Below, piece by piece: positions 1-64,000 of a DNA stretch of 64,000 bases. The stretch comes from Promethearchaeota archaeon (GTDB taxonomy: Archaea > Asgardarchaeota > Lokiarchaeia > Sigyniarchaeales > SOKP01). The stretch spans positions 68,046 to 132,045 of the forward strand of contig JAHLWP010000009.1 in the NCBI GenBank assembly GCA_019057865.1, given 5' to 3'. Numbering within the stretch: position 1 is the stretch's first letter; every line of letters starts with the position of its first letter. Under the pieces are notes generated by a model, which was given only the letters and a program-made list of their open reading frames with translations, did not search any database and was not told the origin of the DNA. The translations under genes and the position numbers were made by a program.

Positions 1-655
1 GAATCTTTTCCTTATTCACAATTTTTGGTTTATTATGGCCCCTAATAGCGATAGCTTTAAGATTTTTTGATCCCATAACAGCCCCCATACCAGTTCTTCC
101 TGCAGCATTTCTTAGATCATTGATTATACAAGCATATCTAACCAAGTTTTCGCCTCCAGGACCAATTTTAGCCACTCGAATAAAGTCATCATTTAGTTCT
201 TGTTTTATGATATTTTGAGTATCTCCTGTATTTTTACCCCAGATATGATTTGCATCTTTAATTTCAATTTCAGTATCATGAATCCATAAATATACAGGAT
301 TTTTAGCTTTGCCTTCTATAATAATAGCGTCAAAACCAGCATGTTTTAATTCAGCACCCCAATAACCTCCAACATCTGCTTCTCCAAATCCCCCTGTCAA
401 GGGAGATTTTGCTCCAACACAATTTCTACCACTACCAGGAATAGGACATCCAGTTAGGGGGCCTGTTGCCAAGATTAATTTATTTTCTTGACTAAATGGA
501 TCTATACCCATTTTGATTTCTTTTAGAAGGAAATATGCAACAAATCCTTCCCCCCCTAGATATCTTCTATAAAATATATCATCTGGATTTTCAATAGATA
601 CATCTTCTTTAGATAAATTCACCTTAAGAATATTCCCAGTATAACCAAACTCCAT
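1..655 (-). CDS. aor: Aldehyde:ferredoxin oxidoreductase (W/Mo), N-terminal part; runs off the window edge
   Basis: Not in the ORF track. Manual translation from ATG at 655 gives MEFGYTGNILKVNLS...GAKSPLTGGFGEADVGG...IGPGGENLV...AGRTGMGAVMGSKNLKAIA, which are AOR N-terminal motifs. Confidence 0.93.
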   Translation of the reverse strand, partial: MEFGYTGNILKVNLSKEDVSIENPDDIFYRRYLGGEGFVAYFLLKEIKMGIDPFSQENKLILATGPLTGCPIPGSGRNCVGAKSPLTGGFGEADVGGYWGAELKHAGFDAIIIEGKAKNPVYLWIHDTEIEIKDANHIWGKNTGDTQNIIKQELNDDFIRVAKIGPGGENLVRYACIINDLRNAAGRTGMGAVMGSKNLKAIAIRGHNKPKIVNKEKI

Positions 656-727
656 ATCTATCCCTTATATAATATTTATTATGGCAATATTAACAAATAT
701 TTAAAGTTACTTTTGAAAGAAAAGAAT

Positions 728-1195
728 TTATTTAATTTCAAGAAATAATTTATGCATATAATCCTTAAAACCATGCTTTAAATAAAATGAATACGCTTCT
801 TGATTCTCTTTTACTACATTCAACTCAACTCGTAATAATCCTCGAGAATTAAACCAGTCAAAAGCTCTTTCCAATAATATACTTCCTATTCCCATTCTCC
901 TATAAGAGGAAGTGACCATTATAACATCAATTGAGCCATACTTTTCCTGTAAATATATAGGAGGATAATAACATAATTTTGCTACAATAAAACCTATTAA
1001 TTTCTTATCTTCTAACGCTCCAAAGATTGTTGTATCTCCTGATTTCATTAACTCTTTTATATATGATTCATAATTTAGATGCGCATCCTCTCTTCTAATA
1101 AAGAATGGATCCAAATTTGCTTGAAAATCAGAAAGTTCCTTCCATAGTTCTAGAATTTCAGGGATATATGATTCATCTATTTCGATTATATTAAT
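728..1195 (-). CDS. GNAT family N-acetyltransferase
   Basis: Acetyl-CoA motif YRRMGIGSILL and N..AYSFYLKHGF. The frame stays open 27 codons upstream of the TTG at 1114, up to ATT at 1195 (NIIEIDESYIPEILELWKEL, a typical GNAT N-terminus). Confidence 0.85.
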   Translation of the reverse strand: MNIIEIDESYIPEILELWKELSDFQANLDPFFIRREDAHLNYESYIKELMKSGDTTIFGALEDKKLIGFIVAKLCYYPPIYLQEKYGSIDVIMVTSSYRRMGIGSILLERAFDWFNSRGLLRVELNVVKENQEAYSFYLKHGFKDYMHKLFLEIK

Positions 1196-1311
1196 TTAAA
1201 TCAACTCTGATTTTAAGGTTAATAATGATATTTTATATAATTGTTGCATTAATTTTTAATTAATTATCAATTCTCTTGAAAGGTTTTAAATCTACTTAAT
1301 AATTTCCTTAA

Positions 1312-1869
1312 ATGAGGCCATACATGGCAGATTTAAACGATCTCACAGTGTATTACTTAGAAAAATTAGCAAAAGAATGTAATATTTCATTAAAGAAAAG
1401 TAGCACTAAAACAGAAAAGATAAAAAAGATAAAAAAAGCTAATATTTCGAAAGAACACCTTGAAAAACTTGTAATTAAATTCTTAGTTGAAAAGGAAGAA
1501 TCAAAGAAAATAAATAGAAGTTCCAAAAGAGAATTAGAAACACGTATTACCAAACTTGAAGAACAAGTTAAATTATTAGCATCTACATTAAGTGAACTTA
1601 AACAAAGTAGAAAAAAGGGAGGAACACGTGAATTAATAGAAAAAGTGAGTAATTTAGATGACGTAAAAAGAGTAATAATTTCAATGATGGTGCCTGGAGA
1701 AGCTTTAACTATAGATGCACTTATTGGCATTAAAGAAATACAACAATATCCATTAAGCATGATAACTCAAGCTATCATTGAATTAATCAAAGAAGAAACT
1801 TTAGTTGGTGCTGAGGGTAATTCTATTCAAAAAATAGGTGGAAAAATTGGAATATTAATTCGTAAATAA
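1312..1869 (+). CDS. Hypothetical protein: basic helical N-terminus, coiled coil, possible winged-helix C-terminus
   Basis: 185-aa ORF with a heptad segment ELETRITKLEEQVKLLASTLSEL. No family recognised; the start may be ATG 1324. Confidence 0.6.
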   Translation: MRPYMADLNDLTVYYLEKLAKECNISLKKSSTKTEKIKKIKKANISKEHLEKLVIKFLVEKEESKKINRSSKRELETRITKLEEQVKLLASTLSELKQSRKKGGTRELIEKVSNLDDVKRVIISMMVPGEALTIDALIGIKEIQQYPLSMITQAIIELIKEETLVGAEGNSIQKIGGKIGILIRK

Positions 1870-1973
1870 GATCTTCTTAGACCTTATAGTAGATTTCAAT
1901 GCAATTTTTGCATCTTATTTTATATAAGCTAAATATATTTCTATGTTAGTTATTGTAATTTAAATGGTAAAAA

Positions 1974-2780
1974 ATGAATTTAACTGAAGAGCAAATTAAG
2001 AGATATTCTCGTCAAATCGTCCTAAAAGAAGTTGGGGGTATAGGTCAAAGGAAATTATTAAAGTCAAAAATCTCTTTAGTTGGTCTAGGAGCTCTTGGAT
2101 CCCCAGTTGCATATTATTTAGCTGCTGCGGGAATTGGCAATCTAAAGATTATTGACTATGATACGGTTGAACTATCTAATCTCCATAGACAGATTCTTCA
2201 CTTTTCAAAGGATCTTAATAGAAAAAAAACTGAGAGCGCCATTGAAAAATTAAATTTGTTAAATCCTGATTGCAAGGTTGAAATCATTAATGAAAGAATC
2301 ACAGCCGATAATGCTAAGGAAATTCTTAAAGGCTCAGATTTTGTAATAGAAGGTTCTGATAATTTTGCAACTAAAATACTAGTTAATGATACATGTATGT
2401 ATTTAAAGATACCATTTACAATAGCGGGAGTTTTACGATTTCATGGTCAAATAATGACTGTCGTTCCAAAAGAAAAAACTGCGTGTTATAGATGCGTTTT
2501 TGGGGATATCTTTGATGGTCCCACTGGAATGTCTTGTTCTGAAGCTGGTGTAATAGGATTTGTTCCGGGAATATTAGGCTGTTTAGAGGCAAATGATGCA
2601 TTAAAATATATTTTAGGTATTGGAGAATTAATAACAAATAAAATTTTATATGTTGACCTTTTAAGAAACGCCTTTAATTTTATAGATATTCATAGAGATA
2701 AGAAATGTATTGCTTGTGGAGAAAAAGCTAAAGATCTAATTGAAATTATGCAATATGGGGGCGATAATGTGTGTCAATAA
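1974..2780 (+). CDS. moeB: MoeB/ThiF/UbaA E1-like adenylyltransferase
   Basis: RYSRQIVL, GLGALGS, DYDTVELSNLHRQ, CYRC...CIAC zinc ligands, catalytic SCSEAG. Confidence 0.95.
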   Translation: MNLTEEQIKRYSRQIVLKEVGGIGQRKLLKSKISLVGLGALGSPVAYYLAAAGIGNLKIIDYDTVELSNLHRQILHFSKDLNRKKTESAIEKLNLLNPDCKVEIINERITADNAKEILKGSDFVIEGSDNFATKILVNDTCMYLKIPFTIAGVLRFHGQIMTVVPKEKTACYRCVFGDIFDGPTGMSCSEAGVIGFVPGILGCLEANDALKYILGIGELITNKILYVDLLRNAFNFIDIHRDKKCIACGEKAKDLIEIMQYGGDNVCQ

Positions 2781-3040
2781 ATGAAATAGAAAAAACGGAA
2801 AAAGATATTGTAAAGAATTTAGATATAAGGGGAAGAGTATGTCCTATGACTTTTGTTTATACTAAGCTAGCTCTTGAAGAACTTGATAAGGGCAATATTT
2901 TAGAAGTTCTTTTAGATTTTGCTCCTGCAATTAAGAATGTACCCGAAAATTGTGAGCGACAAAGTTTAGCAGAATTACTAGAAATAAAAGAGATAGGTTC
3001 AGATAACAAATACTGGTGTTTAAAACTTAAGAAACTTTAA
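2771..3040 (+). CDS. tusA: TusA/SirA sulfur carrier
   Basis: LDIRGRVCPMTFV motif; overlaps the moeB end. Confidence 0.92.
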   Translation: MSINEIEKTEKDIVKNLDIRGRVCPMTFVYTKLALEELDKGNILEVLLDFAPAIKNVPENCERQSLAELLEIKEIGSDNKYWCLKLKKL

Positions 3041-3046
3041 ATTATC

Positions 3047-4078
3047 ATGCAAGAATTAATAAAACTCCATAAAAAAAGTAAACTTTTAGGATTAGGATTA
3101 ATTTCAGGAGGATTGGATAGTTTAATTGCTTCTCTAATATTAAAACTACAAGACATTGAAGTTGTAGGTCTAAATTTTAAATCCCCATTTTGTATTTGCG
3201 ATAAAGCTTTAAAAAATTCAGAATGCGGATTAAACCTCTACTTTGAAAAGTTAGGGATTAATCTCTTCTTTATTCAGAAAGGAGATGACTATTTAGATAT
3301 AATAAGTAATCCTAAATATGGATTTGGAAAAAATTTAAATCCTTGCATTGACTGTAGGATTTACATTCTTAAAAAGGCAAAAGAATTTGCAGAAAGAATT
3401 AACGCAGATTTTATTTTTACTGGAGAAGTATTAAACCAAAGACCAAAATCTCAAAATCTAAAAGCTTTAAAAATAATAGATAAGGAATCTACTCTTGAAG
3501 GAAGTTTGCTTAGACCTTTATCTGCTTTATTATTAAACCCTACAATAATGGAGAAAAAGGGACTAATAGATAGATCTAAATTATTGGGAATAAAAGGTAG
3601 GAGTAGAAAGATTCAACTTGAATTGGCTAAAAAACATGGTTTATTAAAAGAATACTTTGCGTGTGGAGGTTGTTTATTAACGGACACACGATTTTCTAAT
3701 AGGATGAGAGATTATCTTAAATTTAATAAAAATCCTACAATGAATGATATAAATATCCTTAAATATGGGCGTCATTTTCGATTTAATAATTCAAAAATTA
3801 TTGTAGGTAGAAATGAATTCGAAAATAACATGTTAATTCAAATAAAAAATGCTAATAATTTAATAATGGAAGCTAAAGATGTATCTGGACCTGTTACTAT
3901 CATTCAAGAAAAATTTGATGAAAATATTATTAATTTTGCAGCTAAACTGACTTTAAGATATTCAGATGCTGAAAAACCTTATGGACAAATAATTTATGGA
4001 AATAATCCAAAAGAATTAGATAAAATGATAATAGTGAAAAAGATAAGCGATGAGTATCTTAAATCGTTCATCTTATAA
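3047..4078 (+). CDS. PP-loop tRNA thiolation enzyme (THUMP-less ThiI/MnmA-like, DUF814-like C-terminus)
   Basis: SGGLDS PP-loop, NPCIDCR, TGEVLNQRPKSQ, CGGCLLTD, GRHFR...IVGRNEFEN. Confidence 0.85.
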   Translation: MQELIKLHKKSKLLGLGLISGGLDSLIASLILKLQDIEVVGLNFKSPFCICDKALKNSECGLNLYFEKLGINLFFIQKGDDYLDIISNPKYGFGKNLNPCIDCRIYILKKAKEFAERINADFIFTGEVLNQRPKSQNLKALKIIDKESTLEGSLLRPLSALLLNPTIMEKKGLIDRSKLLGIKGRSRKIQLELAKKHGLLKEYFACGGCLLTDTRFSNRMRDYLKFNKNPTMNDINILKYGRHFRFNNSKIIVGRNEFENNMLIQIKNANNLIMEAKDVSGPVTIIQEKFDENIINFAAKLTLRYSDAEKPYGQIIYGNNPKELDKMIIVKKISDEYLKSFIL

Positions 4079-4137
4079 TTTATTTTTTATTATCTAAATC
4101 GCGAATTTTGTAAAATATTTAATAATTTATAAATTTA

Positions 4138-4698
4138 CTATTTAAATCTCATTATTTTCTTATATTCACAGTACTTACAATTAGCACTACAACCATCTTC
4201 TAAAATAGGTTCAAGAACTTCAGAATCAACATCGATAGGTAGAATTAAATTTTTAGCAATATCAGTTATGATTTCCATAGAAACTTTTTGAACATTTGAG
4301 TTAGCTCTGAAATGTTGATTGACAACATTAAAAAGTTTTTTTATTTGTGTGTTTGCTAATAAAATAGTAATATTATATTTTCCACTTAATCTAAAAGTAT
4401 TAAGCATGAAAGGACAATGATTTACCATTTCCATAATTTCATCCGGATTTTTTACATTTAAATTTACAAATGCTAATTGAATATTTATTTTTTTTAAATT
4501 TAATCCTGCTTGAAATTGTAAAATTCCTTTATCTTTAAGTTTCTTCAATCTGATTCCTACAGCTGGTTGACTCCGATTAAAAATTTCAGCAATTTGGTTA
4601 TGAGTTAAGTTTGGATCTTCTTGCAACAATGAAATTAGTTTTAAATCAATCTCATCTAATTTTAATTTTTTATTATTCATTTGCATTCTATCATTCAC
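4138..4698 (-). CDS. Lrp/AsnC transcriptional regulator with Cys-rich tail
   Basis: LDEIDLKLISLLQED HTH, RAM-like domain (SGKYNI), tail CSANCKYC. The start may be ATG 4686 or 4680. Confidence 0.88.
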   Translation of the reverse strand: MNDRMQMNNKKLKLDEIDLKLISLLQEDPNLTHNQIAEIFNRSQPAVGIRLKKLKDKGILQFQAGLNLKKINIQLAFVNLNVKNPDEIMEMVNHCPFMLNTFRLSGKYNITILLANTQIKKLFNVVNQHFRANSNVQKVSMEIITDIAKNLILPIDVDSEVLEPILEDGCSANCKYCEYKKIMRFK

Positions 4699-4768
4699 TT
4701 TTTATAAAGAGACAATTTAATTAAAAGGTTAGACAATTCATAATTTAATTAATATCTATTTTTCTTTC

Positions 4769-5698
4769 TTAGGCTTCAAATAAATCGGTTGATAAATATC
4801 TTTCTCCAGTATCGGGTAAAATTATAACTAAATTATCTCCTTTTTTAAAATCTTTTGAAGCCTTATAAATTCCTGCCCATGCTGCAGCTCCTGCGGAAAC
4901 ACCAACAAAAATTCCTTCTAATTTAGCTAAGTTTCTTGTGGTTTCTACAGCATCCTCATAATCAACTTGAATTACACTATCATAAATTTCAGTATTTAAT
5001 ACATCAGGTACAAACCCGGCACCAATACCTTGTATTTTATGTGAACCTGATTTTCCTCCTGACAATACAGGAGAATCTTTAGGTTCTACTGCATATACTT
5101 TCACGTGATCCCCAATTCTCTGTTTAAGAATTTTCCCAACACCCGTTATAGTTCCACCTGTCCCAATTCCTGATACAAGTCCATCTATCTTTCCATTTAA
5201 ATCATTATATATTTCCTCTGCAGTAGTTTTACGATGAATTTCAGGGTTCGCCTCATTTTTAAATTGTTGAGGGATAAAAACTTTATCGTTGTCTTTCGCC
5301 AACTCTTCAGCCTTTTCAATGGCTCCCTTCATCCCTTTATCAGCAGGAGTTAAAACTAATTCAGCTCCATATGCTTTTAATATTTTTCTTCTTTCAATTG
5401 TCATACTATCTGGCATTGTAAGAATTAATCTATAATTCTTAGCAGCGCATACTAAAGCTAAACCAATACCGGTATTTCCTGAAGTGGGTTCGACAATGAT
5501 AGTATCTTTATTAATGATATTTTCTTTTTCTGCCTTTTCTATCATTGACATACAGATTCTATCTTTGACACTTGCACCTGGATTAAATGATTCTATTTTT
5601 ACATAAATATTTGGTTCAATATCCTCTGTTATTCTATTTAATTTTACTAAAGGTGTATTTCCTATTGTTTCAATAATATTATTATATACCTTTCCCAA
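4769..5698 (-). CDS. cysK: Cysteine synthase A (O-acetylserine sulfhydrylase)
   Basis: NPGASVKDR (PLP lysine), EPTSGNTG, GIGTGGT, HKIQGIGAGFVP, DTGERYLST. Confidence 0.97.
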   Translation of the reverse strand: MGKVYNNIIETIGNTPLVKLNRITEDIEPNIYVKIESFNPGASVKDRICMSMIEKAEKENIINKDTIIVEPTSGNTGIGLALVCAAKNYRLILTMPDSMTIERRKILKAYGAELVLTPADKGMKGAIEKAEELAKDNDKVFIPQQFKNEANPEIHRKTTAEEIYNDLNGKIDGLVSGIGTGGTITGVGKILKQRIGDHVKVYAVEPKDSPVLSGGKSGSHKIQGIGAGFVPDVLNTEIYDSVIQVDYEDAVETTRNLAKLEGIFVGVSAGAAAWAGIYKASKDFKKGDNLVIILPDTGERYLSTDLFEA

Positions 5699-5737
5699 CT
5701 TCTTTCAACTCTTTTTCTCTTAAATTAATTATTTTGG

Positions 5738-5897
5738 TTAAATTCCATCTCCATTTAAGCCATAAAAAAAACCTAAAGTTTTTCCACAACTTAGACATCA
5801 TAAAAATTCTTTCAATTTCATAACATAATTGTTATTCTTTAGAATATGAATTCTCTTTTTAAATAAAAAATTTGGTGCAATATTTACATCTATTTAT
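5738..5897 (-). pseudogene. Disrupted zinc-ribbon micro-protein ending in GDGI (putative CysK-binding tail)
   Basis: Manual translation: NRCKYCTKFFI*KENSYSKE*QLCYEIERIF, then a frameshift to CLSCGKTLGFFYGLNGDGI*. Co-oriented between the SAMP gene and cysK. Confidence 0.55.
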
Positions 5898-5912
5898 AAA
5901 AAGATACGATAT

Positions 5913-6200
5913 TTATCCTCCTGCAATGGCTGGTAAAAAGGATATCTCATCCCCATCTTTGATGATTGTATTTAAATTATCAAAAGATCGAATATCCTTT
6001 CCGTTTAATCCTAAAATAACATATTTATTCAAGTTATCTGGCGACCTTAAGATAAATTTTTCAAAATCAGAACCATAGTTTAAAATTAAACTACTTAATA
6101 CATCTTTAATTGTCGAATTTTCAATAATCGGCATTATAATATCTTTAAATCCTGTAATATCTGCCAATAATGATAAAAAAGAAACTTTAATATTTATCAT
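5913..6200 (-). CDS. moaD: MoaD/ThiS/SAMP ubiquitin-like sulfur carrier
   Basis: Beta-grasp pattern; C-terminus DGDEISFLPAIAGG. Confidence 0.92.
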   Translation of the reverse strand: MINIKVSFLSLLADITGFKDIIMPIIENSTIKDVLSSLILNYGSDFEKFILRSPDNLNKYVILGLNGKDIRSFDNLNTIIKDGDEISFLPAIAGG

Positions 6201-6335
6201 ACAAATATTTTTAAAATTATTATTCTGAGTCTACAGTTAAACAATTAAAATAATAGAAATATAAGCAATTAATTTTTATGGTTATAAAATTAAAATATTA
6301 TTGTATTGTTCACGGATAATAAATAATTATCTCAT

Positions 6336-7283
6336 GTGATTTTTATTAGAAAAAATAAATTAAACATTGGACATCTATCAACTGCCTATCATACAAATTT
6401 TATTTTAATGGAAAATGATGATTTAAAAACCAATCTCAATATTGATATCAATTGGATTTTGTTTGGGACAGGCCCTGCAATGGTTCAAGCTTTTAAGAAT
6501 GAAGAATTAGATATTGGTTATATGGGATTACCTCCTGCAATCATAGGAATTGATAATGGAATTTCCATTAAATGTGTAGCAGGAGGACATGTTGAAGGAA
6601 CAATAATGATTGCTAAAAAGAAATACAGGAGTATAAATCAATTAGATCATAATATGTATAAAGTTCTTGAGCAATTTAAAGGAAAATCAATAGGAGTTCC
6701 AAGTAAAGGTTCTATACATGATGTTATAATAAATCATTATTTGAAAAAACATAATTTACTAGACAAGGTTGAAGTAAAGAATTATGCACAAGCTGAATTC
6801 ATTGCTTTGGATATGAAAAAAGGAATTATCGAAGGATGTGTTGGAACACCTGCATTAGCTGTATTTGCTACAACAATTTTAGATTCTCATATTATTATTG
6901 GACCTAAGTTTTTATGGCCAAATAATCCTAGTTATGGGATATTTTTTCATTTAAATCTCATTAAAAGTTATCCTAAGTTAATCATTATATTTCTTAAGCA
7001 TCATAAAAAAGCATCTTATTTACTCAGAATCTCACAATCATTAGCAGCAGAGAAAATTTCTAAATCTTTTGAAATGATTGACAAAAGTTATGCGGAATCT
7101 GTTTTAAAAATTTCACCAAAATATTGTATATCGCTTTCAGAAGAATATATAAATACAACAATAGAATTTGTAAAAATCCTTCATGGATTAGGTTATATTA
7201 AAAAGAACCTTACAATAGATGATATTTTCATATCTAAATATATTCAAAAAGTACACCCTGAAGAAGATCATTATTCAAATTAA
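6336..7283 (+). CDS. NitT/TauT (SsuA/NMT1-like) substrate-binding-fold protein with no signal peptide
   Basis: FGTGPAMVQAF..ELDIGYMGLPPAI, GKSIGVPSKGSIHD. The start is possibly ATT 6345. Confidence 0.8.
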   Translation: MIFIRKNKLNIGHLSTAYHTNFILMENDDLKTNLNIDINWILFGTGPAMVQAFKNEELDIGYMGLPPAIIGIDNGISIKCVAGGHVEGTIMIAKKKYRSINQLDHNMYKVLEQFKGKSIGVPSKGSIHDVIINHYLKKHNLLDKVEVKNYAQAEFIALDMKKGIIEGCVGTPALAVFATTILDSHIIIGPKFLWPNNPSYGIFFHLNLIKSYPKLIIIFLKHHKKASYLLRISQSLAAEKISKSFEMIDKSYAESVLKISPKYCISLSEEYINTTIEFVKILHGLGYIKKNLTIDDIFISKYIQKVHPEEDHYSN

Positions 7284-7606
7284 ATCTTATTTTCTTGAAA
7301 TCAATTAATTTAAAAACATGCCTTTAAATTATAAAAAAGAGGAAAAGAAAATTACGTTCAATCTTATATTTAACATAAGAGGGAAGAATAAAACTATAGT
7401 TTTATTAAGGACAAATCTAATATTAGATTGAAATAATTTCCTTCTTTTTATGAATTAAATTAGTTATTTAAATAATTTACAGCAAATATTGCACCTAATT
7501 ATTTCCACAAAAAAATACACTAATGGGTATTTCTTAATTATATTTGAAATCATAATAAATTGTCTTTACTAAGAATATTAAAAAAAAAAATAATAGAAAT
7601 TAATAG

Positions 7607-7975
7607 TTAAGCATCTGTCTGAGCTTTTTTAGTAAATAACTTAAACATTGGGCAATCATCGAACTCTTCAATATTAAATTCACCCTCACCGTTTCCTTCG
7701 GCGATTTTTCCAACCTCAGCAAACATTTTTTCAAACATTTTTTCAAACATTTTTTCAAACATACTGGTTTTACTAAATGAAAGCGCTCCAATAAAGATTA
7801 TAATTAGAGAAATTATAACGGCGATTAACCAAATTGGTATTACCACAAAAAGTCTCCAATCAAGCCACGAAATGTCAATTAATAAATCCACAAGTGCTCC
7901 GAGTGTAAAAATAGTAGCAAGTCCAAGCCCAAAGATTATTAAAAATATACCTTTTCCTTTTCCCATTTTCAACAA
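7607..7975 (-). CDS. Small two-TM membrane protein with MFEK repeats
   Basis: Two hydrophobic segments followed by an acidic tail. Confidence 0.7.
   Translation of the reverse strand: MLKMGKGKGIFLIIFGLGLATIFTLGALVDLLIDISWLDWRLFVVIPIWLIAVIISLIIIFIGALSFSKTSMFEKMFEKMFEKMFAEVGKIAEGNGEGEFNIEEFDDCPMFKLFTKKAQTDA
7721..7762. repeat. 12-bp tandem repeat (AAACATTTTTTC) x3.5
   Basis: Read directly from the sequence; encodes MFEK x3. Confidence 0.9.
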
Positions 7976-8118
7976 CTTTTATTTTTACTTTTTATATTGA
8001 ATGCTAAACCCTTTGTTCTCAAAAAAATTTATTAATAGATATTACATCAAGATTGTTTATAAAGAAAAATGCAAGCTTTGCGCTAATGTTTTTAAATTTT
8101 GAACTAAATATCTTAAAT

Positions 8119-9078
8119 ATGATGGAGTTATTTCCAAAAATATCAGTTATTGGATGTGGAAATGTTGGGATGCGTTATGTTTATGCTTTGATGATTAAAG
8201 GGACTGCAAGAAAAATAGTTTTAGTTGACCTTGATAAGAAAAAACTTGGTGGAGATGTATTGGATTTATCTCATGGCACTCCCTTCACATCACCAGTTGA
8301 AATTATCGCTGGGGACTATTCTGATATAAGAGATTCTAATTTGGTGGTAATAACTGCAGGTAAAAAACAAAAAGCAGGACAAACACGATTGGATGTAGCA
8401 AAAGATAACGTCAATTTGTATGAAATTATTATTCCTGAAATTCGAAAACATGCTCCTTCTGCTATTTATTTAATTGTTTCTAATCCTGTAGATATTCTAT
8501 CTTATGCAGCATATAAATTTTCTAAAAAAAAGCCAACAGAAGTAATTGGCTCAGGAACCGTTTTAGATTCAGCTAGATTTAGATTTCTATTAGGGAAGCA
8601 TTGCAATGTTGATCCTAGAAATGTACATGCTTATATTCTTGGTGAACATGGAGATACTGAGGTTCCCATTTGGAGTAAAGCCATGCTAGGAGGTGGAGCG
8701 CTAAGAGAATATTGCCCTACTTGTGAGAATAAAGATAAATGCAATCGGGAAGAAGAACTTAATAAAATTTTTCAAGAAGTTAGAGATTCTGCCTATAGAA
8801 TAATTGATAGGAAAGGAGAGACATCATATGGAATCGGACTTTCTCTTGTAAGAATATCGCAAGCAATTTTAAATAATGAGAATTCTATTTTACCAGTTTC
8901 TTGCTATATAGATGATTACATAGATTTTGGTGATTTATATTTAAGTTTACCTGCTGTAATAAACAATGAAGGAGTACGCGATATATTAAAGCTCGATCTA
9001 AATCAAGAAGAACAAGAAAAACTTAAGTTCTCCGCCCAAACTCTGAAAGATGTGCTTAAAGAGGTCGGATTGAATTAA
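8119..9078 (+). CDS. ldh: L-lactate dehydrogenase
   Basis: GCGNVG, ITAGKKQKAGQTRLD (Gln at the specificity position indicates LDH), SNPVD, LDSARF, GEHGD. ATG 8119/8122 is preferred over TTG 8053. Confidence 0.93.
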   Translation: MMELFPKISVIGCGNVGMRYVYALMIKGTARKIVLVDLDKKKLGGDVLDLSHGTPFTSPVEIIAGDYSDIRDSNLVVITAGKKQKAGQTRLDVAKDNVNLYEIIIPEIRKHAPSAIYLIVSNPVDILSYAAYKFSKKKPTEVIGSGTVLDSARFRFLLGKHCNVDPRNVHAYILGEHGDTEVPIWSKAMLGGGALREYCPTCENKDKCNREEELNKIFQEVRDSAYRIIDRKGETSYGIGLSLVRISQAILNNENSILPVSCYIDDYIDFGDLYLSLPAVINNEGVRDILKLDLNQEEQEKLKFSAQTLKDVLKEVGLN

Positions 9079-9251
9079 ATCTTTGGTTAATTAGTTTTTA
9101 AATTATTTTAGAGTAAATTTTTAAAAATTTTCCTAGTTCCAATTAGAGCATTAAAAAATATTTTAAAAATCAATATTGAAATTATTAACAGATTATTTGG
9201 TTAAGTGAAATTCTGGCACCTTTTTATGTTAGGAATTCTATTAATAATATT

Positions 9252-9815
9252 ATGTGGCTAGATAACATAGATAAGCAAATCATAAATGCATTATTTAATA
9301 AAGGTCGTGAAAGTTTAATCAGTATTGGTGAGAAGGTATTCAAACCAGATCAAGATATAATGAGTCATGCTGGAGTTAGAAAACGGATTGTAAAATTAGA
9401 GGATTCAGAAGTACTTAAAGTCCAAGGAAATATTAATATTAATGCTTTAAATTATCATGCCTGTTTGATTCTCTTAGAAATGAAAAACTATGAAGAAGTA
9501 AAAAAAATTATTAATGCATATTCTGATTGTCCAAGAGTTTTTTTATTAGCACATATTACCGGTCAATATAACTTATTAATGGGAATAATAGGGCAAAATG
9601 TAGATGTTTTGCATAGATATATAAATTATTGTGGTCCAACTAATAAAGAAGGCATATTACATTCAGAAATTTTTTTTATGTCTGAGTTTATAACCCCAAA
9701 ATTTTTACCTCTTAATCTTTTCAGCAAAAAGAGCCAGGAATCTAAGTGTGGAAATATATGTAAAGATTGTGAGGCTTTTTTAGATGGAAAATGTGATGGA
9801 TGTGGTAATTTTTAA
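9252..9815 (+). CDS. Lrp/AsnC regulator with C-terminal Cys cluster
   Basis: LDNIDKQII HTH, TGQYNL, tail CGNICKDC...CDGC. Confidence 0.85.
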   Translation: MWLDNIDKQIINALFNKGRESLISIGEKVFKPDQDIMSHAGVRKRIVKLEDSEVLKVQGNININALNYHACLILLEMKNYEEVKKIINAYSDCPRVFLLAHITGQYNLLMGIIGQNVDVLHRYINYCGPTNKEGILHSEIFFMSEFITPKFLPLNLFSKKSQESKCGNICKDCEAFLDGKCDGCGNF

Positions 9816-9856
9816 TAAAATTTTATATTTAACAGATTAAATATTTAAATCTTTAT

Positions 9857-9875
9857 AAGTTTCAAATTGAAACTT
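9857..9875. promoter_or_regulatory. Perfect 9-bp inverted repeat AAGTTTCAA-A-TTGAAACTT; candidate operator
   Basis: Read directly; next to TATA-like TTTAAA/TTTATAA upstream of the MarR-like gene. Confidence 0.5.
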
Positions 9876-10005
9876 TATATGAGATCTTGTTGCATACTGA
9901 AATTAAAAGTTAGAAAACTGTTTAAATTAGTCAAATTCGGTAAATATTAAATAAGAACATGCTTTTAAATAAATTGGGATAAACTTAAATTAATTAGCAA
10001 TTTGT

Positions 10006-10278
10006 TTGAAGCAAATTTTTATGATTGTTGAAGATAAGTACTATGTTACAGATTATAAGACAAAACAAGAATTATTTTCGTTATCTCCATCAAGTAAATT
10101 TATTTTATACATATTAAAACAAAGAGGACCCTTAAATCAAAAAGAAATTTCAAAGAAAACTCTTCTACCTAAACGTACAATTGCATATTCCTTAAAAAGA
10201 CTTCAAGAGTACGCCTTTATAAGAAAATATAAAGATATAAAAGATAAACGAGTAAGTTTCTTTGAAGTTTTAATTTAA
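10006..10278 (+). CDS. MarR-like winged-HTH protein
   Basis: LSPSSKFILYIL...LPKRTIAYSLKRL...DKRVSF. Confidence 0.8.
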   Translation: MKQIFMIVEDKYYVTDYKTKQELFSLSPSSKFILYILKQRGPLNQKEISKKTLLPKRTIAYSLKRLQEYAFIRKYKDIKDKRVSFFEVLI

Positions 10279-10386
10279 AAAATTGCTTTCAATTATGAAA
10301 ATGTAAAAAATTTTAAAATATAAAATTGAATATGTTCAATTTTTAATTGGTGCTTAGCGTAATTGGAATGCTAATTCGAAAATGAG

Positions 10387-10824
10387 TTAACTTCCCCTTA
10401 TTTTTTCAAGTAATAGACTTTTATCCTTGGTTTGAAATATAGAAAAAGTTCCTAATGCTTTTGAGACTAGTTGATTGTCATTTAAAATTTCTGATTCTAA
10501 TGTAGCAATTTTTTTCCCAATATTGATTACTTTTGTATTACATGTAAGGACGCCTGATTTAACGCTTTTAAAGTAATGAATTTTAATTTCTATAGTTGCA
10601 CATAATTCATCTTTTTCTAAATGTGAAAAAAGAGCAGCGCCCATACCAGTATCGGCCATTGAGTAGATTACACCGCCATGTATAACCATATGAGGGTTAA
10701 ATAACTTCTCATTGACATCAAGAACACATTGAGAATAACCTTTATGGGACTTTGTGAACTTTAATCCTATAAGCTCCCCAAAAGGATGAAATCCTTTCAT
10801 ATTAAAGGGAGATTTTTCTGTCAT
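10387..10824 (-). CDS. PaaI family thioesterase
   Basis: NPHMVIHGGVIYSMADTGMG. Confidence 0.93.
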   Translation of the reverse strand: MTEKSPFNMKGFHPFGELIGLKFTKSHKGYSQCVLDVNEKLFNPHMVIHGGVIYSMADTGMGAALFSHLEKDELCATIEIKIHYFKSVKSGVLTCNTKVINIGKKIATLESEILNDNQLVSKALGTFSIFQTKDKSLLLEKIRGS

Positions 10825-10901
10825 GTTAAATCAAAATCATTTAAAATTTAAGAATATTTATCATAAATTAATTAGAAAATAACTGAAAGTGGAGATTTAT
10901 T

Positions 10902-12119
10902 ATATCTATTTTATTTAAACCAACGAAAATTGGACAAATGGAAGTTAATAATAAATTTGTGCGGTCAGCCACAATAGAAAATCTAGCAAAAGAAGATGGC
11001 GAGGTAACTGAAAAACTTATAAAACTTCATAGTACACTAGCAAAGGGAGAAATCGGATTAATCATTCCAGGATACATGTATATTCACCCTTTAGGTCAGG
11101 CATATAAATATCAAACAGGAATATATAAGGACGATTTGATTCCTGGCCTAAAAAAGATTGTTGATGCCATACATAAAGAACAAGGGAAGGTAGCATTTCA
11201 GCTAGTACATGCTGGTTTGCAAACATTTAATAGATTAGTAGGAACAACTCCAGTCGGACCCTCTGGAGATATAATAAATCCTGTTTCAATGGATTATTCA
11301 AGAGAAATGACTGAAGAAGATATTCAAGAATCTATAGAAGCTTTTGTCCAAGCTGCAAAACGTGTAGTTGAAACTGGTGCAGATGCAATCCAATTACATT
11401 CTGCTCATGGATATTTAATCAATCAATTTCTATCTCCTTTTTATAATCGCAGGCAAGATGATTGGGGTGGTTCTGATGAAAAACAATTTCGATACTTGAA
11501 AGAGATTATAACTAAAACCAAAAAAGTATTACCGGCAAATATGCCTCTTTTAATAAAATTAAATACCAATGATTATACTCCAACTGAAGGTATAACTCCA
11601 CTATTAGCAGCAAAATATTCTGAGTGGTTAGTAAAACTAGGAATTGACGCTATTGAAATAAGCTGTGGTTCAGCAGTTTACGCTATATTTAACATGTGCC
11701 GGGGAGAGGTTCCCGTGCAAGAAATTGTACAAGCTGTTCCAGATTATATGAAAACACTGACAGAACAGATATATCAATATATGGTTGGAAAATATGATTT
11801 TAAGGAAGGATATAATCTTGAAGCGGCAAAAGCGATTAAACCTGTTATGGGAGATATACCATTAATCCTTGTAGGTGGTTTAAGAAATAAAGCCTTAATG
11901 GAAGAAATAATTGGAAAAAAGTATGTTGATTTAATATCCATGGCACGTCCCTTTATCAGGGAGCCTTTACTTGTAAAAAATTTTAAGGAAGGGAAGCAAG
12001 ATAAGGCGGCATGTATTTCTTGTAATCGATGTCTTGCTGCTATACCAAACAATTTTCCAATTCGATGTTACGTAAATAAATTTCCAGAAAAAAAGAAACC
12101 TACTACTTATTTTCCATAA
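10902..12119 (+). CDS. NADH:flavin oxidoreductase (Old Yellow Enzyme family)
   Basis: QLVHAG, QLHSAHGYLINQFLSP, MARPFIREP, CISCNRC. The conserved N-terminus SILFKPTKIG lies upstream of ATG 10938, implying an ATA start at 10902. Confidence 0.92.
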   Translation: MSILFKPTKIGQMEVNNKFVRSATIENLAKEDGEVTEKLIKLHSTLAKGEIGLIIPGYMYIHPLGQAYKYQTGIYKDDLIPGLKKIVDAIHKEQGKVAFQLVHAGLQTFNRLVGTTPVGPSGDIINPVSMDYSREMTEEDIQESIEAFVQAAKRVVETGADAIQLHSAHGYLINQFLSPFYNRRQDDWGGSDEKQFRYLKEIITKTKKVLPANMPLLIKLNTNDYTPTEGITPLLAAKYSEWLVKLGIDAIEISCGSAVYAIFNMCRGEVPVQEIVQAVPDYMKTLTEQIYQYMVGKYDFKEGYNLEAAKAIKPVMGDIPLILVGGLRNKALMEEIIGKKYVDLISMARPFIREPLLVKNFKEGKQDKAACISCNRCLAAIPNNFPIRCYVNKFPEKKKPTTYFP

Positions 12120-12159
12120 TTTTGTTATATGAATAACATTGTGTAAACTTTTTTTAATA

Positions 12160-13008
12160 TTAATCGAAGGCTTTTAGTATCTCATCAAAACGTTCTTTCA
12201 CTTTTTCCTTTAAAATATCATCTTTATGAGTCAGAATATAGAATTTACCTTCTTTTATACCTTGAAAAATTTTATCTGCTACGGTTTCAGGCAGTATAGG
12301 TGGAGATTTATCAAAGAGTTCTTGAAATAATCCTGCTGAATATTCTACTTTAGAATCCTCAATTTCTTTATTTGGCTCATTTTGAAATTCTGTTGGACGA
12401 TTTCTATTTATCCTGAAAATTCTTGTGTGAACCCAACCGGGGCACGCTACAGCAACTTTAACTTTAGCCTTCATTTGGTCTAATTCAGTTCTTAATGTTT
12501 CACTTAATGAAATAATGCCATGTTTAGATACTCCATAGATTGCACCACCGGGACCTGAACCGGATATTAATCCTTCTATTGATGCTATATTTACTATAAG
12601 ACATTCTTGATCTTGCTTCAACATTATGGGTATAAATATTCGTATTCCATTAATTACACCAAAAAGATTTACTCCAAGTTGCCATTCCCAATCCTTCAAT
12701 GTATAATTCCATGTATATTTGGCATTACTAACACCCGCATTATTGAATAACAAATGGACTTCTCCAAAAGTATTAATTGTTTTAGCAGCCAACATTTCAA
12801 TATCTTTAGGTTTAGAGACATCTGTTACAACTGTTAATACTTCCGCTCCTGCTTTATTTAACTTTCTTTCGGCTCTTTTTAAAGCTCTTTCATCTATATC
12901 GGCGAGAACTACCTTCATTCCTTCTTCAACACATTTATTTACTAATGCAAGACCTATTCCGCTACCAGCTCCAGTAATTACTGCCACTTTGCTTTTAAAA
13001 TCTTTCAT
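12160..13008 (-). CDS. Short-chain dehydrogenase/reductase
   Basis: TGAGSGIG, NNAG, YGVSK. Confidence 0.93.
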   Translation of the reverse strand: MKDFKSKVAVITGAGSGIGLALVNKCVEEGMKVVLADIDERALKRAERKLNKAGAEVLTVVTDVSKPKDIEMLAAKTINTFGEVHLLFNNAGVSNAKYTWNYTLKDWEWQLGVNLFGVINGIRIFIPIMLKQDQECLIVNIASIEGLISGSGPGGAIYGVSKHGIISLSETLRTELDQMKAKVKVAVACPGWVHTRIFRINRNRPTEFQNEPNKEIEDSKVEYSAGLFQELFDKSPPILPETVADKIFQGIKEGKFYILTHKDDILKEKVKERFDEILKAFD

Positions 13009-13050
13009 AATTGTCTACCATAATTTTTATAATTTAATATTTTTAAGATA

Positions 13051-13947
13051 TTATTTATAATCATCAATATTTATCCCAAATTTTAAAAAATGTTCTTTTG
13101 TTGTCTTTAGAGCATTCTCATTATAGTCTATTAAGAATTTTTCATATAATTGAGGATTTGCTTTTAAAGATAGAGGTATTAAAACGCTTCTCATATCGTA
13201 TACATATAATTGATCCTTCTTTATCCCCCTTATGTATCTCTTTACAGCTTTATCTGGCGACATTGCACTTTTACTAATTTCATCTAAAAATGAACGATAA
13301 ATCTTCTCTATCTTATCTTCACCATAAGCATCTATTAATTTTTTAGAGTATTTTACTTTAGCATTAGAAAAGATATTTGTTCTTACGTATGAAGGAATTA
13401 CTACTGAAACTTTTATATTTTGACTATATAGTTGACCAAAAAGTGCTTCTGAGAGTCCTACAACTGCAAATTTCGAAGTAATATAGGAGGCAGGTTCTGC
13501 TGACCCAAAAACACCCCTCCCAGAAGCAACATTCACAATATGTCCCGAGTGCTTATTATACATGTGGGGCAAAAATATTTTAAGGGAATGAATAATGCTC
13601 CACAAATTTGTGTCAAGTAATCTTTTCCAATCTTCTAATTCAAGTTCTATTATATCTCCTCCGATTGCAGTCCCTGCATTATTGATTAATAAGTCAAGTT
13701 CTTTTAACTCTGAGAAAAAATCTTTGGAAATTTTTTCCCAATCACTAAATTTAGCAACATCACATTTTCCGGTATATATTTTTACTCCGATTTTATCGAT
13801 TTCCTCTTTTACTCTTTTTAAATCCTCCATATTAATATCAGAAATAAATAGGTTCATTCCTTCATTTGCTAAAGCTATAGCAAACGATCGCCCTATTCCA
13901 CTAGCAGCTCCAGTAATAAAACAATTCTTTTCTTCCAAATCTTTCAA
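13051..13947 (-). CDS. Short-chain dehydrogenase/reductase
   Basis: TGAASGIG, NNAG, YITSK. TTG 13947 aligns with the neighbour's MKD start. Confidence 0.93.
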   Translation of the reverse strand: MKDLEEKNCFITGAASGIGRSFAIALANEGMNLFISDINMEDLKRVKEEIDKIGVKIYTGKCDVAKFSDWEKISKDFFSELKELDLLINNAGTAIGGDIIELELEDWKRLLDTNLWSIIHSLKIFLPHMYNKHSGHIVNVASGRGVFGSAEPASYITSKFAVVGLSEALFGQLYSQNIKVSVVIPSYVRTNIFSNAKVKYSKKLIDAYGEDKIEKIYRSFLDEISKSAMSPDKAVKRYIRGIKKDQLYVYDMRSVLIPLSLKANPQLYEKFLIDYNENALKTTKEHFLKFGINIDDYK

Positions 13948-14163
13948 AATTTTCACTTTTGTTTTGTAAATTTTATTGGATTTTATGTGATTTAGTATGA
14001 TTAATATTTAACAATTTTTAAATATAAAATGAAAACCTAATCATATTGACAAAAAGACTTTTAAATATTTAAAATCAATTTATCTATTACTGAGTTGATT
14101 TGCAATTCATATCAATTCTAAAAATTTTCAAATTATTATTAAAAAATATCGGAGGAAATTTAC

Positions 14164-15864
14164 ATGAAAGATTATTCAGATTGGGAACCGATCCCAGATT
14201 ATGAGAATCAATCTCCCTATATAGAAAATACCAATCGTCCATGGTTAAAATTAAGACCAGATTATATAGCAAAAACGCTAAAATTTGAGCCTATACCTAT
14301 TCATGAGCTCATTAAACGAAGAGTGGTGGATTATCCTAATAATGTTTGTGTATATTACAAACCTACTGATAAGAAGTATACTTATCGTGAAATGATCTAT
14401 ACATCAGATAAGATCGCAAATGCATTATATGTATTGGGTGTGAAAAAGGGAGACGCTGTAGGGATTATGACAGGTAATTGTCCTGAATTTTTATTTTGTT
14501 GTTTAGGAATTATGGAAACTGGTGCAACAGTGGTTCCAATAAATCCTCTTCTTAAGGAAGCAGATGTAACTCACATTATTAGAGATGCTGGAAATATAAA
14601 CACTATTTTTATACATAAAAATAATTTTAGAACAATTAAAAAGGTTAGAAAAGAAATTGAATTGGAAAATGTGATTCTACTTCGAGCTGAAGAAACAAAA
14701 CCTGAAACAATTACTTTAGAAGAATTCATCAATGGTAAAGCACCTAGACCTCCTGAAGTGGATATAGATCCTGTTAATGACATTGCAGCATTGCTATATA
14801 CAGGTGGTACTACAGGGCTACCTAAAGGAGTGATGCTAACTCATAACAATATTGTGGCTGATGCTCTTTGTACATTATATAATATGCGTGAATCGAGAGA
14901 TGATGCAGATGTTGTCTATGGAGAATTAGTAAGTCTCACAGTTCTACCTATATGTCATTCTTTTGGTTTTCAAGTCTTAATTATGAATTCAATTATGGTT
15001 TCAATGCTAGTAATGTTTGAGTCTTTTAATCCTTCTGAAGTCTTAGAAGCAATTGAATACTATAAATGTACTATGTTTATAGGTGTACCAGTTATGTTTC
15101 AAATGCTAGTCAATTCCCCTGATTTTACAGAGCGCGATCTTTCAAGCTTTGAGTCAGCGACTTCTGGTTCAGCAGCATTGGCTCCGGAATTAAATAAAAG
15201 GTGGGAAGAAGTTGTTGGATTTAAAGTTGGTCAAGGATTTGGGCTAACTGAGACATCACCAGTTACTCATCACCAACCAGATTGGTTGCCTGAGATAAAA
15301 GCAGAAAGTATTGGTGTTCCTATTATTGATACAGACGCGAAAATCGTAAATCCAGATACCTTAGAAGAGCTTCCTCTAGGAGAAGTAGGAGAATTGTTAA
15401 TTAGAGGTCCCCAAGTAATGAAAGGATATTGGAAAAGACCTGAAGAAACAGAGAAAACATTTGTAAAAGGTGATTGGTTAAGAACAGGCGATTTAGCAAG
15501 AATAGATGAGCAAGGCTACTTCTATATTGAAGGACGGACAAAAGATATCATTAAATATAAAGGCTATAAAGTAATGCCTCGTGAAGTGGAAGAAAAATTA
15601 TATGAACATCCAGCTATATTAGATGTAGGCGTAGTATCTGCTCCTGATCCGAACGTTGGGGAGACTATTAAAGCTTATGTAGTGCTTAAGCCAGAATTTA
15701 AAGATAAAATTACCGAACGAGATATCATTGAATGGTCAAAAGAAAAATTAGCAGGTTATAAATACCCACGACAAATAGAATTTATTAATATATTGCCACG
15801 TACTACTGTTGGTAAAATATTTCGAAGAAAGTTAAGAGAAAGAGCATTAAAAAAAGAATATTAA
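14164..15864 (+). CDS. fadD: Long-chain fatty acid--CoA ligase (ANL superfamily)
   Basis: YTGGTTGLPKG, GFGLTE, WLRTGD, PRTTVGK. Confidence 0.9.
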   Translation: MKDYSDWEPIPDYENQSPYIENTNRPWLKLRPDYIAKTLKFEPIPIHELIKRRVVDYPNNVCVYYKPTDKKYTYREMIYTSDKIANALYVLGVKKGDAVGIMTGNCPEFLFCCLGIMETGATVVPINPLLKEADVTHIIRDAGNINTIFIHKNNFRTIKKVRKEIELENVILLRAEETKPETITLEEFINGKAPRPPEVDIDPVNDIAALLYTGGTTGLPKGVMLTHNNIVADALCTLYNMRESRDDADVVYGELVSLTVLPICHSFGFQVLIMNSIMVSMLVMFESFNPSEVLEAIEYYKCTMFIGVPVMFQMLVNSPDFTERDLSSFESATSGSAALAPELNKRWEEVVGFKVGQGFGLTETSPVTHHQPDWLPEIKAESIGVPIIDTDAKIVNPDTLEELPLGEVGELLIRGPQVMKGYWKRPEETEKTFVKGDWLRTGDLARIDEQGYFYIEGRTKDIIKYKGYKVMPREVEEKLYEHPAILDVGVVSAPDPNVGETIKAYVVLKPEFKDKITERDIIEWSKEKLAGYKYPRQIEFINILPRTTVGKIFRRKLRERALKKEY

Positions 15865-16016
15865 CCAAAAATAAGGATAAATTCCTTTTTTATTGTTATC
15901 AAAAATATAAAAAGTAAAATTATACTTTTATACTTCTTAAGCAGAAATTATATTTTACTTTCATCTATTATTATTATTAATTAATAATTGGAATTAAATT
16001 CAAAAGGTTAAATGAA

Positions 16017-17897
16017 ATGACAAATGGTTTTTTTGGCAAAATATTATGGTTTGATCTTACTGAAGAATCATTTAGAGAAAGTCAATTACCAGATGAGATT
16101 TTTCGCCAATATTGGGGAGGATATGGATTAGCAGCAAAATTGATTTATGAAAATATGCCTAAAGGAACTGATCCTTTAGGACATGAGGCAATTTTTGGAT
16201 TTTTTCCTGGATTATTAACAGGAACGGTAGCACCATTATCTGGTAGATGTATGGTTGCAGGTAAATCGCCTTTAACAGGTACTTGGGGTGATGCAAACGT
16301 TGGTGGATTCATTGGGTCAGAGATTAAAAAATGTGGATATGATGCTATTTTATTTAAAGGAATTGCTAAAGCTCCAAAATATATTACAATTATAGATGGA
16401 GAAATACAAATACTCGATGCTTCTGATTTATGGGGTTTAGATACATTTGAAACTGAGCAAAAATTAATTGAAAAACATGGCAATGTTAAAATCGCTAGTA
16501 TTGGTCCAGCCGGTGAAAAACTTTCTTTAATATCTAGTATTGTTTGCGATAAATTTCGAGTTGCTGCTCGATCTGGTTTTGGTGCTGTTATGGGTTCTAA
16601 AAAACTAAAAGCTTTAGCTCTTAAAGGAAATAAGAAGATAAGCGTTGCTGATAAAAGTGAACTACTAAAATATACCAAAGAGTTTAATACTAAAGCTAGA
16701 AATGATCAGAGTGGTGCAATGTATACATATAGAACATTAGGATTACCATTCCTTAATGTTTCAACTGGATTGTCTGGAGATGCTCCTATTAAGAATTGGG
16801 GGGGATATTACATGAGAGATTTTCCCATAGATAAGCTCAATAAGATATCAGCAGCAGAAATTAATAAATACAAGCAAAAGGATTTTGGATGCTTCTCATG
16901 TGTAGTTCAATGTGGAGCTATTATGAAAGTTCCTGAAGCCAATTTAGAAGAAACTCATATTCCAGAATATGAAACTTGTGCTGCTTTCGGTCATATGCTA
17001 CTAAATGATAGTTTAATCTCTTTATTTATATTAAATGATTTATGTAATCGTGCTGGCATAGATACTATTTCTGTTGGAGGAACAATTGCTTTTGCCATTG
17101 AATGTTATGAAAATGGATTGATCAGTAATAATGATACTGATGGGCTTGAATTAACATGGGGAAATTCAGAAACAATCATCGAATTAGTAAAAAAAATTAT
17201 AAAACGTGAAGGAATAGGTGATATTTTAGCTGATGGTCCAAAGAAAGCATCTGAAAAGATAGGTAGGGGTAGTGAAAAATATGCAATTCATTCTTTAGGG
17301 CAACCACTTCCAATGCATGACCCAAAGGTTTATAAATCTTTTGGTCGTACATATGCTTTTGAACCTACGCCAGGACGACATACAGCATCTAGCTTAGATC
17401 ATTTTGTAACAGGATTAATGAGGAATAACAAATTTATAAAAGAATTTATTCTACCAAAAGGTTATAGAAAATCTCAGAGTGATGCTAGATATGAAGCTAT
17501 GAAAATGTGTGCAGGTCTTCATCAAAGCTTGAGTTCACTTGGAATTTGTTTTTTCACATACTGGTTTCAAACGTATCCTTTAATCGAATTAATTAAAACT
17601 ATAGTTGGTTGGGATCTCTCTATTGAAGAGATTATAAAAATAGGATTACGGATTCAGACCGTAAGACAAGCATTTACTATAAGAGAGGGTGTTATTCTAG
17701 CAAAAAATGAGTTGCCAGGAAGGGCAATTGGGAATCCACCATTCGAAGATGGACCTCATAAAGGTAGAACAATTGATTATAAACCAGACTATAAAGGATA
17801 CTGTGAAAAAATGGGTTGGAATCCAGAAAATGGATACCCTTTAAAAGAAACACTAAATGACCTAAATTTGGATTTTGTTATAAAGGACCTCTATTAG
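16017..17897 (+). CDS. aor: Aldehyde:ferredoxin oxidoreductase family
   Basis: KSPLTG, IGPAGE, GAVMGSKKLKA, CFSCVVQC, PEYET, DTISVG, PMHDP. Confidence 0.95.
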   Translation: MTNGFFGKILWFDLTEESFRESQLPDEIFRQYWGGYGLAAKLIYENMPKGTDPLGHEAIFGFFPGLLTGTVAPLSGRCMVAGKSPLTGTWGDANVGGFIGSEIKKCGYDAILFKGIAKAPKYITIIDGEIQILDASDLWGLDTFETEQKLIEKHGNVKIASIGPAGEKLSLISSIVCDKFRVAARSGFGAVMGSKKLKALALKGNKKISVADKSELLKYTKEFNTKARNDQSGAMYTYRTLGLPFLNVSTGLSGDAPIKNWGGYYMRDFPIDKLNKISAAEINKYKQKDFGCFSCVVQCGAIMKVPEANLEETHIPEYETCAAFGHMLLNDSLISLFILNDLCNRAGIDTISVGGTIAFAIECYENGLISNNDTDGLELTWGNSETIIELVKKIIKREGIGDILADGPKKASEKIGRGSEKYAIHSLGQPLPMHDPKVYKSFGRTYAFEPTPGRHTASSLDHFVTGLMRNNKFIKEFILPKGYRKSQSDARYEAMKMCAGLHQSLSSLGICFFTYWFQTYPLIELIKTIVGWDLSIEEIIKIGLRIQTVRQAFTIREGVILAKNELPGRAIGNPPFEDGPHKGRTIDYKPDYKGYCEKMGWNPENGYPLKETLNDLNLDFVIKDLY

Positions 17898-17968
17898 ACC
17901 AAATTTTAAATCTAATTTTTTTATAAATAATCATCACAGTCTAATCTTCAAATATTTAAACGATTATT

Positions 17969-18889
17969 TTAAAGACTTTTTTGTTCATGAATCTTCAATT
18001 GAGAGGATTGATTTATAACTATGTATGCATTCCGTTTCCATAATTTCAATGAAATTAAAGCGATTGAGATTAATAATACTGGATATATTATTATTTCTAA
18101 CAAAGAGGGATTCGCATTGTAGCCAAATAAAGCTTTCATTAATGAACCTATAATCTCAAGCCACTCTGGAGTCGCTGGATTACCGTCAGGGAAACTTTCT
18201 GGTAAAATATGTTTAATATTCCACACATCTTCTATAATTGGATTTACAACACCTGCTTCTATAAGCTCATGTATTCCATATGTAATCAAACCAGCTGCAA
18301 ATAAAATTAAAACTACGTTAGAAATTTTAAAGAATTTTGATAGATTAATGGTTTTAACGCCATAGAAAATTACTAACCCTATTCCAACTGAAATGACTAA
18401 GCCAATAGAAGATCCTAATATAACTCCTGCTTGATTTAGAGATCCTACTGAAGTGGCTCCAACCAGTAAAAGTACTAATTCTATTCCTTCTCTTACAATT
18501 ATTATAAATGTAAGAATAGAGATTGATATTATCTTTCCTGTTTCAATTGAAAACTCAACTTTTTCTTCTAAATTTTTTTTCATTTTCGGACCTTCTTTAC
18601 TCATCCATAAAATTAACGTTATAATGAAAGCTCCAGAAATTATGAAAGTATATCCCTCAAAAGTTTCTTCAAGAGTTCCGCTAAATCCGCCCAGTATTAG
18701 TAAAAAAATAATTGCAAATACAATACTTGAAATAATTGCTAGAATACTTCCAATGAATACATACTTGTAATAAAATCGCTGATCTGAATTCTTTAGATAT
18801 AAAAGTATTATAACTATTACTAATATTGCTTCTAATCCTTCACGAAAAGCTAAGAATGTTGGAATTAATACATCAACTAGTGAAACCAA
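17969..18889 (-). CDS. FTR1/EfeU iron permease
   Basis: Two REGxE motifs (FREGLE, VREGIE) and multiple TM helices. Confidence 0.93.
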   Translation of the reverse strand: MVSLVDVLIPTFLAFREGLEAILVIVIILLYLKNSDQRFYYKYVFIGSILAIISSIVFAIIFLLILGGFSGTLEETFEGYTFIISGAFIITLILWMSKEGPKMKKNLEEKVEFSIETGKIISISILTFIIIVREGIELVLLLVGATSVGSLNQAGVILGSSIGLVISVGIGLVIFYGVKTINLSKFFKISNVVLILFAAGLITYGIHELIEAGVVNPIIEDVWNIKHILPESFPDGNPATPEWLEIIGSLMKALFGYNANPSLLEIIIYPVLLISIALISLKLWKRNAYIVINQSSQLKIHEQKSL

Positions 18890-18963
18890 TTAAATCATCT
18901 CATATTTATTCATAATCTTAATTTTTATTCTATGATCTATCAAAAAATTATTAATAATAAGCT

Positions 18964-18977
18964 TTAGGCTTATCTAA
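18964..18977. promoter_or_regulatory. Candidate DtxR/IdeR-type metal box TTAGGCTTATCTAA
   Basis: Imperfect palindrome about 75 bp upstream of FTR1, resembling TTAGG-N4-CCTAA boxes. Confidence 0.4.
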
Positions 18978-19149
18978 TATAAGTGATTTTTTTGTTAGAA
19001 AAATAATTCAATTCGCCATTTCTATTAATATAAAGAAACATAAATTTAAAAAAGAAATGATAGAATAGCTAATTATACTATTTTGATTATTCTTTCATAA
19101 GATAATGATATAAATTGGTAAAATCAGAAAATTTTTAATTGAATTTGAT

Positions 19150-19818
19150 TTGAACAGAATAATGGATTTTATTATACTTTTTTTAACCTTCGGGATCTTA
19201 TTTCTTGGAGAATTAGGAGATAAAACTCAATTAATTGTTTTTAATCTTGCTTTAGAATATAAAAAATTTTATAAAGTTGGAATAGGAGTTACAATTGGTT
19301 TTGCGATAATTGTAACAATTGGAGTAGTTTTTGGAATAATTATAACACGTTTTATTCCACTCTCTATAATTTCTTTAGTGTCTGCAATAATATTTATTTT
19401 AATCGGAATTTTGGAAGCTCGTTCTTTGAAAAAGCTCTATTTAGAAAAAAGAATATCAAAATCTGGAGAAAAATCGACAATAGGAGTTGAAATTGATGAA
19501 AATGAAGGTACAAATAATTTTAAAAATAAATTTGTAAAATTAAGAAGAAATCCCTATTTAGCAGGATTTATTTTCATATTCTTAATGGAGTTAGGGGATA
19601 AAACTCAAATTTTAACAATTACATTGGCTTCTCGATATCCTCATCCAATTGAAGTTTGGTTGGGTTCATTTTTCGCTCTTATATGTGTAGCATGGATCGG
19701 CATTCTCTTTGGGGCAATAATAGCTAGAAAAATATCAAAATTTTATCTAAAACTAATTTCCTCATCTGTTTTTATAATTATAGGATTTTTAACTTTAATA
19801 ACATCAATACTTACTTAG
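19150..19818 (+). CDS. TMEM165/GDT1 (UPF0016) Mn/Ca transporter
   Basis: Two ELGDKTQ motifs. Confidence 0.95.
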   Translation: MNRIMDFIILFLTFGILFLGELGDKTQLIVFNLALEYKKFYKVGIGVTIGFAIIVTIGVVFGIIITRFIPLSIISLVSAIIFILIGILEARSLKKLYLEKRISKSGEKSTIGVEIDENEGTNNFKNKFVKLRRNPYLAGFIFIFLMELGDKTQILTITLASRYPHPIEVWLGSFFALICVAWIGILFGAIIARKISKFYLKLISSSVFIIIGFLTLITSILT

Positions 19819-19883
19819 GAAAAAAAAGGAAAAATAATATAATTTAGACATTATAATTTTATACTTTAATAAATAAAGTAATT

Positions 19884-20357
19884 TTATTTCTTGGTCTCAA
19901 AACCTTTAATTGCAAGATATAGGAGGGCAGCTGTTAATATTCCACCGATTAATCCACCATAAAAAGCTTCTCCTAACCACCAATCAGTGTAGTCTGCATC
20001 AGCCATTTCTACTTCAAAAACTATTGCTCCAATTATACTAAGAATGGCAATAACGCCAGAAAAAACCATAGATCCTTGTAATATCTTTATTGAAGGTATT
20101 TTCTCTGGTTGCCGAAGAGCTATAAATGAAAGAGCAGCAATCCCTAAAAATGCTAATCCTATAAATACAAAAGCAAGCCCTCCAATAGCATCTCCTTCAT
20201 ACAACGCATAAGAACCGACCCATCCATAAATTCTTGGACTATAATTATACCATCCGGCGAAATCAGTAGCAAGAAATAAAATTCCAGTTATCGCACTACA
20301 AATTAATGCCCCAACATAATAACTTGACAATTCACCTTTTATCCTTTCTAAAGTCAT
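19884..20357 (-). CDS. Four-TM hypothetical membrane protein
   Basis: Four hydrophobic helices. Confidence 0.75.
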   Translation of the reverse strand: MTLERIKGELSSYYVGALICSAITGILFLATDFAGWYNYSPRIYGWVGSYALYEGDAIGGLAFVFIGLAFLGIAALSFIALRQPEKIPSIKILQGSMVFSGVIAILSIIGAIVFEVEMADADYTDWWLGEAFYGGLIGGILTAALLYLAIKGFETKK

Positions 20358-20460
20358 TTTTAACCACTTATACCTCTATTATATTTTATAAATTGTTAAT
20401 AATAATTAGAATCGATATAATATTGTTTAAATGTTTATTTTATAATTAAAAAACGAGTTC

Positions 20461-21369
20461 TTAAATATTACAAGCTTCTATTGCATTTTTAGGCATTACT
20501 TGTATCGTTGATTCAATTATATTATATTTTTTGGATAAAAAGGTATTAATTTCTGAAATCAAATTATCTTGATTAACATTCATCTCTTCATCTATCTTTA
20601 TATAGGCAGAAAACATAAGCATATCGGGTGTAATTGTCCAAAGATGCATATTATAAATTTCAATAATATCTTTAAAGTTATTTTTCAAATCATCATTAAT
20701 AGTATCAATATTCAATCCCTTTGGTGCCATTTCAAGTAGAATTCTTGTTGATTCTTTTAATACACTCCAAGCCCAATAAAGAATTACCATTGATATCCCA
20801 ATACTTACAACAGGATCAAGTACGTTGAAATCAGTATAAAGTATAATAATTGAAGCTATTACAATCCCAATAGAAGATGCAGCATCTCCAATCATATGAT
20901 AAAACACACTCTTGACATTCAAATTATTATTATGACTTCCTTGTAGGATCCCAATACTTGTTAGATTTACTAAAAGTCCTATAAGAGCAATTAATAACAT
21001 ATAAAAGCCAAATACTTCTTCTGGATTTAAAAACCTAAGAATTGCTTCATATATCATTATCCCTACAATTGGAATAAGAAATAAACCATTAATAAAAGCT
21101 GCTAACACCTCAGCTCGGTATAAGCCAAAAGTTTTATGGTGACAAGGAGGTTTTCTTGCAATATTAATAGCTAATAAACTTATCCCAATAGCAAAACTGT
21201 GAGTGAACATATGACCAGCATCACTTAACAAAGCGATGCTATTTGTAATTAAACCACCAATAATTTCTAAAACCATAACAGTTGTAGTAATAATCAGTGA
21301 AATGTAGAGTTTCTTCCTTTCTACAGACCGGTATTGGAATAAATGCTCAGAAAAAGAACTTTTACTCAA
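20461..21369 (-). CDS. czcD: Cation diffusion facilitator (CzcD-like)
   Basis: SIALLSDAGHMFTH, TFGLYRAEVLAA, HMIGD, HLWTI. Confidence 0.92.
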   Translation of the reverse strand: MSKSSFSEHLFQYRSVERKKLYISLIITTTVMVLEIIGGLITNSIALLSDAGHMFTHSFAIGISLLAINIARKPPCHHKTFGLYRAEVLAAFINGLFLIPIVGIMIYEAILRFLNPEEVFGFYMLLIALIGLLVNLTSIGILQGSHNNNLNVKSVFYHMIGDAASSIGIVIASIIILYTDFNVLDPVVSIGISMVILYWAWSVLKESTRILLEMAPKGLNIDTINDDLKNNFKDIIEIYNMHLWTITPDMLMFSAYIKIDEEMNVNQDNLISEINTFLSKKYNIIESTIQVMPKNAIEACNI

Positions 21370-21576
21370 AATTAATCCCTTAAAGTTTTCTCAATATTAT
21401 AAAAAGATATTTTTCTAATAAAATAATGGATTAAGAATTATCACTAGTTTTAAAAGAACTATCTCTCACTTATTTCTTTATTTAGATAAACTAAAATTAT
21501 AGAATATAAGAATTAATTTTTTAGATGAAAAATTATAAAAAATATCTAGTAAAATTTTTAGAGTAGTGATTTTTTT

Positions 21577-21798
21577 ATGCCAAATATAAAAAAATGGGAA
21601 GCTAATGATCATTGGGTTGAAATTAATTTGGATCTTTGTGCTGGATCAGGAGAATGTGTAGAAGTCTGCCCAGCTCAAGTTTACGATATTCTTGATGGAA
21701 AGGTAGATGCTGAAGATATTGCTGAATGTATCGAGTGTGGAGCTTGTGAAGGAGCATGCCCATATGATGCAATCATATCTCACTCTGCTTGGAAATAA
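21577..21798 (+). CDS. Dicluster ferredoxin (possibly [3Fe-4S]/[4Fe-4S])
   Basis: CAGSGECVEVCP (second Cys replaced by Ser) and CIECGACEGACP. Confidence 0.92.
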   Translation: MPNIKKWEANDHWVEINLDLCAGSGECVEVCPAQVYDILDGKVDAEDIAECIECGACEGACPYDAIISHSAWK

Positions 21799-21958
21799 TG
21801 AGAAATCAATCGAATTCTGAATTAATTAAGATTATTCAAATGATTTAAAAACAATTTATTTTATCTTTAAGGATTTTAGTCTTTCTGAGAATAATTTTTC
21901 GATCCATATTCAATCCATTTCGAGATTAATTCTATTTTAAATCTCTCTTTCTAATGGA

Positions 21959-22705
21959 TTAGCTCTTTCTAAATCTTAAATAGAATGTGTCTTTTTCTTC
22001 TTCTTTTTTTAATATTTTAAAACCTATATTTTTAGCCAAGTCTGAGTTATGATCCATATCCTGTTCTTTATTCCATAATATACCATAACCACTTTCAATC
22101 ATTTTATCATTAATTTTTACATTAAGCCTTATACCATAGATATCTCTTTTATTATTACCTCTATTTGGTATAGTTAAATCCCAGAGCACAAATTCACCAT
22201 CTTTTTTCAAAACTCTATATATTTCTTCAAAGACTTTTTTGTGATCCGCTATTGGGATATACATCATAGTGTAAAATGCTGTGACGGTATCAAATGTATT
22301 ATCTAAAAATTGTAAATCTTTAGCATCCATAATTATTTTTAAATCTTTGTCACTCGGAGCCTCTTTGAGTTCACTTTTATTAGGATCTATTGCAACAACC
22401 TGTTCGCCTTTAAATTGTCCTATTACACCTTGTCCACCTCCCCCAATATCTAAGATCCTCCCTTTTAATTCAATTTTTGATAAATCAATTGTGTGAGGGC
22501 CCACCATTATAGCTCTTTCTTCAGCTAATAACTCCATGAACTCATTAATAGCATCTTGATTCGCATGCCACTCATTTTCTATTTTTTTTCCTTTAATTTT
22601 ACCTTCTTCAAAATATCCTCTTATTTCTTCAGCACTTATCTTTTTATGGAACATCTCGCTAATATCATTAATATTAAAATATTCAACATTATCAATTTCT
22701 TTCAT
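21959..22705 (-). CDS. HTH-fused class I SAM methyltransferase
   Basis: ILDIGGGGQG, FLDNTFDTV, YRVLKKDG; excisionase-like N-terminal HTH. Confidence 0.85.
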   Translation of the reverse strand: MKEIDNVEYFNINDISEMFHKKISAEEIRGYFEEGKIKGKKIENEWHANQDAINEFMELLAEERAIMVGPHTIDLSKIELKGRILDIGGGGQGVIGQFKGEQVVAIDPNKSELKEAPSDKDLKIIMDAKDLQFLDNTFDTVTAFYTMMYIPIADHKKVFEEIYRVLKKDGEFVLWDLTIPNRGNNKRDIYGIRLNVKINDKMIESGYGILWNKEQDMDHNSDLAKNIGFKILKKEEEKDTFYLRFRKS

Positions 22706-22830
22706 AATTATCTTATAATATATACTAGAATATTAAAATCTTTTAAAAAATAAAAACAAGGTAGACCTTAAATGAATTTAAATAATATATTTATAAAAAG
22801 TTTGGAAAGAAGCTAATGACTAGTTAAGAA

Positions 22831-23277
22831 TTAGCATAGTCGTCCTTCCTTTTTATAGCAATCAAAAGTACTATCTAAATTTCCAATATAATTTATCATG
22901 GAATTGTACCATTTATCCAATAATTCTCGAAATTGTTTTTTTACAAATTCTAAATCTTTTGCACTATAAGCGTAAAGATACCCTCGTTTATTTATGTCTT
23001 TTTTTCCTTTAAATTCAAAGAATTCTTTTCTAGACAATGATTCTCTCTTAATAATTTTTAGTTCAATTAAATTTTGAAGTGCTCTTTGAATTGAGCTTCT
23101 ATCTTTATTAAAAGCATTTTTTAATTCTCCTGTACTAACTTTTTTATTTTTTAATAAATAGGAAAAAATGGTCGATTCTAATTCATTAAGACCAAGAATG
23201 CATTTAAACAAATTACCACTTCTATAAATATTTTTATCTTCTAACATGTTTTTTAATTGTTTAGAAATACTTTCCAA
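22831..23277 (-). CDS. TrmB/MarR-like HTH regulator
   Basis: CILGLNELE...KDRSSIQRALQNL...GYLYAY. Confidence 0.85.
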   Translation of the reverse strand: MESISKQLKNMLEDKNIYRSGNLFKCILGLNELESTIFSYLLKNKKVSTGELKNAFNKDRSSIQRALQNLIELKIIKRESLSRKEFFEFKGKKDINKRGYLYAYSAKDLEFVKKQFRELLDKWYNSMINYIGNLDSTFDCYKKEGRLC

Positions 23278-23344
23278 GAGGTTTCACCATATGTACTTTT
23301 TTGAAAATTAAAATAAAAAGGATAAATTGCAAAATTGAGCTGAT

Positions 23345-23746
23345 TTAAGATTTAAGTTTTTCGAGAATTTGTTTTAAGGTATCATAATTCATTACTCCAA
23401 CAATTTTCCTTACAAGTTTCCCGTTCTTAATAAGGAGAGTGGTTGGAATTGCTGTAACACCAAAATATTGTGCTATAGACGGATTTTCATCAACATTAAC
23501 TTTAACAAATATGAAAGCATTAGAATATTCTTGTTGTAATTTCTCAAAAATTGGGGCAAAGATCTTACAGGGTCCGCACCATACCGCCCAGAGATCTATT
23601 ATTACGATCTTATCTGGAAAATCTTTTGTCAATTTATTCAATTCGTTAATATCATGAAGTTTTATAATTTCATTTGGCATTGATTTCTTCTTTAATAACA
23701 TTTCTACTTTTCTCTGTCTAATTTTTTGTAATTCATCACCCGACAT
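23345..23746 (-). CDS. trxA: Thioredoxin
   Basis: WAVWCGPC, VNVDEN, AIPT. Confidence 0.95.
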   Translation of the reverse strand: MSGDELQKIRQRKVEMLLKKKSMPNEIIKLHDINELNKLTKDFPDKIVIIDLWAVWCGPCKIFAPIFEKLQQEYSNAFIFVKVNVDENPSIAQYFGVTAIPTTLLIKNGKLVRKIVGVMNYDTLKQILEKLKS

Positions 23747-23773
23747 TTTTCAACATTCTTCTTTAATTTATTT

Positions 23774-23803
23774 AAAGTTGTGAAGAATTTTAATCACAAC
23801 TTT
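23774..23803. promoter_or_regulatory. Perfect 10-bp inverted repeat AAAGTTGTGA-N10-TCACAACTTT; probable operator of the trx-HTH operon
   Basis: Lies between the minus-strand TATA (TTTAAATA, about 23830-23837) and the trx start. Confidence 0.6.
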
Positions 23804-24056
23804 CTTATGTAAAAAAAGTAAAAATTGGTATTTAAACGTCTTTATTATGAAAAAAAATTCATAACTAAAATGTGGATGTATAAAAAAATTCATTTTTTAA
23901 ATTACTAAATAAATTAAAAATATTTGACAACTATTATCTTTTTTATAAGGGTAACTAATTTAAATGTACAAAAATATCATAAATTTGCTTTTAATAATAC
24001 TTATAAGACTAAATTTCTTTAATTAAATTTAAAAGAAGCTCATAGTTTTTATCTAA

Positions 24057-24809
24057 ATGAAAATTCATTCGCTATTTATTTTAACAAAAGCAGGAGTTTG
24101 CATTTATAGCAGGAATTTTACAGAAGATTTTGAGAATATTGAGCCAAATTTAATTACCCCTTTCTTTTCAGCTATCTTTTCCTTCTCTGAAAATGTAATC
24201 ATGCAACAAACCCCTGAAATTATCGAAATGGGTGATTTTAGGTTTGTTTTCAGAATACAGAAAGATTTCATATATACAATATTATCAGATTCAAGCGCAA
24301 GTCTATTATATATTAGTTCTCGATTAGCCAGTATAATAGATGCATTTGGAGTTTTCTTGAAAGCAGCTGATATTGATGATTATCAAATAATTGAGAACCA
24401 TGCATTTGATCTCAAGATTGATTCTATAATTACAGGTGAAGCTGAATTGACGTTAAATAGAGCTTTATATAGGAAAATAATCGATCACATTAAAAGCTTG
24501 GTGTTTGAGAACGAAATCATTGGAGCAGCACTTTTTTCAATTAATGGAAAAGTTATTTATTCATCGCTACCTCAAGATATCTTATTATCCTCATTAAAAG
24601 AACTAGAAATACGATATAAAGTAGCACATGAATTTAACATGACCTTTTACAGTTTGGAAAATAATCAAAAAGTATTTTCAAAAATTATTGAAATTCCGTG
24701 GAAATTAGAACCTCTAATTATCGTAATTTTATTTGATTCGACCGTTCCACTTGGAATGGCTGAAGTTAATTTAGATAAAACAGCTAAAACAATACAAAAC
24801 ATTATTTAA
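24057..24809 (+). CDS. Longin-like plus roadblock-like two-domain protein
   Basis: Longin-like N-terminus IHSLFILTKAGVCIYSRNF...LITPFFSAIFSFS; roadblock-like C-terminus IIGAALFSINGKVIYS...VPLGM. Confidence 0.7.
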   Translation: MKIHSLFILTKAGVCIYSRNFTEDFENIEPNLITPFFSAIFSFSENVIMQQTPEIIEMGDFRFVFRIQKDFIYTILSDSSASLLYISSRLASIIDAFGVFLKAADIDDYQIIENHAFDLKIDSIITGEAELTLNRALYRKIIDHIKSLVFENEIIGAALFSINGKVIYSSLPQDILLSSLKELEIRYKVAHEFNMTFYSLENNQKVFSKIIEIPWKLEPLIIVILFDSTVPLGMAEVNLDKTAKTIQNII

Positions 24810-24899
24810 AATTCCATATTCTTAACCTTTTCAGAAAGAAAATAAGAAGTAGGTTTTAAGAAAAACCTTATTTATTGTTGTTTATTTTGAAACTTAATT

Positions 24900-26168
24900 A
24901 TGTTTGATGTTATTGTCATTGGCGCTGGAGTATCAGGTGCTTCTTTTGCAAACAAAATTTCAAAATATGCAAAGACACTTCTTATAGAAGCCCAAGATTA
25001 TGAAACAGAGATTCCAATAAGAACAAATATTTTTCCAGAACATAATAGGCCTTTTATCCAGAATGAAATTGATTGGGAAAACAGTTCAATCTTTCCTTGT
25101 AAACACACGAAATCAAATTACATGAGTGATGAATTTAATGGCGTTATCGATTCTACCGAATTTGGAATACCTTTAGGAAATATATGCTATACTGAAAATC
25201 TTATTGGAGAATTAATAAATCAGTTTGAACAACAGGGGGGAAACTTTAACTCTAATGAGAGAATCTCAAAAATAAACAGACACAGTGATCATTTAGAATT
25301 AATCAATGCTAAGGGTGTTTCTTATTCAACAAAACTATTGATATTGGCAACTGGCTCACGTGGATTTGATCTACAGCGATCTCTGGGATTCGAAATTCCA
25401 GATCATTATACAGGGACCTATCTCCATCTATTTGGAGATGAAAACAAAATAAATGAGAATATTGAATGGAACTATACTTTTCACATCAATCCTAAAATAA
25501 GTTGGAATGGCCCTTTTTTCTTTAATAAAGGTAAAGAGAGAATTTCAGCAGGATTTTTAGGTGAAAAAAATCAATCCAAAGAGGAAATTATTTCTAAACT
25601 TGAAAGAATTTTAAAAAATTATAAACCTATCCAACCGTTTATTGAAGGGTTAAAATATAACTTATCATCAGCAGTTGTAGGTGACATCTCTAAACATCCA
25701 ATTAAAAGGTTCTCAAACGATCGAGTTCTTGTTCTTGGTGAAGCAGCGGGAATAGTAACTGCTTTTTTTTATGAAGGATTGTTGCCTGGAGTAGCTTGTG
25801 CTGATATAGCAACTAACACTTTAAAGGCGTTATTAGAAAAAGGCAGTAATTTTAGCCGATCAGAACTACAAAAATATGATCAAGAAGTTAGACGCATCTT
25901 AATGCCTTATTTTAAGAATGGGAATGCCCTTGAATACTTGATCTATAATGAAGGGTCCTATGTGAAGTCTTTATGGCGCTTATATACAGAACTACTTAAT
26001 GAAAATAAATTAGCAAGAAAGTACATTTATGAAGCATATATTAACCATGATCTAGCAAACCATAATACAAGTAATGATAGATATGTTGGGGAAAAATGGT
26101 TCGGAAAGCTTCCCGTACTTTCAAAAATAACATTAAGTCCACGATTTTTTAAAGCTATGTTGTTATAA
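24900..26168 (+). CDS. FAD-dependent oxidoreductase, geranylgeranyl-reductase-like
   Basis: FDVIVIGAGVSG, LILATG, VLVLGEAAG...FYEGL. Confidence 0.8.
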   Translation: MFDVIVIGAGVSGASFANKISKYAKTLLIEAQDYETEIPIRTNIFPEHNRPFIQNEIDWENSSIFPCKHTKSNYMSDEFNGVIDSTEFGIPLGNICYTENLIGELINQFEQQGGNFNSNERISKINRHSDHLELINAKGVSYSTKLLILATGSRGFDLQRSLGFEIPDHYTGTYLHLFGDENKINENIEWNYTFHINPKISWNGPFFFNKGKERISAGFLGEKNQSKEEIISKLERILKNYKPIQPFIEGLKYNLSSAVVGDISKHPIKRFSNDRVLVLGEAAGIVTAFFYEGLLPGVACADIATNTLKALLEKGSNFSRSELQKYDQEVRRILMPYFKNGNALEYLIYNEGSYVKSLWRLYTELLNENKLARKYIYEAYINHDLANHNTSNDRYVGEKWFGKLPVLSKITLSPRFFKAMLL

Positions 26169-26207
26169 ATATTAGAAATATAATAAAAAACAGAAATTTT
26201 TTTCTCC

Positions 26208-27320
26208 TTATTTCTTAATATTTAATAATTCTATCCGTTCTTTTTTTTCTTCAACTTTTCTAACTAAAATTACCGCTACTCTGCCAATTTGTGCCTTTAA
26301 AGAAGCTTTTATCCCATATTTCTTATATATGAGTCTAATTAATAGAGATAACAAAATGTATGTCCCTATTGCAGCGATACAGAAGGTTAATGCATTCAAT
26401 TGATTTAAAAAAATAAAATATATGATATTATGTGAAAAATAGATGGTGAAAGAATAAAAAGAGTAGAAATAGAATAATCTATAGCTCTTTTCTACTTTTA
26501 TGACTTCGAATTCTTCAAGGATTAATAAAATAGAAAGTGAAGTTAATATTACTCCTAGTGAATATATTGTCGATGAAAAAGTTTTATGTGTTAAAAAACC
26601 AGGAAAAAGAAACAAAACCGCAAATAATATAAAAATTGTGCCCATTATTAATGACGGGAGTATTAATTTATAAATTAATGCCAATCTTCTTTCTTTTTGA
26701 TCATCTTTGAGATATATTTCAAACATGATATCTCCTACAACCATTCCTATTAAAAAGAAACTGAAATAATATAGAATGGGATGTAAACCATTATACAAAA
26801 CATGATATAAGGCTCCAAAAATGTTAACTTGTCCTTCATAAGGCAAAAGAATTGACTGAATGTAATAATGACTAATCCAAATAATCACGGCAAATATGAT
26901 TCTAAATGATTTTGAAGTTTTTAACAGTAAAAATGCTAATAATAGGGATATAGCTATTGTAAGTGGTATATACCATTTCCAAATATCTAAAGGATTTAAC
27001 GTTCCTATTGCAGTACCGCTAGAGTAAAGTAGAGCTAAAACTAATATTAGTAAAGCTCGAAATAAATATTCATTATTTACTTGTTTTATACTTTTATCAT
27101 CCGAAGCTTCAGCTTTAGTAAGTCTACTCCTGAAAAATAATACCGTACTTATTCCTGAAACAAGTAAAAATCCAGTACCTACTATATCACCTAAAATTGA
27201 ATGAAGTGCTGCAGTTAACCAACGATCTTCAGGTCTCACCCACCAATCAATTATATGTCCAAGAACCATTATAAACATGCACCACCCGCGAATAGTATCT
27301 ATGCTTTTTATCCTCTTCAT
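26208..27320 (-). CDS. HGSNAT/DUF1624-like membrane acyltransferase-family protein
   Basis: RIKSIDTIRG..MVLGH, GFLLVSGIS, SFTIYFSH; about 10 TM helices. Confidence 0.8.
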   Translation of the reverse strand: MKRIKSIDTIRGWCMFIMVLGHIIDWWVRPEDRWLTAALHSILGDIVGTGFLLVSGISTVLFFRSRLTKAEASDDKSIKQVNNEYLFRALLILVLALLYSSGTAIGTLNPLDIWKWYIPLTIAISLLLAFLLLKTSKSFRIIFAVIIWISHYYIQSILLPYEGQVNIFGALYHVLYNGLHPILYYFSFFLIGMVVGDIMFEIYLKDDQKERRLALIYKLILPSLIMGTIFILFAVLFLFPGFLTHKTFSSTIYSLGVILTSLSILLILEEFEVIKVEKSYRLFYFYSFYSFTIYFSHNIIYFIFLNQLNALTFCIAAIGTYILLSLLIRLIYKKYGIKASLKAQIGRVAVILVRKVEEKKERIELLNIKK

Positions 27321-27722
27321 TTATAATCCTTCGATTTTGTATGTACAATTTTAATTACAATAGGAATTAGTTTAGCTTTATCACCTTTAATTAAATAATA
27401 ACAAGAGATATAAACAGAAATATATTAGTATCCTTATAATTTTTTTTGAAATATTTTTTCCTTAAAAATTAGTATTGAACATTTATGTACTGAACTTGAA
27501 TAGGTATAATTTGAACCTGAAAAGGTTGAATACCTAGTCAAGTAATATGTTTTAAATCTTTTGTAAGAATTTTTTATTACTTTTTTCTTCACATTTTATA
27601 CTTTTTAAAATGTCAATAATCAAAAACTGTTTACTTGTTTTAACTAAAAACTAAAGTAAACTAATAATAAAAATCATTAACAATATCAATGAAAAAGAGA
27701 ATTAGGAGATATTTTTTTTCCT

Positions 27723-27920
27723 TTATTCGTAAATCAATAAAGGATTCTTGTTTTCATCCGTTCTTAAACTCTTAATATAACTAGCCAGGATATCTTCCTG
27801 AATTTTTACAATATCAGAATTGTAATTCGTACAATTCCATCCGTATGTCTTTCGATCATCCTCAAATATTATACCTGTAGAGAATCTGTGTTTAACACCA
27901 CATTTCGTACAATATTGCAT
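27723..27920 (-). CDS. Small hypothetical protein, degenerate zinc-ribbon
   Basis: CTKC plus WNCTNY (fourth Cys absent); SD-like GTGA upstream. Confidence 0.55.
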   Translation of the reverse strand: MQYCTKCGVKHRFSTGIIFEDDRKTYGWNCTNYNSDIVKIQEDILASYIKSLRTDENKNPLLIYE

Positions 27921-28179
27921 TTTTAGTCACTTATTTTTAAACTTTTTTCAGATATATTTAAAATATATGAAAATGAATATAAAAATGTAACTATTGGTTA
28001 AAAAGACTTCACCAAAATCGGTGAATCTATCATTAACGTTCAAAATATGAAGTTTTCCTTTATAAAATTTACGAAAAAACTGAACTTTTTTCAGTGTAAA
28101 GATTTAGACGACAAAATTGATCAACAAAAATTGAAATAATTGAACATATTTAAAAATAATAATCTACATAAAAATTGGA

Positions 28180-30519
28180 TTATCTGTTAATAAATTTTTC
28201 AGATAGATTTGATTCTATTTTATCTATTAATTTTTTTAATTCGGTAATATCAGAACTTACATCAATACCCAAATCTGGGCTTAAATTAATAGCTTTTTTA
28301 ATGTACTGAATACCCATATTGTAATCCTTTATATTAAAGTACGCGTAACCCATGAAAAACCATGCTTTGGCAAACTCTTGATCTATTTCAGTTGCTTTCC
28401 TATAATTATTAATGGCTAAATCAAATTCTTTCTTAAGTTTATATACATTCGCCATATTAAAATATGCTAATGAATAATTAGGGTCAATTTCAACGGCTTT
28501 TTTATATGATTCAATAGAACTATCCAACTCATTTTTAGCTTCATAAGCAAGTCCCATGTTATTCCAGGATTCAGCATGTTTAGGATTTAATCTAACCGCT
28601 TTACTAAAATTCTGAATCGCAGCGTCATAGCTCCTTTTATTATTATAGGCAAGACCTAAATGGTAATAAGCATCTACATAGTTTTCATCTAATTCTGTTG
28701 CTCTATTGCACGCTTCAATTGCTATATCAGGATTTTTTCTTAAATTTTGTTTAGTTTTATTAACCAATTCTGTTTTATATCTTTCTCTAATTAAATTTTT
28801 ATTCTGCATATCAGGTTCTTCCATTAACTCATTTATTTTAAGGGCTCGTTCAAAAAATGTGAAACCTTCTTCCCATTTAAATTGTTTAGCTAATTGATTT
28901 CCTCGTTCTATTAAAAGCCTAATTTCATCAGAGTGAACCTCGTCTATTAACTTCTTTATTTTACTCATTTCCTTAATTCTCCGCTTCTCATCATCAATTG
29001 AGTTAGCGTAATCTAGTCGTTTTTTAAGTTTCTCGATCTCTTTTTCTTTAAATTGCTGTGCTTCTGCTAAACCACCTTTACCTACTAGTTGTTTTATCTC
29101 TGTTTGATAAATTAGACCTTTAATCTCTCCTACCTCCTTTTCCATCTCGTCTGTGAGATACATTTTATTAGTTATATCCAAAGCTTCATTGTAAACTGTT
29201 ATAGCTTCCTCATATTCATCTTCATTCTCTAGTTTATTTCCCCTAGTTAGAACTTCTTTTACTTGGGCAGAATACACCTTATTAACTAAATTCTTTAGAT
29301 TTTCAATTTCTTCATTTTCTTCCTCTGGATAGTTCATAATTTTAGCAATACTTATTGCAGAATATAATTGACTCACAGCATCTTCATATTTTTTTTGCAT
29401 TATGTTATTTACCGAATTTTCTTTAATTAAATTAATTCCTGCTAAGCACGCACTATTGATTAGGTCACTAATTTTTTTTACTTCTTGGTCTTTTTTTATA
29501 TCTGGAATCATCGAATTTGCTTTGTCTAAAGCTTCTTTGAAAATTTTAACAGCTTCATTTATTTTAGTTATAGATTCCTCAAATTTATCTTGTTGAGTTA
29601 TTAGTTTTCCTTTTTCTACTATTGGTTTGATTTTTTCAATATAGAAAGGATTTATGATTTCCGCGATGATACTAATTTCAAGGTTTTTTAAATCAGAGTC
29701 ATACATTCTATTTGCGATGTCTAAAGCATTTTTTGATTCTGAAATTGCACTATTAATATTGTTTTGAGTCACTAATTCCCTAGTTTTATCAACAATGGGT
29801 TTAATCTTATTAGAATAAATTTGGTTAACTAAATTTTTTATATTAATAATTTCCTTATTTTTTTGCTCAGGATTGTAAAAACTATCAGTTGATCCTAAAG
29901 CCTTCTCAAATTTTTTTATGGCATCTTCACTTCTACCAGTTAGTTTCAATTGGTTTCCCTTTTCAATAATTAATTTTATTTGAGTTGAACAAGTCTTATC
30001 AATTTCAGCCTTAATTTTATCTTGTTCTTCAATTTTAGGGATACCATCATAAATCTCCTCAGCAATAATTAATGCTTTATTGAATGTTTCGATTGCATCA
30101 TCAAAATTTTTATTTTCTCTTAAATTTACAGCATCTTCTAATAGTTCTTTCAGTTTTGCCTCTTTATCTAATTGATTAATTTCTTTCACTTCAGTTTCTT
30201 TATAATCTGGGTCATCAATGTTATCAGCTACCTTTAATGCTTCCTGAAAATTTTCATAGGCTTTATCAAATTCTTTTTGAGAAACTAAGCGAATAGCTTG
30301 TTGAATATAATCATTTATTTCAACAGAATAAGTTTGATTGATTACATTTTTAATATTATTTATTTCTGTTTCTTTATCTTCAGGCTCTTTAACTTTTTCA
30401 TTAACAAAATCTATAGCTTCATGCAATTTGTCAATTGCTTTTTGATATTTATTTTTATCTTTAAATGTATTGGCTTCTTCAATCATTAAATTTAATTTTT
30501 TCAAAACAGATGCTTTCAT
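28180..30519 (-). CDS. Helical-repeat/TPR protein
   Basis: Canonical C-terminal TPRs (AYYHLGLAY, SWNNMGLAY, AWFFMGYAY) and N-terminal ~48-aa helical repeats. Confidence 0.9.
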   Translation of the reverse strand: MKASVLKKLNLMIEEANTFKDKNKYQKAIDKLHEAIDFVNEKVKEPEDKETEINNIKNVINQTYSVEINDYIQQAIRLVSQKEFDKAYENFQEALKVADNIDDPDYKETEVKEINQLDKEAKLKELLEDAVNLRENKNFDDAIETFNKALIIAEEIYDGIPKIEEQDKIKAEIDKTCSTQIKLIIEKGNQLKLTGRSEDAIKKFEKALGSTDSFYNPEQKNKEIINIKNLVNQIYSNKIKPIVDKTRELVTQNNINSAISESKNALDIANRMYDSDLKNLEISIIAEIINPFYIEKIKPIVEKGKLITQQDKFEESITKINEAVKIFKEALDKANSMIPDIKKDQEVKKISDLINSACLAGINLIKENSVNNIMQKKYEDAVSQLYSAISIAKIMNYPEEENEEIENLKNLVNKVYSAQVKEVLTRGNKLENEDEYEEAITVYNEALDITNKMYLTDEMEKEVGEIKGLIYQTEIKQLVGKGGLAEAQQFKEKEIEKLKKRLDYANSIDDEKRRIKEMSKIKKLIDEVHSDEIRLLIERGNQLAKQFKWEEGFTFFERALKINELMEEPDMQNKNLIRERYKTELVNKTKQNLRKNPDIAIEACNRATELDENYVDAYYHLGLAYNNKRSYDAAIQNFSKAVRLNPKHAESWNNMGLAYEAKNELDSSIESYKKAVEIDPNYSLAYFNMANVYKLKKEFDLAINNYRKATEIDQEFAKAWFFMGYAYFNIKDYNMGIQYIKKAINLSPDLGIDVSSDITELKKLIDKIESNLSEKFINR

Positions 30520-30643
30520 TTTAAATGATCTCCAATTGTTAATCCTAAGAATTATTTTATATTTTTAATATTTTTCTTATAACCTTATTATTTCTTAAAA
30601 TATATGTAAAAAGTATTAATTTGAACAATTCAAAGAGCTAATA

Positions 30644-31216
30644 ATGACTCGAGAGTATCCCGAGAAAAAGTATCCCACCATCGCTTGCTGTGGATTAGAT
30701 TGTGGGCTGTGTCCTGTTTATTACACCAAAGGACCTTCAAGATGTCCAGGATGTTGTGGTCCTGATTTTTTCAATAAACATCCATTATGCTCAATAATTA
30801 CATGTTGCATAAAAAAGCATAACTTTGAGACTTGTGCGGAGTGTAGCGAATTTCCATGTTCTAAAATAAATAAATGGGATAAGTATGATTCGTTTATCTC
30901 TCATCGAGTATCACTTTCAAATCTATATTTTATAAAAGAACATGGTTTAAGTGTTTTCATTGAGCAACAAGAAAAAAGAATTGAGTTGCTTAAGAAAATG
31001 TTAGAGGATTTTAATGAAGGACAATCAAAAAGTTTTTATTGTATTGCTACAGCCTTACTTCCAATAAAGAATTTAGAACATGCCCTTGAAGAAAGTGAGG
31101 AAATAATAAAAAATAAAACTATTAATTTAAAAGATTTAAAAACCAAATCTAAAATCCTTAAAGAGAAAATCAATGAGATTGCTAATAAAAAGAAGATAGA
31201 ATTAAAACTTCGATAG
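30644..31216 (+). CDS. DUF3795-like Cys-rich protein
   Basis: CCGLDCGLCP, CPGC, CAECSEFPC. Confidence 0.85.
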   Translation: MTREYPEKKYPTIACCGLDCGLCPVYYTKGPSRCPGCCGPDFFNKHPLCSIITCCIKKHNFETCAECSEFPCSKINKWDKYDSFISHRVSLSNLYFIKEHGLSVFIEQQEKRIELLKKMLEDFNEGQSKSFYCIATALLPIKNLEHALEESEEIIKNKTINLKDLKTKSKILKEKINEIANKKKIELKLR

Positions 31217-31299
31217 AAATAGATTTTTAAATAGTAAAATAATTTTGTATTATATCTAAAAAAATTAAATATTTCGATCATAAAAAAGAGGTGAATTCA

Positions 31300-31659
31300 A
31301 TGGAATCAGATCGTAAATCTATTTTAAAGGAAGGATATATGAAGATTTTTGCCCTGTCTATTCTTTTATTAATCGTTGGAATTATATTAGTAGCTATAGG
31401 TAGTATATGGTCAATAATAATTGACGAAAAAATTGATACGCCGTGGGAGAGTGAAGCCTATGGTGATACGATGATGATTTTTGCAACTTTAACAACACTT
31501 TTCCTACAATTAGGTTTTGTAATCTTTTCTTTCTCTACTTTTATGGGTGCCTTGGTTGATAAAACGCTTTCTGGAGAAGTTAGAAGAGGAATGCTTTTTG
31601 CATCAGGATTTGGAATTTTAGCTCTAAGTTTAATGACAATATCCATAATTATAATTTAA
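31300..31659 (+). CDS. Three-TM membrane protein (paralog A)
   Basis: SD GAGGTGA, 5 nt, then ATG 31300; motif QLG..IF..STF.G.L.D.TLS.EVR.GM.FAS. Confidence 0.75.
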   Translation: MESDRKSILKEGYMKIFALSILLLIVGIILVAIGSIWSIIIDEKIDTPWESEAYGDTMMIFATLTTLFLQLGFVIFSFSTFMGALVDKTLSGEVRRGMLFASGFGILALSLMTISIIII

Positions 31660-31790
31660 TAACGCGAGCGTTTAGTAGATTTACAAGAAATTATCAAAGT
31701 TGCCTTATATATAAATCAATCAAATTGAAATTAGGAAAAAGTTTAAATTTTAATATCTTTTTTTTTTCTTTTCAAATAAAAAGAGTAAGA

Positions 31791-32357
31791 ATTTCAGAGA
31801 GAAGAGTGTTTTATGGGGGCTCAATTATTACTATGAATCCTAAACAACCTTATGTAAATGCTGTGGGGTTTGCTGGTGAAAAAATTAGAGCTATTGGAGA
31901 GTTAAAAGAAGTTAAAAAAGAGCTTGGTAAGGCTGAAATGATAGAATTGGAAGGCAATTCTCTCGTTCCTGGTTTTATTGATTGTCATCTCCATCCTATT
32001 CAATTCCTTCTCCACTTATTAAACCCTGATCTCTCAAATGTTAAACGTTTAGAAGATATTCAATCAAATTTGAAAAAAGCTGTAGAAAAGAAAAGCGTAG
32101 ATGAGTTAACCATCGGATTTAATTTTTCTGAAGAGAATTTTGATTTTCCAGTGTTACCTACTCAATGGGATTTAGATAATGCATGCCCTAATAAACTTGT
32201 TTTTGTTTTAAGATATGATGGGCATATAGGAGTGGCAAACAGTAAAGCACTAGAATTAGCAGGAATAGATGAAAATATGGTGATTCCAGGAGGAGAGATA
32301 AGGAAAAACAAGAATGAAATTATAGGAGTTGCCCTCTCTAATAAGGTAAAAGTTTAA
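31791..32357 (+). pseudogene. Truncated amidohydrolase-3 copy (N-terminal third)
   Basis: Near-identical to the 32857 gene up to GGEIRKN, then stops; C-terminal metal ligands are missing. Confidence 0.8.
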
Positions 32358-32395
32358 ATAATATCTTATCAATAAAAACATATCATTTAAAAAAG

Positions 32396-32758
32396 GTGAA
32401 AGCTATTTCAAAAGAAGTATTTCGTAGATTTTGGGCAGAGAAAAATTATTTAAAGATTTTTGTTGTGTCTATTATCTTATTAATTTTGGGAGTTATATTA
32501 ATGTTTGCAAGAAATATGTTGATTACTTACGCTGATCCTGATACTCCGAAGAAAGTGGAACTCTATCTTGAAACTTTGGACTCTCTTGCAACGTTCATTC
32601 AACTTTTCTTTCAATTAGGGATGATATTATTTGCCGTATCTACTTTTTTAGGAGGATTGAGAGATGACACACTTTCAGCTGAAGTTAGAAAAGGAATGAT
32701 TTTTGCCTCAAGCGTAGCAATGGTAGGTTTTGTAATAGTAATGGTTTTCATTATATAA
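32396..32758 (+). CDS. Three-TM membrane protein (paralog B)
   Basis: Same motif as the 31300 gene. The GTG 32396 sits inside the SD, so the start is probably ATT 32405. Confidence 0.75.
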   Translation: MKAISKEVFRRFWAEKNYLKIFVVSIILLILGVILMFARNMLITYADPDTPKKVELYLETLDSLATFIQLFFQLGMILFAVSTFLGGLRDDTLSAEVRKGMIFASSVAMVGFVIVMVFII

Positions 32759-32856
32759 TAACTGTTAAACCAGTTGACTTGAAATTAGGAAAAAATTTAA
32801 CTTTTAATATCTTTTTTTTTTTAATTCTTTTTAAGTAATTAGAGAGAGAATTTTAT

Positions 32857-34470
32857 ATGAGTAAAGTAGAATCTAAGAGTAAAGTGTTTTATGGGGGCAC
32901 AATTATTACAATGAATCCTAAACAACCTCTTGTAAATGCTGTGGGGATTCTGGGTGAAAAAATTGTTGCAATTGGAGAGTTAAAAGAAGTTACAAAAGAG
33001 CTTGGTGAGGAACTTGAAATAATAGAATTGAAAGGAAACACTCTCATTCCTGGATTTATTGACTGTCATCTCCATCCTATTCAATTCCTTCTCCACTTAT
33101 TGAACCCAGATCTTTCAAATGTTAAACGTCTAGAAGACCTTCAGTCAATTTTGAAAAAAGCTGTAGAAGAGAAAAGCGTAGATGAGTTAACTATTGGATT
33201 TAATTTTTCTGAAGAGAAATTTGATGATCCTGTGTTACCTACCAGATGGGATTTAGATAGAGCTTGCCCTAATAAACCTGTTTTTATTTTAAGATATGAT
33301 GGGCATATAGGAGTAGCGAACAGTAAAGCACTAGAATTAGCAGAAATAGATGAAAATACAGAGATTCCAGGTGGAGAGATAAGGAAAAATGAGAAGGGTG
33401 AACTAGCTGGAGTAATATCAGAAAAGGCATTATCTCTTATTCTCTCTAAAATAACCATTCCAAAGAAAGAAGATTTGGATAAAGCTGCCTCAAAAGCATT
33501 TGAAATTTTTGCCAGCAATGGAATAACATCATTACAGGGTATTGTCTACTATGGTAAAAAAAGTGAATATGGCCTTTTTGGATCATCAGAGATCTCCATT
33601 TTAACCTCTATTCAAGATAAAATACTTCAAGATTGGTATATCATGGTAAATACAGAAGATCCACTAAAGCTTATAGATTTAAAAAAACCTCCCTTAGATG
33701 AGGGAAAGAAAGATGGAAAATTTAAAGTTGGCAGTTTAAAATTATTTCTTGATGGAAGTTTCGGAGCAAAAACAGCTTGTATGTTTGAACCATTTTCTGA
33801 TGATCCCGAAATGTGCGGCTTTTGTGTAGTTGATGAGGATAAAATATATGAAAAAATGAAATTGGCCCATAATAATGGATTTCAAATTGTTATACACTCA
33901 ATTGGCGATAAAGCAAATAGAATTGCAATAGACTTATATAAAAGGCTTTTAAATGAATTTCCTAGAAATAATCATAGACATCGAATTGAACATGCTTCTA
34001 TGTTAACAAAGGATGTAATTGAAGATATGAAAAATTATGGATTAATCGCATCTTGCCAGCCACCATTTATAAATTCTGAATACACTTGGTTAGAAAAAAG
34101 AATTGGAAAAGAACGTTGTAAATATACTTATCCATTTAAATCTTTAGTTAATAGTGGTGTAGTCTTAGTCTCCGGTTCTGATTGTCCTGTTGAAGATACA
34201 AACGTTATTTCGGGACTACACGCATTAGTGACTCGAAATAATTTTGTACCTGAAGAATGTTTAACAATTGAAGAAGCATTAAAAACATACACGATAAATG
34301 GCGCTTATGCCGCGTTTGAAGAAGAAATAAAGGGTAGTATTGAAGTTGGAAAATTTGCTGATTTAGTCATTTTAGATAAAAATCCCTTAGAAGTTTCTAA
34401 AGAAGAAATACAAAAAATCCAAGTTCTTGAAACTATAATCAGAGGAAAGACTGTATTTAAGAAAAAATGA
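32857..34470 (+). CDS. Amidohydrolase 3 family (YtcJ-like)
   Basis: PGFIDCHLH, KLFLDGS, HSIGD, HRIEHA, GSDCPV, GSIEVGKFAD. Confidence 0.93.
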   Translation: MSKVESKSKVFYGGTIITMNPKQPLVNAVGILGEKIVAIGELKEVTKELGEELEIIELKGNTLIPGFIDCHLHPIQFLLHLLNPDLSNVKRLEDLQSILKKAVEEKSVDELTIGFNFSEEKFDDPVLPTRWDLDRACPNKPVFILRYDGHIGVANSKALELAEIDENTEIPGGEIRKNEKGELAGVISEKALSLILSKITIPKKEDLDKAASKAFEIFASNGITSLQGIVYYGKKSEYGLFGSSEISILTSIQDKILQDWYIMVNTEDPLKLIDLKKPPLDEGKKDGKFKVGSLKLFLDGSFGAKTACMFEPFSDDPEMCGFCVVDEDKIYEKMKLAHNNGFQIVIHSIGDKANRIAIDLYKRLLNEFPRNNHRHRIEHASMLTKDVIEDMKNYGLIASCQPPFINSEYTWLEKRIGKERCKYTYPFKSLVNSGVVLVSGSDCPVEDTNVISGLHALVTRNNFVPEECLTIEEALKTYTINGAYAAFEEEIKGSIEVGKFADLVILDKNPLEVSKEEIQKIQVLETIIRGKTVFKKK

Positions 34471-34492
34471 ATTATTAAGAGGAGTAAATTAA

Positions 34493-36115
34493 TTGAATGA
34501 AAATAAATTAAAGAAAAAAATTTTTTATAATGGTTCGATCATCACTATGAACGAATCACAACCTTTTGTTGAAGCTGTCTGCATTGAAGGAGAAAAAATT
34601 ATTGCTGTTGGCTCTCTAGAAGACATTCAAGCAAAAGTAAACGATAATTATGCGTTAGTAGACTTAAAAGGAAAAACTCTCCTTCCTGGATTTATAGATT
34701 GTCACATGCATGCAATTGGAGCACTTTTTTTTTTACTATATCCTGATTTTTCTAAAATAAGAAGTTTAAAGGAACTAAAGCAAATTTTAAAAGATATTCT
34801 TAAGGATAAAAAACCTAATGAATTGATTTTAGGATTTAAATTAGATGAACAAAGATTTGATGATCCTGTGTTACCTACCCGATGGGATTTAGATCAAGTG
34901 AGTCCTAATAATCCCGTATTTATTTTTCGTCATGATACTCATTCAGGAGTGGCTAATAGTAAGGTTTTAGAATTAGCAGGAATCAATAATGATACAATAT
35001 CACCAGGAGGAGGTGAAATCCAGCGAAATGAGGAAGGCGATATAACAGGTATTTTAAAAGAAAATGCAACAAATTTAATATTTTCAATAATTACACTCCC
35101 AGATTCGGACACAATTAAAGAAGTAGCTTCAGAATTTTTTGGAAGTCTGGCAGCAAAAGGGATAACCTCAATTCATGGGGTAATCGAAATGGATAGAAAG
35201 GGAGGAGTAGAGAATTTAGGCGGAGTCGCTATACCAATTTTAAAAACCATTAAAGAAAACATTTTGCAAAATTATTACAGCATAGTTTATACAGCAAATC
35301 CAAAAAAACTGAAAAGAATCAAAAAACTACCTTTGGACGAAGGAAAAAGAGATAGTAAATTTAAAGTGGGGTGTATTAAAGCCTGGATGGATGGAGTTTT
35401 GGGAGCGTCTACAGCTCTTATGCATGATGCTTATTCAGATCAACCAGAAAATTATGGATATGGTGTAATTAATGAAGATGAACTTTATAATCGGATGAAA
35501 ATTGCCCATAATCTTGGATTTCAAATAGCAATTCATGCGATTGGTGATAAAGCAAATAGAATTGTAGTGAATTTATATAAAAGGCTTTTAAAGGAATTCC
35601 CTCGGGAAAATCATAGACACCGAATCGAACATGCCTCTGTATTAACAAGAGATATTATAAAAGATATGAGAGATTACGGAATTATTGCTTCCTGTCAACC
35701 TGCTTTTATTCATTCAGACTCTAATTGGCTTGAAAAAAGATTGGGAAAAGAGAGATGTAACAATACATATCCTTTCAAATCAATAGTTGATGCGGGAGTA
35801 ATTCTAGCTGCTGGTTCTGATTGTCCTGTTGAGAATCCTGATCCAATTCTAGGTCTTCACTGTATGGTTACTCGAAATGGATTTATTCCAGAAGAATGTT
35901 TGACAATAGAAGCTGCCTTAAAAGCTTATACAATAAATGGGGCTTATACTTCTTTTGAAGAAGATATAAAAGGAAGCATTGAAGTTGGAAAATTAGCAGA
36001 TTTTGTAATTCTAGATAAAAATCCTCTCAAAGTTCCAAAAGATAGAATTAGAGAAATTCAGGTTATTGAGACAATTATAAGAGGGAGAACTGTATATAAA
36101 AAAGAGTTTAAATAA
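34493..36115 (+). CDS. Amidohydrolase 3 family (YtcJ-like), paralog
   Basis: PGFIDCHMH, HAIGD, HRIEHA, GSDCPV. Confidence 0.93.
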   Translation: MNENKLKKKIFYNGSIITMNESQPFVEAVCIEGEKIIAVGSLEDIQAKVNDNYALVDLKGKTLLPGFIDCHMHAIGALFFLLYPDFSKIRSLKELKQILKDILKDKKPNELILGFKLDEQRFDDPVLPTRWDLDQVSPNNPVFIFRHDTHSGVANSKVLELAGINNDTISPGGGEIQRNEEGDITGILKENATNLIFSIITLPDSDTIKEVASEFFGSLAAKGITSIHGVIEMDRKGGVENLGGVAIPILKTIKENILQNYYSIVYTANPKKLKRIKKLPLDEGKRDSKFKVGCIKAWMDGVLGASTALMHDAYSDQPENYGYGVINEDELYNRMKIAHNLGFQIAIHAIGDKANRIVVNLYKRLLKEFPRENHRHRIEHASVLTRDIIKDMRDYGIIASCQPAFIHSDSNWLEKRLGKERCNNTYPFKSIVDAGVILAAGSDCPVENPDPILGLHCMVTRNGFIPEECLTIEAALKAYTINGAYTSFEEDIKGSIEVGKLADFVILDKNPLKVPKDRIREIQVIETIIRGRTVYKKEFK

Positions 36116-36178
36116 AAAATGTCATCTAATCTGTTCCTATTTAAAGAATAGATATCATCTCATATAAAATAGTCAGAC

Positions 36179-36925
36179 TTACTGATAAGATAATAGGAAT
36201 GATTCAATTTTATTCAGATTTTCTTCTTTTCTTCTATCAAAAGCGTTTTTATCTTCGTTTTTCTCTTTTTTAGGTATTAATTTAATAGTTAATTTTTTTG
36301 TTTTTGTCTTCCCCTCTTTTTCATATTCAAGGTCAGTTTTATACTGTACCAAATTCTTCTTTTTTTCAATTTTATACGGATTAATAATAGGATAGAAATG
36401 TTCGAATTTAGTTAATTCTGTTTCAGAAAAATCATCACCCATTATTTTTTGCATCGTGTGTCTGAATGCTTTATGTGATGTGTCATAGATCGAGCTGGAT
36501 ATAGTTTTTGCAATACCCCTTACTCCAGAAGATTGTGAATATATTCCTATTCCTAATACTCTTAATTTAGTGATATAGATAACACCTGTAAGTAAACTAC
36601 CCCATGTAGCACCTATTCTAGAAATTTGTCCTGAAAAATAATATTCTATAGGTTCATGCTTACTTAAAGCATATTTTTCCATTAAAATCTTATCCATTTC
36701 CATTAGTTGATCTATTGAAAGTACTTTTTCTGCATATATCCTGAAAAGATAGTAGCTTTTGCTCAATGTAAAATTAGTATCTTCTGTGATCAATTTACCA
36801 TAGAAATCGTAAAAATCTGGCAGATTATTCTGTTTTTCTGTTAATACATTACCCATCGCTTTAGCAAATTTCGTTTTTTTTCCAGAACTTATAATAGTTC
36901 TCAGATCTTCAAAACTCAAACTCAT
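36179..36925 (-). CDS. Hypothetical protein, possible PH/GRAM-like fold
   Basis: 248-aa ORF containing GVIYITKLRVLG. Confidence 0.6.
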   Translation of the reverse strand: MSLSFEDLRTIISSGKKTKFAKAMGNVLTEKQNNLPDFYDFYGKLITEDTNFTLSKSYYLFRIYAEKVLSIDQLMEMDKILMEKYALSKHEPIEYYFSGQISRIGATWGSLLTGVIYITKLRVLGIGIYSQSSGVRGIAKTISSSIYDTSHKAFRHTMQKIMGDDFSETELTKFEHFYPIINPYKIEKKKNLVQYKTDLEYEKEGKTKTKKLTIKLIPKKEKNEDKNAFDRRKEENLNKIESFLLSYQ

Positions 36926-37243
36926 AATTATTACTCACAAATTTGTAATTATTTAACTTCCATTTTTATTATAATCCGAATCAATAAATAGTGTTGAATC
37001 AGATTTAGTCCCTTGAATAAATAATATAATTAATAATATTTTGAAATATAAAAGTTTATCAATGAGTCAATTTCCTTATTTTTAAGTTATGTTGTAGATT
37101 AATCGAGAAGTTTGCGGAATTCAGGTTCTCCTATACATTTAGTGCTTAGAAATAACTCTTCTTGAATTTTATTTCATTGGATTCCTTAAATATAGATTTT
37201 ATAACTTAGATTTAGAAAAAACATAAAAATAATAAAAAGACAT

Positions 37244-38407
37244 CTAATCTGTAAAATAAAGGTGTTCATCAAAACCAGTTTCAGCGATTAAATCTTGTCC
37301 TAATTTTTGAATTGCTTTTTTAGTAGGATTCTGTAATATTCTCCTTGCAAGATGAATGACTTTTGTTAATTTACCATCTGAAAAATCCTTTATAATTTGA
37401 TCATATCTTCCAAAATTAATTCCTGCTGTATAGACACCCGCACTTCCATGACCTGCTGAGGAAGAAACTTGCCAATGTTCTACTTTTAATTCTATTTTAG
37501 ATAAAAGGGCTGAGCAAAAGAACCAATCCAAGTAGAGATCCATTCTTTTTGACTTTCTTTTCGTATCTTTTAGCCACTTATATGCCCGGTTTAATCTATC
37601 AGGATGTATTTGCTTAAAAACTCTTTCATAATAATCAGTCATTTTATCCTTAACATGAGCTTTAATGAGTTGTAGTATTTCTTCAACTTTTTGGGCTCTT
37701 TCACCAGTTATATCATGTTCAATTGATTCAATATGGTGTGCGATTACATTTTGCATTTCTTGACTATCAATAGTAGGTACCTCTTGAGAACTTAAATTAT
37801 TTTGTGAACTAGATGTACTAGGACTTTCTTGTTGGAGTTCAGAAGGCATGTTATAGATCTCTTTTGGAGGGAGGGTGAATATATTATCTAGCATTGAAGG
37901 ATCTTGTCTAACTTCTCTAAATTTATCTTCGATTTCTTGGGATGAATAACCTAGATTTGATAAATAAAAAGCAGCACTTGCAAGTTGATTTTCTAGAGCT
38001 GCTGAAGTACTGTAGCTCGGTCCAAATTCTTTTTCTAACTGTTCATCAGCTAATTTACTAATGTTTGCTTCCTTTATTTCATTTAATTTTATTGATCCTA
38101 ACTTTGTAAGAATATATTGAATTTGATTAGAAGATAAATAATGTAAATTTCCCGTAGGACCGATCATTAATGAAATTTTTTCCATTTTTTTAAGTATTTC
38201 ATCTAGATCTGCTGGATTTTTTCCTTTTGATATAATTAAGAAGTGTTCTAAGAAATTTTTATTAAAACCAGCTACAATGTTCAGGTGTTTTTCATCATAT
38301 TTGCTGAGATGCTCATTTATTTTATGTCCTTCAAAATCAGTAGGAAGGTTTATGTTATATACCATAATATTGTCGATAATCATATAAACATAATCTGATT
38401 TCTGCAT
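37244..38407 (-). CDS. Hypothetical protein with Ser/Gln-rich linker
   Basis: 387-aa ORF; no family recognised. Confidence 0.7.
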   Translation of the reverse strand: MQKSDYVYMIIDNIMVYNINLPTDFEGHKINEHLSKYDEKHLNIVAGFNKNFLEHFLIISKGKNPADLDEILKKMEKISLMIGPTGNLHYLSSNQIQYILTKLGSIKLNEIKEANISKLADEQLEKEFGPSYSTSAALENQLASAAFYLSNLGYSSQEIEDKFREVRQDPSMLDNIFTLPPKEIYNMPSELQQESPSTSSSQNNLSSQEVPTIDSQEMQNVIAHHIESIEHDITGERAQKVEEILQLIKAHVKDKMTDYYERVFKQIHPDRLNRAYKWLKDTKRKSKRMDLYLDWFFCSALLSKIELKVEHWQVSSSAGHGSAGVYTAGINFGRYDQIIKDFSDGKLTKVIHLARRILQNPTKKAIQKLGQDLIAETGFDEHLYFTD

Positions 38408-38589
38408 ATACTCTCTGAACTTACTGTTAATTTAGATATAAATAGTTATGGTTTTAAACTTGAAATAAATTCTAATTTTTCATATAAATAATTAAAGTTA
38501 TATCTTATATACTTTACATTATAGAAAATTGTAATTAAAGACCAATCTTTAGCTTTATTATTTTTAGATATAATTATTTAAAATAAATT

Positions 38590-39090
38590 TTATTTTCTTT
38601 TTTTATATTTTTTAGCTATTCTTCTAGCCAGATTCATTTGTTCTTTTGTTTCTAAACTACATGGTCTTAGCTTTCGAATCCAATGTACTGGATCAATACC
38701 ATCAGGAATATATCCATTATGAGCTGCCCATGCTACAACCATTATGCCAGTTCTCCCGCAACCTGCTACGCAATGAACTACTATTGCTTCCCCATTAACT
38801 TTATGTCTGTTAGTAACCTCAAAAAATTTATCTAATTGCGTTTCTGATGGAGTACCATAGTCAGGGATATTAATGTGTAAATATTTGAAATTTTTAGGTA
38901 TATCCTTTCGATTATTAAATTCAGAACAGTTTATTATTACTTTTATCCCCTCTTTCTTATATCTGTCAATTAACTGAGGATCAGGCCACCAAGAAGCCGC
39001 TAATTTACCTTTAACAATCCATGTAAGTGGTTCTGTTCTATGAGGTTGTCCTCCTTCTGGCCAATACCATGGGCGTACCAAATTGTTCAC
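38590..39090 (-). CDS. Dual-specificity protein phosphatase (PTP/DSP)
   Basis: HCVAGCGRTG (CX5R), IPDYGTP acid loop, IRKLRP.SLET.EQ. Confidence 0.93.
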   Translation of the reverse strand: MNNLVRPWYWPEGGQPHRTEPLTWIVKGKLAASWWPDPQLIDRYKKEGIKVIINCSEFNNRKDIPKNFKYLHINIPDYGTPSETQLDKFFEVTNRHKVNGEAIVVHCVAGCGRTGIMVVAWAAHNGYIPDGIDPVHWIRKLRPCSLETKEQMNLARRIAKKYKKRK

Positions 39091-39170
39091 GATTAAAGAA
39101 AAAGTTATCTTTAATCTTTATAATAGTTCAAATCTAATAATACTTAATGACAAAGATTGCGTGAAAATAT

Positions 39171-39641
39171 TTGGTAGATAGAGAAAAATTAACTGCATTT
39201 GATACAAGAAAATATCCTGTACGACCCCATGTTGGTGTTGGGATCCTTCTTGTTCGGGATAAAAACTTATTATTAGTTAAGAGAAAATTTGATCCAGATG
39301 TAGGGTATTGGTCAATTCCAGGTGGTCATTTAGATCTTGGTGAAAAAGTACGGTCTGCTGCTGAAAGAGAAGGATTCGAAGAAACAGGCTTTAACGTGAA
39401 AGTAACGAAATTAGCAGGAATAATTGATAAAATTATGTATGATGAGAGAGGAGAAATCGAATATCACTACGTTTTGATAAATTATTTTGTTGAGCAAATT
39501 GAAGGTGACGCCACTCAACCCCCTAAAGCTGCTGATGATGCTTTAGAAGCAAAATTTGTTCCCTTTGAAGAATTAAAAAATTATAAGCTAACAGATTCTT
39601 TGATAGAGCTGTTGAAACAATTAAAGATTGGTTATACTTAA
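39171..39641 (+). CDS. NUDIX hydrolase (ADP-ribose pyrophosphatase-like)
   Basis: PGGHLDLGE...AAEREGFEETG, HYVLI. Confidence 0.92.
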   Translation: MVDREKLTAFDTRKYPVRPHVGVGILLVRDKNLLLVKRKFDPDVGYWSIPGGHLDLGEKVRSAAEREGFEETGFNVKVTKLAGIIDKIMYDERGEIEYHYVLINYFVEQIEGDATQPPKAADDALEAKFVPFEELKNYKLTDSLIELLKQLKIGYT

Positions 39642-39729
39642 ACAAATCTTTTCTAAATTTGAAGAATTTTGATAAATTCTAATTGTTACAAGAAAAAAAA
39701 AAAAATTAAATTATAATTTTTGAACTAGA

Positions 39730-42700
39730 TTATTTTTTGATTCTTTTTCTAACTAGCAGCATAGAAACGACACAAATTAAACCGATTATGAAGTATAGGT
39801 TGTATCCTGGAATTGTTGTCTCCTTTTTCTTTGATGGACTTTTTATTTCAAAAAAGTCACTGAAATCATTGATAAGGGAATTAGAAACGTCTGTAATTTT
39901 TATTTGATATTGTGTTGAATCATCTAAATCTGAGGGAATAGACCAGGAAAATACACCGTCGTTGCTTGTACTAGAAATAATTTCCCTTTCAAATACACCA
40001 CCCATATAGAGTTCAATCTTTACATCCGAAATAGTGCCTGTTGAGTTCCAATAGATATTATTAGAAGACCCTTTTTCCCACGAACTAGAATTCTGAGGTG
40101 TTTTAACCGTGAGAGAATCAGGTAAAGTAAATTTAATTGAAAAGTCGTTAGTTGAAGCATCTAATCCTTGATAATAATTATAATATCTTGTATCTAGTCC
40201 AAAATTTAATCCACAAGTATATTAGTCTGCCACATAGTTAATATCATCATAGTTAAAGAGGATGTCTCCATTATCATACAAAATTACCTCAAAACTGCCA
40301 ACATTAGGGCCATTATCATGATCAACGTACTCCCACGCAGCAACCCAATAGTGGTCAAATGATTTTATGTCAACAAAACTGGTATCTAGATCGTCCCAGA
40401 ATGGCGCAATCATATATGAAAATTCGAGATATGGCGAGGGAAATGAATATTCCCAATACTCATCAGGTGTTGTATCTACAAAACTAAGATATCCATTTTC
40501 GCTTACATATATAGTTGAAAAGGTTTGATTGTAAAATTGAAAATCAAAAGGTAAGGATAATTCCTCATATCCATCATTACCTACCCAGACTGATGTTCCG
40601 TCAGAAGCATCCACCCAAAAATACGGAACACCTAGGATCATTGTATAATTCATCCATATTGTTATTAGTTCAGTTGCGCTGTCATTTAATGTTATTGGGT
40701 CTCCGGATACACTTGGAGTATAGGCAGTAAAATTATGTTTACCATAATCCACGGGGGTCCATATGTAATTTATGGTCTCACTGGTTCCAACGAGAAGTGT
40801 TGAAATAGTAGTAAAATCTACAAGTGCATCATTAAGATAAAGAAATAGATCGACATCAGTCTCATCATTTAGTCCAGCATTGAAGATAGTTGCATTGACA
40901 GTATATGTAGAATAAAGCTCAGGATTGGTTGGAACTTCTAATTGAACACCTAAATCATGTTCAATAATGGGATAAGAAATATTTGCCATTCCTTCACCAG
41001 AAATTGCTTTTGCGATTAAATAATATTTACCTGTGCTTGCAACAGTATATATTATAACTTCCTGCGTTCCCAAACCAGATTGTGTGCTTGAAGCAACCAT
41101 ATCAGGTTCTCCTATAGAAGAAGGATCATTTGAGTATAAATGTAAATCGAAATCAGCTCCGTTTGGAACATCTAAAGTGAAAATATACTTTTGGCCATTA
41201 ATAAGATTAACATAACACCCTAAGCCGTGTTTATTGAATGGATTAATAGCACTGCTAGTTAACCAAGCACTTGTTGAAGAACCTAAAGTTAATTTCTGAG
41301 TATACGCTTCTATTGCAACATCCACATTAAGTCTTCCATAACCTTCGTGTCTATCCCTACCACCACGATTAAGTTCCGGTGAATATGAGCCACTATATTG
41401 TTCCCTTATTAACGGATAGGTTTCTGTAGCAGACATTAATAACAATGCTTTAACTCTTTTCGCTTCAGTAGCAGTATAATTCCAATTTTCATGGCCACCC
41501 ATAGCTTCAATTAGTAGATTTGAAGCCCCTGCAACGGCAGGTGCGGACATTGAAGTTCCTTGTGCACCTTGCATATCATTTGCATATATATCTGTAGGAT
41601 AAGCAATGGCAGGGATAGGAAAGGGGACAGGGAAGGCATCATTATCATTCGTATCTGTAGAAAACATCTGCAAATGATTAAAACTTCCTCCAGGAGCAGT
41701 AATATCAGGTTTAGAAGAACCACCTTGGCTGCTATAGTCAGTTATTTGATCATTTATATTCATTGCTGCAACTGTTATTACATTATCAGCATCTCCCGGA
41801 GAACCGATATAATTTCCTCCAGGACCACTGTTTCCTGCGGATACTACTGTAACAATTCCGTTATCGACAGCATTATTTACAGCATCAATCAAAGCGACAT
41901 CACTGGATTCACTTCCAAGACTCAAAGACATAGTAGTAATATTATAGGTTTCCTTGTTAATTATCACCCAATTTATTCCAGCTATTATATCTGAAACATC
42001 TCCTAAACCATATTGGTTCATTACCTTTACTCCAACTAGATGGGCATCAGAGGCCACTCCTTTCCATGGATCTCCACCACCAAACTGAGGTGGATCAAAA
42101 GGCCAATGAATCTCAGTCCTGAATGTTACATTAAAATCACTAACATCATAATCACCTGTATGATCTATGAGATCCATAACAAATCTAAAAGAGTACATTC
42201 CAAGTGAACTACCTGTTGCATTATATGAAAGTGTATGAGACCATGAATCGGAAGTTCCAATGTATGAGTCTACAATTGTATTTTCATAGTAGAGATAAAC
42301 CGAAAAATCAACATCATCAAGACCTGGTGTAGAATCATCAAACTCACAGAAAAGATCTATTGAACCAGGATCAGTAACATTAAATCTTGTCCAATTAGCT
42401 ATAAGTGTTTGTTCCGGAACATTATAGCCAGTATAATCAAATGGATACGCCGTTGTGGCAACAGTACGCCCATTCCCATCGTAATTGGGGCTTCCCTCTC
42501 CTGATGCAATTCCTGAACAATGAGAGCCGTGACCATTGTCATCATAAGGGGAAGTTAAACCATTAACCTCATCTCTCCACCCTACTATTTTGTAATTAAA
42601 ATCACCAGCTGAATATCCTGGACTGAAAAAATTATGAGAATCATCTATTCCAGTATCAATTATTGCAATTGAACTATATTCATCTCCATCGTATGAAAGT

Positions 42701-43335
42701 GTGTTCCAGACATAGGGCCTTAGATTCATATTTCTTCCAGCATAATACAAGTGTGCCTGATATATTCTATCCTCCTCAACTAAAAAGGGAATGCTTTTAT
42801 GCCTTAACTGATTGCAAAATTCAAATAAAGCATCATAACTAATACTCCCCGCAAAACCGTTTATAGCTGCCTTATAAGTTGATTTTATTTCTCCTCCTAA
42901 TTCTTCAAAAAGAAGCTTGTAAAAATCAAAATCTCCTCCAGGAAAAGCAACAATTATAGGTATATTGTCAATCGTGATTTTTTCTGTTTCTCGAGCTGTC
43001 ATTCCAAGGATATCATCAACTATATTATTCTTATTAATATTTCCACCATCACGTTCAATACTTTTGAATTCAGATAATTGTTTTAGCCTAACTTCAAATT
43101 TATCATCAATCCCATTTTGATTTTGATCAACTTTTGAAATTTGCTCTTTCCATTTAGTAAGTGAGTTAGAATCAAATTTCAATCTGTTTAGATTAAATTC
43201 TTGTAAATTAGATTCTCCTCCCTCTGTTCCTAGTGAATTCATTATACTTGCTGTGGTAGGATAGAAGATTAGTATGTACATTAAAATAAAGAATAAAATT
43301 GGTTTGTTTAGCTTATTTAGCTTTAAATTATACAT
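39730..43335 (-). CDS. Secreted S8 serine protease with Ig-like domains and Loki-CTERM-type anchor; interrupted by one in-frame TAA at 40222-40224
   Basis: Signal peptide and triad IIDTG/GHGSHC/GTSMS. The frame continues past the TAA (YTCGLNFG...) into the 39730-40005 ORF, which ends IPGY-TM-RKRIKK. Confidence 0.88.
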
Positions 43336-43593
43336 GTTATTTTTCGCCTTTTTTTGTAAATTAAAAAAGATATATTGAAATTAGAATTACTTTCATTGTA
43401 TTTATACTTTTATGTAGAGTAAATGAAAATATGAATTAAAGAAATGTAGATTAACTAAATCTTTAATCGAACTACTTAAGCAATTAAAAATTGAATATGA
43501 TTAAAAAAGTCAATTGTTTTCATTATCAATTGTCTAGTTTTCGACTACATCGAAATTTAATTATTTCAATTAAAAAGAAAAGAGGTAAAAATT

Positions 43594-43914
43594 ATGCCTT
43601 ATATTTTTGTTACTACCTGGTATCCTAGCCATAAGGTAACTGAGGTTGTTAAAGTATATCTTGAAATGTTAAAAAAATTTCCTGCCGATGAATCTTTAGT
43701 AGAAACAATTATAACTGCTGCTGTAAATACAGGATGCGAAGGTATAAAATCCCTCGCTGTTACCAAGGTTAAAGAAGGCAAACTTGAAGAAGTTCTAACC
43801 CGTACCGGTACTCAAATGGCGATGTTCCATGGTGTTGAAGGATTTGAATATTCAACTGAGGTTTGGTCAACAATAGAAGAAGCTATGGCAATGATAGGAA
43901 AAAGTATGCCCTAG
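43594..43914 (+). CDS. Small hypothetical protein, possibly ferredoxin-like alpha/beta
   Basis: SD GAGG and ATG; 106 aa. Confidence 0.75.
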   Translation: MPYIFVTTWYPSHKVTEVVKVYLEMLKKFPADESLVETIITAAVNTGCEGIKSLAVTKVKEGKLEEVLTRTGTQMAMFHGVEGFEYSTEVWSTIEEAMAMIGKSMP

Positions 43915-44184
43915 CCGGTGAAACACTAAAATAATATTTGAAATTTTTTTTTTTTTAATTCGAAGCTTTATACGGTGATGTGATCTCACGTTTATTGGAT
44001 TTCTTAACACGAGATACTTAACGTCATTAAAATCGGATTTTGATTCCTTCAATTCCTTGCGGAGCTCTCTAATCGCTGCCCTGAAAGCTGTATAGATTTT
44101 TGGAATGAAAATTTGTTTGGGAACAAAAAATAAGCAATAATTGATTATATTTTATTACTTATTTTTAAGACATCGAATCTTATA

Positions 44185-45111
44185 TTGATTATGGGACTAT
44201 TTACTGTGAAAAATATAATAAGTTTTGTTTCCATGGCTCCATCATTTTTACAGTCAATAGTAAGAAATGTTCCGTTTTATGTGAATTATGATTTAACTTG
44301 GCAATGTAACTTAAAATGTAAGCATTGTTATTTTTTCTCATCAACAACGGAATTAAAAAATAAAAGAACGGAATTATCGGACGAAGAATGGATTAAGGTT
44401 TTTAAATACCATAGAAATTTAGGAACAAAAATAGCTGTTTTAACCGGTGGAGAACCTACTTTAAGAATGGATGTTATAAAAGAAGCGATTAAAATTTTTC
44501 CCTCAGTTCAGGTTGTATCAAATGGAATTATAAAACTACCTCGATTTAATGGATATAAACAACCGAAATACTGGGTAAGTATAGATGGTACCAAGGAAAC
44601 TCATGATAAGATAAGAGGTGCAAGGGTTTTTGATAAAGTTATACAAAATATTCGGGAGAACAATCCGGTCGTTGCATCAACCATCATGACATTAAATTAT
44701 AAGGAAATTGAAGATATTGTTAAGATTGCTCACGATAATGGTGCTTCTGGCTTAGTCTTTCTATTATATACCGACTATCCTGACAGCCCACTTTTATTAA
44801 AAGGTAATATATTAAAAAAGACAATAAAAGACATTTTAAAAGTAATGCGTGAATATGGAAATTTTATTTTTTATTCCAAAAAAATGTTAGAAGTATACCT
44901 GTCAAAAGAATTTGTGCCACATTGCATATTTAAAACTGGTCAAGTAAAAAGTTTCTATCCTGATGGAAAACAAAAGTTTTGTGTCATGGGAAATTCACCA
45001 CTTTTATGTGACAATTGTGGATGTGTCGTGCCAATTGCTGCTTATGCCTTATTTAGGAAATTTGATTCCGGTACAGTTGATAAAGCAAGAAAATTGTTTA
45101 ATTTCATGTAA
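44185..45111 (+). CDS. Radical SAM protein with C-terminal Cys cluster
   Basis: CNLKCKHC, TGGEP, SIDG...HDKIRG, and C-terminal C...FC...CDNCGC. Confidence 0.92.
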   Translation: MIMGLFTVKNIISFVSMAPSFLQSIVRNVPFYVNYDLTWQCNLKCKHCYFFSSTTELKNKRTELSDEEWIKVFKYHRNLGTKIAVLTGGEPTLRMDVIKEAIKIFPSVQVVSNGIIKLPRFNGYKQPKYWVSIDGTKETHDKIRGARVFDKVIQNIRENNPVVASTIMTLNYKEIEDIVKIAHDNGASGLVFLLYTDYPDSPLLLKGNILKKTIKDILKVMREYGNFIFYSKKMLEVYLSKEFVPHCIFKTGQVKSFYPDGKQKFCVMGNSPLLCDNCGCVVPIAAYALFRKFDSGTVDKARKLFNFM

Positions 45112-45174
45112 TTTTTGCTATTTTGCAAAATCATTTTTTATTTATTATCATTCCTATTCACTTACTCTTACGGA

Positions 45175-45327
45175 GTAAAAGGCATTTCAAAAGATGAGAT
45201 CACGATTCCTGAAGCATTAAAAAAAGTGGGCTATGCAACGGGAATGCTTGGAAAATGGCACTTGGGAGATAAAAGCCCTCATTTACCTAATGATAAGGGA
45301 TTTGATTTTTTCTACGGTGCCTTCTAC
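45175..45327 (+). pseudogene. Internal arylsulfatase fragment
   Basis: GISKDEITIPEALKKVGYATGMLGKWHLG...PNDKGFDFFYG; the CxPxR N-terminal motif is absent. Confidence 0.8.
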
Positions 45328-45721
45328 ATCAATAAGCCATTGGTAAGCATTTATTGCATCATCTAAATGCAGCTGGAAATTGATATTCAGGTGCTAGCCG
45401 ATAGTCAATAATTAATACTCGAGCATTTGAAACCCTGGATATGTATACAGCATGGTATTGGGCTGTTCGAATTGAACCTGCTATGTATGCACCACCATGT
45501 AAAAATAAGATAGTTCGTTGATTTTCTATATCTGGCTGAGTAAATAAAGCAGCATTTACAACATTTACATCTACAAAATCAGATTTTACATCCTTCGGAA
45601 GTTCTAATCCCGAACTCATTTGTTCTAACCTTCTTCTATGTTCATTTACCTTTCTTTTGATAGTAATGTTTCTAGTATTTAATAATGCTTTGATTACATT
45701 TTCCATTTGTTTACTGACCAT
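45320..45721 (-). pseudogene. Alpha/beta hydrolase (HSL family), frameshifted and truncated
   Basis: LHGGAY, DYRLAPEYQFPAA; an extra T, then LDDAINAYQWLIDVEG in the shifted frame; no GDSAG. Confidence 0.85.
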
Positions 45722-45871
45722 TTTTATTCCCTAATTCCTATGTTCTCTGAATTCTTTCAGAAAAATATTTCTAAATTAAGATTTTAGTTATTTTTTATTA
45801 AACAAAAGAATTTAATTTTTCTATTATTATTATGTTATAGATAGGTATTATTACAAAAGAAGGTCTAAAAT

Positions 45872-47188
45872 TTGTCCACATTAATGAAAGATGCTAGAAA
45901 TGGCAAGATAACTAAAGAGATGGAAATTGTTGCTAAAAATGAACAAGTGGATCTAGAATTCATAAGACGCGGAATCGAAAAAGGGAGAATTATTATTCCT
46001 AAATCGAATAGAAGAGAATTGAAATCTCCTATTGGTATAGGTAAGGGATTATTAGTAAAAATAAATGCGAATATTGGTTCATCTAAAACTGTTTGTAATA
46101 TTGATATGGAGCTAGAAAAAGCTAAAATTGCTGTTCAATTTGGCGCAGATACGGTAATGGATCTAAGTTCTGGAGTGACTGAACAGGATATCAAAAGTAT
46201 AAGGAGGAAAATCTTAAGTGAAATTAATGTACCATTGGGAACTGTCCCAATATATCAAACAGCAGTGAGATCAATAGAGAAAAAAGGAGCTATTATCCAT
46301 ATGGATGAGGATGATATGTTTAATGTTGTAGAAGAACAAGCAAAGGAGGGAGTAGATTTTTTTACTATACATGTTGGAGTGACAAAAGAAATTGTTAATT
46401 ATTTAGTAGATCATCCCCGATTGATGGGTGTAGTTTCCAGAGGTGGAACATTCTTAGCATCTTGGATATTAGAAAATGATAAGGAAAATCCATATAATAG
46501 AAGATATGATTATTTACTAGAAATGGCAAAAGAATATGACTTTACTTTGTCTTTAGGTGATGGTATGAGACCAGGGGGAATCTTTGATTCAACTGATTAT
46601 GTTCAAATCCAGGAATTACTTGAAATTTCTAAATTAGTAAAGAGAGCATGGCAAAAAAATATACAAGTTATGGTTGAAGGACCTGGTCATATCCCGGCAA
46701 ATGAAATAGAGAGGAATATCAAAATGCAAAAATCTTTGTGCGATGAAGCCCCATTCTATGTTTTAGGACCTTTAGTAACTGATATTGCTCCCGGTTATGA
46801 TGATATTGTTAGTGCAATAGGGGGTACTATTGCTGGTTTAGCAGGTGCTGACTATTTATGCTATGTCACTCCAAGTGAGCATTTAGGACTCCCTACTAAA
46901 GAAGAAGTTAAAAGAGGAGTAATAGCTTCAAAAATAGCCGCACATGCAGTAAATATTGCTAAATATGGAACAAGAGCTTCTAATTGGGATTATCATATGG
47001 ACATTGCTCGTAAAAATCTTAATTGGGAAGAGATGATAAATTTATCTATTGATCCTGAATTAGCGAGAAAAATTCATTACAGAAATGGTGCTGCGAAAAT
47101 TGATGATGTTTGTAGTATGTGTGGAGAATTATGTGCCATTAAACTATTAAGAGATGCTTTAGAAAGCAAAAAGAAATCTAAGAAATAA
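45872..47188 (+). CDS. thiC: Phosphomethylpyrimidine synthase
   Basis: KINANIG, SRGG, EGPGH, TPSEHLGLP, CSMCGELC. Confidence 0.97.
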   Translation: MSTLMKDARNGKITKEMEIVAKNEQVDLEFIRRGIEKGRIIIPKSNRRELKSPIGIGKGLLVKINANIGSSKTVCNIDMELEKAKIAVQFGADTVMDLSSGVTEQDIKSIRRKILSEINVPLGTVPIYQTAVRSIEKKGAIIHMDEDDMFNVVEEQAKEGVDFFTIHVGVTKEIVNYLVDHPRLMGVVSRGGTFLASWILENDKENPYNRRYDYLLEMAKEYDFTLSLGDGMRPGGIFDSTDYVQIQELLEISKLVKRAWQKNIQVMVEGPGHIPANEIERNIKMQKSLCDEAPFYVLGPLVTDIAPGYDDIVSAIGGTIAGLAGADYLCYVTPSEHLGLPTKEEVKRGVIASKIAAHAVNIAKYGTRASNWDYHMDIARKNLNWEEMINLSIDPELARKIHYRNGAAKIDDVCSMCGELCAIKLLRDALESKKKSKK

Positions 47189-47190
47189 GT

Positions 47191-48600
47191 TTAGTCTTTT
47201 TCAATAATAAGGCTAATAATTTTTTTAAGTTTAATTAACATATCATTTGAATCTTTCCCGAATAGTCTTATCATTGGTTCTTTCCCAATAGATCCTTTAT
47301 CCCATATAATATCAGGAAATTTTCCAGTATTACTAACACTTTCTTTTATTAACCATTGCATAGTAGAGAGTTCCTTTTTCTTAATTTCCTCTTGTTGTGT
47401 TTCTCTTTTGAATTCAATTAATTCTAAATCAGTATTTTCTTGAATTAATTTTATCAAATTAGGATTGTATTTCAAATTCATTACAAAATTAATAGACTTA
47501 TCAAATTCCTTAGCTGCTAGAATTAATCTCGCAGTGTGATCAGATACCCCAAATTTGATTTCACCGGACGCTTTAGGAAAGCCATCTACAACCGTTATTC
47601 TCCCTTCAATTCCTGCTATATCTTCTTTTTTTGTAGGATTAGGAATTGAACCAGATATATTCATCCTCACTTCAGGTATGAGTTGACTAAATTCTTTGAA
47701 TTGAGTAATATAGTTATAGATTTCTTTTATCTGATTTATAACAATTAACTTATTATCTGATAATGATAAATCGATAACTATCCCTTTATCAGGCAATTTT
47801 ATAAAAGTCTGAAATATATAATCGAAAAAATCTTCTGCCATAGCAATTGCTTTCTCTATTGAGTTACCTTTAGCTAAAAAAGCAGTAATTGCCGAGGAAA
47901 ATATACAACCTGTTCCATGCACATTTCCATCAAGTGGAATCTTTACTTTTCTAAATAATAGAAATTCATGGGTAAGCTGATTATTTACTTTTTTTCCAAT
48001 GCACACAAGATCGAAGATTTCTTCATCCGTGGTAACAGCACCTTTAATAACTACTGCTTTTTCTTCATATTCTGAATTCCCGTTTAAAAATAATTTATTT
48101 AATAAAATTTCCGCTGCATCCTTAATCTCATCTAAATTCTCAATAGTTACATTATTAAGATCTTTATTTGAATAGAAAGCTGCTTCAGATATATTAGGAG
48201 TGATTATGGTTACTAGTGGAAATAAACACCTTTCAATTTCTAATTCTAATCCCTCACTGGAGAGCCTCTCTCCCGCGCTGGCGACAGACACGGGATCTAA
48301 GATTACGGTTAAGTTAAACTTTTTGATATAATTGCTAATTATATCAATTGTTTTAATGTCCGGAATCATGCCAATTTTAACATACTTAATAGGATACACA
48401 GAAAAAATTGAATCTAATTGTTTATCAAGCTCATCAGATAGAGGCTTATATCCATAAAACTGTGTAGCTGTTTGATATGTAATCGCAGTAATTGCTGAAA
48501 AAGGATAAACACTACACCCATCAAAAGTTCTTATATCTGCTTGAATTCCTGCCCCAGAAGTAGGATCTGCGCCTGCTATTGTTAAACAAAAAGGTTTCAT
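47191..48600 (-). CDS. thiDN: HMP(-P) kinase / thiamine-phosphate synthase fusion
   Basis: GADPTSGAGIQAD and HGTGC; ThiN motifs LIPEVRMNI, FGVSDH, GKEPMI. Confidence 0.93.
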   Translation of the reverse strand: MKPFCLTIAGADPTSGAGIQADIRTFDGCSVYPFSAITAITYQTATQFYGYKPLSDELDKQLDSIFSVYPIKYVKIGMIPDIKTIDIISNYIKKFNLTVILDPVSVASAGERLSSEGLELEIERCLFPLVTIITPNISEAAFYSNKDLNNVTIENLDEIKDAAEILLNKLFLNGNSEYEEKAVVIKGAVTTDEEIFDLVCIGKKVNNQLTHEFLLFRKVKIPLDGNVHGTGCIFSSAITAFLAKGNSIEKAIAMAEDFFDYIFQTFIKLPDKGIVIDLSLSDNKLIVINQIKEIYNYITQFKEFSQLIPEVRMNISGSIPNPTKKEDIAGIEGRITVVDGFPKASGEIKFGVSDHTARLILAAKEFDKSINFVMNLKYNPNLIKLIQENTDLELIEFKRETQQEEIKKKELSTMQWLIKESVSNTGKFPDIIWDKGSIGKEPMIRLFGKDSNDMLIKLKKIISLIIEKD

Positions 48601-48630
48601 AATAAATATAGTATAATAAAAGCAATAAAT

Positions 48631-49215
48631 CTATTTAACTCTATCAAAAGCCCATTTAGCTTTGTCTTCTAAACCAAGTTCTTGATATGATTTACCCAAA
48701 TATAAAAAAGCATCAGGAAAATCATGTCCCGCCTTTCCTGACTTTACTAATTTAAATAAATAATTAATAGCTAAATCATAGCGTCCTGTTATATAGTTTG
48801 TTTTCCCAAGTAAAAAAAGAATTTGATGACTTTTATAATCATTAGCTTTGTTATCATAAGTTGCATTAAGCCGATTTAATGCAGCATCATATTCTTCTTC
48901 TTTAATTAAGTATTCAATAGCTTCTATAAATTTTAAAAAAATCATTTTATCAGCAATTATTTTCATTTTTTGAATAGCTTCTTCTTCTATTTCCTTTTCT
49001 ACAGCCTCTTCTTTTTCTCTTTCTTTTTGTTTTAAATAATCCTTAAATTCATCTATTAATTTCTGAGAATATGGTTCTCTACATAATGGACAATTGCTAG
49101 AATTAATTAGCCATTCTTTTAAACAATCTTCATGAATAGGATGTCCATTAGGGCATTTATAATACGAATCAATGCTTTCATAAATCATCATATGACAAAT
49201 TATACAAGAAGGCAT
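48631..49215 (-). CDS. RING-H2 plus TPR protein (putative E3 ligase)
   Basis: CIIC..CPNGHPIHEDC..W..CPLCR; C-terminal TPRs. Confidence 0.85.
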   Translation of the reverse strand: MPSCIICHMMIYESIDSYYKCPNGHPIHEDCLKEWLINSSNCPLCREPYSQKLIDEFKDYLKQKEREKEEAVEKEIEEEAIQKMKIIADKMIFLKFIEAIEYLIKEEEYDAALNRLNATYDNKANDYKSHQILFLLGKTNYITGRYDLAINYLFKLVKSGKAGHDFPDAFLYLGKSYQELGLEDKAKWAFDRVK

Positions 49216-49461
49216 ATTTAGTCTATAATCGGGTTATTTGAAACCATTCATGAAATGATATAATAAATTATAAAAACTAACTATTTTTAAAAATATGGTT
49301 TTAAATTAATTAACATAAATTTTGGTAAAAATTATTAATTAGATGGGTATTAACAACCAAATAAATATGTTAATCAATTAGAAAATTATAAAAATAATAA
49401 TTATTATTATATTGATACAAAAAATCGATTCTGGTTAGTGACAACAAGGGTGAATATGTGA

Positions 49462-51021
49462 ATGCCAATAAATAGAAATAAACTTTTTAATGAATTATTT
49501 AACAAGTTCTTAGAGATTAATACTGATGTTGAAGCTTTAGTCATATCTGATCAAGAAGGTTTAATAATAGCAGGCGAAAAAAGAGAAGATATAGATATAG
49601 AAATAGTTTCAGTTTTAACCGCAATTATTAATCCTGTTTTGGAACGAATTCGTAATGAATTTGCTTTTAAAAAATTTGGCACAGGAAGCTTTGATACAGA
49701 GCATCACCGATTAGTATTTATCTCTATTGATGAAAAAAGGATTCTAAGCTTAGTTTTAAACCATATGGCATCAATTGAAAAAATATCTCCTTATGGGTTT
49801 TTTCTAGCAGAAAAAGTTGCTCAGATATTAACTCTTGAAGAAGGAGATTTAATTCAAGTATCTGTTCCTAATTTTGAATACCAAGCAAAAAATGCTATAC
49901 GATTGAAAAATCAGATATATCAAATGAAAATGGATGTTGGGGGAGAATATCGTTTTAAATTTGTTATTATAGGCAACCATGAAGTAGGAAAAACATCCAT
50001 TATTAGAAGATTTGTAGAAAAGAAATTTTCAGCTGATTACAGGGCCACAATTGGGCTTAATATTTTATCTCATACTTTCGAATTTTATGGTAATGAAATA
50101 TCTGTGACTCTTTGGGACATAGGAGCGCAAAAATATTTTAAACGATTTCGCAAAACATATTATTTAGGGGCTCAAGCAGCATTTCTTGTTTTTGATTTAA
50201 CCAAAAGAGAATCTTTCGATAATATATCAAGTTGGTATGAAGAATTAAAAAGTTTTGTTGAGATTGAAGAATTACCAATTGTGCTTGTCGGAAATAAAAC
50301 TGACTTAACAGAACAGCGAGTAATTTCATATGAAGATAGTGTAAATCTGGCAAATAAATTGTCTGAACGGCAAAAAGTAAAAATATCTTATATTGAGACA
50401 AGCGCTTTAAGCGGAGATAACGTTAGAGACGCATTTAATTTAATATCATATCATTATGTAATGAAGAGTAAAGAAATCGAAGAAGAAAGACGGGGTAATA
50501 TGTTGTATGATGAGATTAAAGCTATATTAGAAAAGAAGATTGTCTTTACACTCTCATTTATTACTGAAAGTCCACATTGGAGTCCTGGTTTACAAATTGT
50601 ATCTAATATTGGACCGTTAGGGGTTTTTTCTGCAATTAGAGACTATGAAGATGAAAGAGTCTTCCAATATTCGAACGGATTAATTTTAAAAGAACATCTC
50701 TATTCATCAATAGATATTTCTAACTCAGATGGTGTATTTTGCATATTTGATGCTAGAGATAAAAAACACATCAATCCTAAATGGAAACAGATTATTATTG
50801 ATATGATAAAGAATCTAAAAAAAGATGGAGTTATCTCGATTGGTATAAGAGTTTCAGAAACAAGTGATTGGTCTCAACTGATTGAAGAATTAAATGTAGA
50901 TGAAGAGTTAGATAAGAAAGAAGTTGTAAACCTCTTATTCTTTAGAATTGGAGATGATTATAGATTAGAAGTATTCGATCAATTAAAAGCAATGCTTAGT
51001 GCTATTAAAGATAAAGTCTAA
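49462..51021 (+). CDS. Roadblock/LC7 plus Rab-like small GTPase plus degenerate GTPase-like domain
   Basis: VISDQEGLII roadblock; G1 GNHEVGKT, G2 ATIG, G3 WDIGAQ, G4 NKTD, G5 TSAL. Confidence 0.88.
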   Translation: MPINRNKLFNELFNKFLEINTDVEALVISDQEGLIIAGEKREDIDIEIVSVLTAIINPVLERIRNEFAFKKFGTGSFDTEHHRLVFISIDEKRILSLVLNHMASIEKISPYGFFLAEKVAQILTLEEGDLIQVSVPNFEYQAKNAIRLKNQIYQMKMDVGGEYRFKFVIIGNHEVGKTSIIRRFVEKKFSADYRATIGLNILSHTFEFYGNEISVTLWDIGAQKYFKRFRKTYYLGAQAAFLVFDLTKRESFDNISSWYEELKSFVEIEELPIVLVGNKTDLTEQRVISYEDSVNLANKLSERQKVKISYIETSALSGDNVRDAFNLISYHYVMKSKEIEEERRGNMLYDEIKAILEKKIVFTLSFITESPHWSPGLQIVSNIGPLGVFSAIRDYEDERVFQYSNGLILKEHLYSSIDISNSDGVFCIFDARDKKHINPKWKQIIIDMIKNLKKDGVISIGIRVSETSDWSQLIEELNVDEELDKKEVVNLLFFRIGDDYRLEVFDQLKAMLSAIKDKV

Positions 51022-51149
51022 ATTCATAAATCTATAAATCCTATAACCAATTTATTTAAATATCTTAATTTTATATAATTTTTATAAAAGTGGTTCAAGA
51101 TTGTGATTTATTAGACACAACCACGGATAATCTTTAAAATTAAAAAAAA

Positions 51150-51245
51150 TCTCAGATCTAATAACTCAGAAACATATCTGTGGATGTTCTTCTCAGACAT
51201 CGCAATTTTGTCGATCGGATGAAATTATTAACCCAACCATATAGT
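51150..51245 (-). ncRNA. Candidate structured small RNA
   Basis: Minus-strand hairpins with G-U pairs, three CTGAG motifs, an upstream TATA and a downstream T8 run. Confidence 0.3.
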
Positions 51246-51423
51246 ATCGGTAATCTACCGTAATCTTTATATATTTAAATAAAGTATTATAATTTAAAGA
51301 AGTTTTTTGTAAAAATTAAAAACTTTTTAAAAAAATTTAATTATAAAGTAGAAAAAGAAACTCAAATTACCTCTGAAAAAGAGGAAATTAACCAAAATAA
51401 ATAAAAAGTGGAGGAATAATAAG

Positions 51424-51636
51424 ATGGCCAAAAAAATTTTTGCCTGGTCGCCCGTTCGAAAGTTAATGAAAGATAATGGCGCTGAAATGGTTGCTCGAGA
51501 TGCTGTTGATGCTTTAATTGACTATTTAGAAAAAATGGCTAAGACAGCAACAAATAAAGCTCTTGAGATGACACGACACGCAGGAAGAAAGAAATTAACT
51601 CTCGGAGATATGGACCTAGCAATGCAATTAATATAA
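51424..51636 (+). CDS. Archaeal histone (HMfA/B fold), tail-less
   Basis: PVRKLMKDNGAEMVARDA...HAGRKKLTLGDMDLA; strong SD GGAGG; poly-T after the stop. Confidence 0.93.
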   Translation: MAKKIFAWSPVRKLMKDNGAEMVARDAVDALIDYLEKMAKTATNKALEMTRHAGRKKLTLGDMDLAMQLI

Positions 51637-51982
51637 ATCATAAATTATGACCTAAATTTTTAAAAATCTTTTTTTATTTTTTTTTAATTTATATTTTTTA
51701 AATTAATCAATTCTTCATTAAAGAGTTGTAAATAAGAATAAATAAAACTTATTGTGGAATGGAATCCCTTTGTAGTGATAATAATAATAGGAATAATGAT
51801 TCTAATTTTTACTTTATTTACAAGAGTAAAAAATGAATATCTTTAATTTTTCGTAATTTTTAAGTTTAAATTTAAACATTCCATTAACTTGAAGAGCGTA
51901 ATTATTCTTTTTTAATAGGTTTTAATAGAATTAAATCATTATTTAATTTACTTTAAATAAATTCAGAAGAATTGATTAAAAT

Positions 51983-52534
51983 ATGGAAAATTCAGAAGTT
52001 CATACATTTATCGAAGGTGAATTAATTGATCTTCTACCTTTAAACTCTAAGCATGTTGATCTTTATTCAAAATGGGAAAATGACCCAAAGGTTCGTAAAT
52101 ATGCTAGAACTGAAATACCTATCACTGTTGAGGAATCGAAAAAATACCTGGAACTAGATAAAGGAAGAACAAGAACGAGAATAATGTTTGAAATTTGGCA
52201 CAAGAAAGACAAAAGACCTATTGGGTTTTGTGAATTTAATGAAATTTATTGGTCTTACCGTATAGCGCATATTGGATATTTAATTGGTGAAATTGAGTAT
52301 TGGGGGAAAGGGATTGGAACTGAACTAGTTAAGTTGCTCCTTGAGTATGGGTTTAAGGAATTGAATCTACATAAAATAGTAGTTGATGTAGTTGTTCCTA
52401 ATGTCAGCTCAATACGATGTCTTGAGAAAAATGGATTTAAACTTGAGGGTACATTGCAGAAAGAAATGTATATAGATGGAAAATATTATGATAACCTGAA
52501 ATATGGGCTATTAAGGGAAGAATGGATTAAATGA
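51983..52534 (+). CDS. RimJ/RimL family GNAT acetyltransferase (copy 1)
   Basis: YWGKGIGTE, LNLHKI, N..SIRCLEKNGF. Confidence 0.92.
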   Translation: MENSEVHTFIEGELIDLLPLNSKHVDLYSKWENDPKVRKYARTEIPITVEESKKYLELDKGRTRTRIMFEIWHKKDKRPIGFCEFNEIYWSYRIAHIGYLIGEIEYWGKGIGTELVKLLLEYGFKELNLHKIVVDVVVPNVSSIRCLEKNGFKLEGTLQKEMYIDGKYYDNLKYGLLREEWIK

Positions 52535-52587
52535 AATATAAGTGGAATTTGCCTATCTTAAAAAATTAAAATACTGAGTGAAAAGAA

Positions 52588-53160
52588 TTGAAAGAACAAG
52601 AAAAAAGAATGAGTAGTCCCTTTATAGAAGGAGAATTAATTGATCTTTGCCCAATAAATTTAGAGAATGTTAAGTTATACTCTAAGTGGGATAATGATCC
52701 ACGAGTACGCAAATATGCAAGAAATATGATACCACATACAATTGACGAGATTAAGAAACGCTATGAACCGGAGAAAGAGAGGATAAAAAGAAGTATAAAT
52801 TTTGAAGTTTGGCATAAAAAAGATAAAAAATTGGTTGGATTAGCAGGATTTAATCATATAAATTGGTATGATCGCAATACCAATATTTTTGCAATAATTG
52901 GAGAAAAAGATTATTGGGGACAAGGAATTGGGACCGAAATTGCCCAATTACTTATAGAGTATGGCTTTAATGAGTTGAATTTGCATAAAATTAAGGCAGG
53001 GATTTTTTCACCAAATAAAATTTCTTTAAGTGTTGCTGAAAAAGGGGGATTTAAATATGAGGCTACGCATAAAGAAGAAATCTATATTGATGGGGAATTT
53101 GTTGATCAGATAAAACTATCGATTTTTAAAGATAATTGGATAAAATCTACAAAAAAATAA
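52588..53160 (+). CDS. RimJ/RimL family GNAT acetyltransferase (copy 2)
   Basis: YWGQGIGTE, LNLHKI. Confidence 0.92.
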   Translation: MKEQEKRMSSPFIEGELIDLCPINLENVKLYSKWDNDPRVRKYARNMIPHTIDEIKKRYEPEKERIKRSINFEVWHKKDKKLVGLAGFNHINWYDRNTNIFAIIGEKDYWGQGIGTEIAQLLIEYGFNELNLHKIKAGIFSPNKISLSVAEKGGFKYEATHKEEIYIDGEFVDQIKLSIFKDNWIKSTKK

Positions 53161-53174
53161 ATTAAATATGAAAA

Positions 53175-53729
53175 ATGGACGATTCTAAACCTTCCACTTT
53201 TATTCAAGGAGAATTAATTGACTTATTGCCGTTAAACTCCGAACATATAAAATTGTATGTCAAATGGGTCAATGACCCTAAAGTACGCATATATGCTCGA
53301 AGTGTATTGCCTCAAACTGTTGAAGAAATGAAAAAATTTCTTGAAAGCCAAGAAAAAGGGGAAAGAACTTTTATTGAATTTGAGATATGGCATAGAATTG
53401 ATAAAAAGCCAATAGGAGATTTAGGTCTTTTTAACATTAATTGGCTTGATTGCAAGGCATATATAGGACTTATAATTGGAGAACCTGAATATTGGGGACA
53501 AGGTATTGGTACAGAAGCCGTTAAATTAATAACGGATTATGGATTTAAAGAATTGAATCTAAATAAGCTTTACGCGATAATTTTTGCCCCAAATAGGACG
53601 TCTCGTCGTTGTTTTGAGAAAAAAAGATATAAGTATGAAGTAGTATTGAAACAAGATGTATTTATTGATGGAGAATTCTTAGATACTTATCTTTATTCTA
53701 TTCTTAAAGAAAATTGGATGAAATCCTAG
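53175..53729 (+). CDS. RimJ/RimL family GNAT acetyltransferase (copy 3)
   Basis: YWGQGIGTE, LNLNKL. Confidence 0.92.
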   Translation: MDDSKPSTFIQGELIDLLPLNSEHIKLYVKWVNDPKVRIYARSVLPQTVEEMKKFLESQEKGERTFIEFEIWHRIDKKPIGDLGLFNINWLDCKAYIGLIIGEPEYWGQGIGTEAVKLITDYGFKELNLNKLYAIIFAPNRTSRRCFEKKRYKYEVVLKQDVFIDGEFLDTYLYSILKENWMKS

Positions 53730-53752
53730 GAAAAAAACTTCATTAATTATAT

Positions 53753-55720
53753 TTATATTGCTTCTAGTAATAATAGAATGAAATTACTACCTTGAGAATA
53801 ATCTCCTATTACTTTGTCTTCGACCCAAATTTTCCCATTATAATATTCTATTATTTTACTAACCAGTGAAAGTCCAAGTCCCATTCCTTTTGAGCCTTTT
53901 GAGTCGCCATTACCTCTTTTAAATATGAAATCTTTCCTATCATCATGAACACCAATTCCATTATCAATGAATTCAAATTTATAGAATGTATTGTTTTCAT
54001 ATATGTGTTTAAAGATTTTAATTAATATTTCAGTATTAGGATTTTCATTATATTTTATAGCATTGATCAATATATTTTCGAAGACATCTTGAAGGAGTTC
54101 ATTAGCGATAACGTTAATCTCATTATCATGATAGTCTATCTGTATATTTATATCTCTTTCAGTATAAGCTTTTTTAACATATTCGATTGATTTTAACAAG
54201 AGATCATAAACCTCAATAGCTTGAATTGGTATTTCGCTTTCTTCAAACTCAGAAAGAATTCTTACATTATTAACTAACTTTGTACCTCGATTAACTTGCT
54301 TTTTTATAATACTTGTAATATTTTCTATATCCTCTAACTGATTGGGATCAGTAAGTTGTAGCGATATGAGTTCTGCTGATGAATTCATTATTTGAAGTAT
54401 GTTATTAATATCATGAGCAAAAAGGTCTTTATAGAAACTGGCACGATCATAAGCATCACGATATCGTTTTTCTGATTCTTTTAATTTTTGTTCTGCTTTT
54501 TTACGGTCATTTATATCAATCACCATTGAGCGAGATTCTATTACCTCTCCAGATTTATCTAGTACTGGCTTTACAGTCAGACTTACCCAAATTGTTTCTC
54601 CATTTTTCTTTTTCATTTTAAACTCTTTATCTTGTATAGGGACTCCTTTAAGAAATCGTTGGAAATATTTTTTTGCTTTTATAATGCCCTCTTCATCATC
54701 TGCATAAAGGTTAAAAACATTCATTTTTAAAAATTCTTCTTTAGAATAACCTAGAAGCTTTTCTGCAGATTTGTTGCAACTCAGTATTAACCGATTTTGA
54801 CTAACAGAAAAATATGGTTTTGGAGCATCTTCATAAAGTTCACGATATTTTTCTTCTGATTCTTTTATCTTTTGTTCTAATTTGAATTTTTCTGTAATGT
54901 CTATAAATGTCCCATCAATTCTTGTGGGATTCCCTTCCTTATCTCGAATTAAATGGGAATTTAAATGTACAATTATTTCCTTACCCTCTTTAGTTAGTGA
55001 ATGGCATATATAATCCTTGACACTACCTTTTTCAAATAATAGATTTATATATTCTTCTCGCTGTTCTGGATATTGCCAAAACATCCTAACATCTTTATCT
55101 TTTAGATCATCTGATGGTTCATATCCTAAAATTATTTTATGTGCTTGATTGAGATTTATCATATGTCCGTCTAAAGTAACTTGATAGAACCCAATATCTA
55201 AGTTTTCTAATAACTCGCGATAATTTTTTTCAGATCCTTCCAACTCTTTAGTTCTTTCCTTGACCTTTTGTTCAAGTTCTTTATTTAAGTGTTTTAATTT
55301 CATTTCTGAGGCTATTATTTTTTGCTTTGCAAGTTTTTTTTCAGTAATATCTTCTATATGTATTAAAACTAACTCAGGAGGAATAAAACTATATCTTATA
55401 CTTAAAGATCTTAATTCTTGAGTTGATTTAACATTATAGTCTATTTCTTTAGACATATTTTTCTGTCTAATAAAACATTTATTTAAATCTTGTATAATTT
55501 TAGGATTATCTTTATAAAATTCTGAAGCTTTTACACCAATTTTTTTTTTAATTTTACCTTGTATGTCTCTATCTGTAGCATCATTATAATCTACTAAAAT
55601 AAAATCGTTATCATAGCGTTGCCAAACATATATAGGGATTGGGATTCCTTCAAATAATTTTCTGATATATTCTTCAGAATTTATTAAAATCTTTTCTATA
55701 GATGTCATTATATTCGCCAA
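53753..55720 (-). CDS. Cytoplasmic three-PAS sensor histidine kinase
   Basis: PAS/PAC repeats (EDITE, IDITE, IDIND), H-box AHDINN, NILINAIKY, DNGIG, GMGLGL. Confidence 0.93.
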   Translation of the reverse strand: MANIMTSIEKILINSEEYIRKLFEGIPIPIYVWQRYDNDFILVDYNDATDRDIQGKIKKKIGVKASEFYKDNPKIIQDLNKCFIRQKNMSKEIDYNVKSTQELRSLSIRYSFIPPELVLIHIEDITEKKLAKQKIIASEMKLKHLNKELEQKVKERTKELEGSEKNYRELLENLDIGFYQVTLDGHMINLNQAHKIILGYEPSDDLKDKDVRMFWQYPEQREEYINLLFEKGSVKDYICHSLTKEGKEIIVHLNSHLIRDKEGNPTRIDGTFIDITEKFKLEQKIKESEEKYRELYEDAPKPYFSVSQNRLILSCNKSAEKLLGYSKEEFLKMNVFNLYADDEEGIIKAKKYFQRFLKGVPIQDKEFKMKKKNGETIWVSLTVKPVLDKSGEVIESRSMVIDINDRKKAEQKLKESEKRYRDAYDRASFYKDLFAHDINNILQIMNSSAELISLQLTDPNQLEDIENITSIIKKQVNRGTKLVNNVRILSEFEESEIPIQAIEVYDLLLKSIEYVKKAYTERDINIQIDYHDNEINVIANELLQDVFENILINAIKYNENPNTEILIKIFKHIYENNTFYKFEFIDNGIGVHDDRKDFIFKRGNGDSKGSKGMGLGLSLVSKIIEYYNGKIWVEDKVIGDYSQGSNFILLLLEAI

Positions 55721-55970
55721 AATTTTTAAATATTAATATATTTGCTTTTGTTTAAAAAAATCTTCTTAAATTTTTAAAATACAATCTTTTTCTTTAATTA
55801 AATATTGTATAGAAAACTTTTTTCATGCATGTTTTTAATATTCTTACTTAGAAGTAATATTAATAATTTTAAAATTAACTTAAAAATTAGAAATGTACGT
55901 TCTTTAGTCAAACACAAGTAATTATCTAAAAAATAAAAAAAAAGAAATATTAATTATTAGTAAAAAAACT

Positions 55971-56219
55971 TTACCCTCCACCTATAGGTGGGAAAATCGC
56001 AATAATATCACCATCTTTAAGAATTGTATTCTGATCTCGATGTGGTCTTCCATTAACCATAATTATAGTTCTTCGTTCTTCTCTTGGAATTTTATATTTT
56101 TCAAATAATAAGTTTATATTACTATCTTCTGGAATTTTCAGAGTTTCCTTAGCTGGCCCATATTCCCTTAATGTAGCAAAGAATTTGACCGTAACCGAAA
56201 TAATTCCATTATTACTCAT
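55971..56219 (-). CDS. moaD: MoaD/SAMP ubiquitin-like protein
   Basis: VKFFATLRE...DGDIIAIFPPIGGG. Confidence 0.92.
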   Translation of the reverse strand: MSNNGIISVTVKFFATLREYGPAKETLKIPEDSNINLLFEKYKIPREERRTIIMVNGRPHRDQNTILKDGDIIAIFPPIGGG

Positions 56220-56499
56220 CTTCTTCTCTCTTAAAATACCATTTATATAACAATCCCATGTTTCTTGGAAATAGTGCGATTAGATCTCCATTTTCTACTT
56301 TTTTATGAAATCCTGAGTATCTGTGATTGACAAATATATGACTCACTTCATTTTCATTTATGTTCAACTTTTTTAAGATATCTGAAATATATGTAATCTC
56401 TGTATTATCTACATCTAAAATAACCGGTGATCCCTCAGAAGTTATTTTTTGTTGTGTTATTTTTCTTAGATCTCCAAAGAGTTTTACTTGAATTGTCAT
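56212..56499 (-). CDS. MoaD-like beta-grasp protein lacking the C-terminal GG
   Basis: VKLFGDLR...FVN...NGDLIALFP, then RNMGLLYKWYFKREEDE. Confidence 0.8.
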   Translation of the reverse strand: MTIQVKLFGDLRKITQQKITSEGSPVILDVDNTEITYISDILKKLNINENEVSHIFVNHRYSGFHKKVENGDLIALFPRNMGLLYKWYFKREEDE

Positions 56500-56515
56500 C
56501 TATCTACATAGTTTG

Positions 56516-58246
56516 TTAAAATACGCTATCTAAATCTTCATCCGATACATTAAATACTTCATTAGTAGGTGGTAATTTCTCCTCTAAGAAAAATTCAGGT
56601 AGTCTATCATGTAATGGTGTAAATCCTGCTTTTTTATTGAAATCAAGTTCTATATCAATAATCTGCTTTCCAATCGGTGCCACATCATCAACAGTTAAAT
56701 TCGCTCCTAAGACACCATTTAAAGATTCAACAACACCTTCTAATCCTTCAGGAATATCAAGTACCGCAAAAGCTATGAAAAGACAGTAGCCTGATGCATC
56801 AATAGCTGCGGTAGCAAGTTGTAAATTACGAGAAACTTCTGCTTTATTTGGATCTCTTGGATCAAGTTGACCTCCTACTCCCAAAATCTCAGGAGCGATA
56901 GCATAACCCGCTGTGTGGTCAGCCCCCATAGGAGTAGTAGCATAAGTAACACCAATTCCCTTTATAGCTCTTGGATCATAGGCAGGTAATGACTGCCCTT
57001 TAACTGTCGGTATCCTAGTTACTCCCAATACTTTACCAGTGATTTCTGTTCCATTAGCTAATATTTTTCCAGTGGGGGTCCTTTTACGAATTTCCTCCAT
57101 TAGTTTAAGAGCGCCTTTTCCATCTCCGAAATTAATTAAGCCACCTTCCATTGCCACGGCAATAGTACATCCTGCTTCGATCGTATCCATCCCTAAATCA
57201 TTACAAGCACGATTAAGCTCACCTATTTCATCTAAGTCATAAATGCCACAATTAGGACCAAGAGCCCAAACACTTTCATATTCTAACACTCCAACTGGAT
57301 CTTTTCCGCCTGGTTTTACCCAAACTTCAGAACATTGTATTATACAGCCTGGATTACAAAAATGAGGTCGTTGACCACCTCTCTTCTTGATTTCTTCAGC
57401 CTTAGCTTCACCGGAAACTTTCTCAGATCGAGAATCTTGACCACTAGAAAAATTTCTTTGAGGTAGTCCTCCTGCTTCATTTATTATATTAACTAATACG
57501 GCTGTCCCATATGAATTGAGAGCACCCTCAGGTTTAGTAACATCATGAGTCATTAGAGCATCTCTGAGTTTCTTTATTCCTTGTTTAAACACATCTTGAT
57601 TTGCAATTTCCACTCCTGGAGCGCCATTTTCATCAACAACTATAAATTTTAATCCTTTAGATGCCATGACAGCCCCAAGTCCACCTCTTCCTGCATATCT
57701 GCTAGATAATCCTTCAGGATCATTAAAACATAATCCCGAATTAGCTCCAAGAAGTTCAGCAGCTATTCCAACACCACAAATTCCCACCTTATCTCCAAAT
57801 TCTTTAAAGAGATCCTTATAAACACCATATAAACCTTTCCCAGACCATTTATTTGCATTAATAAATTCAGCACTATCATTAGTCACTTTTAATAAGTAAT
57901 AATCATCTCCTTCATGCTTACCCTCTACAATTATTGCACCTATACGCATTCTTGCCACCATCTGAGCGAAAGGAGTTCCAGCATTAGCCTCCTTAATACC
58001 ACCAGTTAAAGGTGATTTTCCACCAACGGAAATTCTACCAGATGATGGAGCAGCTGTTCCTGTTACGATTCCAGGAGCTAAAATTAACTTATTATGGGAT
58101 CCTAGTGGCTCACAGGTTGCAGGAACTTCTTTAGCTACAATAGTTGAGGTCATACCACGTCCTCCTAAAGCTGCGTATTCTTCAGGTAAATCTTCAAATT
58201 TAGCCTCTAGATTACTCATATTTACTCTTAAAATTCTTTTTGGCAA
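56516..58246 (-). CDS. aor: Aldehyde:ferredoxin oxidoreductase family
   Basis: KSPLTGGIKE, GRGGLGAVMASK, CNPGCIIQC, EYES, PAYDPR, GADHT. SD GAGGTGA, 5 nt, then TTG 58246. Confidence 0.95.
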   Translation of the reverse strand: MPKRILRVNMSNLEAKFEDLPEEYAALGGRGMTSTIVAKEVPATCEPLGSHNKLILAPGIVTGTAAPSSGRISVGGKSPLTGGIKEANAGTPFAQMVARMRIGAIIVEGKHEGDDYYLLKVTNDSAEFINANKWSGKGLYGVYKDLFKEFGDKVGICGVGIAAELLGANSGLCFNDPEGLSSRYAGRGGLGAVMASKGLKFIVVDENGAPGVEIANQDVFKQGIKKLRDALMTHDVTKPEGALNSYGTAVLVNIINEAGGLPQRNFSSGQDSRSEKVSGEAKAEEIKKRGGQRPHFCNPGCIIQCSEVWVKPGGKDPVGVLEYESVWALGPNCGIYDLDEIGELNRACNDLGMDTIEAGCTIAVAMEGGLINFGDGKGALKLMEEIRKRTPTGKILANGTEITGKVLGVTRIPTVKGQSLPAYDPRAIKGIGVTYATTPMGADHTAGYAIAPEILGVGGQLDPRDPNKAEVSRNLQLATAAIDASGYCLFIAFAVLDIPEGLEGVVESLNGVLGANLTVDDVAPIGKQIIDIELDFNKKAGFTPLHDRLPEFFLEEKLPPTNEVFNVSDEDLDSVF

Positions 58247-58555
58247 ATTTTTCACCTCTTTATTTTTTAGGCATTATATGATTGTGATGAGTCCTTATTT
58301 ATACATTTTCAATTTGGAGCATAATCTCGATATGTATGAATAATCCAATCGACTTATGGAAAGCATAGGGATTTGAAATACTAAGTTTGCCATAGAATCA
58401 AAAAAACTTTTTAATTTTAAAGTCTTTATATCTTTTTGAATAAAATGAACAAATATAAGATGTATGAAGATGAATTTCTTTTCCTTAAAATTATCCAAAG
58501 TGGAGAGATTATTAAAATTGTATTAACAGAAACGAATTTAAAGAAGAAGTTTGAT

Positions 58556-60496
58556 TTATTTAGAAATAGGAATTAAAAGATGACTTGGAAATTCTCGATT
58601 ATGAAAGATTTTTTGCTCAGCAATTATATACTCACCCGGTTTACCCGATCCTCCTAGATTTGAATTTATATCAAATCTAGGAAAATTACTGGAAGTTATT
58701 TCAATCCTGATTTGATGTCCTTTTCTAAAATAGTTAGAAGTATTGCCTAATTCTATTTCATATTTATATATTATTCCAGATTCGATAAGTAGCGGATTAT
58801 CTTCTCCATTTCTATAACGAGCCCGAATTCCAGCATCCAAAATATTATAAGCCTTTCCACTGGGAAAAACATCAACCAATTTTACCATATAATCAGTATC
58901 TATCGCTGAAGATGATGCATAAAGCATCATTTTAACAGGGCCTGTAATTTCTATTCCCTTTTCTAATGGTTCTGTAGAGTATACCAGCACATCTTCTCGC
59001 TTTTCTGCATCTTTTTGATCCTGAGCACCCTTCAAAATTCCTAGATTTCTTCCACCTTTAGTAATAACCGGATTCATGGGATCAAATACATATTTGTCTT
59101 CAGGTTCCTCAGATTGTTCATCAAAACTAAGAGTTCTATCTCCCTTAACACTATTAGCATTACCATTAGAATGAATATAAAGTCTTTGATATTTTAGATT
59201 CTTTGGAGGCCAATCATCCGTATATCTCCAACAGTTTTTTCCCATGATCCAATATTTAATTGAAGGTTTATCAATCTCAGGAAAGGCATTCTTATCATCC
59301 ATTAGCCAATAACGATTCCAATCAATGTTTAAAAAGTCTCTAAAAAATCGTGGCATCCCAGAATTTCGAAGTTTGCTCTCAGGATGTCCACTAGCTCCGT
59401 GTGCCCATGAACCTATTAACATTTTTGAATGTTTTTTTGCTTCCCCTATAGCATTAGCTTTAATTTCTAGAAAATCTTCCAATTGCTTTTCAAAAAACAT
59501 ATCTTGCCAGCCAGCTAACATTAATGCAGGTTGTGAGAATTTTTTCGTATTCATTTCTAAGAGTCCAGACATTTTTTTACTATCCTTGTCCAAACCACTA
59601 GTAATTAAGAAATCATTCAGGAATTTAAAGTATATCTCAAAATTTCGTTTAGAAGAATCAAAATTTTCAACATTATAATAAGCGACTAAGAGATCTTGAA
59701 CTTCTTTAATGGATTTTCCTTTTAATTGAGAAAGTTTAATACGAGTTTGCTTTTTAATGGGATCATTGAATAACGCATACCTGGGATTTAAATATCTTTC
59801 CTGCATTAAATTTGTTAAAGTATCCACATCAGGAATTTCACGATGAGCTACTACATTAACCATTATTCTATAAATTGAAGTTGTTAGGGAATGAATCTCG
59901 AGACCTCCATTATTTCTCCATAAATTTAAAGATGAGGTGATAGCAGGGGAAATACAAGTTAAATACTCATTATCCCAAGACAACGCAAGTTGTGTTATTC
60001 CAAAATAACTTGCTCCAGCCATTCCAATCTTTCCATTATACCAATATTGTTTAGTAATCCATTCAAGCGTTTCTAATCCATCTTCTCTTTCTGTAAATAA
60101 ATAGTAATTGAACCCATCAGAATGACCTGTCCCACGTATATCCTGTATAATCGCTACAAACCCATAAGCAGCATATGCGTATCCTAACATGCTGAAACTA
60201 TCTTTCCAATAAGGTAATCGCACTAAGATTGTAGCACATTTCCCCTTTTTTTTAAAAATCTTCTTTGGCACGTATATATCAGTAGCTAATCTTGTTCCAT
60301 CCTTCAATTTTACCATACATTCAGGGTATCTTCTAACACCATTTTTGGGAAAACCAATACCCAGAATCATTCCTGCAATCTTTACAAAAGGTATAGATCT
60401 CATAAAGATCGAAATGATTCTTCGTAGGAATTTTGGAAATCTTGGTCTTACTACTAATTTTAAGTATGAGAAATCAGTAACATATTTTTTTTTCAT
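58556..60496 (-). CDS. CocE/NonD family hydrolase
   Basis: DGTRLATDIY, QDIRGTG.SDG, GASY, GSWAH, SSNFPRF. Confidence 0.93.
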   Translation of the reverse strand: MKKKYVTDFSYLKLVVRPRFPKFLRRIISIFMRSIPFVKIAGMILGIGFPKNGVRRYPECMVKLKDGTRLATDIYVPKKIFKKKGKCATILVRLPYWKDSFSMLGYAYAAYGFVAIIQDIRGTGHSDGFNYYLFTEREDGLETLEWITKQYWYNGKIGMAGASYFGITQLALSWDNEYLTCISPAITSSLNLWRNNGGLEIHSLTTSIYRIMVNVVAHREIPDVDTLTNLMQERYLNPRYALFNDPIKKQTRIKLSQLKGKSIKEVQDLLVAYYNVENFDSSKRNFEIYFKFLNDFLITSGLDKDSKKMSGLLEMNTKKFSQPALMLAGWQDMFFEKQLEDFLEIKANAIGEAKKHSKMLIGSWAHGASGHPESKLRNSGMPRFFRDFLNIDWNRYWLMDDKNAFPEIDKPSIKYWIMGKNCWRYTDDWPPKNLKYQRLYIHSNGNANSVKGDRTLSFDEQSEEPEDKYVFDPMNPVITKGGRNLGILKGAQDQKDAEKREDVLVYSTEPLEKGIEITGPVKMMLYASSSAIDTDYMVKLVDVFPSGKAYNILDAGIRARYRNGEDNPLLIESGIIYKYEIELGNTSNYFRKGHQIRIEITSSNFPRFDINSNLGGSGKPGEYIIAEQKIFHNREFPSHLLIPISK

Positions 60497-60543
60497 TAGT
60501 TTGAAAAAAATACAATACCTTAAAAAGTTTCAAATTTATAAAA

Positions 60544-60651
60544 TGGCAGGCCCGGGGGGATTTGTTCGGAATTCGTCCAAGGCGAATCTCATTGAACCCC
60601 CGATCTTCAGCTTAGGAGGCTGCCGCCTTATCCAGACTGGGCCACGGGCCT
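60544..60651 (-). tRNA. tRNA-Arg(CCT) with encoded CCA and a 30-nt T-loop intron (60562-60591, position 58/59)
   Basis: Acceptor AGGCCCG/CGGGCCT plus GCCA; anticodon loop CTCCTAA; T-arm GGGGG-TTCAA|AT-CCCCC after removing a BHB-bounded intron. Confidence 0.93.
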
Positions 60652-60733
60652 AAAAAATGCGGTACTCTATTATCTAATAAAAGTATTATTGAATAAAAAC
60701 TTAAACGATTAATATTTTAAATTTAGAATGAAA

Positions 60734-60886
60734 TTATAAATTTAGAATACTTCGATAATAAGCCGTACCACAAGAGGGACAAAAACATTTTCCTTCGATT
60801 ATAATTGCTTTTTCAATTGGTACTTCTGCTTGACAATTCATTACACAACATGTTACTATTTTTATCTTATTATTATCTTCATTCAA
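60734..60886 (-). CDS. 50-aa zinc-finger micro-protein (below the ORF-track cutoff)
   Basis: TTG start: MNEDNNKIKIVTCCVMNCQAEVPIEKAIIIEGKCFCPSCGTAYYRSILNL*. Confidence 0.7.
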   Translation of the reverse strand: MNEDNNKIKIVTCCVMNCQAEVPIEKAIIIEGKCFCPSCGTAYYRSILNL

Positions 60887-61021
60887 TATTATCAGATATT
60901 TTTTGAGTACATTTTAATGTATAAGAACATAAAAATAATCAAAAGGTTTTAATTAGGTTTAATTTAATTGTAATTATAAATAGTTTTTTCATTAATAATT
61001 GTTTTTTCGAGTTTTTAAAAG

Positions 61022-61291
61022 ATGGAAAGAAGACCTAATAGACCAATCGATTATTTAAAAGATTCTATAAATCAAATAATTCTAATAAAAGTCAAGCGCA
61101 ACCGTTTATTTCGTGGGACCTTATCCGGCTTCGATGAACACCTTAATCTTTACCTTGAAGGAACCAGCCAAATTTTCGAGTATCAAGATGAGGAAGGTAA
61201 CATTAGGGAGGAGCATGAAAACTTAGGATCCATTGTTGTACGCGGAGATAATGTGATATTTGTGAATTTAGCTAATGTAGAAGGTAAATAA
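61022..61291 (+). CDS. Sm-like archaeal protein (LSm/SmAP)
   Basis: GTLSGFDEHLNLYL, IVVRGDNV. Confidence 0.95.
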   Translation: MERRPNRPIDYLKDSINQIILIKVKRNRLFRGTLSGFDEHLNLYLEGTSQIFEYQDEEGNIREEHENLGSIVVRGDNVIFVNLANVEGK

Positions 61292-61462
61292 ATAAGAGTT
61301 CCTTCGATTATTAATTGTTAGTTGTTTACAGTTCCTTCTCATTATAAGTTTAAATGAAACTTTCTGGAAATATTATAATAAATAACTATATTAGAGTTAA
61401 TTATTATTTATTAGGACATATTTAATAATTTAAATAAAATTTATACCCAAAATTTGTAGAAG

Positions 61463-63490
61463 TTGATTACTCAAAAATCTTTAGAAACACCAAAATCATT
61501 AATCGTTAATCCAAATTTGGGGCACCCAACTTTTTTAAGCGTTGATCCTAAATTAAAAACGAAAATTCTCCAAACTGAGTTATTATTTATAAGTAATATA
61601 GTAGATAAACAAGAATTTAAGAAGTTCATTGGAGACGACCTACAATTAGTCCCAATATTTGATTATAAATGGAAATTAAGAAAGGTTTTCAAGAAGAAAA
61701 AGAAAAAGAAAAGAATGAAGTTTTTTGCTAAAAAATATACATTGGATGAAAGTGTACAAGATTTTAAGTCCGACGATGTCGATTATAAATTAAAGAAATT
61801 AAAGATTAAAGCCTATAGAGGAAATTCAATTTATCCAAAGATTATAGATGCAAAAATAGTATCTACAATATCAATTAATAATATTTCTTATTTAGAAAGT
61901 TTTAGTCCTCAGGATTATTTAATAAAGTATCAAGTTTTTTCAAACTTGGAAAAATTCTATAGAGTGCGAATAGAATTTAAACTTAGCAAGGAAATTAGGA
62001 AATTTTTAAAGGAAAGGAATTTCGTTATGTTTGATTTGATTTTTTCAAAAAATCGAATAAATTATCACGCAATTGTCGTATCTAAGCAAGATTGGAAGAA
62101 TTTCACTTTTGTCCATGCAACAGATTTGCATTTAGCAGAAAGAAACGATCGAATCTATGAAATCATTAAAAAATGGACTGAATCATCTATTAAAACAAAT
62201 GTAGAGGATTTTTTAAAGCAAGCAATGAAAAAACTAAAGATCAAAAAGATAAAACAAAAGGAAGAATCATTATCAGAAATTAAAATCCCATTAAGAAAGC
62301 GCTTAATTAATTCAAATAATCAATTTAGAAAATTTATTAAATTGATGAATAGAAAGGTCCTTAACAATGAATTAGACTTTATTGTACTTACTGGAGATCT
62401 TGTAGATTATACAATTTTAAGCAGATTATCAAAAAAAATTAGAGATCTTAATGAGTTTAAATATGAAGAAAGTAATTGGCAGATCTTCAAAAATATAATA
62501 TTAAATGTGGCACCTAAAAAAAATCAAAAAGGAGTAAAAAAAAGTGAAGAATTACTTTGCCCTATCATTACTACTGTAGGTAATCATGATTATCGACCCT
62601 ATCATTATGATTTAACATGGGCAGATATGTATAAAAAAATAGGGTTAAATGCTGCAGAGGCTATTGCTTTAAATGAAATGTTCTCAGCATCCCCAATATC
62701 AGCATTAACAAAATCTCCTTTTGCTTTAAAGGGGTACTATTCAGAAATTAATCCATTTAATGATTTTTATTTTATGCTTGGGAATAATATATTTATTTTT
62801 TTAAATAGTGGAGCAGATTCATTCAAAAATGTAAGAGATTTAATAACTGGTCATCCATCAGTAACAGGTCTCTCTAGTAAGCAAATAAAATATTTAGAGA
62901 ACCTCATTAATCACAAGTTAAAGGGAAGTTCTAATAATTTCCTCTTTTTACATGGTCCGCCAATAAATACAGGAACGAAGCATTATAGTTTAAAATTATT
63001 TGGAAAAAAAGGTAGTAAAGTTCTCAAAATGAAGCTTGATGATTTTAAGGAATCTTTACTCAAAAAATTAGGAAAACCCCTCTCAAAAGCAAGAATTGAT
63101 AAATCATTTAATGTAAAATATGGATGTATCTCATCAAATTGGGAGAAACTCATTAAATTTTGTAAGGATTATTGTATAATGACTTTTTCAGGTCATACAC
63201 ATACGTTGCGAGAATTCCGATTAGAAGAACCCAAGGAAAAAACCCACGTATATGACGCACCCCCTTTTTCGTTAAGAAAAATTGAAAATCCAGCTGCGAT
63301 TTTTTATGATAATTATTCAGAAATGCATACAACATCAGAAATGATTGAAAAAAATAAACCGTATATCGTTCAAACTCCTGCTTTAGGATTAGGCGGATAT
63401 AAGAATCCTGAAACTGCAGGTGCATTTAGAGAGATTATTATTAAAAATAGTAAATTAAGCTCATTTAGAGTAAAATATATTAATCGTTAG
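61463..63490 (+). CDS. Large metallophosphoesterase (calcineurin-like)
   Basis: TDLH, TGDLVD, GNHD, LHGP, GHTH. Confidence 0.88.
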   Translation: MITQKSLETPKSLIVNPNLGHPTFLSVDPKLKTKILQTELLFISNIVDKQEFKKFIGDDLQLVPIFDYKWKLRKVFKKKKKKKRMKFFAKKYTLDESVQDFKSDDVDYKLKKLKIKAYRGNSIYPKIIDAKIVSTISINNISYLESFSPQDYLIKYQVFSNLEKFYRVRIEFKLSKEIRKFLKERNFVMFDLIFSKNRINYHAIVVSKQDWKNFTFVHATDLHLAERNDRIYEIIKKWTESSIKTNVEDFLKQAMKKLKIKKIKQKEESLSEIKIPLRKRLINSNNQFRKFIKLMNRKVLNNELDFIVLTGDLVDYTILSRLSKKIRDLNEFKYEESNWQIFKNIILNVAPKKNQKGVKKSEELLCPIITTVGNHDYRPYHYDLTWADMYKKIGLNAAEAIALNEMFSASPISALTKSPFALKGYYSEINPFNDFYFMLGNNIFIFLNSGADSFKNVRDLITGHPSVTGLSSKQIKYLENLINHKLKGSSNNFLFLHGPPINTGTKHYSLKLFGKKGSKVLKMKLDDFKESLLKKLGKPLSKARIDKSFNVKYGCISSNWEKLIKFCKDYCIMTFSGHTHTLREFRLEEPKEKTHVYDAPPFSLRKIENPAAIFYDNYSEMHTTSEMIEKNKPYIVQTPALGLGGYKNPETAGAFREIIIKNSKLSSFRVKYINR

Positions 63491-63915
63491 ATTATTTCTG
63501 GTAGAATCGCATTATTAGGACAATTTTTAAAGCAATTTAAACACTTATTGCATTCTGAAAAGTTATTTCTTCGGAAATAAATAAATTCTTTTCCATTTTT
63601 ATCTTTTTGGAGTTCAAAAAGATTTTGAAAACAAAAATCATTATTTAAACAAAACTTACAAAGCGTATATTTTTCTGAATCAATAAAGAATCCTTTTAGA
63701 CGACCTTCCTCAATGGAAATAACTTCGATAGCTCCATGTTCGCAAACATCCACGCACTTTAAACACCCCTTACATTTATCATAATCCACATAACGCATTG
63801 AATCCTTAAAAAAAATTGCCTTTTGGGGGCAGCTATACATACAACGTTCACATCTCACACATAAATTAGAATTGATACTAATTGGAAATAATTTTTCATT
63901 TTTCGTATCATTCAC
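63487..63915 (-). CDS. Polyferredoxin-like 4Fe-4S protein
   Basis: CVRCERC..CP, CKGCLKC..C, YTLCKFC (first Cys replaced by Tyr), CNKCLNC..CP. Confidence 0.88.
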   Translation of the reverse strand: MNDTKNEKLFPISINSNLCVRCERCMYSCPQKAIFFKDSMRYVDYDKCKGCLKCVDVCEHGAIEVISIEEGRLKGFFIDSEKYTLCKFCLNNDFCFQNLFELQKDKNGKEFIYFRRNNFSECNKCLNCFKNCPNNAILPEII

Positions 63916-64000
63916 CTGCTAATATTGTTTGTAATTATCATTTACTAGATTATATCCAAGTTCAAATGATTCTAAATTCTTTTAGTTTATATAAAGGCTA

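Follow-up and report, generated by a model that had tools for sequence, protein, structure and literature searches.

NCBI translation table 11 lists ATT, ATC, ATA and CTG as rare starts. Bacterial AUU and AUC starts are known e.g. from infC, the gene for IF3, with IF3 doing the discrimination (reviewed in PMC5499595). The starts described here in the Promethearchaeota archaeon resemble infC in being led by a Shine-Dalgarno (SD) motif, with an ordinary initiator tRNA and a third-position mismatch, as well as in placing a weak codon on the fidelity factor's own gene, here aIF1, for whose ATT start there is no canonical alternative. However, the bacterial cases are isolated regulatory exceptions, whereas here ATT, ATA and ATC (together ATH) open approximately 3-5% of genes, including ribosomal proteins and MCM, in an organism with eukaryote-type factors. 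In very AT-rich bacteria ATG is almost the sole start (PMC5499595). Given an optimised initiation region, an AUA mRNA was translated in E. coli extracts as well as the AUG mRNA (PMC5499595), which supports compensation by the SD, although that is an engineered bacterial test system and not natural genome-wide usage as seen here.

Mitochondria initiate at AUA, AUU and AUC (translation tables 2 and 5; f5C34 tRNA-Met), i.e., with the same start-codon set and likewise in a very AT-rich genome; yet AUA there also means Met inside genes, whereas internal ATA codons align mostly with Ile here and a tRNA-Ile(UAU) gene is present, and mitochondrial mRNAs lack the SD guidance of the starts described here. 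Eukaryotic near-cognate initiation (CUG, ACG, GUG) is policed by eIF1 and eIF5. Control by eIF1 has been described (PMC13754004), and one-mismatch codons including ACG and CUG, together with an eIF1 homologue, are found here as well; but in eukaryotes the products of near-cognate starts are mostly minor isoforms with an N-terminal extension, selected through the scanning context, whereas here the main product has no other start than the near-cognate codon, which is positioned by the SD. Among archaea, ribosome profiling of Haloferax volcanii placed ribosome density at near-cognate codons, which made up about 30% of putative alternative initiation sites, but these were alternative sites that the authors put aside because they might be false positives, without proposing that a whole lineage uses such codons for its main ORFs (PMC7261190).

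Against this background, we consider it very likely (probability about 0.85) that AUU, AUA and AUC are regular start codons alongside AUG, UUG and GUG in the Promethearchaeota archaeon and its Loki-type Asgard genus, with CUG and ACG as occasional starts, the evidence being comparative and statistical only, without protein-level or ribosome-footprint data. We estimate that non-canonical starts serve 3-5% of genes in this archaeon. No paper reporting such use in this lineage was found in the literature searched.

The OYE and GNAT genes

The window, i.e., the whole analysed stretch of 64,000 nucleotides, contains nine sites whose start regions had been read from the sequence alone, and all nine readings were confirmed as described. 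Two genes are considered here:

10902 to 12119, forward strand: Old Yellow Enzyme (OYE; Oxidored_FMN) gene, start ATA 10902
10891 to 10894, forward strand: weak SD GGAG, 7 nt upstream of ATA 10902
728 to 1195, reverse strand: GNAT acetyltransferase gene (Pfam Acetyltransf_1), start ATT 1195
1201 to 1207, reverse strand: SD-like GAGTTGA (GAGGTGA with one mismatch), 5 nt ahead of ATT 1195

The original prediction that OYE starts at ATA 10902 with no ATG, GTG or TTG available held, on the strength of the in-frame stop, the conserved N-terminus and the ATG, ATT or ATA of the orthologs. The 5' end reads TGA (10884), AAG TGG AGA TTT ATT, ATA (10902) TCT ATT TTA TTT AAA CCA, and no ATG, GTG or TTG codon lies between TGA 10884 and the first ATG at 10938. 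Position 2 of the Oxidored_FMN Pfam profile falls 9 codons upstream of ATG 10938, and residue 3 of PDB chain 3gr7 matches the codon directly after the ATA. In the start column ATA is found in this genome and in G012, ATG in G018, G014, G016 and G001, and ATT behind GGTGA plus 6 nt in G007 and G008. The SD of OYE amounts to the 4-mer GGAG only, at a sub-optimal aligned spacing.

For GNAT, a non-canonical start at either ATT 1195 or ATA 1189 had been proposed, which also held and could be narrowed to ATT 1195, not ATA 1189. Its 5' end reads GAGTTGA, TTTAA, ATT (1195) AAT ATA (1189), with an in-frame TAA abutting the ATT, and the first canonical codon, TTG 1114, comes only after 27 codons. The start column of 14 genus orthologs shows ATT in seven, ATG in four, ATA in two and a shifted ATG in one, and one ortholog has AGTGA at the place of GAGTTGA. 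Alignment of ortholog N-termini with a tally of their start codons thus demonstrated that ATG, ATT and ATA interchange at the aligned codon in independent assemblies. GAGTTGA followed by 6 nt and ATT is also present at another gene.

Non-canonical starts across the genome and the genus

Throughout the 4.26 Mb genome surveyed, ATT, ATA and ATC share the SD spacing optimum of ATG, with a peak at 6-7 nt common to ATG, TTG, ATT and ATA. At an aligned SD spacing of 6, we counted 40 ATH codons versus 29 for all 58 other sense codons, compared with 51 versus 347 at control spacings (Fisher OR 9.4, p=4.7e-15); the comparison establishes this spacing rule. The reading-frame control gave 72 genes in frame versus 13 and 7 out of frame (p=1e-18), and control codons of similar composition showed no in-frame excess in this control. 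Open stretches of at least 30 codons before the first ATG, GTG or TTG were present in 127 genes in frame versus 32 and 45 in the control frames, and stretches of at least 50 codons before the first canonical codon in 44 versus 4 and 4 (p=3e-17). The codon score from ATH to the first canonical codon was +0.117 per codon, against +0.108 for true N-termini and -0.086 for 5' leaders, so that these stretches score as coding, like true N-termini and unlike leaders. Pfam domains start upstream of the first canonical codon in rpS10, TFB, E2, BKACE, a BcrA-type ATPase, an alpha/beta hydrolase, two ferredoxin-domain proteins, a DMSO-reductase-type enzyme and MobA, and a Pfam-backed upstream extension was found in 11 genes besides OYE and GNAT. 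Not every long open stretch is of this kind: an HdrA-like gene owes its stretch to a selenocysteine TGA, and others belong to split or frameshifted genes.

Of the genes strongly led by an SD, approximately a quarter start at ATH. For ATT, ATA and ATC, the view of start selection as relaxed and guided by the SD held, given the shared spacing optimum, the ortholog swaps with ATG and the co-occurrence with strong SDs. As a full account, however, SD guidance held only in part: among 130 genes clearly without a canonical start, only about 36%, i.e., roughly one third, have a recognisable SD of at least 4 bases behind the 5'-proximal ATH, which means either that SD placement is not the whole story or that exact-k-mer SD scoring is too strict. 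The genome-wide statistical excess is small for ACG and CTG, with three ACG codons at spacing 6 versus a mean of 0.3 (p=0.004 before multiple testing).

Essential genes give the same picture across the genus. The rpS10 start column in 80 species holds ATA in 50, ATG in 16, TTG in seven, GTG in five and ATT in two, with a strong SD at 51/52 ATH starts versus 0/28 canonical ones. For rpL21e (29 genomes) the counts are ATA 11, ATC 7, ATT 5, CTG 3, TTG 3 and ATG 0, the start mostly lying 6 nt behind AGGTG (26/29). MCM (29 genomes) has ATG in 19, ACG in eight, GTG in one and ATA in one, and all of its ACG starts are preceded by AGTGA plus 6 nt; comparison of MCM thus shows ACG to be a usable start in the genus. 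In the nitroreductase column ATG occurs 26 times, with ACG in this genome and ATA in G012 in identical context. The aIF1 gene starts at ATT in seven genus genomes, at ATA or TTG in the sister family and at ATG in more distant families, and no canonical codon lies ahead of its Zn-binding N-terminus. In this fidelity factor the weak start is conserved, as it would be under infC/eIF1-type autoregulation, although there are no data on self-repression via that codon. Overall, ATG is swapped with other codons at the aligned column in OYE, GNAT, the family of the gene at 32405 (see below), rpS10, nitroreductase and MCM, and both the start positions and these ortholog swaps are established by comparison. 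At rpL21e the column likewise changes codon, with no ATG in the 29 genomes.

Two chromosomes of the genus that are single contigs, CP070831.1 and CP070805.1, show the same starts. No ATH excess was found in 800 kb of a closed sister-family genome with the same GC content (31%), so regular ATH starting is restricted to this lineage and absent as an excess from the sister-family genome.

The meaning of ATH codons within genes is unchanged: in 261 ortholog pairs, internal ATA, ATT and ATC aligned with Ile in 69-77% and with Met in at most 3%, which speaks against a code change of AUA or AUH to Met. The one initiator tRNA found (gene C77) is normal: it has A1-U72, its anticodon stem contains three G-C pairs, and its anticodon is the unaltered CAU; base modifications cannot be read from DNA. 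Searches returned 28 tRNA hits with Rfam and 18 with ARAGORN, detection being incomplete because of multiple introns. The 3' end of the 16S rRNA is GGAUCACCUCCU.

GTG codons within the SD motif

Six further genes of the window concern the GTG contained in the SD itself:

13051 to 13947, reverse strand: short-chain dehydrogenase gene, start TTG 13947; the called GTG 13956 lies within the SD AGTGA (13953-13957)
31300 to 31659, forward strand: small gene, start ATG 31300 behind GAGGTGA (31288-31294); the called GTG 31291 lies within the SD
32405 to 32758, forward strand: paralog of the 31300 gene, most likely start ATT 32405 behind AGGTGA (32394-32399)
56516 to 58246, reverse strand: aldehyde:ferredoxin oxidoreductase gene, probable start TTG 58246 behind GAGGTGA (58252-58258)
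6336 to 7283, forward strand: NMT1-like binding-protein gene, start GTG 6336 or ATT 6345, unresolved
63487 to 63915, reverse strand: ferredoxin-type (Fer4) gene, start GTG 63915 or ACG 63906, unresolved; GGTGA at 63912-63916

GTGA followed by 5 nt leads to ATG 31300, TTG 13947, TTG 58246, ATT 32405, ATT 6345 and ACG 63906, and the motif contributes an in-frame GTG in 6/6. Genome-wide, 57 ORFs have the GTG of GGTGA as their first canonical codon, and a start-like codon stands exactly three codons further on in 43 of them, including 16 ATH and two ACG. Hence a GTG within GGTGA is, as a rule, the SD and not the start, and the assertion that the SD itself has often been called as a GTG start was borne out, also by TTG 13947, whose column is ATG in the G008 and G014 orthologs, with GGTGA plus 6 nt plus ATG in G008.

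In the family of the 31300 gene AGGTGA is invariant, 5 nt upstream of the start column, and among 13 members of the 31300/32405 family this column is ATT in seven, ATG in five and ATC in one, with the two codons that separate the GTG from it varying non-conservatively. The family comparison supports the predicted start at ATT 32405. TTG 58246 is a probable start because it belongs to the class with a start-like codon at +3 in 43/57; position 2 of the AFOR_N profile falls on the third codon past it, and close orthologs do not decide the matter because they are identical there.

The evidence does not decide between the starts proposed at ATT 6345 and ACG 63906 and the respective in-frame GTG codons. 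GTG 6336 is kept in 16/16 orthologs, in-frame stops adjoin it in four of them, and the ATT 6345 column holds ATT in 13, ATC, ATA and GTT (G007) in one each, and no ATG. The ACG 63906 column is ATG in 12/13 Fer4 orthologs, but the closest relatives, G045 and G042, have ATG at the column of GTG 63915, and at the ACG column G045 has ATT and G042 ATG (thus ATG at both columns).

Alternative explanations, mechanism and implications

Sequencing or assembly errors, or recent start loss in decaying genes, could in principle produce non-canonical codons, considering that the genome was assembled from a metagenome into 87 contigs and has an estimated contamination of 5%, that a few long open stretches are truly split or frameshifted genes, and that the nitroreductase ACG is found in this genome alone among 29. 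This can practically be dismissed, as dozens of independent assemblies, the two single-contig chromosomes among them, have these codons at the same column, the essential single-copy genes rpS10, rpL21e, MCM, TFB and aIF1 are affected with frames otherwise intact, and only codons one mismatch away from ATG, at the SD spacing, are involved. It is also highly improbable that only ATG, GTG and TTG are used, translation beginning at the next downstream canonical codon or at the GTG in GGTGA and the upstream similarity reflecting an untranslated leader conserved as DNA. Apparent extensions of up to 10 codons relative to G006 can indeed reflect conserved leaders, and an in-frame GTG start stays a live option for the genes at 6345 and 63906. 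Nevertheless, downstream starts would cost 35 of the 98 positions of ribosomal protein S10, deprive TFB of its Zn ribbon and OYE of its first beta-hairpin, roughly halve an E2 fold, and leave the nitroreductase ORF with 19 codons; moreover, the extensions show coding-type codon usage, and many ATH genes have no upstream GTG because an in-frame stop directly precedes the ATH.

For the NMT1-like and Fer4 genes alone, the reading in which the in-frame GTG is the start, ATT 6345 an internal Ile codon and ACG 63906 a decayed former start carries as much weight as ours. It is favoured at 6336 by the conserved GTG, the stops abutting it and the absence of ATG from the ATT column, where G007 even has GTT, and at 63915 by the ATG of G045 and G042; against it stand the GGTGA-in-frame class with its 43/57 start-like codons at +3 (16 ATH and two ACG among them), the lack of an upstream SD of its own at either GTG and, regarding a decayed ACG, the conserved ACG start of MCM in eight genomes. 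Finally, a specialised decoding device might act at these codons instead of plain mismatch tolerance, candidates being an initiator tRNA modified at C34, a second such tRNA or mRNA editing. In mitochondria, f5C34 lets tRNA-Met read AUA and start at AUU and AUC. The lineage specificity of the trait despite equal GC in the sister family suggests a discrete change of machinery, and tRNA detection was incomplete (28 Rfam hits, 18 ARAGORN). However, the sole initiator tRNA found is canonical in sequence, and editing explains at best AUA, not AUU, AUC, CUG and ACG together. We therefore regard such a device as unlikely, yet untested rather than excluded, because modifications are unreadable from DNA.

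Under our preferred reading of plain mismatch tolerance, the SD duplex with the 16S rRNA 3' end (GGAGGUGA core) would set the start codon in the P site, with an optimum spacing of 5-7 nt counted from the A of GGUGA to the start. Ordinary initiator Met-tRNA (anticodon CAU) would then pair at two of the three bases, a single mismatch being tolerated; every non-AUG start codon used is AUG with one base changed. That Met is the first residue at ATH, ACG and CTG starts is inferred and not shown, as is the efficiency of these starts. Weak proofreading by aIF1, whose own gene is AUU-started, may account for the tolerance, but this too is inferred, and the cause of the tolerance has not been identified. 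A bolder version, which we can neither favour nor discount, places this genus of Lokiarchaeia in a regime where the SD duplex, not the codon, defines the start, and where every codon one mismatch from AUG works and is subject to almost neutral drift, coupled to a self-limiting, AUU-started aIF1; the near-neutral drift is suggested by rpL21e, which cycles among AUA, AUC, AUU, CUG and UUG, but never AUG.

Gene finders limited to ATG, GTG and TTG will consequently truncate or miss genes in this genus, by our estimate 100-200 per genome with standard prokaryotic tools, and about 40 ORFs of at least 100 codons are left with fewer than 80 codons past the first canonical start. The misannotated genes include aIF1, rpS10, rpL21e, TFB, MCM and the E2 ubiquitin-conjugating enzyme, and since Asgard genomes are mined for eukaryote-like proteins, systematic N-terminal errors matter. 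The findings also bear on archaeal start-codon checking by the eukaryote-type factors aIF1, aIF1A and aIF2, for which a relaxed lineage beside an equal-GC sister family without the trait offers a ready comparison of what sets stringency. In MCM and rpS10, weak starts are paired with strong SDs, making the compensatory evolution of initiation signals visible.

Start sites of the window genes

For starts at ATT, ATA and ATC (together ATH), outside the canonical set ATG, GTG and TTG, our analysis establishes the start position, its spacing to the Shine-Dalgarno (SD) motif, interchange with ATG, restriction to a lineage, an elongation code that is unaltered, and an initiator tRNA with the usual anticodon. 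The original prediction had held that several window genes appear to start at near-cognate codons in SD-guided positions, and its reading of nine sites, canonical ones included, held, all nine being as described. Overall, the observation is confirmed, and its interpretation as relaxed, SD-guided start selection is supported.

Table. Window genes and the codons found at their aligned start columns (own, source genome; G-numbers, comparison genomes)
ATT 1195, minus strand: acetyltransferase (GNAT); 14 genomes, ATT 7, ATG 4, ATA 2, shifted ATG 1
GTG 6336 or ATT 6345: NMT1-like gene; GTG in 16/16 orthologs; ATT column with ATT 13, ATC 1, ATA 1, GTT 1, ATG 0
ATA 10902: Old Yellow Enzyme (OYE); ATA in own and G012, ATG in G018, G014, G016 and G001, ATT 6 nt behind GGTGA in G007 and G008
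TTG 13947: short-chain dehydrogenase (SDR); ATG in G008 and G014
31300 and 32405: one family; AGGTGA in all members, followed at 5-nt spacing by ATT 7, ATC 1, ATG 5
GTG 63915 or ACG 63906: ferredoxin-type (Fer4) gene; ACG column with ATG in 12/13; ATG at own GTG column in G045 and G042

In the OYE gene, the in-frame TGA at 10884 is followed by six codons, the last being ATA 10902, and directly thereafter the family-typical S-I-L-F-K-P-T-K-I-G is encoded, the first canonical codon being ATG 10938. Position 2 of the Pfam domain Oxidored_FMN aligns nine codons 5' of this ATG, and residue 3 of the best solved homolog (3gr7) corresponds to the codon immediately after the ATA. For the GNAT gene, TAA lies immediately upstream of ATT 1195, and TTG 1114, the earliest canonical codon, is preceded by 27 codons. 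The family contains pairs with identical AGGTG-TTCTAA context differing solely in ATG versus ATA, which fixes the start at ATT 1195. These orthologs were taken from a genus-wide protein search, as none is present on contig C8 of G012, a member of the genus, with which the window is syntenic only over its first ~40 kb.

All six predicted sites with a GTGA and 5-nt spacing were found as noted, with the GTG in frame in each (6/6). As the SDR codon TTG 13947 aligns with ATG in two relatives, GTG 13956 is the SD. ATT 32405 is supported by non-conservative variation in the two codons separating GTG and start column. The aldehyde:ferredoxin oxidoreductase gene (58246) fits the pattern; its close orthologs are identical around the site and do not discriminate GTG from TTG. 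Two starts remain unresolved: the NMT1-like gene leans towards GTG 6336 over ATT 6345, and for the Fer4 gene the balance of about 60:40 slightly favours GTG 63915 over ACG 63906.

At 39730-43335 (minus strand), a 1,037-codon gene stops at an in-frame TAA (40222-40224), past which the same frame stays open for 163 more codons with domain-like sequence continuing, 91% identical to G012; a split gene, read-through or an error are all possible.

Genome-wide evidence and extent

The source assembly comprises 4.26 Mb in 87 contigs with 29% GC, the window being C5:68046-132045. The 3' end of its 16S rRNA reads GGAUCACCUCCU, which defines the SD as GGAGGUGA. Counting spacing from the A of GGUGA, SD 5-mers peak 6-7 nt upstream of ATG-first ORFs.

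For 2,969 ORFs of at least 150 codons, we measured how far the gene frame stays open between the upstream stop and the first canonical codon, using the two remaining frames for comparison. Long stretches were in excess in the gene frame (p=3e-17): those of at least 30 codons occurred 127 times there versus 32 and 45 times in the control frames, those of at least 50 codons 44 versus 4 and 4 times, and those of at least 100 codons 11 times versus none in either. We also tallied the codon at each spacing behind every SD 5-mer followed by an ORF of at least 100 codons, requiring an upstream in-frame stop before any canonical codon and no canonical codon among the next five. ATH was maximal at spacings 6 (n=40) and 7 (n=27), the same as ATG and TTG; at spacing 6, 40 ATH codons stood against 29 for the other 58 sense codons combined, compared with 51 against 347 at control spacings (OR 9.4, p=4.7e-15). 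As frame control, ATH was counted 5-7 nt behind an SD 5-mer and at least three codons 5' of the first canonical codon with the frame open between, which yielded 72 genes in frame versus 13 and 7 in the other two frames (p=1e-18), and 159 versus 76 and 73 when SD 4-mers were used instead. Across the whole genome no such excess was found for AAT/TAT/TTA, AAA/TTT/GAA or CTG/ACG/AAG/AGG, and 216 canonical first starts met the same SD rule.

Sequence lying between ATH and the first canonical codon scores as coding (+0.117 per codon), compared with +0.108 for the first 20 codons past ATG starts and -0.086 for leaders upstream of ATG. These leaders were used as the negative control in place of other codons at far spacing, since the latter proved to be located within coding extensions. 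In 11 of 18 long-stretch genes the Pfam domain begins 5' of the first canonical codon, e.g., Ribosomal_S10 (full-length from residue 6), TFB Zn ribbon, UQ_con, BKACE, BcrAD_BadFG and NTP_transf_3.

The further claim that many called GTG starts are the SD itself also held: 57 ORFs have the GTG of GGTGA as their first canonical codon, and in 43 of these the codon at +3 is start-like (p=2e-19; ATG 14, TTG 7, GTG 4, ATT 8, ATA 7, ATC 1, ACG 2), compared with about 14% at neighbouring positions.

The frame-controlled SD test accounts for 62-85 genes and the GTG-in-SD class for a further 16-18, to which the long-stretch excess adds roughly 90 and ORFs with almost no canonical option about 40. SD-based counts are lower bounds, because exact k-mer scoring misses SDs with one mismatch such as GAGTTGA. 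Combined, roughly 100-200 genes (3-5%) are likely affected, corresponding to about a quarter of strongly SD-led genes.

Start columns in relatives and alternative explanations

The deposited genomes of the relatives are Promethearchaeota (Loki-type Asgard) MAGs, among them the single-contig chromosomes CP070831.1 and CP070805.1. Aligning ortholog N-termini and tallying the start codon, a check named with the original prediction, showed that ATG interchanges with ATH at the same column. When 400 kb of G006, a closed genome, was compared with the own genome (261 reciprocal best pairs, median 68% identity), 19 own and 18 G006 genes had alignments reaching at least 10 codons 5' of the first canonical codon, with exact swaps of ATG with ATT, ATA, ATC and CTG; rpS10 has ATA in both. 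In the restrictive aligned-start tally swaps were few (ATH/CTG about 2-7% per direction), because ATG was required in one partner.

Table. Start-column codons of genes tallied across relatives
rpS10: 80 species representatives, ATA 50, ATT 2, ATG 16, TTG 7, GTG 5
rpL21e: 29 genomes, ATA 11, ATC 7, ATT 5, CTG 3, TTG 3, ATG 0; 6 nt behind AGGTG in 26/29
Nitroreductase: 29 genomes, ATG 26, own ACG, G012 ATA, context identical; the set includes one 45%-identical paralog with GAA at the start column
MCM: 29 genomes, ATG 19, ACG 8, GTG 1, ATA 1; all ACG behind AGTGA with 6-nt spacing

For rpS10, a strong SD lies within 14 nt in 51/52 ATH starts versus 0/28 canonical starts, a correlation that is only descriptive since relatives are not independent. 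The MCM tally establishes ACG as a genuine start within the genus. A further ACG candidate lies outside the window in an alpha/beta-hydrolase-like gene (C82, plus strand, oriented index 28661-28690), 5 nt (aligned) after AAGGT, where G006 has ATG and the next canonical codon follows 49 codons later. ATG and TTG are exchanged at shared start columns between G012 and the own genome (window 1312, 21369 and 34493), which indicates rapid start-codon turnover even within the canonical set. The MCM frames of G002, G005, G032, G013 and G034 (loci L273, L274, L284, L287 and L292) extend over 1,234-1,774 codons versus about 710 elsewhere, possibly reflecting intein insertions in some genus members.

AT-richness alone could be suspected of creating the signal. 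In 800 kb of G026, a closed genome of the sister family (4.36 Mb, 31% GC), open stretches of at least 30 codons showed no excess (18 versus 15 and 17), and ATH behind an SD occurred 4 times versus 1 and 2 out of frame, alongside 48 canonical SD-led starts; the same tests were positive in G006 and in an own-genome sample of matched size. rpS10 starts with ATG in 10/12 genomes sampled from other families (GTG 1, ambiguous 1). Given the null result at similar GC and the rpS10 starts, AT-richness does not create the signal. Reassignment of AUA to methionine is rejected, as internal ATA, ATT and ATC codons align with isoleucine; a tRNA-Ile(UAU) gene is present.

A variant initiator anticodon is likewise rejected: the initiator tRNA gene identified (C77, about 730-870, plus strand) is canonical with CAU and carries two introns, one after position 37 and the other in the T arm. 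It was located by motif search, since ARAGORN, run on the whole genome, reported 13-18 tRNAs without tRNA-Met, a low yield attributable to multiple introns. A tRNA-type intron splicing an upstream exon to the gene was also rejected, given that orthologs have ATG at the same column without insertion. Selenocysteine was rejected as a general cause of the open stretches, with a single HdrA-like case found; in this gene (C23, minus strand, oriented index 234361, outside the window) the in-frame TGA within R-I-G-V-Y-V-C-R-(TGA)-G-V-N-I-G is likely a selenocysteine codon, as inferred from sequence alone.

Known systems, putative mechanism and aIF1

AUU, AUA and AUC starts are rare bacterial exceptions (infC), occur in mitochondria and are included in translation table 11; CUG and ACG starts are known in eukaryotes. 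Near-cognate footprints were observed in Haloferax and then set aside (PMC7261190), and in E. coli AUA can match AUG within an optimised initiation region (PMC5499595). AUU or AUA starts are not mentioned in a 2020 review of initiation in archaea that covers the Asgard isolate (PMC7531240), and the literature searched contained no description of ATH starts in Lokiarchaeia or Asgard archaea, nor of lineage-wide use in archaea. New here are the genome-wide statistics, the negative-control genome and the genus-wide start-column tallies.

Mechanistically, we infer that the SD duplex would anchor start placement, with one mismatch to the CAU anticodon tolerated. An SD of at least 4 bases is present in only about a third of genes clearly without canonical start; thus other routes or imperfect SDs (e.g., GAGTTGA) must contribute.

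Only one aIF1 gene is present, and it lacks a canonical start ahead of its Zn-binding N-terminus; it begins with ATT throughout the genus (7 genomes) and with ATG in more distant families. As Sulfolobus aIF1 discriminates against non-canonical starts (as cited in PMC6237735), a self-limiting loop is plausible, possibly resembling infC/IF3 or eIF1; this rests on analogy, autoregulation being inferred without assay data. In the sister family (loci L161-L166), aIF1 starts with ATA in two genomes of one genus and with TTG in three genomes, and since this family otherwise has no ATH excess, the weak start is older than the genome-wide relaxation.
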